Virus record (IMG/VR): IMGVR_UViG_3300029145_000010
Location: 1 to 38,911 of that record
Reading direction: 5' to 3' (one strand)
Length of the DNA: 38,911 nucleotides
From: a virus
Taxonomy: Duplodnaviria; Caudoviricetes
In this document: in pieces, positions 1-38,911 of the stretch
How positions within the stretch are numbered: position 1 is the stretch's first letter
Layout: each line of letters begins with the position of its first letter
The notes under the pieces: generated by a model
The model's input: the letters and a program-made list of their open reading frames with translations, nothing else
The model's database searches: none
Told to the model about the DNA's origin: nothing
Made by a program: the position numbers and the translations under genes

Positions 1-17
1 GTTTCCCAGTCACGATC
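1..17 (+). other. SISPA/round A-B random-amplification primer tag (technical artefact)
   Basis: GTTTCCCAGTCACGATC at 1-17, with its exact reverse complement at 38895-38911; this is the widely used primer B sequence. Confidence 0.9.
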
Positions 18-192
18 AGCCTGCACCCGTCCACTCTGCACCGACGAACTCACAGCACGTAACACCCTCGTCGCCACACCCTCATAGCCACGATCCAGCA
101 CACCCCTCAGCAAATCCTCAATCGAACCCACCCGCACATTACTACTCATCAGCTAAATCAACCAATATCGGAGCAGGATCATCCCCCTCATC
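18..192. repeat. Terminal direct repeat, copy 1 (circular assembly overlap)
   Basis: Identical to 38720-38894, offset 38,702; the head morphogenesis ORF reads across it. Confidence 0.95.
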
Positions 193-351
193 ATCAGAAG
201 ATGCACTCTCACGCACCGTCACCGTAATCGACTTACCAGTTTCCTTAATCGCAATCGTCACACCCTCAACCCCATGCGATACCTCTAACTCACGCACCAC
301 CCCATGCGCCGCATTTGCCACCCGTCGCTTAATCTCATCCACCACATTCAT
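142..351 (-). CDS. Small acidic hypothetical phage protein
   Basis: 69-aa ORF with SD (GGGGTG); its stop overlaps the start of the MuF-like gene in the circular genome. Confidence 0.7.
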   Translation of the reverse strand: MNVVDEIKRRVANAAHGVVRELEVSHGVEGVTIAIKETGKSITVTVRESASSDDEGDDPAPILVDLADE

Positions 352-369
352 ATCATCACCCCATTAAAT

Positions 370-393
370 GTAGGGACGGCATACATGCCGTCC
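370..393 (+). repeat. GTAG-type REP-like palindrome
   Basis: GTAG followed by the perfect hairpin GGACGGCAT-AC-ATGCCGTCC, intergenic. Confidence 0.6.
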
Positions 394-416
394 GCTTATA
401 TACAAAACTTCGTCAA

Positions 417-842
417 TTATTGAACCTGAGCACCCGTCACCTTGAAAATTGGCACGAGATCACCATTGCTATCACCCACACCGATAATCGTCACATAATC
501 ACCTGTAACCAGATCACCAAACGGAGCAATACCGCCAGCAGTCGCACTCACACAATAAACAACGCCCTCGGTCGCCGTGAAACCAGGGTCAAAAGGAGAA
601 CTCGCACCCTCACCCAGAATCACACCATCCTGACCATCAGCACCAGAAGTCAGCGCATAACCAATACCAGCCGCACCAGCAGTCGCCGCGCTCGCATCAG
701 CATCCGCCAGCTTCCACTCACCATCAGTATTATCCTTATACACCGTCTTACCCTGTGCAATCGTCGCCCCATAAGTCACCTTACGCAGACCAGCATCCGA
801 ACCCTTCACCACATTTGCAGGTGTTACAGTCGCATCAACCAT
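417..842 (-). CDS. Putative capsid decoration/cement-like structural protein
   Basis: 141 aa, G/A/T/V-rich beta-type protein (GATIAQGKTVY...WKLADAD), located in the head module. Confidence 0.55.
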   Translation of the reverse strand: MVDATVTPANVVKGSDAGLRKVTYGATIAQGKTVYKDNTDGEWKLADADASAATAGAAGIGYALTSGADGQDGVILGEGASSPFDPGFTATEGVVYCVSATAGGIAPFGDLVTGDYVTIIGVGDSNGDLVPIFKVTGAQVQ

Positions 843-882
843 ATCAAACCCCTTATCTAAACCAACACTTTATACACACCAA

Positions 883-912
883 AGAATACACCAGCACCCC
901 AACCCCTAACGC
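883..912 (-). promoter_or_regulatory. Candidate phage late promoter GCGTTA-N18-TATTCT
   Basis: One of five similar elements, each placed right after an intrinsic terminator. Confidence 0.5.
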
Positions 913-913
913 A

Positions 914-944
914 CAAAAAGACCCCACCTATAAAGGAAGGGTCT
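914..944 (-). terminator. Intrinsic terminator after the portal gene
   Basis: AGACCC...GGGTCT stem followed by a U-tract on the minus strand. Confidence 0.6.
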
Positions 945-972
945 ACTATACAGAAACTAACTTATGACGAAC
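945..972 (-). other. dif-like site GTTCGTCATAA-GTTAGT-TTCTGTATAGT
   Basis: 11-6-11 architecture abutting the portal stop codon. Confidence 0.75.
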
Positions 973-2450
973 TAACTCGCCAGACGCACAGGCTCAGTCA
1001 CATTACCACCAAAACCCGGTATCCCCAGCAAACTCTGCTCACGCCCAGCCTGCGCCATCTTCTCCTCCATCAGCAAATCAATCTTCTTATCATCATACCC
1101 GAGATAAGGCAACTGACCCATCAAGCGCAAGAACTCACGCTCATAACCAGCATCACGCATAATCTGAGCCGCCATCATCACATCAGCATCATTCCGTATC
1201 TGAGCAGGCTTCCAGCGTGTACTAAAACCAATCACCTCACCAGTGAGACCCGCACCAAACGCCTGACGCAAGCGGATACTCATCCGCGCAATATCTTCCC
1301 ACACATTCCCGAATAACACCTGCGCACGATTTACCTTCTCAACCAGCATCGTCTGACGTTCCTTCAACGCCTCACCACTCTGCGCAGAAGACCCCATCGA
1401 GCTAGGGATAGGTGTACGGGTGATAACACTCAGACGGTCCTCAATATGCGTAATCGCCTCCAGAAACGGCACCAGCTCACCCTGTGGCACAATATCAACA
1501 TCCATCGCGCTCAACAGCGCCGCGTCATCAGTATCAGAACCAAAAATAACATAATCACCTGGAGCCGCATCACCCTCGGGGACAAAACCTTTTGCCTTAC
1601 GCAGAGGAAACGCAGTCAAGCGCGAACTCATCACCAGATCGACCAGCTCCCAATTCGCCGCATCCTGCAATGGAATACCATTATGCAACTCACTCTGTCC
1701 AAACGGATACCGCTTCTTAGGATTGTTGCTAAACATATGAATCGGCAACCCTAGCGGATCACCAGCCTCAGCACTCGTATCCGTCCACCACACCAGTCCA
1801 TTCTCATCCGTATCATCATCCGTATACGGCACCAGCTTACCGTCACCATCCGTCTCATACTTCTCAACAACACCCGGATGATAAACATTGACCCGCTTCT
1901 TAGTCGAACCCTCAGTATAAGCCTCATTCCAGATCTTAATCGCACAACTCAACTCACCTACAGCATTCAGGACTGGTATAACACCCGTCTCCGAATCACT
2001 ATCATAAGCATCCTCATGCACCCACCGCGTAACATCCTCATCAGCATCATACTCGGTCACAACAAACGTATACCCATCACGAATAGCCGCCTCATGCACC
2101 GATACCTGAAGCTCATCAAATCGGCTCTCACTACGGCACCGATCCAGATACACCTGATGCTCAGTAGGCTCATCCGACGATTGACCCTGCACCTCGACCT
2201 CAATCTCAGTCACACTCAAGCGGTCAGCCATCTTACCAATAATCATTGGCATATAATTAATATTGAATTGGTCAAGCAACGTCCGCTGAGCAATCCCCAG
2301 CTGGGTCTTTTGCCGCGTGGTCAATCCATCACGATGTTCACCATCATCGTACTGACGATACAAATGCACCATCTCACCACGCATCCGCACACCAGCCGAC
2401 CACGTCGCATGCACCTTATTACCCAATTTTTCCTGAATAGACTCAAGCAT
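972..2450 (-). CDS. Phage portal protein (SPP1 gp6-like)
   Basis: About 492 aa from the likely start MLESIQ; follows TerL; motifs INYMPMII, GQSEL, SGEALK. Confidence 0.85.
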   Translation of the reverse strand: MLESIQEKLGNKVHATWSAGVRMRGEMVHLYRQYDDGEHRDGLTTRQKTQLGIAQRTLLDQFNINYMPMIIGKMADRLSVTEIEVEVQGQSSDEPTEHQVYLDRCRSESRFDELQVSVHEAAIRDGYTFVVTEYDADEDVTRWVHEDAYDSDSETGVIPVLNAVGELSCAIKIWNEAYTEGSTKKRVNVYHPGVVEKYETDGDGKLVPYTDDDTDENGLVWWTDTSAEAGDPLGLPIHMFSNNPKKRYPFGQSELHNGIPLQDAANWELVDLVMSSRLTAFPLRKAKGFVPEGDAAPGDYVIFGSDTDDAALLSAMDVDIVPQGELVPFLEAITHIEDRLSVITRTPIPSSMGSSAQSGEALKERQTMLVEKVNRAQVLFGNVWEDIARMSIRLRQAFGAGLTGEVIGFSTRWKPAQIRNDADVMMAAQIMRDAGYEREFLRLMGQLPYLGYDDKKIDLLMEEKMAQAGREQSLLGIPGFGGNVTEPVRLAS

Positions 2451-3891
2451 ATTTCTTCCTCTTACCCGTCCGTTTTTGTGGCTTATCAGATAACATCCGC
2501 CACGCACCACTCAAACCATCAATCTGATCATCGTGCGAACCATTCGGGAATGAGCCAGCCTCATCTAAGAAATCACTATTCCAGAAACCAGTCAATAAAT
2601 GAATCATACCCAAACTAGCACGCGCCGCCGCAGGCAATAAGCGCGTCAGCTTATCACCTTCAACCTCATAACCTTTTATAGCATATTGCCTCAACTCAGG
2701 GTCTTTAACGACCTGTTGAATAGCTCGCGTCATATACCCCTTGTTTTCAAACCCCTGCCGCACACTCGTTCCATCCTTCAGCATCACCGCCTTCAGGAAT
2801 GACGGTAAATCAGCCAGTTCGACCTGACCACGCGCCACATCCAATATCACAGCCTCGCCATTCTTCAGCTCAGCCAGCTTCAACCCCACCGTAAAATCAG
2901 CAGTCGTTTTTTCACTCATCGCTAGATCCCAATAGCGAACAACCTGCTCAACATCACTATCCAGAACCGCAGGCAACTTCTTAAACCACGCTTTTTTGAG
3001 GATGCCACCCTCAGCAGGACTAGGAGATTGCTGATACTCCGCACTAAACGAATACGGTCCTAACTTCGCTTTCGTCTCATGTAAATTTGGGAGATCATAC
3101 CGCTCAGCCCACAATGCCTCACCTTCAGCACGTCCCAACAAATCATTTTTCTCAGCCAATGCAGGGAGCTTCAATTCAACCCAATCAACCCCACTCTGCA
3201 ACTCACGCCCAACAGGATCATCCTCATGCCAGCGTGTGTGCATCAAAATAACCGCACCATTCGGCTCTAAGCGTGTATACAAATCATCATTCCAGGCATC
3301 CCACACACCATCACGAATCGTAACACTCTCAGCATCCTTACGACCACGAATTAAATCATCACCAATCAAAATATGAGCACCCTTACCCGTCGCCGCACCC
3401 AGAACGCCCAGCGCAGTCATACCACCCTCACCATACGCATCAGCCGTATCCCAATCCATCACCGACTGACTATCAGGAGCAAGTCGCGTCGAGAATATCT
3501 CACCATAACGAGGACTATTAATAAAATTTCTTGCCGCTCGACTATGCTTATTCGCCAAACTCTGACCATAACACGCCAGCATAACCCGATGATGAGCATT
3601 GCGTCCCAGATACCACGCAGGAAACAAACGGCTCACCGTCAAACTTTTGCCGTGACGGGGTGGCATCGTAACGATTAACCGTCCAATACCCTCACGCCCA
3701 CCACTCTCAACAAACAAAGCCACCTGCTCCAGATGGCTATCTAACAATTCCAGATGTGGAGCGTGCATATAACGACTATACATATGACGCTTAAACGCAG
3801 TTAATGACTCCGCCTCCGAGTGAACAACCTCTGGCGCAGGCTCCCCAAATACCTCCTCAAACCATACCGCCGCTAACTCACGCTCATCCAA
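2443..3891 (-). CDS. terL: Terminase large subunit
   Basis: Walker A PPRHGKS, Walker B ILIGDD, TRWHEDD, nuclease motifs YWDLA and HDDQIDG. Confidence 0.95.
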   Translation of the reverse strand: MDERELAAVWFEEVFGEPAPEVVHSEAESLTAFKRHMYSRYMHAPHLELLDSHLEQVALFVESGGREGIGRLIVTMPPRHGKSLTVSRLFPAWYLGRNAHHRVMLACYGQSLANKHSRAARNFINSPRYGEIFSTRLAPDSQSVMDWDTADAYGEGGMTALGVLGAATGKGAHILIGDDLIRGRKDAESVTIRDGVWDAWNDDLYTRLEPNGAVILMHTRWHEDDPVGRELQSGVDWVELKLPALAEKNDLLGRAEGEALWAERYDLPNLHETKAKLGPYSFSAEYQQSPSPAEGGILKKAWFKKLPAVLDSDVEQVVRYWDLAMSEKTTADFTVGLKLAELKNGEAVILDVARGQVELADLPSFLKAVMLKDGTSVRQGFENKGYMTRAIQQVVKDPELRQYAIKGYEVEGDKLTRLLPAAARASLGMIHLLTGFWNSDFLDEAGSFPNGSHDDQIDGLSGAWRMLSDKPQKRTGKRKKYA

Positions 3892-3901
3892 AACAAAATT
3901 A

Positions 3902-3929
3902 CCTCTACAGAAAATAGATTATCCCGACC
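3902..3929 (-). other. dif-like site GGTCGGGATAA-TCTATT-TTCTGTAGAGG
   Basis: Both arms identical to the site at 34164; fills the gap between the upstream stop and terL; the right arm supplies the terL SD (GAGGT). Confidence 0.8.
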
Positions 3930-4300
3930 TAATCTTTATGACCATTCACATTGATTTGAATACGGGGTGGCATATAACGATCATCATCCTCATCAGATAA
4001 CAACAACTGCACCAACTCAGGATTATCACGTAAAAACTTAGGCAATTGACACCCCAGCATCTGCACCACGCGCTCCTCCTCCTCAATATCAAAATGCCCC
4101 GTCTGATGAAACAAGCCATGCAATGCCTCATGTAACAATGCCTGTATCTTCTGTGGACGAGCCTGATCCGAATCCAACTCAATTCTCAAATGACGATGCC
4201 ACACACGTCCGTAATACGCCTGTCCATCATCATCCTGCAAATCATTAATCTCAATCACCTGATACCGCACACCACCCACCACAACATAATCAATCATCAC
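3929..4300 (-). CDS. Small HExxH zinc-metallopeptidase-like phage protein
   Basis: QALLHEALHGLF motif with downstream EEE. Confidence 0.6.
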   Translation of the reverse strand: MMIDYVVVGGVRYQVIEINDLQDDDGQAYYGRVWHRHLRIELDSDQARPQKIQALLHEALHGLFHQTGHFDIEEEERVVQMLGCQLPKFLRDNPELVQLLLSDEDDDRYMPPRIQINVNGHKD

Positions 4301-4568
4301 TCACTATCCCTTGCTTAATCTCAAAAGACCTCTGCTCCTTACCTTCATCGTAAATCTTCTGCTCGATGCGATTCAGCGCAAGCTCATACAAACTTGCAAG
4401 TTTATCAATAGGCTCAGATACCACCACATTCCACCAGCCACCTGCATCACGCCGTAACAACGAAGCATAATCACCAGAAATTAACTCAATTCGATACCCA
4501 TACTTCAAAATATGAGCATCCAACACCACCCGGCACACATCTGGAGGAGGGATCTGCTCACCACTCAC
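4290..4568 (-). CDS. Hypothetical phage protein
   Basis: 92-aa ORF overlapping both neighbours in the operon. Confidence 0.6.
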   Translation of the reverse strand: MSGEQIPPPDVCRVVLDAHILKYGYRIELISGDYASLLRRDAGGWWNVVVSEPIDKLASLYELALNRIEQKIYDEGKEQRSFEIKQGIVSDD

Positions 4569-5155
4569 GACACACCAGCCTTCTCAGCAGTCATCTTCAC
4601 CATCTCCTCAAACTGACGAATCGCCATCTCAGGACTCTTACCCATCCGCTCAAGCAAACTCACCACCTCAGCCGATAACCCAACACCCGAAACCTCAAGC
4701 GCACTCTGTTGCTTCCAACCACGCTCCGCCCCCAGCGTACTCAGCACAAATCGCACCGTAGGACCATCCAGCGCCGCCACCAACATCCCGACGGCACTCT
4801 CAGCATCATCCACCAGACTTCCACGCTCAATCTCCGCCGCCTCATACAACGCCGGATAATCGCGCATATAATTATGAACCGTCTGCCGACTAACACCCGC
4901 ATTCCAGGCAATCGTCGAATAATTCCCACGACTCCCGGCAATCGCCTTCTCAATAACCTCAAAATGGCGAGGCTTACTCTCAACCTCACCACCAACAGCC
5001 TTATGAGCATCCGTCAACTCAGGATACTTTCTCAAATAGCGATACACCGTACTCGTCGCACACTCCAACTCATCCGCTATATCACGCACCGACGACCCCA
5101 CCTTCTCAATCGCCAGCCGAAACTCACGCACACTATATTGCCGTCTCCCAGCCAT
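4565..5155 (-). CDS. Putative terminase small subunit with two HTH motifs
   Basis: Two HTH repeats (IADELECATSTVYRYL; IAWNAGVSRQTVHNYM), LGAERGW motif, upstream of terL. Confidence 0.65.
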   Translation of the reverse strand: MAGRRQYSVREFRLAIEKVGSSVRDIADELECATSTVYRYLRKYPELTDAHKAVGGEVESKPRHFEVIEKAIAGSRGNYSTIAWNAGVSRQTVHNYMRDYPALYEAAEIERGSLVDDAESAVGMLVAALDGPTVRFVLSTLGAERGWKQQSALEVSGVGLSAEVVSLLERMGKSPEMAIRQFEEMVKMTAEKAGVS

Positions 5156-5254
5156 ACCACACCTACCATAAAAACACGTCAAAATATTAGCTCATCATTG
5201 AGCCTTTTTTCACAATTGCACACTCACTATACGAAACTGACAAAAATCATGTTA

Positions 5255-5285
5255 ATAGTATCAACCATCACCACCACCATAACGA
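5255..5285 (-). promoter_or_regulatory. Candidate late-operon promoter TCGTTA-N19-TACTAT
   Basis: Variant of the repeated motif; follows a terminator and precedes terS. Confidence 0.35.
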
Positions 5286-5408
5286 ACAAAAGCGCCCTCA
5301 CACACTCGTGAGAACGCCCTCGCTGTCATGACATATAACCGAAATATAGGAGCACCTGTGGGGGTAGGGGACACACGAACTATACACCCTCACAAAATGA
5401 CTAACGCA

Positions 5409-5873
5409 CTACGCCACTGCCCGATAGCCGAATGATCCCACCGTCGCAAATGCCAGCGATTGCAACGCAGTCGGCAAACGCCACGCTCCACGATACTCCA
5501 GCACCACACCCCTCGCCATCATATTCGGGATGTAATCCTCAGCCACCTCAAGGCGCACATCCAGCGCATCCGCAATACGGTCCGTCGTCAACCCCCACGG
5601 ATTCGCCCGTAACAAATCAACCAGACCGCCCTCAATAACCTGCTCACCAGCACGTAAGCAACGATACCCACGCCGCGCACCAGTCCCACCAATCCGGAAC
5701 AAACGTCCACGTTGCCACATACCAGCCATATACCGCCGCACCGTCTGCTCAGCCACCCCAAACGGCAAACCAATCTGCACCGTCTTCGGTAACACTCCAT
5801 ACTTCACATCTCGCTGACGACGCTTCACCACCTCAATAATATTATCTTCCCATGGATTCATAACCCACCTCAT
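5409..5873 (-). CDS. Tandem winged-HTH DNA-binding protein (possible late regulator)
   Basis: GVAEQTVRRYMAGMWQRGRL and LTTDRIADALDV...MMARGVV wHTH-like segments. Confidence 0.55.
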   Translation of the reverse strand: MRWVMNPWEDNIIEVVKRRQRDVKYGVLPKTVQIGLPFGVAEQTVRRYMAGMWQRGRLFRIGGTGARRGYRCLRAGEQVIEGGLVDLLRANPWGLTTDRIADALDVRLEVAEDYIPNMMARGVVLEYRGAWRLPTALQSLAFATVGSFGYRAVA

Positions 5874-6028
5874 CAGATCACCACTACCTCCTCTATTATA
5901 CCGTAATTAGCTTTAATGTTCTGCTTATCACAAAGTAAATTTGTAAACTATAACCAAGCATCACCCCAAGCATACCTCCACACACCCTCAACAATCTGGT
6001 GTCAATTATGTGCAAAATTATGAACAAC

Positions 6029-6057
6029 AAAAAAGCCCACTCATCTGAGCAGGCTTC
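6029..6057 (-). terminator. Intrinsic terminator ending the early small-gene cluster
   Basis: AAGCC...GGCTT stem with a T6 tract on the minus strand. Confidence 0.55.
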
Positions 6058-6063
6058 TTGTCG

Positions 6064-6306
6064 TCATTCATTCTCAAATAATATCTTATCGTGTGCTCCA
6101 TCCATAGAATAGCCTTTTGCTATCCAGTCTCGCATTTCTTGAGCAACGTCATCATAATCTCGACCAGTAACAGCCATTACACTAACCACATTCTTCTCGA
6201 AATCAGCCAGATTTTTTAAAGCACTTAGTGCAGTCGGACTCAAACCAAATACTAAATGCGCACCTATCTTAGCAAGCTGTTTTTTGAATTTCATCTTCCT
6301 CTCCAT
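6064..6306 (-). CDS. Hypothetical protein
   Basis: 80-aa ORF whose ATG lies inside a dif-like arm. Confidence 0.55.
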   Translation of the reverse strand: MERKMKFKKQLAKIGAHLVFGLSPTALSALKNLADFEKNVVSVMAVTGRDYDDVAQEMRDWIAKGYSMDGAHDKILFENE

Positions 6307-6325
6307 AAATGCTATTCCGTAGAGG
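6298..6325 (+). other. dif-like site CCTCTCCATAA-ATGCTA-TTCCGTAGAGG
   Basis: 11-6-11 site spanning a stop/start junction. Confidence 0.7.
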
Positions 6326-6647
6326 TATTAGCCTTAAACCATCTGTACGCCCGAACAATTGCACAATTCAATTCTTTTTCGTAGTGTTGTTCTGCATATT
6401 CAATGAATATTGTCATATCAGGAGCAATAATCTCAACCTCGATTTTCCAACCATACTCATTAATATGTTTTTCGTAATGATTTTGCTCTAAGACTTCCCA
6501 CATTTCCTCATATGATAGGTCATAGGCAATGCCAAAGTCCTCAATGATTTCGGATGCACGAGTTTGAATTTCAACGATATTATCTGTTTGCTCTAAAGCA
6601 TAAAGTACAAAATCTTCCAATTCTGACAACTTGTTTTTATCACTCAA
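6312..6647 (-). CDS. Acidic hypothetical protein
   Basis: 111 aa, SD AAAGGAG; bracketed by dif-like sites at 6298 and 6657. Confidence 0.6.
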   Translation of the reverse strand: MSDKNKLSELEDFVLYALEQTDNIVEIQTRASEIIEDFGIAYDLSYEEMWEVLEQNHYEKHINEYGWKIEVEIIAPDMTIFIEYAEQHYEKELNCAIVRAYRWFKANTSTE

Positions 6648-6656
6648 AACCTACTC

Positions 6657-6684
6657 CTTTCTGATAACCCATTTTATGTGCATG
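6657..6684 (+). other. dif-like site CTTTCTGATAA-CCCATT-TTATGTGCATG
   Basis: 11-6-11 intergenic site; same spacer as the site at 26492. Confidence 0.7.
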
Positions 6685-6689
6685 GTCGT

Positions 6690-7079
6690 CTATATTCCAC
6701 CGCGTGCGATTTCTTCATCAGTTGGCTCATCTGTACCGTAATCGTAATAGTTTGCATGATCTTCATTGCAAAAGTGTTCACCATCGCGTTCGAAATACAT
6801 ACTAGTGATAGCTGTATCACACCAGAAACACTGTTTAGGTTTATCACTATCGTCGGTTGAGTTATCTTTGTTTTTGATTACATAATCAAAAGCATCCATC
6901 ATCATACCTAATTGGTGGTCTGTGATTTCTAATACGATTAGATTGTTGCCAGCCTGCATGTTGAAAATCACATTGTAAGGTGTATCTGATTGTTCAATGC
7001 TTACTTTTACGGATTCACCTTCTTCGTCAGTAAAATCAATTTGTGTACCATACCACTGGATTTTATGTTTTACTGCCAT
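6690..7079 (-). CDS. Hypothetical protein with C-terminal Zn-finger-like motif
   Basis: CFWC...FCNEDH. Confidence 0.6.
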   Translation of the reverse strand: MAVKHKIQWYGTQIDFTDEEGESVKVSIEQSDTPYNVIFNMQAGNNLIVLEITDHQLGMMMDAFDYVIKNKDNSTDDSDKPKQCFWCDTAITSMYFERDGEHFCNEDHANYYDYGTDEPTDEEIARGGI

Positions 7080-7379
7080 CTACTCCCCCTCGCTATCGTC
7101 GGCTATTGATTCCATATCGACATAACGAGATTTAATAACATCCCATATGTATCCTGGTTTATCATCCTCGTGCAGGTCGTCGTCAAGGTATATGCTGTCA
7201 ATTTCCTCAATTAACTTAGCCGTTATTTTTGACTGGCTATCTTTTTCAAATCCAAGCAACCACTCAAGACGTTCAACATCTGCCTCCAACTCTTGAATCC
7301 ACTCTTGCGCCAGCCCCAAACGAGCATCAACATTCTTATATCGTTTTTCTAGTTCTTCATAGGTAAAATTGCGTTCCAT
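7080..7379 (-). CDS. Hypothetical coiled-coil protein
   Basis: 99-aa ORF, tightly packed, ends DSEGE. Confidence 0.6.
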   Translation of the reverse strand: MERNFTYEELEKRYKNVDARLGLAQEWIQELEADVERLEWLLGFEKDSQSKITAKLIEEIDSIYLDDDLHEDDKPGYIWDVIKSRYVDMESIADDSEGE

Positions 7380-7382
7380 CCC

Positions 7383-7601
7383 CTACTCCCCCTCGCTATC
7401 TAACGTATGCACGAAAACTAGCACATCATCTTCGTACTTTTTCGGCTTTGCACTAATCCCGATGGCATTACACATTGTGCATTGCCATGTACGATAGGTT
7501 TCGACGTTGCCGAACATATCCTCAACTTCTGTTTCGCCTGTTTCAGCGTAAGAATGTGCTGTACCATCATCTGTACATAATGCTTTTTTATTCTCACTCA
7601 T
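7383..7601 (-). CDS. Small Zn-ribbon-like hypothetical protein
   Basis: 72 aa, CTMC motif, ends DSEGE. Confidence 0.55.
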   Translation of the reverse strand: MSENKKALCTDDGTAHSYAETGETEVEDMFGNVETYRTWQCTMCNAIGISAKPKKYEDDVLVFVHTLDSEGE

Positions 7602-7833
7602 TTATCCACCTCACAACCATTACCTGTTGATATTCATTAATTTGTTCTGTACCGATTTCACCTGTCCACCTGTCATAGTATGTGACGTTAAACTCTGTAT
7701 GAAAGCGGTCAACGGGTGTTAGGTGAATGACCTGACGATGAAAGATAGAATCGAGCCATATGTCACCATATCCAAAACCATCGGTATAAGCATGAATGAG
7801 CCACTTATCTTCAAAATCAAAATCACCTACCAT
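7594..7833 (-). CDS. Hypothetical protein
   Basis: 79-aa ORF overlapping the next gene. Confidence 0.55.
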   Translation of the reverse strand: MVGDFDFEDKWLIHAYTDGFGYGDIWLDSIFHRQVIHLTPVDRFHTEFNVTYYDRWTGEIGTEQINEYQQVMVVRWINE

Positions 7834-7844
7834 CTCACATCGAC

Positions 7845-7872
7845 CTTTACGATAATCCTTTTTCTATACCCC
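7845..7872 (+). other. dif-like site CTTTACGATAA-TCCTTT-TTCTATACCCC
   Basis: 11-6-11 site occupying a 43-bp intergenic gap. Confidence 0.6.
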
Positions 7873-7876
7873 GTGA

Positions 7877-8416
7877 TTAGTATTCCCAACCGTAATCATA
7901 TTCGTCGTAATCGTCATACTCGCCAAGTTCGTCAGCTAGTTGGTCTTGGCATTGCTCACACAATCCATTAGGCGAAAAATCAAACGACTCGATACCTGCA
8001 TAAAAATAGTTACACATAGGGCAAAAACCATTATCATGAGCATGCTCATCACAGTAGTACCCATTAGCTTGAGTATCACAGAAATTCATATAGCATGGAT
8101 CGCCTTCACTGGTACAGCCTTCTTCTTCACAAGTCTTGTCAACATGAGCAGATTCATTCTCGGCTCTATCAACAGCAATTTCGGCAGGGTCAAACTCTTT
8201 CATTAAGACCAATCGTTCTTCACCGTCATGAAGGAATTTGAAATGAAGATAATTCCCACTGTGGCAGATAGTTTGTTTATCTGTATGGATTGTCCCGTAG
8301 GTTTCTAAAGCGTTCATCATGTCCCACGGAACTGCTGTATATGGTTCTGCATTAGTGCTTTGAACCAAATAGATAGTATCAAATTCTTTGTTACACTCTG
8401 GACAATTGTGTTTCAT
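7877..8416 (-). CDS. Cys-rich hypothetical protein
   Basis: Multiple CxxC motifs (CPEC, CEEEGC, CDEH, CPMC, CEQC). Confidence 0.65.
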   Translation of the reverse strand: MKHNCPECNKEFDTIYLVQSTNAEPYTAVPWDMMNALETYGTIHTDKQTICHSGNYLHFKFLHDGEERLVLMKEFDPAEIAVDRAENESAHVDKTCEEEGCTSEGDPCYMNFCDTQANGYYCDEHAHDNGFCPMCNYFYAGIESFDFSPNGLCEQCQDQLADELGEYDDYDEYDYGWEY

Positions 8417-8796
8417 CGCATACTCCTACGAATACTAATATCTTCCATCGTCATTGTGTACTTAGCCCGACCATCGCTATAGTTGATGTACTCATCCAAC
8501 GGAGGCAAGATACACGCCATATCTTCAATGTCTGGACAAACGTTATAGCGTATCCATACAATTTCATCCCATTTCGGCAAGCGATTCGGATGACTGACTT
8601 GCATGATTGCAGGTTGTCCTCGAAATTCAGGCGAGTATGAAATGTATAATTGCCCCATACTATAACCCTTTGTTGGTCGAACTTTTACAGACAGTGTAAG
8701 CGCATCATCATTCTCAACAATTGGCTTCCATTTTTTACTCATTGCATCGGGTCTATTAACCCGTTTAGGTTCTTTTATTCGTTTTTGCATTGCCAT
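8413..8796 (-). CDS. Conserved-looking hypothetical phage protein
   Basis: 127 aa, SHPNRLPKWDEI...ILPPLDEYIN; 4-bp overlap with the next gene. Confidence 0.6.
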   Translation of the reverse strand: MAMQKRIKEPKRVNRPDAMSKKWKPIVENDDALTLSVKVRPTKGYSMGQLYISYSPEFRGQPAIMQVSHPNRLPKWDEIVWIRYNVCPDIEDMACILPPLDEYINYSDGRAKYTMTMEDISIRRSMR

Positions 8797-9086
8797 TTTT
8801 CTCTCACTTTCTTTGGATGCAATCTTTCATCAACATCATCCCAAGTCAACTCATTAACTCCTGAGCTAATGGTTTCATCTAACGCATTAAGTACCATAGG
8901 TGATGGCGGGTTGATATGAACTCCTGCGCATTCGTAGCATCTACGTTTCTCAGATTGCCAATTAACATTTAAAACAGGCACTAAGTGACCGCACTCAAGG
9001 AGAAACCAAGCCTCGTTAAATGGTCGGTAATTTATACCACCTCCACAAATGTGACCTTTTGCTTTAACTAACTTATATTTAGCCAT
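8775..9086 (-). CDS. Zn-finger-like hypothetical protein
   Basis: LECGH...RCYEC. Confidence 0.55.
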   Translation of the reverse strand: MAKYKLVKAKGHICGGGINYRPFNEAWFLLECGHLVPVLNVNWQSEKRRCYECAGVHINPPSPMVLNALDETISSGVNELTWDDVDERLHPKKVREKWQCKNE

Positions 9087-9108
9087 TTTTCCCTCACTTT
9101 CTTAGGAC

Positions 9109-9136
9109 GGCTGACATAAACCACCTTCCCCTAATC
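9109..9136 (-). other. dif-like site GATTAGGGGAA-GGTGGT-TTATGTCAGCC
   Basis: Right arm differs by one base from that of the site at 20904; overlaps the upstream stop codon. Confidence 0.6.
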
Positions 9137-9328
9137 GTCACTATCGCAGAATTCACATTCGTAATTGTCTGACCACTGAACCTTGCCACATAAAAGACAG
9201 CAATCTAATTCAGGGTTTAACGAGAATATTCGACTTTCCAACAGTGTTAACTCTGATTTATCCTTCCCGATAAATATCTCAAGAAAATCGGGGTGAGGAT
9301 CATAGCCCTCATGCTTTTCGTCAAACAT
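9131..9328 (-). CDS. Small Cys-rich hypothetical protein
   Basis: CLLC...CEFC; bracketed by dif-like sites at 9109 and 9343. Confidence 0.55.
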   Translation of the reverse strand: MFDEKHEGYDPHPDFLEIFIGKDKSELTLLESRIFSLNPELDCCLLCGKVQWSDNYECEFCDSDD

Positions 9329-9342
9329 AATTTTGTCCTTTT

Positions 9343-9370
9343 ACCCTATAGAATAGCCCTTATTTCGAGC
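9343..9370 (-). other. dif-like site GCTCGAAATAA-GGGCTA-TTCTATAGGGT
   Basis: 11-6-11 site; the TAA of the left arm is the stop codon of ORF 9360-9644. Confidence 0.6.
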
Positions 9371-9644
9371 TATTCTGTTCCATCTCATCAAAATCAGCTT
9401 TCGCCTTCGGATACAAACGCTCTACCTGCTCATTGGATGGAATATCAAACAAATACCCCTCCGGAGCGAAATTCTCCCACTCATCCGTACCGGGATCATA
9501 CTTCACATAACTAATAAGACCCTCCGCTTCAGCAAGCAAATCATCCTCATCTTCACAGGGATACGGATCACTCATGCTCACACACGACTCAATCTCTAAA
9601 CAAAGGTTATTCAACCATGCCTCAACGACTTCACGCTTATTCAT
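9360..9644 (-). CDS. Acidic hypothetical protein
   Basis: 94 aa, SD AGGAG; bracketed by dif-like sites at 9343 and 9666. Confidence 0.6.
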   Translation of the reverse strand: MNKREVVEAWLNNLCLEIESCVSMSDPYPCEDEDDLLAEAEGLISYVKYDPGTDEWENFAPEGYLFDIPSNEQVERLYPKAKADFDEMEQNSSK

Positions 9645-9665
9645 CTCGATTACTCCTATCCTCTC

Positions 9666-9693
9666 ATATCGCAGAAAACCCGTTATCGGGCAT
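9666..9693 (-). other. dif-like site ATGCCCGATAA-CGGGTT-TTCTGCGATAT
   Basis: 11-6-11 site abutting the stop of the PolX-like gene. Confidence 0.65.
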
Positions 9694-10379
9694 CAGAACA
9701 AACGACCCTGCTTCAACTCAGGCACATACATCTCAACCAACTTCTCAGCATCCGGGCAATACACCCATGACCAAAGCCACTCCTGATACGTCTTAGTCTC
9801 GCGAAACTTCGGAGGAACAACAGGCATCCTCAGCAAGTGATATAACGTTTCCTCATCAGGAATATGCAACTTCGCCAGCCGCGCATACCCACGCTCGAAA
9901 TTAAACGCAGGATGCTTACTGTCATAACTCACATGCCAGCCATACCCACCAGAGAAGCGCACAGGACTTTTACACGCCTTCATGCGGCTCATCACATACG
10001 TATTCTTCTCGCCAGCACCCGTCCGCAACCATTGCACATATCCACGATTGTGCTCATCACAGATAAACACCTCTACTAACTGCCCCTGATAAATCATCCC
10101 TCGATACGTATCACCCCACCGGGACTGTTTCTTCTCGCCATACAGCGCCTTATCGACCACGCCCATCTCCAGCAAAATATCCAGACGATTCAGCACAGCG
10201 CTCAACGTATTCGGTAGGATGACAATCTCAACATCACCCACCACAGCTTTTTCACGGCGGATGCTACCGGCGACACAATGCCACCGGCACACATTCTCTA
10301 AGTGATTCATAATGTCAGACGCAACCTCCCGCGCCCGAGCCAGACTCATTCCCTCACCACTACTCATGATTATCCTCAC
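9693..10379 (-). CDS. Minimal DNA polymerase X/beta-family nucleotidyltransferase (palm and thumb only)
   Basis: VAGSIRREKAVVGDVEIV and LRTG motifs of PolX; C-terminal QGRLF resembles a clamp-binding motif. Confidence 0.8.
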   Translation of the reverse strand: MRIIMSSGEGMSLARAREVASDIMNHLENVCRWHCVAGSIRREKAVVGDVEIVILPNTLSAVLNRLDILLEMGVVDKALYGEKKQSRWGDTYRGMIYQGQLVEVFICDEHNRGYVQWLRTGAGEKNTYVMSRMKACKSPVRFSGGYGWHVSYDSKHPAFNFERGYARLAKLHIPDEETLYHLLRMPVVPPKFRETKTYQEWLWSWVYCPDAEKLVEMYVPELKQGRLF

Positions 10380-10632
10380 TTTGATTATTTAGTTGCTCAG
10401 AGCCATGCGCTTGAGCATGTTTGGCTAGGTTGTAGATTGTTTCTCCATAATCTAGGATTTGAAGATCTGTATGATCTGGATACCAATACTTGATTTCGAC
10501 TCCCCATTTTTCACAGAGGTCGATTAGACGTTTCTCAAGTTTGTCAGGGTCGATGGTGCTGGCGAGTGTATCCACCAGATGTTTAACCCTGCGGAGGTCA
10601 TAAGCTGTCGATGGCTTTTGACGTTCACGCAT
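10360..10632 (-). CDS. Hypothetical protein
   Basis: 90-aa ORF in the early operon. Confidence 0.5.
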   Translation of the reverse strand: MRERQKPSTAYDLRRVKHLVDTLASTIDPDKLEKRLIDLCEKWGVEIKYWYPDHTDLQILDYGETIYNLAKHAQAHGSEQLNNQSEDNHE

Positions 10633-10831
10633 CGTAAATCAATCCTTGATGTGCAATTGCAATTAGATGAGCATTGTTGTGCATATCCCAAACACCGAAG
10701 TAATTTTCCTCAAAGTTTATTGACTGATCTAATGCGTGAGTTATAGCGTCATCTTTAGTATCAAATACCGGGTCATCGACTTGAAAGTTAATAAGGTCTC
10801 CTACTTGATAAGCAAATTGATTTGCACTCAT
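10625..10831 (-). CDS. Hypothetical protein
   Basis: 68 aa, SD GGAGCAGG. Confidence 0.55.
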   Translation of the reverse strand: MSANQFAYQVGDLINFQVDDPVFDTKDDAITHALDQSINFEENYFGVWDMHNNAHLIAIAHQGLIYDA

Positions 10832-10847
10832 AATTACCTGCTCCTAT

Positions 10848-11207
10848 CTAATTAAAAATCCCTACATGCACCGCTAACCGACGCGCATCATCAACCAGAC
10901 CACGCTGAAGCATGAAGCCCACCGTCAGCATACTCGCCTCAATCGCCTCCCGCCCATTCCGTTCCTGAACATACATGCAGTGGTTAACCTCCGCCGCATG
11001 TCGATGACAACCAATCTCATCCTCTAGCATCTGATTCTCGATGTCACTCTGAATCAGCATCAACTCCAACCACTGGTCATAATCATGAGCAATCGACCCC
11101 TCCACCTCACAATTATCCGTATACAGCTCATACAACTCATGAATCTCTTGTATCGTTCTCATAACATCGCTCCTATACGACATATTCAACCGTGACAACT
11201 TCTCCAC
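10848..11207 (-). CDS. Hypothetical protein (true start probably MSYRSD, about 11183)
   Basis: ORF directly downstream of the replication gene. Confidence 0.55.
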   Translation of the reverse strand: MEKLSRLNMSYRSDVMRTIQEIHELYELYTDNCEVEGSIAHDYDQWLELMLIQSDIENQMLEDEIGCHRHAAEVNHCMYVQERNGREAIEASMLTVGFMLQRGLVDDARRLAVHVGIFN

Positions 11208-12318
11208 GGCACATTCTCAGAATTGCCTCTATATTTCGTTTGAATTGCAAAAAGATTTTCTCAGCCACATCAGCAGGACGACGCAAGCGCACCACACCGT
11301 CACCCTCGCCAGCAAACTCCAACCGACGCGCAAAAATCCACCAATCAAGATTAAACTGCCCCTCCATTTGTCCCATAAAACCACCCCACCAATTCGGGAT
11401 CGTTTCAGATTTAGGGAGGAACTTTGTAGGAACCTTATCCAGAGGCTCCGCCTGTTGTTCTGCTGGAGGAGACACCATCAACCGCGACTTCTCCGCATCC
11501 AATTGACGAGCCTTCAAACTCGCTCGCAAATATTTCTGCGGATGCTTCACAGACGTCGCCACCTCAAGACTACTCAAGCAATCAATTAAATCCGTCCGTG
11601 ACACATCTTTAAAAGCCACCCGGTCAACCAGTGTCATCAAACCACCAGTCACCAAACCTTCTAAAATTTCATCCACTGAAGATAAATTTATCAACGAACC
11701 GACCAACGCTTTTGTACTTGTAGTCTTTTTTGTTGTTTTAGTTGTTGTCTTGTCTGTTAATGGGTTCTTGATTTCGACAGAACCGACCTCTCCAAAACCA
11801 GAACCCACCTTGAATTCGCCAGAACCCACCTTCGGATCATCACGTTTTAACCACACCAGTTCATGAATCTGACGAGCAGGCACACCCAGCACCTTCGCAA
11901 TCCGTGCCGTAAAATACGCAGGATCGAGCTTAAAATGTAACTGCTTATCGCCCATCGCCTTTTCATTCCAGATTGTGAATCCAATCCCTTCCAGGCGTTT
12001 ACGACGAGCCGCACTATAAACCTGGCTCGAGCTAACCCCGCAATACGCTGACCACTCGTCTGCATTGCGCCATACTGCACCATCTTCACGAATACTATGT
12101 GGCAACCATGCCAGCAGATGCTTAACCATCAACACCGCCACAGCATCAGCATCCAGCATCGCCATCAACATCGCATCCATATAACGGTAATTCGGGCTTA
12201 AATCCGTCGCTATACTCAAAGCCTCAAACCAATCCACAGGCGGAGCATATAAGCAACTCACAAATAAATCCGAACTCAGTACAGGTCTCTCAGGTATCAC
12301 AAACTGTTCAGCAAACAT
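11173..12318 (-). CDS. Putative replication initiator (replisome organiser type)
   Basis: N-terminal wHTH-like region, T/K-rich linker with internal DNA repeats, C-terminal DnaA-N-like segment; downstream of parAB. Confidence 0.6.
   Translation of the reverse strand: MFAEQFVIPERPVLSSDLFVSCLYAPPVDWFEALSIATDLSPNYRYMDAMLMAMLDADAVAVLMVKHLLAWLPHSIREDGAVWRNADEWSAYCGVSSSQVYSAARRKRLEGIGFTIWNEKAMGDKQLHFKLDPAYFTARIAKVLGVPARQIHELVWLKRDDPKVGSGEFKVGSGFGEVGSVEIKNPLTDKTTTKTTKKTTSTKALVGSLINLSSVDEILEGLVTGGLMTLVDRVAFKDVSRTDLIDCLSSLEVATSVKHPQKYLRASLKARQLDAEKSRLMVSPPAEQQAEPLDKVPTKFLPKSETIPNWWGGFMGQMEGQFNLDWWIFARRLEFAGEGDGVVRLRRPADVAEKIFLQFKRNIEAILRMCRGEVVTVEYVV
11710..11831. other. Putative intragenic replication origin (three iterons plus an AT-rich tract)
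   Basis: CAGAACCSACCT at 11778, 11799 and 11820 (21-bp period), next to a T-rich tract at 11710-11760. Confidence 0.55.
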
Positions 12319-12359
12319 AATTATCCTTCCAGAGAAGCCCCTCCCACAGGGGCATAAAA

Positions 12360-13844
12360 TTAATTGCCGCGTATTTCCTTATCCATCACATCCCAAACAG
12401 ACAAAGCCTTATAAAATCGACCCGTCGCATCTTCCATCAACAAACCAACCGTATCTGCCAGCTTATTCAAATACTGAGCAAACTCATCTTGGCTCATCTC
12501 AGCAGACATACGGCGAACGTCACCGGTTGATAACTTCATCAAGTCCAACAACATCTCAGCCGCCGCCTCATCATTCATCACCCGCGCCATATGCACAAAC
12601 TGAGCAACCAGCGAAGAAATATTCACCTCTTTAACCAATTGCTCGTCATAAAGAGCATTCTGTAGACCTAACGAACCGTCGCCCTCAGCCTCAAATCGCT
12701 CAACATCAGGCACATAACCGCTATTACCCGATAGGGCAGGGGGCTTGGGGAGGGATTGCGCCTCATCTCGATATGCACTACTCGGCGGCAAACTGCCAGC
12801 AGGACGACCAAACGACTGATCACCCGGCAAAAATCGCGCCCGTCTTCCCTCAACCTCATCATCAACCTTAACGACCGTTAAGGTCTCCTCATCCTCATCA
12901 GCGTGTTTAACAACTGTTAAACTCTGCACATATTCTCGAATGTAATTCTCAGACCAATCATTCGTGTCAGCCTCGAGCCAGATCTTGTCATTCAGCTCCT
13001 CATCATCCGTCAAGCTCAACAGACGACGATACTGACTAATACGAGCCATACTTAACCCCACCGCGTGACTTATCTTGTCACCACTACCCATAGGGATCCG
13101 ATGTATATTCCCATTCGCAACCTGTGCATAAAATCGACGGTCACTCTCACCAGCCAGCACCAGATCGTTATAACTTGCGTAATCATGACCATCCATGTGA
13201 TCACGCTCCGCCATAATCAACAATGCAATCTGACGCGCCATCTGAATCGCATTCAAGCTATCACGCGCATTGTTCTCACTCGCCTGACGAAACACATCAA
13301 ACTCAACCTCACGCGCAGGGATTCGCTCCCATTGACCATCATCCAGATACATATTCAGCAGATGGTGCGCCAGTAAACGACGCTCACCCGTCTCAACCAT
13401 ATACCCGGCACCATCACGCACCACCGTAATCGGATTCGTCAAACCCTCATTGCGGATACTCGCCGCTAGGCTCATCAACTTGTTGAACCCCACCAGCACC
13501 GCACCCGCATCTTCAGGTAATTCCAACGACTTCATCCCCTTCAGTATCTGCGCCACATCAAACCGCTTACCATATTGATGCACCGCACCCTGATACCATG
13601 TCCCCAGCAAAGCAGGAATCGCCTCTGGAGACCCGTCCCACTCGCCGCACACCACCATCGGGATTGCTCTCCGCGGTTGCGCCCTATCCGGTCGAATACT
13701 CATAATCGGGATTGGCTTTGCACGCATCACCCCCGTATTCAGTCCAGGCTCCGACTTTCCGTAAATCTCATCTGCAACCTCATCTATATCCGCATGAGGC
13801 TGTGCAAAAATATCAATCTTGCCTTCATCTCTACGCTGAGACAT
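12360..13844 (-). CDS. parB: ParB-family partition protein (long, with insertions)
   Basis: PDRAQPRR, GLTNPITV, TGERR and ENNARDSL ParB/Srx motifs, followed by an HTH. Confidence 0.85.
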   Translation of the reverse strand: MSQRRDEGKIDIFAQPHADIDEVADEIYGKSEPGLNTGVMRAKPIPIMSIRPDRAQPRRAIPMVVCGEWDGSPEAIPALLGTWYQGAVHQYGKRFDVAQILKGMKSLELPEDAGAVLVGFNKLMSLAASIRNEGLTNPITVVRDGAGYMVETGERRLLAHHLLNMYLDDGQWERIPAREVEFDVFRQASENNARDSLNAIQMARQIALLIMAERDHMDGHDYASYNDLVLAGESDRRFYAQVANGNIHRIPMGSGDKISHAVGLSMARISQYRRLLSLTDDEELNDKIWLEADTNDWSENYIREYVQSLTVVKHADEDEETLTVVKVDDEVEGRRARFLPGDQSFGRPAGSLPPSSAYRDEAQSLPKPPALSGNSGYVPDVERFEAEGDGSLGLQNALYDEQLVKEVNISSLVAQFVHMARVMNDEAAAEMLLDLMKLSTGDVRRMSAEMSQDEFAQYLNKLADTVGLLMEDATGRFYKALSVWDVMDKEIRGN

Positions 13845-14643
13845 TTAATACCCCTTCCAATTGCTTAAATACCGACCAAAATTCAGTCGTTGCCTCAGAG
13901 CGACTATCCAACTGCCACACAGGCAACGCACGACTTTCCGTCTCTGTCCATAATGTCCGCATCGGCAAACCATCCCATACCAGCGAACCAAACTGCTGTT
14001 TGAGCTTAACCAGGTTGTCAGCCTGCTCATTCGTATGCAACCGCGTCATCATCGGCACAATCCCAATCACATCAATCGCAGGGATTGAATACCGCGCACG
14101 TCCCTTATCAGCACCGACCTTATGACTGATACCCTCCACCAGACCATCAAATGAGGTGAATGCCAGCGCAGTCGGGAAGACAATCCCATCCGTCGCCAGA
14201 TAAATCGAAGCGTGCAATAAAGACGCAGTCGGTGACGTATCAATCACCACATAATCAATCTGCTCCGTATACCGCAACTCATCCAGCCGTTCAGCCAATT
14301 GCGTCACATTATCAATCGCACCAGCAACATTCCGTGTTTCCACATTGCCAGATACCACGAATAGCCGTCCACTCTCAGGGCTAACCCCACCCGGTAGCTC
14401 CCACAGCTCACGGCTCACCACCGTCGAAACATCATTCCAATCCGCATCACGCACCATCAGATCATAAAAGTGAGGAGCTTTCTTCTTGCCCACTCGCAAC
14501 GTCGCATGACCCTGTGAATCAGCATCAATCAACATCACCCGATGACCATGCGCCGCTAATCCAGCCGCAACATGCGTCGCCATCGTCGTCTTACCAACCC
14601 CACCTTTTTCATTCAACAACGTAATTACTTTCATTTTGCTCAT
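13831..14643 (-). CDS. parA: ParA-family ATPase
   Basis: Deviant Walker A NEKGGVGKTT, LIDADSQG, VVIDTSP. Confidence 0.95.
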   Translation of the reverse strand: MSKMKVITLLNEKGGVGKTTMATHVAAGLAAHGHRVMLIDADSQGHATLRVGKKKAPHFYDLMVRDADWNDVSTVVSRELWELPGGVSPESGRLFVVSGNVETRNVAGAIDNVTQLAERLDELRYTEQIDYVVIDTSPTASLLHASIYLATDGIVFPTALAFTSFDGLVEGISHKVGADKGRARYSIPAIDVIGIVPMMTRLHTNEQADNLVKLKQQFGSLVWDGLPMRTLWTETESRALPVWQLDSRSEATTEFWSVFKQLEGVLNVSA

Positions 14644-14755
14644 CTCCTAATTTCGATATTTCTGCTAAAATTTAGGGGAGTATCGGGCAACCCGTACTCT
14701 TGCTTTGGTGCAGGGACGAGAGTGTTCGCTCCCTGCACCCCTCAAACCTCTGCAC

Positions 14756-15088
14756 CTAATCCCACTTATAAGGTCGATTTATCGTCAGAGTGCATTCGTC
14801 AGCCAGTATCGGCAGTCCCTGAATTTCAAAAGACAACTGAACCTCACTGCGCGGAGCATCAAACTTCTTAGCTATCTCATCAACGAGCTTTCCGTATTGC
14901 TCGTCTGAGATTTCACTCATCTTCAACTTATAGACCTTTTGTGGCTCATCAAAATTCGGTAGAAACACCCAATCACCGATAGCACTCTCAACGGGAACGG
15001 TCAGCGTCCCAAAAATTCGCTTCCACATATCCGCCCGTTCAGACGTGTCATGGATCGTCACCGTAAAGTCATGTTCCTTTGTTTCCAT
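14756..15088 (-). CDS. Hypothetical protein
   Basis: 110 aa, SD GGAGCAAGGA. Confidence 0.6.
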   Translation of the reverse strand: METKEHDFTVTIHDTSERADMWKRIFGTLTVPVESAIGDWVFLPNFDEPQKVYKLKMSEISDEQYGKLVDEIAKKFDAPRSEVQLSFEIQGLPILADECTLTINRPYKWD

Positions 15089-15133
15089 CGTCCTTGCTCC
15101 TATTCAATAAACTTCCACTGACGGGGTGATGAC

Positions 15134-15322
15134 TTACTCAGGCAGCTTAAATATCAGCTGGTCTCCCTCGAACGACTGCATCACTAATCTGCGTAACCAC
15201 AGACGACTTAATAACATCCGTGCCACGCCCTTCTTAAAATTGAGGTTGTTGGCGACTTGATCCACCGTGTGCCAGTCCTTATCCTCAAGCAGAGCTAAAA
15301 CCTTTCGCTCATCTGCTGTCAT
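15134..15322 (-). CDS. Small winged-HTH protein (possible excisionase or regulator)
   Basis: 62 aa, HTVDQVANNLNFKKGVARMLLSRL; divergent from the integrase; SD GGAGGG. Confidence 0.55.
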   Translation of the reverse strand: MTADERKVLALLEDKDWHTVDQVANNLNFKKGVARMLLSRLWLRRLVMQSFEGDQLIFKLPE

Positions 15323-15505
15323 AAACCCTCCTATCTAATTCCACGCTTTCGATAAACAACTTTCTCAAACCCTTCCCACCACCGACGCTTTAGCCCATCT
15401 CGGCTTGAATCACTGCGTAATGAGTCCACACTGGCAAGACAGACTCGCCACAGTGAAAAGAACCTATATAATCGAGTTACCAAAGTGTGAATTCAGGAGT
15501 TTTAT

Positions 15506-16471
15506 ATGACCATTTGTCTCAAGGAGGCTGTGGATATTTGGCTATCACAGCAAATCGAAACCACTCGCAAATCCTACTACTATCCCATCAAGGCGCATCT
15601 GGAATATGTCGGCGAGCAATTGCCACTGGATGCCATCACGCCCGTTCACATCGCCACCTACTCTGAGCTAATCAAGCAACGGGATTACGCCACGAAGACA
15701 CTCTACAAACACATCTCCACCATCAAGACCTTCTGGAATTGGTGCATCAAGATGGATTTTGTAGAGAAGTCACCAGCTCGTATCCTCAAAAAGCCTAAAG
15801 TCCAGCGCAAGGTGAGTGATGAAAAAGCATTGCCTGCCAGAGACATTGGCATCTTGCTCGAATATCTCAAGCAACAAACGCTCAAGACCAATCCGGAAGA
15901 ACATGCCGTTGCAACTCGCAACTATGCACTCTTCACATTCCTTGCAGAAACAGGGGCTAGGGTAGGGGGTGCCGCATCACTCAAGATACGGGATCTCTGG
16001 CTCGATGACCTCTACGCTTATACCACCGAGAAGGGGTCGAAGCGTCTCAAGAAAGCCTTCACTGAAGAATGTGCCAATGCCTTCCGTGCCTGGTTGCTAT
16101 GTCGTCCGAATACGGATAACTCCAACGGGCATGTCTTTATATCCATGCGCGTCTACAAACCACTCACAGGCAATTACATGGCTCAAATCATGCGAAGAAC
16201 AGCGGAAGCAATAAAGCAAGATTGGGGATATGAATTGCAAAACAGAAACCCTCATGCCTTGCGTCATAGTCTCGCTCTGCGGATGTGGGCGGATAAAGTT
16301 GCACCCTCACGGATTGCAGTCGCCCTCGGTCACAGTCGCATCGAAACAACCATAGAACACTATGCGCCTAACGATTGGGAAGGGACAGCAGATGCTATTC
16401 GCAACTTGGCAATTAGCCCGCAACGTCCGCCAAAACAGGCTGAGAAAATTCTGAAAATCTCCGGTAATTAG
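15506..16471 (+). CDS. int: Tyrosine integrase
   Basis: TGARVG, K, HALRH, LGH and catalytic Y; ends about 30 bp before the tRNA-derived attP. Confidence 0.92.
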   Translation: MTICLKEAVDIWLSQQIETTRKSYYYPIKAHLEYVGEQLPLDAITPVHIATYSELIKQRDYATKTLYKHISTIKTFWNWCIKMDFVEKSPARILKKPKVQRKVSDEKALPARDIGILLEYLKQQTLKTNPEEHAVATRNYALFTFLAETGARVGGAASLKIRDLWLDDLYAYTTEKGSKRLKKAFTEECANAFRAWLLCRPNTDNSNGHVFISMRVYKPLTGNYMAQIMRRTAEAIKQDWGYELQNRNPHALRHSLALRMWADKVAPSRIAVALGHSRIETTIEHYAPNDWEGTADAIRNLAISPQRPPKQAEKILKISGN

Positions 16472-16503
16472 GAGTGTTTCTAAATAATGCAGTCCTGCAT
16501 TAA

Positions 16504-16541
16504 GTATAAGAGGTCGTGGGTTCAAATCCCGCTACCCCGAC
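16504..16541 (+). other. attP core: 3' half of a tRNA-Pro
   Basis: GTATAAG-AGGTC-GTGGGTTCAAATCCCGC-TACCCCGAC gives the 3' anticodon stem, variable loop, T-arm and Pro-type acceptor strand; the 5' half is absent. Confidence 0.85.
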
Positions 16542-16805
16542 AGAGTTTTGATAGATTTAAATAGGCTTGAGCATGAAAATGAATTACTTGCACCAAAAAA
16601 GTGCTACTCAATCCAATCGTCTAAATCATCACTCATATCACCAGAGTCCTAATAGGACTCTGTTACTTTAATGAGCCATCCTACCTATAGGAACTCGATA
16701 TTTTTTTGTTAAGGTGCAATCGGGACTAAATGCCCGTTTAATCCACATGGGACACAATGTCCCACACACTTTGGTATGAGAGCGGTAGCAGGAAACTTTC
16801 CTAGG

Positions 16806-17093
16806 TTAGACTGCTATCGCTCTCATTTCTTGCCCCTGCTCATCATCCTCAGAGACTTCAATCTCAACCAGTTTGAATAGATCACCAGGATCACAATCAA
16901 AATAAAGACATAGAGCGACAATTGTCTCATCACTATAGGTATTGTTTTTGTGATTGAGCATGTTACTGATGGTATTCCGGTGGAGTCCTGTATCCTCAGC
17001 AATATCCTTGATTAGAATTTGCTTGAGTTCTTTTTGCTCTTTGAGAGCGAGGAGTTTCTTCGTTTGATTAACGAGAATATGCTTCTTTGCCAT
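16806..17093 (-). CDS. Cro/CI-type HTH transcriptional regulator
   Basis: IKDIAEDTGLHRNTISNM...LCLYFDCDPGDLF; no peptidase domain. Confidence 0.85.
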   Translation of the reverse strand: MAKKHILVNQTKKLLALKEQKELKQILIKDIAEDTGLHRNTISNMLNHKNNTYSDETIVALCLYFDCDPGDLFKLVEIEVSEDDEQGQEMRAIAV

Positions 17094-17120
17094 AAAGTCT
17101 CCTGACTACTGATGTTTTAA

Positions 17121-17149
17121 AAATAACATTAATTTGCACACATTGTCAA
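17121..17149 (-). promoter_or_regulatory. Leftward sigma70-type promoter
   Basis: TTGACA-N17-TTATTT (or N18-TATTTT) on the minus strand. Confidence 0.55.
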
Positions 17150-17200
17150 GCATTTGATTTTTCTAACGTACAGATAAACACATTGTAATGTAGATTGTAA

Positions 17201-17229
17201 TTGACAGACTTGCACAAATAAGGTAGCAT
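17201..17229 (+). promoter_or_regulatory. Rightward sigma70-type promoter for the Zn-ribbon/recombinase unit
   Basis: TTGACA-N17-TAGCAT; TTGCACA occurs in the spacers of both divergent promoters. Confidence 0.7.
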
Positions 17230-17313
17230 ATACACAAATAAACAAATACCCCGTGAGATAGCTTTCCAGGGCAGAGTCTCACAGGGTATCTAACATAGAG
17301 AGGCTTAACTCCC

Positions 17314-17541
17314 ATGTCACATCATAATATAACGCCTAATATTACAGATCGCAACTCAGACAGTGAGACCTACGATTGCGTGTCCTGCAAGCTGACGGAT
17401 GCAATTCCATCTGAATCACTCTTTCGCTGGAAACACTTCACTAATAACAATGTCTACCGTGTGCAAGGGACCTGCATGTTTTGCGGCTCAACCCTCACAC
17501 TCTGGTACGAAGACCAGCACGGCAACCGCATTACTAAATAA
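17314..17541 (+). CDS. Small Zn-ribbon protein
   Basis: 75 aa, CVSC...CMFC, SD GAGAGG. Confidence 0.6.
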   Translation: MSHHNITPNITDRNSDSETYDCVSCKLTDAIPSESLFRWKHFTNNNVYRVQGTCMFCGSTLTLWYEDQHGNRITK

Positions 17542-17554
17542 CCCTTCCATGAAC

Positions 17555-17598
17555 TCCCTCCCTGAATTCGGGGAGGGCTGGGGTGGGGTCTTTTTTTT
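17555..17598 (+). repeat. REP-like hairpin or terminator
   Basis: CCCTCCCTGAATTCGGGGAGGG followed by CTGGGGTGGGGTC and T8. Confidence 0.5.
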
Positions 17599-17608
17599 AA
17601 CCAATCAC

Positions 17609-17636
17609 GCTTAGCAGAATGTCACTTATCGCAACG
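17609..17636 (-). other. dif-like site CGTTGCGATAA-GTGACA-TTCTGCTAAGC
   Basis: 11-6-11 site directly upstream of recombinase A, abutting its SD. Confidence 0.7.
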
Positions 17637-17645
17637 GAGAATATC

Positions 17646-18878
17646 ATGAACACAGCAATCACCATCTATACTGAAGAACACAAGCAATCAGATTCCGCAA
17701 TCATTCAGCAGGACGTTGATACAACATGGCTCAATTATTGGAAACCAGGCGAAGCCTATCGGGACTTCTTCGCAGACCTCGCCAATATGCCCAGCTCCAA
17801 AACACCTGAACGCCATACCATGCGTGTCTATAGTGGCGGATTAGATTATTTCTTCAAATGCTACGGCACGAATACACTGCCAACCAAATCAGTTGTCAAT
17901 CGGTATATCACCCATCTGCGTCATGAAAAAGAATGGCGTGGCAATAAGGGCTTATCCGTCGCAACAATCGGCAGTAAGTATCTTGCGCCATTGAGGAAAT
18001 ACGTGGACTTTTTAGCATCACAACATATCCAGACCCGTGTCGATGGCAGTCCACTCACCAATCAGGACCGTAACTACATCATGGATGCCCGTGAGCAAAT
18101 GAGAGCCGCAATAAACGTAAAAACCCCCAAGGATGAGAACACGTCCAATCTTGCACCCCTGTATCAGCACGGCGAACGTCTTACTGTCGGGCAAATCCAG
18201 CAACTCTATGACACCTGTGATGTCAATACACTCGCAGGGCTTCGAGACTTCGCTATTCTCTATACAGGCTTCACCACTGGTATGCGGATTGCAGAGCTTC
18301 GCAGGATGACCCTCAGCAAAATCAAAAAGGCAGATGCCTGTTATCTCATCCACGTGCGCCGTAAGCGTGGCAATCGCGATCCAATACCACTGGATCATCA
18401 TGGCTATCAGATCATCACTGCATATGTGCACCGCTATAACAATACCCTGTCATTAGATGATCCGCGCCGTATCACTGTGGATGCACCCCTCTGGCAGGCA
18501 ATACAGCACAATGACACGGCATTCCCGCTCAACTATCAGGGACGAGCCATGCACACCACCGGTATGAGTGCATCAGCCATTCGTTACGTTCTCAAGAAAC
18601 GCGCACGGCAAGCGAATACCGGGAGCCTATCTGATTTTCCTGAATTCGCTCCGCACGACATGCGACGCTCGGCTGCCTCAATAGCCCATCAGAACGGCAT
18701 GCCCATTCCAGAAATTCAGGCGCTACTCGGTCACAAAAACGGTGGGGTAACTCTCAACTACATCGGTAAGCCACCCCAGCCAGAGAAATCACTCATCACA
18801 AATCTACCGGGTATCAACTGGAATATCCCAAATATCCCAAATACACCCCGTCAGACGGAATTGCAGGATGCAATCTAA
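17646..18878 (+). CDS. Tyrosine recombinase A (Xer-like, tandem paralogue)
   Basis: TGMRIAE, RKRG, HDMRR, LGH and Y all intact; likely start MNTAIT after GGAG. Confidence 0.9.
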   Translation: MNTAITIYTEEHKQSDSAIIQQDVDTTWLNYWKPGEAYRDFFADLANMPSSKTPERHTMRVYSGGLDYFFKCYGTNTLPTKSVVNRYITHLRHEKEWRGNKGLSVATIGSKYLAPLRKYVDFLASQHIQTRVDGSPLTNQDRNYIMDAREQMRAAINVKTPKDENTSNLAPLYQHGERLTVGQIQQLYDTCDVNTLAGLRDFAILYTGFTTGMRIAELRRMTLSKIKKADACYLIHVRRKRGNRDPIPLDHHGYQIITAYVHRYNNTLSLDDPRRITVDAPLWQAIQHNDTAFPLNYQGRAMHTTGMSASAIRYVLKKRARQANTGSLSDFPEFAPHDMRRSAASIAHQNGMPIPEIQALLGHKNGGVTLNYIGKPPQPEKSLITNLPGINWNIPNIPNTPRQTELQDAI

Positions 18879-18900
18879 TAACTTTTTTTAGCCAGTAATC

Positions 18901-18928
18901 ACTATACGGAATAACCATTATCAGGAGC
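18901..18928 (-). other. dif-like site GCTCCTGATAA-TGGTTA-TTCCGTATAGT
   Basis: 11-6-11 site between the two recombinases; contains the AGGAG SD of recombinase B. Confidence 0.75.
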
Positions 18929-18935
18929 AAACAAA

Positions 18936-20090
18936 ATGAACACCTTACAACTAATCCAACCAGACAATCAAATAGCAACCATCGACCAGCACCATCATGA
19001 CTTCAACTGGCTCAATTACTTCTCACCATCCAAAGCACTGGAGCAAGTCGCCGCGCATATTGTCACCCTGGGCAGTACCGGCACAACCAACAATACCAAA
19101 AAGATCTATAATTCAGGTCTCAAATACTTCTTTGAGTGGACCAACTGCACCAACCTCCAGCACCCATTCCCGGATGCAGAATACATCAGCACCTATATTG
19201 CACATTTATCCCATGACAAACCCACACGCTCAGGCAAAGGTATCTCGGCTCGCACCATCGCCAGCAAATACCTTGCACCTCTGCGTCTATACCTTCAGAA
19301 GCTCCGCATCCAGCGCATCGAGCAGGGTGATCCGCTCGAAATTATCAAATATAAGAATCATCTGGATGAAGCTCTGGCGATTCGCAATCCCAAACCAAAG
19401 AAGTCAACCAATCAATCCGCACTCTATGCACACGGCAACCGCCTCACCAAATCGCAGGTAGATGAGCTGTTCATGTCCTGCAACCTCAGCACCCTCAGAG
19501 GCAAGCGCAACTATGCACTGCTCTATACCGCATTCACTGTCGCGCTCAGAGTATCCGAACTCCGCAAACTCACCCTCGACGACATCAACCAGACTGAGAA
19601 GGGCTATGAATGTACAGTCACAGGTAAACGCAACAACTCAGACCCCGTCTTTATGGATGCCACCTGCGTCCAACTTATCCGTGATTGGATCACAGCTTAT
19701 AACCAACCATTCGATGATGATGATCCACGTCGCATCACCAACCAGACCCCCATCTGGCAACCGCTAAATCGTGGCAACAATCGCAAAAACAATCACAAAG
19801 CCAGTGAAGGAATCTCACGCGATGGTATCAGCAAACTCCTCGCCAGCATCAGCGAATCAGTCCTCGGATTTAGCATCTCACCCCATGACTGCCGCCGCTC
19901 GTATGCCGCAATGGCTCGTATCAATGGCATCGAGATGGACGCAATCCAGACACAACTGCGCCATGCCTCCATTGCCACCACTCAGATATATGTCGGTGCA
20001 TTGGTCGATAGGAGCAAATCCAGCCTATCAGCAAAAGTCACCTTTGCCACACCACCCAAACAACCCGCTCAACTTGAACTCGGAGCGTAA
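18936..20090 (+). CDS. Tyrosine recombinase B (Xer-like, tandem paralogue)
   Basis: VALRVSE, GKRN, HDCRR, LRH and Y; shares WLNY, SKYLAPLR, LYxHGxRLT and DDPRRIT with recombinase A. Confidence 0.9.
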   Translation: MNTLQLIQPDNQIATIDQHHHDFNWLNYFSPSKALEQVAAHIVTLGSTGTTNNTKKIYNSGLKYFFEWTNCTNLQHPFPDAEYISTYIAHLSHDKPTRSGKGISARTIASKYLAPLRLYLQKLRIQRIEQGDPLEIIKYKNHLDEALAIRNPKPKKSTNQSALYAHGNRLTKSQVDELFMSCNLSTLRGKRNYALLYTAFTVALRVSELRKLTLDDINQTEKGYECTVTGKRNNSDPVFMDATCVQLIRDWITAYNQPFDDDDPRRITNQTPIWQPLNRGNNRKNNHKASEGISRDGISKLLASISESVLGFSISPHDCRRSYAAMARINGIEMDAIQTQLRHASIATTQIYVGALVDRSKSSLSAKVTFATPPKQPAQLELGA

Positions 20091-20157
20091 CCAAATTCTC
20101 TATCAAATACACTGAAGCTGGATGAGATATTTAATTAGGGATCTCCCCTGGTCCCCG

Positions 20158-20190
20158 AAAGCCCCACGCGTAACTGGGGCTTTTTGCTTT
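20158..20190. terminator. Intrinsic terminator between convergent genes, probably bidirectional
   Basis: AAAGCCCCA...TGGGGCTTT hairpin followed by T-tracts. Confidence 0.75.
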
Positions 20191-20197
20191 TGATCTC

Positions 20198-20335
20198 TCA
20201 CACCCCGCCATTCGCAATCCAGACCAACCCCAGAACAATCACAATCAACAATACCAACGCCCACCAGGGCATAGGCTCATCATCTTCAGCATGCCTTGAA
20301 CCCCTCATCTTTTTATAAAACCACTTCTTATTCAT
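20198..20335 (-). CDS. 45-aa single-pass membrane protein (absent from the ORF track)
   Basis: MNKKWFYKKMRGSRHAEDDEPMPWWALVLLIVIVLGLVWIANGGV, SD GAGGTG. Confidence 0.6.
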   Translation of the reverse strand: MNKKWFYKKMRGSRHAEDDEPMPWWALVLLIVIVLGLVWIANGGV

Positions 20336-20343
20336 TATTCACC

Positions 20344-20805
20344 TCATCTAAATGCAGGGTTCAAATCATACGCCTCAGAAATTCCACGCAACTCTAACTG
20401 ACCAGAAGCATCACACGGGAAATCATTAATCATCTCCGCGCTCATCTCCACCGTCAGACCATTAATCCGCTCATCCGCATCCGTCAGCATAAACGCACTG
20501 AACTGCATATCCTTATCCGTATACTCCCGACCAGCACACAACATCTGAATTATCTGATACTCAGCAAAACTCACATCAGACCGCGTATCAAATGACACAT
20601 TTACAAAATCATTATCATGCACAGCTCTCAAATTCGTATTCAATACCCCGTCAATCGCCTGCTCCAGTTCTGAGCGCATATCTTCTGTAGCAATCGCTTG
20701 AGGACGAGGAGCAGAAGGCGCACCCCCCATCAAACCACCCACAACATTAATCCCAATCACCACCAGCACAAACGCCACTAAAATCATCACCACCCGTCTG
20801 CACAT
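20344..20805 (-). CDS. Membrane-anchored extracytoplasmic hypothetical protein
   Basis: N-terminal hydrophobic helix, Pro linker, acidic domain; SD GAGGAG. Confidence 0.65.
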   Translation of the reverse strand: MCRRVVMILVAFVLVVIGINVVGGLMGGAPSAPRPQAIATEDMRSELEQAIDGVLNTNLRAVHDNDFVNVSFDTRSDVSFAEYQIIQMLCAGREYTDKDMQFSAFMLTDADERINGLTVEMSAEMINDFPCDASGQLELRGISEAYDLNPAFR

Positions 20806-20871
20806 ATTCCAAACTCCTCTCGCTTATCCCAAATAAATAAGATCGAATCTTCTGTAAACCTATCATACAAC

Positions 20872-20900
20872 AAAAAATCCCCTCGCAATATCAAGGGGAT
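20872..20900 (-). terminator. Intrinsic terminator at the end of the late operon
   Basis: ATCCCCT...AGGGGAT stem plus a U-tract on the minus strand. Confidence 0.6.
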
Positions 20901-20903
20901 CTC

Positions 20904-20931
20904 CTTTGTGATAACTTACATTATGTAAGCC
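20904..20931 (+). other. dif-like site CTTTGTGATAA-CTTACA-TTATGTAAGCC
   Basis: Closest site to the canonical dif core ATAA-N6-TTATGT; left border of the foreign module. Confidence 0.75.
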
Positions 20932-21021
20932 GTCGTCATGGGTCGTATTTGTTCGCCTCGCCTAGTAGCATGACTGCTATTGCCACCACGATGATTACGA
21001 TTGAGATGTCGAATACTGTTG

Positions 21022-22494
21022 TCATGATGTTTTCTCCAATACGAAACATCCAAAATCAGGAAATGTGGTAGCTGGTGCTGTCCACTGCACAGGTGCTTGC
21101 ACACTACGATTACTCGCTTGCATATCCACTGTAATTGTGCCATCTTGAGCAACCGTGCCAGTCTGAATGTCCACAAAGTAATCTTGCACATTCCGTAATC
21201 GGTAGCTGTCTCCTGCGTTCAGAACGCTACTCACATTGACTTGTACCGTGTTAGCTTGTGCCTGATTGTAGATGGTGATATTGGCTCTATTAACATCGTA
21301 GTCATTACCTCTTACGAACACTTGATTACCTACTGTTGTCCAATTGTTACCGCTTTCGCTAATTGCGGTATATGTACCTGCTTTGCCATTCGGAAAATAA
21401 TTGTCCTCTAGTGTTACATCCTCAGCACCACCAACATAAAACCGTAGACCACGCGACAACGCACCATAGGTCATATTGGCTTGGATTTTCGGTGCTGGCA
21501 CTACACCACTCTCTGCGCCAATCAATATATCATCATAGCCAGTGCCGTGCAGGATTCCAGCAGTGAAACAGGTATTGCCAATGAACTCCATACCGACAAG
21601 GTTGTCACTATTACTAGAATAGGCATGAATACCCCACCCAAAATTTTGGAAGATGATGCAATCTTTTATCAGCTTAACGCCACTGGAATTTTGTGCATAG
21701 ATACCGTGTCCATGTCCTCTATCTGGTGCTGTCCATCCATTGTTAAAAATGACGCAACCATACAATTCTGCGCTTGTGGCTTCCGTCCAAAATCCAGGAC
21801 TAAACAAATCGTGAATGACACAATTAATCAGCTTGATACCCTGCGCGGCAATGCGGAGGTCATTGGTGCTGATATCTGTCGGCGTACTGCCAGATTGTGC
21901 TGATACGCGACTTGACCATGAACTATTGCGAAATACAATATTTTTCCAGATTGTGTGGCTACAATCGTTGTTGAACACCGTATTGGCATCCAACACCACC
22001 GTTGCGCCAGCTTCAGGCTGATAGGTGATCGGGTTTTCAGATGTACCTTTGATAAATGGTACAGGCAAGTGGGTGTATACGCCATCGGGGATTGTTACCG
22101 TTGTTGGTAGCACTCCACTACTGCCGAAATTAGCAGGTATATCCGCGAGTGTTTGTACCCATGTCCACGATTGACCGATTGTACCGCTTGCTCCCATACT
22201 TTTTTCGAGAAGCAGACCATCAGGATTACCAACAATCCAGTAACGATACTCTGGAAACTCATCTATCCATGCCTGAATACCCGTTCGCATGTCAGCGGTT
22301 GCAGTCGTGTTGATGGCAATTACGGATACACCGTTCACAGTCTGGATTGCACTATTAAACATCAGCCGTTCGTCAGTCTCCGATTGCAAGCTACCATTAG
22401 ACGCAAACAGATTTGCGAGTTTGTGTCGGTTGAATTGCAGGTTGACATCGCCTGGTAAAAACAGATACATGCGATATATCCACACCGTTGCCAT
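21022..22494 (-). CDS. Right-handed beta-helix (pectin-lyase-like) protein, possible depolymerase or tailspike
   Basis: Parallel beta-helix repeats (LINCVIHD, YGCVIFNNG, HGHGIYAQN, DCIIFQNFGWGIHAY). Confidence 0.75.
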   Translation of the reverse strand: MATVWIYRMYLFLPGDVNLQFNRHKLANLFASNGSLQSETDERLMFNSAIQTVNGVSVIAINTTATADMRTGIQAWIDEFPEYRYWIVGNPDGLLLEKSMGASGTIGQSWTWVQTLADIPANFGSSGVLPTTVTIPDGVYTHLPVPFIKGTSENPITYQPEAGATVVLDANTVFNNDCSHTIWKNIVFRNSSWSSRVSAQSGSTPTDISTNDLRIAAQGIKLINCVIHDLFSPGFWTEATSAELYGCVIFNNGWTAPDRGHGHGIYAQNSSGVKLIKDCIIFQNFGWGIHAYSSNSDNLVGMEFIGNTCFTAGILHGTGYDDILIGAESGVVPAPKIQANMTYGALSRGLRFYVGGAEDVTLEDNYFPNGKAGTYTAISESGNNWTTVGNQVFVRGNDYDVNRANITIYNQAQANTVQVNVSSVLNAGDSYRLRNVQDYFVDIQTGTVAQDGTITVDMQASNRSVQAPVQWTAPATTFPDFGCFVLEKTS

Positions 22495-23288
22495 TAGATT
22501 TCTGCGACGGTGATACCAAATCGTGTGCCAAGATAGGTATGCAGGTTGTTGAGTTGTGCGTCGGTTAATGCAGTATTGGCGATAATGACCGACGCTTCGT
22601 CCGCGTCAGGCTCGTATAAATCAGCAGCAAATGGAGAACCACTAATACACATACCTGCGCTTCCAAAGTCTTGGAGTGCAACAGTATGTGTACCGCTACC
22701 GTGAGCTGCTCCATTTTTAAACCACTCCCACGCATTCGCATTGTTGCGATAGGTAAAAATACCCCAGGTACCTACTGCGTAGATATCATTATTGCTAACC
22801 GCGTCACTGACTGCCGAACCGTTGCCATGACGAACGCTCAGACGACCAAGAGTAGCGACATTTATCTCATAAGCAGTATCGAGTCCTCTGTCGGTTATGC
22901 CACGACGAAGCAATACGCCACCGCTTGCGTCAATTTTAGCTACAACGGTAATCGTAATGCTACCAGTGATCGCCAAACCAGTTTGCGTAGGTATCGGAAA
23001 CCGTTTTGTGCCATCATTAACCATTGCTGGCTTGCTGTTGATAGCAGTCAAGCCAAGTGTCAACTTGTCGGCTGTCGTTGCCTGTACACAATGGTTGTTA
23101 TTATCACTGCGATCAAGGACTTTGCCTAACACATCACCGTTGTCGTCTGCGGCAATCGTTCCCGCGTCGTCCTCAAAGCGGTAGGTTGCGTCTGGTTGTA
23201 TCCAAAGCGCGAGGTTTTCACCGAGGTCAGACGGCGAGAACGCACTCGCACCACTCAGCACCGTCACCAATAATTTCTTTAAATCCAT
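22494..23288 (-). CDS. LamG/concanavalin-A-like lectin-fold virion protein
   Basis: FSPSDL...ALW...DRSDNNNH...Q and IIANTALTDAQL...YLGTRFGI; likely start MDLKK, just inside a dif-like site. Confidence 0.75.
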   Translation of the reverse strand: MDLKKLLVTVLSGASAFSPSDLGENLALWIQPDATYRFEDDAGTIAADDNGDVLGKVLDRSDNNNHCVQATTADKLTLGLTAINSKPAMVNDGTKRFPIPTQTGLAITGSITITVVAKIDASGGVLLRRGITDRGLDTAYEINVATLGRLSVRHGNGSAVSDAVSNNDIYAVGTWGIFTYRNNANAWEWFKNGAAHGSGTHTVALQDFGSAGMCISGSPFAADLYEPDADEASVIIANTALTDAQLNNLHTYLGTRFGITVAEI

Positions 23289-23298
23289 GTTTTGTCTC

Positions 23299-23326
23299 GC
23301 TTCACATAAGGAACTTTCTAATAATG
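23299..23326 (-). other. dif-like site CATTATTAGAA-AGTTCC-TTATGTGAAGC
   Basis: Inverted relative to 20904; right border of the foreign module. Confidence 0.65.
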
Positions 23327-23352
23327 GTGATGTCTTGCGTTGCTTAAAACCT

Positions 23353-25017
23353 CTAAGCCGCCCAGACGTAATCACCGCAAATTTCCGTCATATCTTGACC
23401 AGCTGACCACCGCTCAAGCAATCGGTGCATCTCATATAAAAATGGATTCTGCACCCCACTCACGTCAAAACTGTTCCACAGCTTATTCGTGGACCATGTA
23501 AACAAATTCACACCCACATAATTATCAGGCGCAATATAATCCCACCACATCATCTGGCAGACAGCAGCTTCAGCGTCTGTCCACTGAGGATAATAAGCAC
23601 TCCATAAATTGTCATAGGATGGTATCCCGCGCATATCACGGAAATACTTATCAATCCCGTATTGTTCTCTCCACATCTGAACAGGCTCGATACCACCCGG
23701 CACATTTATATCTGAGAGATTGTCCCACAAGCCCTCTGTATTAATAATCTGAATCTGACTGCTATCCAATCCAATACACTCAGCACGCATCAAAAGCCAG
23801 CTGGTCCGCAGGATATGCCAGTAAGATGGCAACACACCACCACACTCAGCACTCTGGGCAACCACAGGTCTTATCACTTGAGACCGCTCATATTCTCCAA
23901 ATGGGGATGTAAGCGGATGATAGCCAGCCTGAGCAGAGAAGGGCAGATAAGCTATCGGCAAATCAGTCACCCAGTTGTCCGGGTGCATAGCGTCAGGTGA
24001 AATCAATTGCTCTCTTGAATACACCCCCACCCCAAAAGGAAGAATACCCGTCGTATACTCATGACCCCCTACCTTGTGCTTACCGCGAATAACCGCCCGT
24101 AACCACTCATCAAACAGCCCACCATTAACCGCCCAATCTGGTAAGGTCCCGACCGCGAAATTCCCCACAGCCAGACGAATACCTTCGTTTCGTGCCGCTT
24201 CCATCAAAGCAATCTCAGAAGCAATAAAAGCCCCTACGTCATAGAGGCTCGGTTCATTAGTCGTATAACGGATAACCTCATAGCATCCTTCACCCCTCCA
24301 GCGGAATATCCACTCAGCAGGATTAGGGCGCAATGCCCACTCCTCGCCTTCAAAGCGGCTATAATCCCGATGGATGATGATCGTATTCGGCAATCGTTCG
24401 ACCGCTTCACACGCCGCAAAGATATTGTCCATTATCAGGAGCGTCGTTGGCTGTAATTCCTCCAGATGTGACCAGAGATAATCCCAATCCGGTACAGCTA
24501 CCCCATTGACGTTGTACGAGATACGCATCTGAGCAGACTGTGACACAGGCACACGGTCAATATCACCATTGATAAATGTCACCCAGGACCCGTTGAATAT
24601 CCAACCATCCGCAACCTGCAACCATCCATCACGTTTTGATAGCACCTCGAACGTACTACCACTGGATGCCACCCGCACAACTGAACCATCCGGAGCAGAG
24701 CGAATATTCGCGTTTGCACTCAACTCTATCTGGTTTAAGCTCTCGCGTGTCGGTGATGGCTCAACCGGTACCGTCGCCGTAACTGTTGGCGATGGCGTAG
24801 CAGTAGGAATATTTGTAGGAATAATTGCCACCGTAGGCGTAATTGTCGGCGAGGGCGTAACCGTCACCGTCACATCAGGCGGAGATAACTCAATACCATC
24901 CGCCAGAATGATGAAATACAACCTATCAGCAGAACATGCTGTCAGCACCAACGCCAACAGCAATATCGCAAATCTAGTGACTAGCTTCACTGAGCGCATC
25001 CTTATTAACACTTTCAC
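23353..25017 (-). CDS. Putative lipoprotein with PT linker, SH3-like domain and glycoside-hydrolase-like barrel (candidate lysin)
   Basis: Lipobox LTAC, TPSPT linker, ANIRSAP...GWLQV...GWI (SH3b), NEP, HEY and TE motifs of clan GH-A type. Confidence 0.6.
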   Translation of the reverse strand: MKVLIRMRSVKLVTRFAILLLALVLTACSADRLYFIILADGIELSPPDVTVTVTPSPTITPTVAIIPTNIPTATPSPTVTATVPVEPSPTRESLNQIELSANANIRSAPDGSVVRVASSGSTFEVLSKRDGWLQVADGWIFNGSWVTFINGDIDRVPVSQSAQMRISYNVNGVAVPDWDYLWSHLEELQPTTLLIMDNIFAACEAVERLPNTIIIHRDYSRFEGEEWALRPNPAEWIFRWRGEGCYEVIRYTTNEPSLYDVGAFIASEIALMEAARNEGIRLAVGNFAVGTLPDWAVNGGLFDEWLRAVIRGKHKVGGHEYTTGILPFGVGVYSREQLISPDAMHPDNWVTDLPIAYLPFSAQAGYHPLTSPFGEYERSQVIRPVVAQSAECGGVLPSYWHILRTSWLLMRAECIGLDSSQIQIINTEGLWDNLSDINVPGGIEPVQMWREQYGIDKYFRDMRGIPSYDNLWSAYYPQWTDAEAAVCQMMWWDYIAPDNYVGVNLFTWSTNKLWNSFDVSGVQNPFLYEMHRLLERWSAGQDMTEICGDYVWAA

Positions 25018-25447
25018 GCATCGGAATAGGAGGAGGTTCTACAATGCCATCCATCCAATCACGGAGCATCGCCTTCACCTCGTCATCTAAATCAGTGAAC
25101 TCAAAATTCGTATAGGGGTCAATCACATCAAGAATAGAATTAGCATACCGTCGTCGCTCAGGAGACCATTGAGTAATGCGTCTTTCAACCACATCACCAA
25201 TGCCATCATCACGAATAATGCGGATAGCACGTCCAGCACCCTCCATGAACTTGCCAGTCTGATACCCATTCACCAGTACCAATATGATCGAAATACTACC
25301 AACAACTACCATCCCGATAATGACTTCCCCATCATAAGCAGCAACAACCACAGGTTCTACTTCCTGCGCTGAAGCAGGTGACCCCACCATCATGAACATC
25401 CACACCATCACCAGTAACGCGAAAAATAACCTATCCTTCATCATCAA
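24974..25447 (-). CDS. Membrane protein (lysis region)
   Basis: Signal-peptide-like N-terminus plus a second TM helix. Confidence 0.55.
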   Translation of the reverse strand: MMMKDRLFFALLVMVWMFMMVGSPASAQEVEPVVVAAYDGEVIIGMVVVGSISIILVLVNGYQTGKFMEGAGRAIRIIRDDGIGDVVERRITQWSPERRRYANSILDVIDPYTNFEFTDLDDEVKAMLRDWMDGIVEPPPIPMRESVNKDALSEASH

Positions 25448-25946
25448 CCTCCTCTACAATCTCCGAATTATCTTTAATATGTGAAATCCACGTATCAGAC
25501 AGAGCATTATCTGCAATCAATTCATCTAGCTCGGACGTGCTCAATTCAATACCGGTCTCCTCAAATAATTTACGCCGCAAAAACTCGACCTTACGCTCAA
25601 GGACTGAGATCTGCTTCGTCTTTTTTGTATTGTCCTCAGTAAGCTCCTCGATCTTCTTCTCCATCTCAGATAACTTTCTGTCAAACTTACCTTCATTCTC
25701 AGATTGATTGGTCTCTAGCAGCTCAATCCGACGCAATAAGCGGTCCGCAATACTCGTACTTGCCAGCATGGCATCCACAGATTGACGCAATGTTTCCGCC
25801 TGATGCTCACCACCACCACCGGAAACAACCGTCGCCTTGTTATATGCCTGCGCTTTTGCCGTCTCTGGAGTAGGATTCTTAAATACGGTCAGCACAAACC
25901 AACCCAATAAGGTCCCTCCAAATATGGCGAGGGATTGTATATCCAT
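25431..25946 (-). CDS. Membrane-anchored coiled-coil protein (lysis region)
   Basis: N-terminal TM helix and heptad-rich centre. Confidence 0.6.
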   Translation of the reverse strand: MDIQSLAIFGGTLLGWFVLTVFKNPTPETAKAQAYNKATVVSGGGGEHQAETLRQSVDAMLASTSIADRLLRRIELLETNQSENEGKFDRKLSEMEKKIEELTEDNTKKTKQISVLERKVEFLRRKLFEETGIELSTSELDELIADNALSDTWISHIKDNSEIVEEVDDEG

Positions 25947-25948
25947 GC

Positions 25949-26443
25949 CTATCCCCCCTTAGAGGCTTGTCGCACCGCTTGCAATTCTTTCGCCAATTCC
26001 ACATTAGCCGCTTGTGTTGCATCCAGCTTCAGCACCAGCGAATAACTCAGCGCAATAAACGCAATCAGACCACCATACGCAATCAGATGAAGCAGAGGAG
26101 CAGTCCGTGATTGTGATACCTGAATCACCAGCGACGCAAACACCAGCACACCCGGCAAGCTCAATCCCATAATCGCGTTCAGATTAGGACGCATCTTGTA
26201 AACCAGAGGCATCAATATCCCTGCAACAAACAAAATCAGCACCACAAACGTCGGCTCAACCCCGTACTCGCGTAATAAATAATTCGAGCTAGGATTATTC
26301 GGACGCACAAACACCGCCACAGCAGATACAATCATCAGCAACGACAAACACCAGACGAACTTAATCGCATACGGAATATCATCCCAATCCGTCTTAGCTG
26401 TCACCACAACCTGATTAGCCGCAAAATTAACCATCTCACACAC
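25949..26443 (-). CDS. Four-TM membrane protein, holin candidate
   Basis: Four hydrophobic helices; first gene after the tail-module terminator. Confidence 0.5.
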   Translation of the reverse strand: MCEMVNFAANQVVVTAKTDWDDIPYAIKFVWCLSLLMIVSAVAVFVRPNNPSSNYLLREYGVEPTFVVLILFVAGILMPLVYKMRPNLNAIMGLSLPGVLVFASLVIQVSQSRTAPLLHLIAYGGLIAFIALSYSLVLKLDATQAANVELAKELQAVRQASKGG

Positions 26444-26455
26444 CTCTCACCAATT

Positions 26456-26480
26456 AAAAAGAGCTTACCAGTTGGTAAGC
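26456..26480 (-). terminator. Intrinsic terminator after the tail genes
   Basis: GCTTACCA-N2-TGGTAAGC plus a U-tract on the minus strand. Confidence 0.6.
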
Positions 26481-26491
26481 CCCTCAACGCT

Positions 26492-26519
26492 TCTCGTCAT
26501 AACCCATTTTCTGTAGAGC
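26492..26519 (+). other. dif-like site TCTCGTCATAA-CCCATT-TTCTGTAGAGC
   Basis: 11-6-11 site at the tail/lysis module boundary. Confidence 0.8.
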
Positions 26520-26522
26520 TAA

Positions 26523-26996
26523 CTATGTCAACAGCGCAACCACCATCTCAACCGCCAGGATATACCGTTGACGATCAGTTGCATTCGGCGTTTCCAGATT
26601 CAGCGTCCACCCGAACGAATTCGACATCAGCGCAATCTGATTACTCACAACCTGCGCCAGATAAACATTCCCATCCACAGCCGCCTTAACCGTGCTATAA
26701 ATATCGCCCACATTCGGCGAAGCATTCAGCAACTGCGTCCGCAAATAGGTTTTACCCTGCTCCAGTGCCACCACAGCAGCATCACGCACCTTTTGCTCAT
26801 CCGTCAACACAGTCGCATCATGAGCATCAATCACCGCCTGCACCGCAGAGTCACTCACGCCCTCAGCAAAAATATCAACGCGCCAACCCTCAGCATCCGT
26901 TGATAAGCCAATATTACCCAGTTGTGCCAGCTCAGCCTGTAAAAGCTCATGATTAATCCCATTTGCAGGAATCGTGCTTGGTCGATAAATACCCAT
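26523..26996 (-). CDS. Putative tail-tip accessory or chaperone protein
   Basis: 157 aa, AVIDAHD motif, follows the minor tail gene. Confidence 0.5.
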   Translation of the reverse strand: MGIYRPSTIPANGINHELLQAELAQLGNIGLSTDAEGWRVDIFAEGVSDSAVQAVIDAHDATVLTDEQKVRDAAVVALEQGKTYLRTQLLNASPNVGDIYSTVKAAVDGNVYLAQVVSNQIALMSNSFGWTLNLETPNATDRQRYILAVEMVVALLT

Positions 26997-27487
26997 TATG
27001 AAGTCTCCCTTGCCCAGAATTGAATCGACGAACCCTCATTATTCAGTCGTGCCGTACCGCCGGTAGTACGCCATTGTAAATTAATCGTATACGTACCAGC
27101 CGCTAGCCCTGTGACCAACCGTGAGAACGATACTGGATATTGGTCATTCGTCGCATCACGTCCAAAATACGTAATCCCGTCTGCACTACCCTGCCGCGTA
27201 CCATTTACCGTAAAATCAAAGTATGTGAACGTTGCTGTCGTGAGATTATCACCAGCACCATGAAAATGCACCAACAAATCTCCCCCTGTCGTCGTAATCG
27301 AGAGGCTTAAATTCGTCCCATCCACATTCACAAAGCTCGTCGAGGTCGTCGTATACCCACTCGTCACCTCAGCCGTATCTGTCGGCGGAGCCTTCAGCGC
27401 ATCCAGATTATCCACAATATCCGTATTCCAGATGCTTGCCGTAATCAAATTACCAGTCGCTCGCGTCGTTGGCGCAGTCCAAGCCAT
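26996..27487 (-). CDS. Minor tail or short receptor-binding protein
   Basis: MAWTAPTT...ITASIWNTDIVDNL N-terminus and a Thr-rich beta-sandwich (GLAAGTYTINLQWR). Confidence 0.65.
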   Translation of the reverse strand: MAWTAPTTRATGNLITASIWNTDIVDNLDALKAPPTDTAEVTSGYTTTSTSFVNVDGTNLSLSITTTGGDLLVHFHGAGDNLTTATFTYFDFTVNGTRQGSADGITYFGRDATNDQYPVSFSRLVTGLAAGTYTINLQWRTTGGTARLNNEGSSIQFWARETS

Positions 27488-27489
27488 AA

Positions 27490-27885
27490 TTACACCTCAA
27501 TCCCATGCGCGATATTCTCACGCTTCAAATCTTCTAAACTTTCCCTGGCACACCAATTCCGCGTGTTCGGGTCAGGACGCTTCAGCAAAACCGCCTCAAT
27601 CGCATCCACATCTTCAGGGAACAACACCCCCATCGCCTTAAAACCATTCGCCTGCATACAACAATCCACACAGAAAAATGCCTCACCAAAATCAATCACC
27701 TGCGCCCCGGCACAAAACGGGCATCTCACCACCCACGAGCTACGGATAATCTCAGCAGGCAAAACCCCGCTAATGGTCCAATTCACAGGCGCACGCCACC
27801 GATCACGCACCAGCTTCTCAACAAAACCCCGATACCCGCCAAGTTTTTTCACAATCTGCTGATCACTCGCTCTCAAAATCATCAT
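27490..27885 (-). CDS. Zn-finger protein in the tail module
   Basis: CPFC...FFCVDCC and RPDPNTRNW. Confidence 0.6.
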   Translation of the reverse strand: MMILRASDQQIVKKLGGYRGFVEKLVRDRWRAPVNWTISGVLPAEIIRSSWVVRCPFCAGAQVIDFGEAFFCVDCCMQANGFKAMGVLFPEDVDAIEAVLLKRPDPNTRNWCARESLEDLKRENIAHGIEV

Positions 27886-27889
27886 ATCC

Positions 27890-29461
27890 CTATACCCCTA
27901 ATGTAGTCGTTACACCCAACTCACTATAACCAACCTCGCCCAAAATCCAGAACGCATATTGATCAGCTTGCTCTAAGTACCACGTCACCCGATACCCGAA
28001 CCGCACACTAATATCATGCCGCTCACCAATAATGAAATACTCAGCATCATGTCCCGTCTGAGCATCACTAACCCGTATTCTATCCCCCATTTGTCGGGTC
28101 AACGCATCCTCAAACTTCGCATCACTATCCACCAAAAATTCAACCCATACAATCTCACCCCGTGGCTCAGAGAATTTACTCAGATTGTATTCAGCAATAC
28201 TCCGTGCAAGGTTCTCATTTGCAGTCAACTTACTATCAATCACCAGCTCACGTCGACCATACAGCGACATACTCAACGCATCCTGCACCTGCGCCTCAAA
28301 CTGGTTATATGCCGTCAACGCCTTCCCCTGAATCACCAGTTGATCATGTCCATAAATTTGACCCGGTGCCACCGTAAACTCAAACTTAGCCGACCGCGCA
28401 TCAAACTCCACCGTATAATCCGCAGGAGGCGAACCGGCAACCACGTTCAACGTATCCACAAACGGGTCAATCACACTAATCGTAGACCCCTCTGGAGACG
28501 TATACTGCGCTCTCAGCGAACGGCTCCGCCCCTCATCCCCCCCCTTCAGCTCAAACGGCTCATCACTCTGGTACACAATCGAATCACTAGCAGATACAGT
28601 CCGAGGATACGCAATCACCCGTACATCGTTATACAACCTCGAACCATACTCATAAGACGCATTGATAAAATAACCCTCATCATAGCTATCATCTAAATCA
28701 GTCAGTAATTGCAGATGATCACGCGCCCAGAAAATCGCCTTTCCTGCTCTATCAAAGAAAAATCGCCCCTGCTCAGCCTTAACCACATCCTCAATCGCTG
28801 TATATCCCCTAAACCCCGATTGCCAGTCATTCTTATTCACAAACTGATTACCATGAAAATCAGCATCCCACGTATCAGCAACATATGGAAACACTGAGTT
28901 ACCCGTATCAAAATCAGTACCCACACTCAAATCATTCAGATACGTATCCACACCCAGCGTACTAATCACACCCAATATCCAGCTATCACCCATCGCTGGC
29001 GGCAGATGTAACTGAGTCACAATCAGATCTAAAATCTCATCCGCACGCACATCCTCCAGCAATGGCAAATGCACCATCTGATCCTGCATATACTGCTTAG
29101 CACCCGTTGCAGTCAATCGGCATGTTGTACCATTTATTGGCGAGGGTAAAATCACATCCACATAACCAAAGTAAAGCACTGTCTGACTACCATCGTAATC
29201 AGCCACCACCTGCACCCGTCGCTGAGGCTTCAACCGGTCGTAATATGGCGAAGTAGATAACTCTACAGAAAACCGTTTATCATGATTATTCAACGTCAGC
29301 TCTAAGCGTGTCTCATCACCAACCAGCTGCTGAGGCTGGTGCATACCAATCGCCCAGTTACTCTCCTTGACGTAATTGGTAATCTCATCACCAAAATCAA
29401 ACACCCCATCATTATCAAAATCAATGTAATACCGTATTTGACCCGTAACCCTAGCCACCAT
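27890..29461 (-). CDS. Tail tip or hub protein
   Basis: 523 aa directly after the tape measure gene; LTLNNHDKRFS, EQGRFFFDRAG, GDRIRV. Confidence 0.7.
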   Translation of the reverse strand: MVARVTGQIRYYIDFDNDGVFDFGDEITNYVKESNWAIGMHQPQQLVGDETRLELTLNNHDKRFSVELSTSPYYDRLKPQRRVQVVADYDGSQTVLYFGYVDVILPSPINGTTCRLTATGAKQYMQDQMVHLPLLEDVRADEILDLIVTQLHLPPAMGDSWILGVISTLGVDTYLNDLSVGTDFDTGNSVFPYVADTWDADFHGNQFVNKNDWQSGFRGYTAIEDVVKAEQGRFFFDRAGKAIFWARDHLQLLTDLDDSYDEGYFINASYEYGSRLYNDVRVIAYPRTVSASDSIVYQSDEPFELKGGDEGRSRSLRAQYTSPEGSTISVIDPFVDTLNVVAGSPPADYTVEFDARSAKFEFTVAPGQIYGHDQLVIQGKALTAYNQFEAQVQDALSMSLYGRRELVIDSKLTANENLARSIAEYNLSKFSEPRGEIVWVEFLVDSDAKFEDALTRQMGDRIRVSDAQTGHDAEYFIIGERHDISVRFGYRVTWYLEQADQYAFWILGEVGYSELGVTTTLGV

Positions 29462-31517
29462 TTGCCCCGCTATCTCTCGCCGCAGTCTGCACAGTATTCA
29501 CGAGATCATACGCATTCTGACCATAACTATTCACCACATAGTTATCCCCACCACCACGCGAATTATTCTGAGAATTTGCAGTCGTCGCCGCAATCGCCAG
29601 ATCAACCGCACTCGCATCTATCTGACCCGGCATCAGCGTAATGTCCACCGTAGCCACCGCATCATAAGCCTCACCCTCAACCGTCCCCACCACATTCTCT
29701 TGTGCCTGGCTCGCAATCGACTCAATATCAAAATCAAGCTCAGCCGCCAATGGCAACAGTAAATTTTGAGCCTCCTCATCACCCTGTTCAAATGCCATCA
29801 GCAACGCCGATTCAAGCGCCGCACGTCCCTCAACCCCAAAATCCTCAGCATCAACCGCATCCAATTCAATCGCTTGAGCTAAAGAAAAATCTAGACCCCC
29901 CATCTGTATCATCTCATCACTCAAATCAATCGCACCAGCATTCAAATCTTCACGAATCGCATCTGTAATCGCATCCGCTATTTGCAAATCATATAATTGA
30001 GACCGCAACTCGGACGTATCAACCTGTAAATCAGGCGCAATATCCACCCGTCCACCGGTAGCGTCCAGCACCGCCTGCCTGAAGCCTAGCGCCCACTCAT
30101 CAAATTGTATCTGCGTCTCTAAATAGAATTGCTCTAGATCACGCCCTAGATTGTCAAAAATAATACTCAGCGCCATTGCCGCAGGACCCATCCCACTCAT
30201 AGCATCCTGCAAATCCCCAAAAACAATAATCCCAGCTTCTAATCGTTCAACCCACTCCAGCTCACCATCCTCACCACCAAGCCCGAACAACTCTCCGACA
30301 CTCTCCGCCATATCCGTGATGCCCAGCGCAATATCGTTAATGCCGGTAATGTCACCCTCGGTCAGTGCAATCAAACCATCCAGCACCCGATTGAAACCTG
30401 GACTAAGCTCATCACCTAGCGCAATCGCCAGATCAATCACATTATTCTTCAGTAGAGCCAACTTACCACCGGTCGTATCCGCTTTAGCCTCAGCCTCAGT
30501 CATCGCCGCATTATTCCCGGCAAATCCCTCCTCAGCTAAATCCAGCGCCTGCGTCACCGTGTCATAGCTACCAGCCAGAGACATAATCACACGTCTCTGC
30601 TCCGTACCCGTAATATTTAGCGCATCCAGCGTCGCCTGAGCATCACTCGACTCCATCTGCCCCAAGCCCTCAACGAACGCATCAAACGCCGCCGATGGGT
30701 CACTATTCGCCAGCTCTGCAAATTCATCTGCCGCCATACCAGCAGTTTCCGCCCACGTCGCGAGGTCGTCACCACCCTCACGGGTAGCTCTCTGCATATC
30801 CGCGATGCTCAGCGCAAAATTAGTAGACCCCAACTCAGCCGATAAACCGAGCGAAGCCATTGCCGCACCCCAGCCCAATATCTCATCAGCCTCAAAGCCC
30901 ACATTCGCCAGTGAACCCATTCGCTCACCGAAATTGATAATCATCGGCTCAGTCGTCGAGAGGTTATTACCGAGATGCACCACAGCATCCGCAATATTGT
31001 CTACATCCTCACCAATATCCAAACCGGTGAGATTCGCAAACTGTGCAAAGAACAACGCCGCCTGTTCTGTCGGCACACTCTCAGCCGCCACACCAAACGC
31101 CGCCACTGTCTGCGTAAACTCATCAAGGTCATCACCAGCCACACCGAGCTGACCACCCAGCGCCGCAATCGCCGCCAACTGGCTATGAGCATCCTCCAGA
31201 GACCCCGTCACCCCGGTAGTTGCCATCTCACGCAGTTGGATCTCTAAATCAGCCAGCTCCTCATCAGTCAGATCACCAACCGTCTTACGTACATCCGCAA
31301 AACTGTCTTCCCAGCTGATACTCGCCGCTAGTGCCGCACCACCAATTGCCGTAGTAGCAGACAACGCAAAACCAGCGAAACCCATAGCCAGCTGTCCTAA
31401 ACGCCGGTTCGTGTTTCGCGCAAAATTACCAACCTGATTGTCACCACTATCTAGACCGCGTCGTAAATCACTATCGTCCGCGGTTAAGACAGTTTCAAGC
31501 TCACTGACAGTCGCCAT
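29451..31517 (-). CDS. Tail tape measure protein (TP901-like)
   Basis: WEDSFADVRKTV, LGGQLGV, LGNNLSTTE; Ala-rich, 688 aa. Confidence 0.9.
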   Translation of the reverse strand: MATVSELETVLTADDSDLRRGLDSGDNQVGNFARNTNRRLGQLAMGFAGFALSATTAIGGAALAASISWEDSFADVRKTVGDLTDEELADLEIQLREMATTGVTGSLEDAHSQLAAIAALGGQLGVAGDDLDEFTQTVAAFGVAAESVPTEQAALFFAQFANLTGLDIGEDVDNIADAVVHLGNNLSTTEPMIINFGERMGSLANVGFEADEILGWGAAMASLGLSAELGSTNFALSIADMQRATREGGDDLATWAETAGMAADEFAELANSDPSAAFDAFVEGLGQMESSDAQATLDALNITGTEQRRVIMSLAGSYDTVTQALDLAEEGFAGNNAAMTEAEAKADTTGGKLALLKNNVIDLAIALGDELSPGFNRVLDGLIALTEGDITGINDIALGITDMAESVGELFGLGGEDGELEWVERLEAGIIVFGDLQDAMSGMGPAAMALSIIFDNLGRDLEQFYLETQIQFDEWALGFRQAVLDATGGRVDIAPDLQVDTSELRSQLYDLQIADAITDAIREDLNAGAIDLSDEMIQMGGLDFSLAQAIELDAVDAEDFGVEGRAALESALLMAFEQGDEEAQNLLLPLAAELDFDIESIASQAQENVVGTVEGEAYDAVATVDITLMPGQIDASAVDLAIAATTANSQNNSRGGGDNYVVNSYGQNAYDLVNTVQTAARDSGANGG

Positions 31518-31536
31518 AATACCTTTTCCGTAGAGC
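31509..31536 (+). other. dif-like site AGTCGCCATAA-TACCTT-TTCCGTAGAGC
   Basis: 11-6-11 site overlapping the tape measure ATG and SD. Confidence 0.75.
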
Positions 31537-31580
31537 TAACTCGCATCAGCGTCCACTACCCCCACAGAAAAGGTCTCGAC

Positions 31581-31799
31581 CTATTTACCTCGTTTTTTCT
31601 TCTTCACACTCTCTCGATACTCCATCACACCCTGATCAACCGCCATCAACGCCTGCTTATCCGCATAACTCAACGCCTTGTAAACAGATGGGGTATAACC
31701 AAAGTGTTTAGCAAACCACCACATCTCATACTTATTCTTCTGTACCCGGTTTAGGGCGGCACTCTCGAAAGTGTGATGCTTGAGTACCGCCCACTTTAG
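31581..31799 (-). CDS. Tail assembly chaperone GT extension (-1 frame)
   Basis: 72-aa open -1 frame LKWAVLK...WWFAKHFGYTPSVYKALS...RGK after the slippery A AAA AAC. Confidence 0.75.
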   Translation of the reverse strand, partial: LKWAVLKHHTFESAALNRVQKNKYEMWWFAKHFGYTPSVYKALSYADKQALMAVDQGVMEYRESVKKKKRGK

Positions 31800-32335
31800 T
31801 TTTTTGTGAGATCTAAGAGCGCATCCATAAACGTGTTACGAATGTTCATGTAGAGCTTATAATCCAATACCATCAAATCCTTAGCAGAATTGTGACGGCT
31901 CTTGACATACCTCTCCATAATCTCAATTTGCTTATCGACCTGCCCATTATGTGCCGCCAGTACGAAGCCCTCAACATCATCCCCAACAATGTCCTCAACA
32001 TCGAACCGCACCAGATCAACCGCATCACCCTCATATTTGCGCGATGCCATCAAGAATTCATTCTTAATCTTGGTAAGCTCCATAAACCGCATCTGACCGG
32101 GGTTATCAATCCCATCAGGCGGATTAACCATACTAGGCGCAATCGTCTCCACTGATTTACTGATCTCCAGTCGTAACGTCAACTGACGAAACTTATTCGC
32201 ATCAGCCGCCGTAATCTTCGAAAAATCAAACGTATAACCATCCTGTGCAGATTCCTCTTTTAGACCAGCGCCATTCTGTTCAATAACATCCTCATCCACC
32301 GCCGGCATTTCTTTTGTATCGTTTATATATGCCAT
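31796..32335 (-). CDS. Tail assembly chaperone (G)
   Basis: Lies between the major tail and tape measure genes; ends ACA AAA AAC TAA. Confidence 0.75.
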   Translation of the reverse strand: MAYINDTKEMPAVDEDVIEQNGAGLKEESAQDGYTFDFSKITAADANKFRQLTLRLEISKSVETIAPSMVNPPDGIDNPGQMRFMELTKIKNEFLMASRKYEGDAVDLVRFDVEDIVGDDVEGFVLAAHNGQVDKQIEIMERYVKSRHNSAKDLMVLDYKLYMNIRNTFMDALLDLTKN

Positions 32336-32371
32336 ACCCACAAGCTCCTATAACATCAGTCGAAAAATCAA

Positions 32372-32788
32372 TTAAAATGTATCGCTACGACCGTCGAACA
32401 ACCAATCACGCGCGATATTCTGGAACGTCACCGAAAGCACCTGCTCAGCACCGTGGCTCAATGGCAAATTCGCCACAACACGAGCCTCGATCCCATACTT
32501 ACGCTCACCGGTACCATTCCCATCAGGTCCCCAGATCAGATTCCCTGTCTTACCATGCTCCAGCGCTTCCACAATTGCCTCGCCTGTAGCATCGCCCGTC
32601 ACCAGCAGAGTCAACGTCGGTACGCAGGTCTCACGAATTTTGTGTGTGGATGTCAGCGCGTCAGCGCCAGCCGTACTATCAACACTCACCTCGGTAATTG
32701 CAGGGTCGAAATCACGGAAGTCCGTATCAATCACCACCCCACCAAACTCCAGATACAGACTTGTTCCATCTTTTGCTGTCTTAGCCAT
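32372..32788 (-). CDS. Major tail tube protein
   Basis: 138 aa, synteny, LIWGPDGNGTGERKY motif. Confidence 0.7.
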   Translation of the reverse strand: MAKTAKDGTSLYLEFGGVVIDTDFRDFDPAITEVSVDSTAGADALTSTHKIRETCVPTLTLLVTGDATGEAIVEALEHGKTGNLIWGPDGNGTGERKYGIEARVVANLPLSHGAEQVLSVTFQNIARDWLFDGRSDTF

Positions 32789-32798
32789 AACCTCACCT

Positions 32799-33230
32799 CT
32801 ATTGACTTAATCGAATTCGATAAATACCACCATCATGATAGAAGCGTCTCTCCGCCTCTTTATTTGCCAGATGTATCGCAGTCGTCAGCTCACAACGATA
32901 CACCGCAAAATCAACCTTAATCTCCGCATCCGCATCATGCAGAGCAACATAAATCCGATGACCCAAAAACGACGCTTGCACCATATCCTCAGCAATCACC
33001 TTCACCAGCAAACGCAAATCAATCAGATTCGTCTTAAAATCATTATTCGCACCGCCAGCATTCAGCGTCACAATCACAAAGGGATATACCTGCGATTCAA
33101 CCGTCGGTGCAAAGTCCGTATACAATCGGCTACCAATACCACCAATAGCCCCACCATTCCCATTCACTAATAGACTGTCCGCCAATAGCAAATCACGAAC
33201 AAAATCAACCGCATCGAGGAAGTAACTCAT
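32799..33230 (-). CDS. Tail terminator/completion protein
   Basis: RLYTDFAP...YPFVIV pattern and synteny. Confidence 0.7.
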   Translation of the reverse strand: MSYFLDAVDFVRDLLLADSLLVNGNGGAIGGIGSRLYTDFAPTVESQVYPFVIVTLNAGGANNDFKTNLIDLRLLVKVIAEDMVQASFLGHRIYVALHDADAEIKVDFAVYRCELTTAIHLANKEAERRFYHDGGIYRIRLSQ

Positions 33231-33655
33231 GTCAAATCCTCAAGGAACTTATCAAAAAATTCAGGGATTAACCGCTCAAGCTCCATCGCCATCGGACCCA
33301 TAAACGGGCGAGGCTCCAGACCATTCTCCTCAACACCAAATTCCTGCCAGACAGCATGCTCAGCCTGAGCAACTATCCGATGATGTTTTAAGCGGATTTT
33401 TTGCGCCAGAATACTATTCAGCAACGTACCACTATCCGGACGAGGAGGATTACCCGGTGAACTCGCCACATGCACACGATTTCCACGCGAATAAGACCGA
33501 CCACTAGCAGGGCTATCCTCCATGCTCAGCTTAACAATCGTCTCGCCTTCTTCAGCCAATGCACCCAAAACCTCATCAGCCTGCTTAGGAGTCGCCGCCG
33601 CCAGCTTCTTAAAATCATTCTTCTTAATCCGCACATGCCGCGTATTACTCATCAC
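33227..33655 (-). CDS. HK97 gp10-like neck protein
   Basis: HVASSPGNPPRPDSGTLLNSI...EFG...PRPFMGP. Confidence 0.85.
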   Translation of the reverse strand: MMSNTRHVRIKKNDFKKLAAATPKQADEVLGALAEEGETIVKLSMEDSPASGRSYSRGNRVHVASSPGNPPRPDSGTLLNSILAQKIRLKHHRIVAQAEHAVWQEFGVEENGLEPRPFMGPMAMELERLIPEFFDKFLEDLT

Positions 33656-34011
33656 GCACCAGCCTTCACCAGCTCAGCCTGACGCATCACATTCTGGCTC
33701 TGGTTACGATATACCTGCACCGTCTCATACCGCTCACCATCCAGCACAACCGAATCACCATCCTCAATATCCGCGTCATACGGTAACTGAAGCTCGTAAT
33801 TCACCATACTCTGGTCTGCACCCGTCACCATCCCATTAGAAGACGCTTGCTTGCGAATCAAATAACACGCCGAACTCGTTGAACTCACCAACGTCCGCAC
33901 AGGCGCACCATACGCATCACTCACATCCTGATACCGCTCAATCGTGCAGGTATCAACCAGATTCTCATTAATTCGCGCTCGTAACATATTCAGCACAAAA
34001 GCAGGGTACAT
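33652..34011 (-). CDS. Head closure/stopper protein
   Basis: DTCTIER...DAYG...LPYDADIEDGD; likely start MYPAF after AAGGA. Confidence 0.7.
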   Translation of the reverse strand: MYPAFVLNMLRARINENLVDTCTIERYQDVSDAYGAPVRTLVSSTSSACYLIRKQASSNGMVTGADQSMVNYELQLPYDADIEDGDSVVLDGERYETVQVYRNQSQNVMRQAELVKAGA

Positions 34012-34096
34012 AACCATTCCTTTTAAAAGTGAGGAGAGAAAACAATTGGGATAGTGGGTAATTGATCGCACCTCTCCTCACCCCATCTACACCATA

Positions 34097-34125
34097 AACA
34101 TAATCCCAGCACCACCCTGTAACGC
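34097..34125 (-). promoter_or_regulatory. Candidate late promoter GCGTTA-N17-TATGTT
   Basis: Repeated motif following the terminator at about 34131-34162. Confidence 0.5.
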
Positions 34126-34163
34126 TCCCAAAACAAAAATCCCCACCATTCAGGCAGGGATTA

Positions 34164-34191
34164 CCTCTACAGAAAACCTCTTATCCCGACC
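34164..34191 (-). other. dif-like site GGTCGGGATAA-GAGGTT-TTCTGTAGAGG
   Basis: Arms identical to 3902-3929 with a different spacer; abuts a stop codon. Confidence 0.8.
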
Positions 34192-34583
34192 TAACTATAA
34201 AGATCGTCCAGCAAATCCTCTAACTCAGACTGACCACTGCCAGCAACTCGCGTATCATGGCGCCTCACAGCCTGACGACTACCAAGCCGACGAGTACCCT
34301 TACGCCACTTAGCCTTCAACCGCTCCAACTGACGCTCCAATCCCTCACGACTTCCACCCCAGGCAACCCGTAACCAATCAGCAGTCGTATCAGGCTCACG
34401 ATTAATCTTCACCAGCAAATACTCAATCGCCGCAATCACCGCACCCTGATAATCCGTCTCAAGCGTAATTAAGCCCGTAATCATTTCATCAGATAACAAC
34501 GACGTATTCGAATCCGTATCACCGGTATAAAAACGAACCTTATCCCTATCTGTCGCCAAACCATCCTCAAAAGTAAATGCCAC
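34191..34583 (-). CDS. Head-tail adaptor protein
   Basis: DRDKVRFYTGDTD...LLSDE pattern and synteny. Confidence 0.7.
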   Translation of the reverse strand: MAFTFEDGLATDRDKVRFYTGDTDSNTSLLSDEMITGLITLETDYQGAVIAAIEYLLVKINREPDTTADWLRVAWGGSREGLERQLERLKAKWRKGTRRLGSRQAVRRHDTRVAGSGQSELEDLLDDLYS

Positions 34584-34600
34584 AACAATCCCCCTAAATA

Positions 34601-35053
34601 CTAATTAACAAAACCAGTAATCTTCAGCACCAGATCAGCCGTCGTAGCAAATGTCGGCGTGCTACCATTCAGCACCAGATACCCCCACAATTGACCCGTC
34701 CCGTGCAAAATTTTCAGTTCCTTCACCAGCGCATAGACATTACTATTTAGCGTGACATAATCACCACTCGCAATATCCACAACATCAACCAGCTTACCCA
34801 GATCCGCAGCAGTCATTGAAGCAGCAAACGCCGCATTATCAGCAATCTCAGTCGGTTGACCATCAAATAAATATAACTTGAATACAGCAGATTGCGCCGC
34901 ATCATCAGCCACCAATACATGCGTAATCAACCCCCCACCCTGAGCACCAGCCAGAGCAGACAAATCCAAACGCCCACCAACTACATCACCATCACTATAA
35001 GCCCCAGCAGTCACCACGATTTCAGCATCAAGAGCCACAATCTGATCAGTCAT
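34601..35053 (-). CDS. Putative virion structural protein
   Basis: 150-aa beta-rich protein (AYSDGDVVGG) in the head module. Confidence 0.55.
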   Translation of the reverse strand: MTDQIVALDAEIVVTAGAYSDGDVVGGRLDLSALAGAQGGGLITHVLVADDAAQSAVFKLYLFDGQPTEIADNAAFAASMTAADLGKLVDVVDIASGDYVTLNSNVYALVKELKILHGTGQLWGYLVLNGSTPTFATTADLVLKITGFVN

Positions 35054-35066
35054 ATCTCAGCTACCT

Positions 35067-35094
35067 TCTCTAAATAACTTATTTTCCCTAGATT
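35067..35094. other. Weaker dif-like site TCTCTAAATAA-CTTATT-TTCCCTAGATT
   Basis: Intergenic ATAA-N6-TTC; orientation ambiguous. Confidence 0.4.
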
Positions 35095-35118
35095 AAACTG
35101 GAGCACCAACCCTAACGC
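35090..35118 (-). promoter_or_regulatory. Candidate late promoter GCGTTA-N17-TAATCT
   Basis: Repeated motif following the terminator at about 35128-35160. Confidence 0.5.
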
Positions 35119-35181
35119 CCCTAGACCAAAAAAGCCCCACCCCGGCAGAGGGCGAGGCTTCTCAATTCTTAAATCACAAAA

Positions 35182-35586
35182 TTAAGCCGCGAAAGTAATC
35201 ACGTCAGACACAACCAACTCACCACTAGGCATCACAAGCACCAGGTAATAAGTTGCCGCACCAGAAGCATCACCAATCGTAAGGTCAATGTCACCATCCG
35301 CTTCACTGATGAGCAAACCAGCACTGTTAGACACAAACTCAATCGCAACACCATCAGTCCCAATCGCCAAACTCGTCGCCGCCGCAACTACAGTATCACC
35401 CTCAGCATCATCGCTCAAGTAAAACTGCACAGCAACCCGAGTCGCAATATCATCACCATTGCCATCCAATAATTGAATACCAACATTAATTTCATTGCCA
35501 GCTTCAGCACCAATGACGAAACTCGCACCAGCAGGTGCAACAAACCCGGCAACCTTCAGCCCATTAGGGAAATTAGTCAAACTCAC
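35182..35586 (-). CDS. Putative head decoration or structural protein
   Basis: 134 aa, acidic and beta-rich, MSLTNFPNG start, follows the capsid gene. Confidence 0.55.
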   Translation of the reverse strand: MSLTNFPNGLKVAGFVAPAGASFVIGAEAGNEINVGIQLLDGNGDDIATRVAVQFYLSDDAEGDTVVAAATSLAIGTDGVAIEFVSNSAGLLISEADGDIDLTIGDASGAATYYLVLVMPSGELVVSDVITFAA

Positions 35587-35601
35587 ACCACACCTCCCTA
35601 A

Positions 35602-36513
35602 TTAACTAGCGTTAGAGCCAACGACAAAACGATAATCTTGCCAGCCCTTGCTATAACGTGTACGTCCAAAGAATGAGCGCATCAACGTATTCGAAACATC
35701 TTGGTCAGCACCAAACTGAACAGGAATGCGGTTGTACCACAACAACATCATCTGAGCAGCAGGACCATCAATCACGAACCATTTATTGCCACTAATATAA
35801 GGATGAATTAAGCCGATTAAATCAGCATCGACATTCGTCGCATTATTAGCAGATTCAGGTGTCAATTGTGACTCAGTCAACTCACGGATTTTTTTGCGAT
35901 TATTACGACCACCTAAAAGCACAGTCGCCATCGCACCCGTTTCATTGCCCAAATCATCGCCCAAACCCTCTAGCTGATTGATAGCAGTCTCTAAGCTTGC
36001 TGCACTTAAAGCAGGTGATCCACTCACCAGATTACTAACATTCGTGCTATCAGATTTCGAACGCGGATGAGAAGCGCTCACCAGAGGTTTGGCATCATAA
36101 CCAAGATAAGCCGCCCCAGTATTAAACGCATTTTCGAAAATGCTTGCCTCATCCTTAACAACCTTGCGAGCAAATGCTGTACCTAATTGCCCTGCTTGGT
36201 CGAAAATACCAGAGTATTGGTTATCCTCAAACATCGTCTGAGTAACCTTAAACCCCTTAGTCAAATGACCATGCGACCATTCAACTTCATAATCTGCTGC
36301 GAATTCACCATAATCAACCTGACCATTAAACGGGGTCGGGTCTCCCATCGAGCCAATACGCTGATGAGTCTCTTTAGACTTGTTACTACTACGCACACCA
36401 ATCACGCGATTAAGTAAAATCGGACTAAGCTGGCTGTATTTTTGCCAGAAGATTTCACTCAGCACGGGGTCGATGTCTACTAATGAACTGAACGCACCAC
36501 TATTCTGTACCAT
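35602..36513 (-). CDS. Major capsid protein (Mu gpT-like, HK97 fold)
   Basis: 303 aa; GFKVTQTMFEDNQY, GYDAKPLVSASHP, RYSKGWQDYR. Confidence 0.85.
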   Translation of the reverse strand: MVQNSGAFSSLVDIDPVLSEIFWQKYSQLSPILLNRVIGVRSSNKSKETHQRIGSMGDPTPFNGQVDYGEFAADYEVEWSHGHLTKGFKVTQTMFEDNQYSGIFDQAGQLGTAFARKVVKDEASIFENAFNTGAAYLGYDAKPLVSASHPRSKSDSTNVSNLVSGSPALSAASLETAINQLEGLGDDLGNETGAMATVLLGGRNNRKKIRELTESQLTPESANNATNVDADLIGLIHPYISGNKWFVIDGPAAQMMLLWYNRIPVQFGADQDVSNTLMRSFFGRTRYSKGWQDYRFVVGSNAS

Positions 36514-36526
36514 AAGTCATCTCTCC

Positions 36527-36922
36527 CTAAATCAGCGCATGATTGCCGTTGAAGACCACCAAAGTGTCTTCATCAGCTGCACTATCAGCCCAAACAATAA
36601 AATCGGCGTTACTACTCGCCGCTAAACCTAAACCACCAGTCGCAAGGTCGAGGGTTGCACCAGCAACACGCGCATTATTATCCTCAACTGCATAAATCGC
36701 ACCCGGATTAACGATACATTCAACCGTCAACCCATCTGCCGTATTATCCACATCTTGTAAAGCAATACCGAGGAAGGCACTATCATTTGTTGCACCAGCA
36801 TCGACCTCTCCACTCTCAAGATTCAGCATCTCACCACGCGATAATACAACTGTATCCGCAATGGTTTTTGTTTGGATAATCGGCTCACTACCATCACTTG
36901 AACCTGACCATCTAAAAGCCAT
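36527..36922 (-). CDS. Capsid cement/decoration protein
   Basis: 131 aa between the scaffold and capsid genes; FLGIAL motif. Confidence 0.6.
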   Translation of the reverse strand: MAFRWSGSSDGSEPIIQTKTIADTVVLSRGEMLNLESGEVDAGATNDSAFLGIALQDVDNTADGLTVECIVNPGAIYAVEDNNARVAGATLDLATGGLGLAASSNADFIVWADSAADEDTLVVFNGNHALI

Positions 36923-36934
36923 ACATCACCTCAA

Positions 36935-37630
36935 CTATGTTTGACCAGTACGCCGCTTAGCAATATCCTCAGCACTAATATCATAGCCCTGAGACTTCGC
37001 AATCTCAGCCGCCGCACGGTCTTCTTCTGTCACCTTAGTTTGTAACGAGAAGTCCTCGACACCACGTCCACCATCCAACGAACCCGGCTTAGGTTTACTC
37101 AGCACACCGACCGCATCATTCAGCCAAGCCTGTAAAGCAGGTGGACTCATGTGCTCGGTCAATTTACTCACCAAAGCCTTCTGTTCAGCAGGTAACGCAT
37201 CAATACGAGCTTTATTCTGCTCACGCATTTCCTCAACCAGCTTATCGTAAGCCTCAGCTTTAGGATTTAACTCAGCCAATCTCGCCTGCTCCTCTTTTAA
37301 AAGAGCCTCGAAATTACCTTCTTCCTTTAACCGCTTCTCACGAAATTCGCGCAACTGTGCCAGCTCCTGCAAATCAGTCTTTAGTTTCTCTCTCTCAGCA
37401 TCGCGCTCAGCGAGACGTTTCTCTAAAGCCGTTGCATAAGCCTCTGGGTCATCGTACCGACCGCCACTCGAACCCTCATTCCCTGAGTTCCCGGTCTTAC
37501 CATCAGTACCATTACCGCCAGCATTACCACTCGCACCATTACCCTGATCATCTGCTTGATTAAACAAAAACCCCGTATATCGTCTGTGAATCATCCCGAT
37601 TCCACTCCTCATCATTCCGACGAGCGACAT
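36935..37630 (-). CDS. Capsid scaffolding protein
   Basis: G/N-rich linker followed by a coiled coil (EEGNFEAL); synteny. Confidence 0.7.
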   Translation of the reverse strand: MSLVGMMRSGIGMIHRRYTGFLFNQADDQGNGASGNAGGNGTDGKTGNSGNEGSSGGRYDDPEAYATALEKRLAERDAEREKLKTDLQELAQLREFREKRLKEEGNFEALLKEEQARLAELNPKAEAYDKLVEEMREQNKARIDALPAEQKALVSKLTEHMSPPALQAWLNDAVGVLSKPKPGSLDGGRGVEDFSLQTKVTEEDRAAAEIAKSQGYDISAEDIAKRRTGQT

Positions 37631-37637
37631 CCCGCCA

Positions 37638-37665
37638 CCTCGTCATAAACCTCATTCTGTATAGT
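37638..37665 (+). other. dif-like site CCTCGTCATAA-ACCTCA-TTCTGTATAGT
   Basis: Arms nearly identical to 945-972, inverted; overlaps the scaffold SD. Confidence 0.8.
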
Positions 37666-37666
37666 A

Positions 37667-37695
37667 AAAATAACCCCACCACCAATCCCTAACGC
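37667..37695 (-). promoter_or_regulatory. Candidate late promoter GCGTTA-N17-TATTTT
   Basis: Repeated motif upstream of the scaffold/capsid genes. Confidence 0.5.
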
Positions 37696-37795
37696 TCCCA
37701 AAAACAAAAACACCCCATCACAGGGGTATCTCTCATCCTTAATATTAAATTGTCACAACACCGTCGCGATGGACCAACAATCAACCAAACATCAA

Positions 37796-38851
37796 CTATC
37801 TCTGATAAAACCGCTCCGCACCCTCACCCAGAATCCCCACCACACTCTGCTCAAAAATCATCTCACCAAACAAATCATCCGTTCGCTCACCAACGAAATC
37901 ATCCAGCGTCACTGCACCAGCATCCAGCGCACGATAAGCCGCACCACTTGCCAGCGAACGCCTCCGCGCCTCATCCTGACGCGCCCACCAATCAACACCC
38001 GTCTCCACCACCAGCGGACGAATCACCGTCTCAGTCACCGTCGTACCCCGTCCATTCTCATGCTCACGAATCCGCGGAATCGGTCTATCAGCATCGCGCT
38101 CAGCATCCCATATAACCGTCCCATGCAAAGCAATACATGCTAAACAAATCCGATTGTCCAGCGTCTCAATCCGTATCACCCGCCGAATAATAGAGCGATT
38201 AGCATTTTGAGATGCCGCCGTAGCCGACCGGTAACTCTCCAATTGCAACGTCCGCATCATCGTACTCGCCACCGCCTGCGGATAACTCTGCGTAATCCGC
38301 CCAATCTCACGCGCAATCCGTATCGGAGACCACCCCAGCGCCACACCCCGTATCGCCTGATTCGCCACCGTATCAACCACATTCGCCGATAAGCTGCTCA
38401 ATGCCTCACCAAACGCAGGACTATCCACCAGCTCAACCAATCGCGCCAGCGTCTCCGCATCTGGTTGAACCCACTCCACCCCAATCGCTCGCACCTGATC
38501 ATCATTCAGCCCCGGCAACGCCAGCTGACGGGTCAATGACTGCGCCGCCTCAACCCCAACCAGCTGAAGCTCTCCACCAGCATCTCGCAAACGCACCACA
38601 TTATCACGCATCGCCAGATCCAACGACGACAGCACAGCACGCACACTCGCATTATCCACCCGTAACCGCTCACCAGCCTCATGTAACCGACGCGCCTCCG
38701 CATCAAGCGCATCCAGATCAGCCTGCACCCGTCCACTCTGCACCGACGAACTCACAGCACGTAACACCCTCGTCGCCACACCCTCATAGCCACGATCCAG
38801 CACACCCCTCAGCAAATCCTCAATCGAACCCACCCGCACATTACTACTCAT
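37796..38851 (-). CDS. Head morphogenesis protein (MuF/SPP1 gp7-like)
   Basis: GVALGWSPIRIAREI, RT, LDNRICLACIALHG, HENGR. Confidence 0.85.
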   Translation of the reverse strand: MSSNVRVGSIEDLLRGVLDRGYEGVATRVLRAVSSSVQSGRVQADLDALDAEARRLHEAGERLRVDNASVRAVLSSLDLAMRDNVVRLRDAGGELQLVGVEAAQSLTRQLALPGLNDDQVRAIGVEWVQPDAETLARLVELVDSPAFGEALSSLSANVVDTVANQAIRGVALGWSPIRIAREIGRITQSYPQAVASTMMRTLQLESYRSATAASQNANRSIIRRVIRIETLDNRICLACIALHGTVIWDAERDADRPIPRIREHENGRGTTVTETVIRPLVVETGVDWWARQDEARRRSLASGAAYRALDAGAVTLDDFVGERTDDLFGEMIFEQSVVGILGEGAERFYQR

Positions 38852-38894
38852 CAGCTAAATCAACCAATATCGGAGCAGGATCATCCCCCTCATC
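38720..38894. repeat. Terminal direct repeat, copy 2
   Basis: Identical to 18-192. Confidence 0.95.
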
Positions 38895-38911
38895 GATCGT
38901 GACTGGGAAAC
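38895..38911 (-). other. SISPA primer tag, reverse complement (technical artefact)
   Basis: GATCGTGACTGGGAAAC. Confidence 0.9.

Follow-up and report, generated by a model that had tools for sequence, protein, structure and literature searches.

The window, meaning the whole stretch of tailed-phage DNA analyzed here (38,911 nucleotides), closes into a circular unit of 38,702 bp, and the join is bridged by a contig from the source run. The features on which the argument rests are the following:

14..192 (plus strand) and 38716-38894: direct repeat of 179 bp, an assembly overlap
972-2510, minus strand: SPP1-type portal
2443-3891, minus strand: terminase large subunit (psiM2_ORF9 model over cut-off; Terminase_6N)
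12360-13844, minus strand: parB-like gene
13831-14643, minus strand: parA
15506..16471, plus strand: third tyrosine recombinase (P0001, 321 aa)
16508..16541, plus strand: candidate attP core, a tRNA 3' half
16806..17093, minus strand: Cro/CI-type repressor, divergent from the recombinase operon
17619..18878, plus strand: recombinase A (P0002, 419 aa), same family as B, catalytic set intact
18936..20090, plus strand: recombinase B (P0003, 384 aa), a tyrosine recombinase with R-K-H-R-H-Y intact

Distributed over these genes is a lattice of 28-bp sites, each with two 11-bp arms around a 6-bp spacer:

945..972, minus, spacer GTTAGT; 3' of the portal stop
3902..3929, minus, spacer TCTATT; ahead of the terL start
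6298..6325, plus, spacer ATGCTA; start codon of ORF 6064-6306 within the left arm
6657..6684, plus, spacer CCCATT
7845..7872, plus, spacer TCCTTT
9109..9136, plus (strand corrected), spacer ACCACC
9343..9370, minus, spacer GGGCTA
12641..12668, plus, spacer AGAGCA; inside parB, codons 393-402, between two aligned blocks
15345..15372, plus, spacer ACAACT; 20.7 bits under the family model excluding the window genome
17609..17636, minus, spacer GTGACA; at the recombinase A start
18901..18928, minus, spacer TGGTTA; 8 bp ahead of recombinase B
20904..20931, plus, spacer CTTACA; below a beta-helix tail gene
23299..23326, plus (strand corrected), spacer GGAACT
26492..26519, plus, spacer CCCATT, shared with 6657
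29260..29287, minus, spacer ACGGTT; inside tail gene 27890-29461, codons 59-68, with a site at the same place in the relative G001
31509..31536, plus, spacer TACCTT; tape-measure start codon within the left arm
34164..34191, minus, spacer GAGGTT; same junction in G001, on the opposite strand and with a different spacer
35067..35094, plus, spacer CTTATT
37638..37665, plus, spacer ACCTCA

Several lines of evidence establish that these sites are real. First, all 17 coordinates listed in an earlier note on this DNA have the 11-6-11 arrangement with AA before and TT after the spacer, and the unweighted word ATAA-N(n)-TT[CA][TC] is present in 28 copies with n = 6, compared with 1–10 copies for each n of 3, 4, 5, 7, 8, and 9. 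The dif-like geometry of tyrosine-recombinase type that the note had described is therefore borne out. Second, a PWM of the quoted sites finds 19 positions of at least 14 bits in the window, compared with a mean of 0.34 and a maximum of 3 in 100 dinucleotide shuffles. Third, as an independent check, a PWM trained on G001 recovers 9 window sites of at least 13 bits versus 0.4 in shuffles. Fourth, a family model built without the window genome, for which ~0.8 chance hits are expected at a score of at least 12 bits, also yields 19 sites. Seventeen of the 19 are intergenic, whereas coding sequence makes up 78% of positions (binomial p 7e-10), so that the proposed intergenic enrichment holds as well.

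The family model adds 12641, 15345, and 29260, flips the strand of 9109 and 23299, and fails 9666. On the strand originally quoted, all three of the latter fail in leave-one-out scoring (9109, 1.6 bits; 9666, 5.2 bits; 23299, 6.8 bits), while on the plus strand 9109 and 23299 score 15.7 and 16.4 bits under the family model excluding the window genome. Most of the earlier list thus stands, including the supposedly weaker site at 35067; 9109 and 23299 are real sites that had been assigned to the wrong strand, and 9666 is unsupported. Because 9109 and 23299 pass on the plus strand, the "TTATGT arm" described for them is the left arm in reverse complement. The list also lacked 12641(+), 29260(-), and 15345(+), the first two of which are strong and were overlooked because they lie inside genes. 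Accordingly, the statement that all sites lie at gene boundaries is nearly correct for the window and fails as a family rule: the parB homologue contains a site in 11/16 elements, and the tail gene has an internal site in both the window and G001.

Spacing, not modules, is the first rule of site placement, and near-even spacing with a capped gap length is the main organizing feature that the earlier reading missed. In the window phage and its relatives, a site occurs every 2–4 kb round the whole genome, and spacing is more even than chance in 13/17 elements (P<=0.01). In G001, the CV is 0.21 (P<5e-5), and the evenness also holds against randomly chosen gene junctions. When extra sites are admitted by a single, uniform criterion in nine near-complete genomes, the largest gap is 3298 in the window and 3636-4586 in five further genomes, while three (G005, G407, and G006) retain gaps of 6.1-9.0 kb. 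A 3.5-kb repeat with any start in the window has a site inside in 100% of cases; random sites give 83% (0/5000 trials). In accessory regions, sites cluster 0.1-0.9 kb apart.

The spacers are unique. In the window, 1/171 spacer pairs is identical (6657 and 26492) and none match at 5/6; within genomes, 2/1157 pairs are identical, which is chance level. As matching spacers are so rare inside any one genome, the internal excision or inversion claimed by the earlier note is unlikely. The hybrid junctions that it proposed to look for in reads were sought in contigs of four runs, which are blind to rare events, and no joint was present at any spacer. At orthologous positions the site is kept, and a mean of 2.3/6 spacer positions match at 35-60% protein identity (null 1.85); at a protein identity of at least 85%, spacers are identical in 8/10 same-strand pairs. 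The strand has switched in 58/223 orthologous site pairs and is unrelated to transcription. Over 14 elements, neighboring sites have the same orientation in 68 cases and the opposite orientation in 92 (P 0.07 versus random).

Recombinase B is 62% identical to the single copy of G001. Its predicted model (pLDDT 86.7) has Cre as best fold match (TM 0.58 on the query and 0.68 on the target), with XerA and XerH also among the fold matches; identity to Cre in structural alignments is 13-16%. Recombinase A is 34% identical to B and has its nearest relatives in G005 (62%) and G407 (53%). All six catalytic residues are present in 21/22 recombinase rows, the 22nd being a truncated gene call. The recombinases score 62-103 bits versus cut-offs of 330-335 for XerC/XerD, and are also far under those of the XerS and XerA models.

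The sites go with the recombinase. Among the 20 other elements with the same tyrosine-recombinase family, two of which sit in Chloroflexota genomes, 19 have 4–19 sites, each with its own arm consensus, and right arms vary from phage to phage. A site lies within 800 bp ahead of 18/22 recombinase ORFs, mostly in one orientation. Site-profile distance tracks recombinase distance (Mantel rho 0.52-0.57, P 0.006-0.0005, with kinship and G+C confounded) and does not track ParB (rho -0.01 to 0.02, P about 0.45-0.5, for whole-protein distance rather than the DNA-binding helix alone), ParA, or the repressor (rho -0.14). The link to a phage recombinase suggested earlier is therefore supported. The integrase tracks the site profile about equally well (rho 0.41-0.57; partial 0.26 against 0.43), and G414 has sites resembling those of the window and a recombinase that does not, both genomes being low in G+C. 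The main site class is the likely target of recombinase B. For sites 6657, 15345, 17609, and 20904, the model of recombinase A relatives fits far better than that of G001.

The third recombinase, which the earlier note overlooked, is likely an integrase acting at a tRNA gene, and 16508..16541 is likely its attP core: there are contigs in runs X3 and X4 that match the window over this stretch alone, and one from X4 runs on from it into tRNA-like sequence (tRNA-Pro by eye). The G005 prophage ends in a 36-bp repeat from the 3' end of tRNA-His and not in lattice sites. Integration uses tRNA genes, as demonstrated in this relative.

All 12 terminases fall into Terminase_3/6 or PHROG 2/38 and none into a cos-type family; ParA is present in 18/22 and ParB in 16/22 elements. 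No ERF/RecT/Sak-type annealing protein was found among 57 window proteins and 152 picked proteins of relatives, and no phage FtsK gene scored over cut-off in 10 records. According to PMC6316719, packaging in SPP1 is processive, each head taking about 45.9 kb from a genome of 44.0 kb, and the repeat is required for recircularization, and PMC3973344 describes P1 as cyclizing through RecA or Cre-lox.

We suggest, with a probability of about 0.45, that the lattice is P1-style Cre/lox circularization spread genome-wide, in which the phage's own Cre-like recombinase closes the injected linear DNA into a circle. Processive headful packaging, for which terminase family serves as a guide only, would generate permuted ends, each successive headful repeating the next few-kb tile. 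Because a different tile would be repeated each time, selection would keep gaps to roughly the terminal-repeat length, even by writing sites into coding sequence, and the terminal repeat of any virion would hold two same-spacer copies of one site wherever packaging had cut. Recombinase B (and A) would bind both arms and, like Cre and Xer, recombine two sites only if their spacers match. Strand and spacer would be free to change because a site meets only its own copy, and unlike spacers would keep the genome from deleting or inverting itself. As the recombinase gene faces the repressor and its start is covered by a site, the enzyme would be produced immediately upon injection and would subsequently shut off its own expression.

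The even spacing, the sites inside parB, the retention of position as spacer and strand change, the chance-level matching of spacers, the intact Cre-like enzyme, the tie between site profile and recombinase, the terminase families, and the lack of an annealing protein count for circularization by the phage enzyme. Against it count the three genomes with long gaps, of which G006 shows no evenness (P 0.15), the comparisons with the integrase and with G414, and the lack of the predicted gap widening with distance from the assumed pac (rho 0.01, P 0.9). In G408, the recombinase and a window-like terminase are accompanied by no more than four sites, all weak and local, and the search for an annealing protein was negative in that genome too. 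The A- and B-type models give equal scores for some core sites, and the accessory clusters go beyond what the model needs. Host RecA could also circularize the DNA without any site.

P1 carries one lox site; the genomes studied here have 10-21 sites, each with its own spacer. Shared with P1 are a simple phage-encoded tyrosine recombinase in a temperate element with ParA/ParB, the predicted two-domain Cre-like fold, and the full catalytic set, while sequence kinship to Cre is absent. In PMC7192630, loxP is given as 13-8-13 (34 bp) with perfect inverted repeats, in contrast to 28 bp, 11-6-11, and imperfect arms here. P22, Sf6, and SPP1 (Erf/Sak-type) face the problem proposed here, having permuted, terminally redundant DNA to circularize, as described in PMC5630979 and PMC6316719; they do so by homologous recombination, whereas no annealing gene was detected here. 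Systems with a single Xer recombinase (XerS/difSL, XerH/difH, and archaeal XerA, whose dif is reported as 11-6-11 in PMC11840125) also pair one enzyme with a 6-bp-spacer site, but have one site per replicon, at the terminus, and the window enzymes lie under the family cut-offs. The inner motif of Xer/dif is given as ATAA-centre-TTAT in PMC11705084; the window sites have ATAA in 19/19 and TTAT in 2/19, the others having TTCT or TTCC. We did not find the lattice arrangement in print.

An alternative that we regard as unlikely is a pseudo-segmented genome, in which the lattice serves mainly for allelic crossover between co-infecting or sister genomes; its purpose would be to reassort 2-3-kb segments or to rebuild an intact genome from two damaged ones. 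The identity of same-strand spacers between close relatives fits this idea, and some exchanges do end at sites. In the pair L015/L016, a 55%-identical repressor region stops inside a site whose left arm and spacer are the same and whose outer right arm is different, although the opposite end of this swap is a terminator. An X4 contig exits the window just after the spacer and TTCC of 9109 and rejoins at 9380 without gene 9131-9328, its short side comprising only 18 letters. In close pairs, the distance from the end of a long identical run to a site edge is 0-16 bp in 3/30 cases, where 0.23 would be expected (P 0.002), with a threshold chosen afterwards and all three hits from one pair; the other 27 ends lie away from sites, as do most ends of replaced genes in G409/G411 and L019/L020. 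Synteny breaks at 71/82 of the junctions with a site versus 221/349 of the others (p 4e-4 stratified by gap length, rows not independent), while breaks between the window and G001 (8/10 versus 15/31, at least one of them false, at 31509) are too few to separate. Sites thus appear to act as exchange points between genomes in some cases, as the earlier note proposed, and most exchange ends lie elsewhere. Moreover, the benefit would depend on co-infection, which would select only weakly for placing sites within essential genes.

Quite unlikely is a role in a plasmid-like state, where dimers would be resolved or circles unlinked as they replicate, with many sites working locally behind the fork. 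A single site suffices in P1 and in chromosomes, the gap-length cap would remain unexplained, these phages also integrate, and no FtsK gene was over cut-off in the 10 records. ParA and ParB are nevertheless common, unique spacers suit sister-only recombination, and Cre unlinks newly replicated P1 sisters according to PMC7192630.

We similarly doubt, and slightly more strongly, a lattice for binding without strand exchange. Many sites overlap ribosome-binding sites or start codons, and position is conserved while spacer and strand drift, as might suit a protein bound every 2-3 kb as roadblock, SMC unloader, repressor, or centromere-like anchor in the style of KorB or N15. KorB operators (IncP), N15 dispersed centromeres, and L5 stoperators are, like XDS for XerD, many dispersed sites for one protein, some inside genes. 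These systems need neither unique spacers nor strand exchange, and dispersed parS or KorB-type operators would follow ParB, which the site profile does not (rho about 0), nor does it follow the repressor. Invariant catalytic residues, a strand unrelated to transcription, and the two breakpoints right at spacers (L015/L016 and X4) also argue against binding alone. A precedent in favor is XerD, which is cited in PMC11840125 as removing SMC from DNA at dif-like XDS sites with no recombination taking place.

The cassette design of the earlier note, in which genes or modules flanked by sites undergo excision, inversion, or integration as in Acinetobacter plasmids, is very unlikely as the general explanation and may hold locally. 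Intergenic placement, the single small genes bracketed at 6298-9370, two adjacent same-strand sites with one spacer in G410, and, in G408, a group of four weak sites that share one strand and lie among small genes next to the recombinase are in its favor. By contrast, spacers are unmatched, contigs lack spacer joints, sites lie inside parB, tail, and other core genes, and morphogenesis gene order is conserved relative to G001 with no inversion. The pdif sites of Acinetobacter Rep_3/OrfX plasmids resemble the lattice in being 11-6-11 and present in many copies; they require matching or near-matching spacers and recombine between molecules, as described in PMC13141974 and PMC11705084. They differ in being acted on by host enzymes rather than an enzyme encoded on the phage, in a near-constant XerD arm rather than a phage-specific right arm, and in strict alternation bounding accessory modules rather than even spacing through core genes without alternation. 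An integron cassette array is also a poor match: its attC sites share one strand, whereas strands are mixed here, and the integrase model TIGR02249 gives 20-28 bits versus a cut-off of 265.

That host XerC/XerD, alone or paired with a phage enzyme, act on the sites is highly improbable: the left arm and the inner motif are similar to the XerC arms of pdif (PMC13141974), and G414 is like the window in site profile and low G+C without having a close recombinase, yet right arms are phage-specific, XerD is over cut-off in 0/5 host-lineage genomes (best 154 versus 329.6 bits; controls 4/14 pass; the genomes may be incomplete and the host of the window is inferred), no dif-like word is common to 41 family genomes (10 matched, 19 hits versus 19 in the control), and 10/13 strict matches in G005 lie within its 43-kb prophage.

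Circularization by a phage-encoded, Cre-like recombinase would have further consequences for these phages. As a by-product of the same chemistry, dimers would be resolved, and co-infecting relatives would be crossed over at allelic sites with matching spacers, for which L015/L016 and the X4 contig are the two cases observed. Modules would thus be swapped there more often than elsewhere.

The 28-bp sites, in which two 11-bp arms enclose a 6-bp spacer, are real and family-wide. The sequences quoted in the earlier note, which had reported dif-like sites at gene boundaries throughout the phage, are indeed present: 19 positions reach at least 14 bits versus 0.34 in 100 shuffles, and the count spikes at a spacer length of 6. 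An independent model trained only on G001, a relative with recombinase B only, also recovers the window sites (9 versus 0.4 at ≥13 bits), and site refinement on shuffled controls returned no sites in 5/5 shuffles for each of 12 sequences. Thus, shuffle controls and independent models rule out chance or a coding artefact. Under a family model excluding the window genome, sites 9109 and 23299 hold up, though on the + strand rather than the strand first assigned, site 15345 is added and site 9666 is without support, giving a final set of 19 sites in the window. The proposal that the sites lie at gene boundaries describes 17 of these 19, which are intergenic, but not 12641, inside parB, or 29260, inside a tail gene; these two rank among the strongest, and both have counterparts at the same positions in G001.

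Recombinase searches yielded 20 other elements long enough for site analysis, of which 19 carry 4 to 19 sites of the form ..ATAA-N6-TTCY.., each element with its own outer-arm consensus. This count contains two pairs of close kin and omits the short or near-duplicate loci L014-L017, L020, L022, L023 and L025; no site was seen in L022 and L023 (∼2.5 kb each). L024 and L100 are duplicates of G004, as is G002 of the prophage in genome G005, and 52 of 54 loci of one genome search were dropped as distant integrases (23-30% identity) or short matches. The exception among the 20 is G408, where four weak sites on one strand lie between small genes next to its recombinase and there is no lattice; an annealing protein, looked for in G408 to explain the absent lattice, was not found. 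At G408 5293-9262 (L106), the family recombinase lies among accessory genes with no integrase homologue, and at 13015-15042 (L108) a single 675-aa ORF, cut by the contig end, has portal, 2'-5' RNA ligase-like and Mu F domain matches. G416, a 27-kb terminase relative without recombinase, has no sites. In G005, only the prophage carries the sites (14 across its 43 kb versus none in 33 kb of flank), and it takes 17 of the 89 genome-wide site-pattern matches. The recombinase family comprises 119 protein clusters at E≤1e-30 (50%-identity representatives) and is present in 1/401 class-level genomes; recombinase A as query returned no further close relatives, and the exact site pattern as query matched 0 viral contigs.

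The window is a circular unit of 38,702 bp with a 179-bp overlap (14-192 = 38716-38894). Both ends (1-16 and 38896-38911) are capped by an inverted 16-base tag that we take to be a random-amplification primer and hence not phage DNA; the same word also stands beside adapter-like letters in source-run contigs. Its genes include those for a terminase, an SPP1-type portal, a capsid, a tape measure, ParA, a ParB-like protein, a repressor and three tyrosine recombinases. The regions discussed here are as follows.

6064-9644: possible local cassette region, an A+T-rich run of small genes that lack family matches and are missing from G001, holding five sites within 3.1 kb
9693-10379: 228-aa protein with weak PolX/nucleotidyltransferase matches, common to 9/22 elements
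12360-13844: ParB-like protein
15506-16471: third tyrosine recombinase, likely an integrase
17619-18878: recombinase A
18936-20090: recombinase B
21022-25017: beta-helix tail protein, 264-293-aa gene and SH3-bearing protein, none matched in G001, which carries another gene at this place
34601-35053: 150-aa gene placed among head genes
35602-36513: major capsid protein

The ParB-like proteins of recombinase-bearing elements are long (484-801 aa) and include an uncharacterized C-terminal part; in both the window and G001, the site within the gene falls where one aligned block gives way to the next. Sites 20904 and 23299 flank the beta-helix tail gene and the 264-293-aa gene; the SH3-bearing protein is 61% identical to a G005 prophage gene. 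In G001, the 150-aa gene of 34601-35053 lies instead within a 2.1-kb insert flanked by sites 29837(+) and 31956(-); at that position the window has one site, 37638. The capsid protein is 26% identical to that of G001, versus 64% for the portal and 82% for the terminase, and has likely been swapped relative to G001 without a site at the swap ends. We infer that the host belongs to the Chloroflexota because the recombinase family has two close genome matches, whose titles read Anaerolineaceae and Chloroflexota, and because recombinase A is 62% identical to a copy in the prophage of an Anaerolineaceae-titled genome; a candidate attP core matched 0/31 family genomes (≤1 mismatch), and this assignment is therefore still indirect.

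Spacing is the first rule of site layout. In 13 of 17 elements, the sites are spaced more evenly than at random, evenness not being significant in G006, L021, G412 and G415, and in the elements so tested this also holds against random choice among gene junctions. In G001, the 14 gaps measure 1850-3667 bp. Once weak sites are added by a single rule, the window has no gap above 3298 bp. A 3.5-kb repeat holds a site wherever in the window it starts. By the same rule, and with several linear-classed records treated as circles, the largest gaps are 3636-4586 bp for five further near-complete genomes, whereas three others reach 6071, 7019 and 8970 bp. Sites enter coding sequence to maintain spacing, as in parB, 11/16 homologues of which hold an internal site. 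Orthologous positions retain a site while the spacer drifts nearly to null, and the strand is flipped in 58 of 223 orthologous site pairs; orientation does not strictly alternate. Within genomes, spacer identity is at chance level (2/1157 pairs; 1/171 in the window). The prediction relating gap length to distance from an assumed pac failed, with no trend seen.

What would such a layout serve? For dimer resolution one copy would be enough, and a capped gap length points instead to a requirement that could occur at any map position. Headful packaging would impose one. All 12 terminases tested fall into Terminase_3/6 or PHROG 2/38 types, with no cos-type among them; psiM2 and Aaphi23, which are headful packagers, are near in terminase comparisons. 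No annealing protein was found in the window or in the relatives' picked proteins scanned (about 130-520 aa). SPP1 is described as packing ∼45.9 kb of a 44.0-kb genome in a processive series, the repeat being required for recircularizing (PMC6316719); P22 and Sf6 rely on Erf (PMC5630979) and P1 is able to use Cre-lox (PMC3973344). Sites of the pdif type are reported to recombine given matching spacers, mostly between molecules (PMC13141974, PMC11705084), and with unique spacers each site would therefore meet only its own copy. We prefer a model whereby a Cre-like phage enzyme joins the repeated ends of headful-packaged virion DNA at matched site copies, with a probability of roughly 0.45; G408 and G006 fit it poorly, and the failed gap-length prediction counts against it. 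A little more tentatively, the lineage may have replaced homologous recombination by an addressed lattice, in which one Cre-like enzyme acts on 10-21 sites, each with a key of its own and their spacing matched to the terminal redundancy, such that every permuted virion self-circularizes and 2-3-kb segments are exchangeable only with alleles.

The earlier note had proposed a Xer-type cassette system for swapping, inverting or excising modules. Some observations point to exchange at sites. First, in loci L015 and L016, a divergent repressor region stops within a site, the left arm and spacer being shared while the outer right arm differs. Second, a contig of the independent sequencing run X4 departs from the window right after the 9109 spacer, lacks gene 9131-9328 and picks the window up again at 9380, the shorter side of the match spanning 18 letters. 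Third, long identical runs shared by close pairs have 30 ends, of which 3 lie 0-16 bp from a site edge, with 0.23 expected. However, the other 27 run ends and most gene replacements lie away from sites, and mosaic blocks in L019/L020 are near sites yet not bounded by them. Synteny breaks more often at site junctions (71/82) than at others (221/349), as counted from crude gene calls and non-independent rows; contigs of two source runs, which drop rare forms, showed no spacer joint of a rearranged junction. A 177-bp insertion that L014 carries at 3215-3391, in comparison with L015/L016, follows a short stretch rich in hairpins close to the attP region and does not fall at a site. Altogether, the sites probably serve allelic crossover at times, but other breakpoints exist.

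Other roles fare less well. A 36-bp repeat of a tRNA-His end, next to the orthologue of the likely integrase, marks the borders of the G005 prophage, and the sites are thus not used for integration, ruling them out as att. A role as parS is ruled out by the lack of correlation with ParB, and one as promoters or stoperator-like elements by a site strand unrelated to transcription, nearly all genes lying on one strand. Among possible partners, canonical host XerD was found in 0/5 genomes, a phage FtsK gene in 0/10 records over cut-off and a host dif in none of the family genomes searched; a published listing of dif sites includes Dehalococcoides (PMC3025954). In G443, a host-lineage genome, five near-identical dif-like pattern matches on five contigs are perhaps the ends of a repeated element.

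The catalytic R-K-H-R-H-Y is intact in 21 of 22 recombinase rows. Cre is the best match of the predicted model of recombinase B, followed by XerA and XerH; against Xer and integron family models, the recombinases reached no cut-off. A site lies ≤800 bp upstream of 18/22 recombinase ORFs, mostly <60 bp away and in one orientation. Across 13-18 elements, and by a statistic that ignores the tree, site profile distance tracks recombinase distance (rho 0.52-0.57) and also integrase distance (rho 0.41-0.57), and is uncorrelated with ParB, ParA or repressor distance; G414 is a counter-example to the profile following the recombinase. Recombinases A and B, in tandem at 17619-20090, belong to one family, are 34% identical and differ in their nearest relatives; G410 likewise carries two copies. 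The window's two recombinases are paralleled by two site flavours: 6657, 15345, 17609 and 20904 score 17-23 bits under the model of A's relatives versus -9 to 10 under that of G001, 6298, 9343, 29260, 31509 and 35067 show the reverse preference, and several core sites are inseparable between the two. The window looks, from its sequence, like a hybrid that acquired A together with some of A's sites.

The likeness to Cre/loxP lies in the proposed mode of working, that to Xer in site geometry and that to pdif in spacers as keys, and the system differs from each in defining features. In the open-access literature searched, we came across no phage whose sites of this kind form an evenly spaced lattice. 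Headful phages face circularization from ends that differ per virion. Known phages solve this by homologous recombination or with one lox site, which serves only part of the virions; evenly spaced, uniquely keyed sites would, if the model is true, be a third. The lattice would then also amount to a naturally occurring collection of lox-like sites that exclude one another, and the members of each of the 119 clusters, bringing 10-20 natural target variants, could supply new pairs of recombinase and site as well as rules of specificity. Genome layout would be tied to capsid geometry, the largest gap not exceeding the terminal repeat, and packaging redundancy would be readable from sequence via site spacing. 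Because swaps can start at allelic sites, the lattice would also give the module boundaries of phage mosaics a concrete footing in the action of an enzyme.
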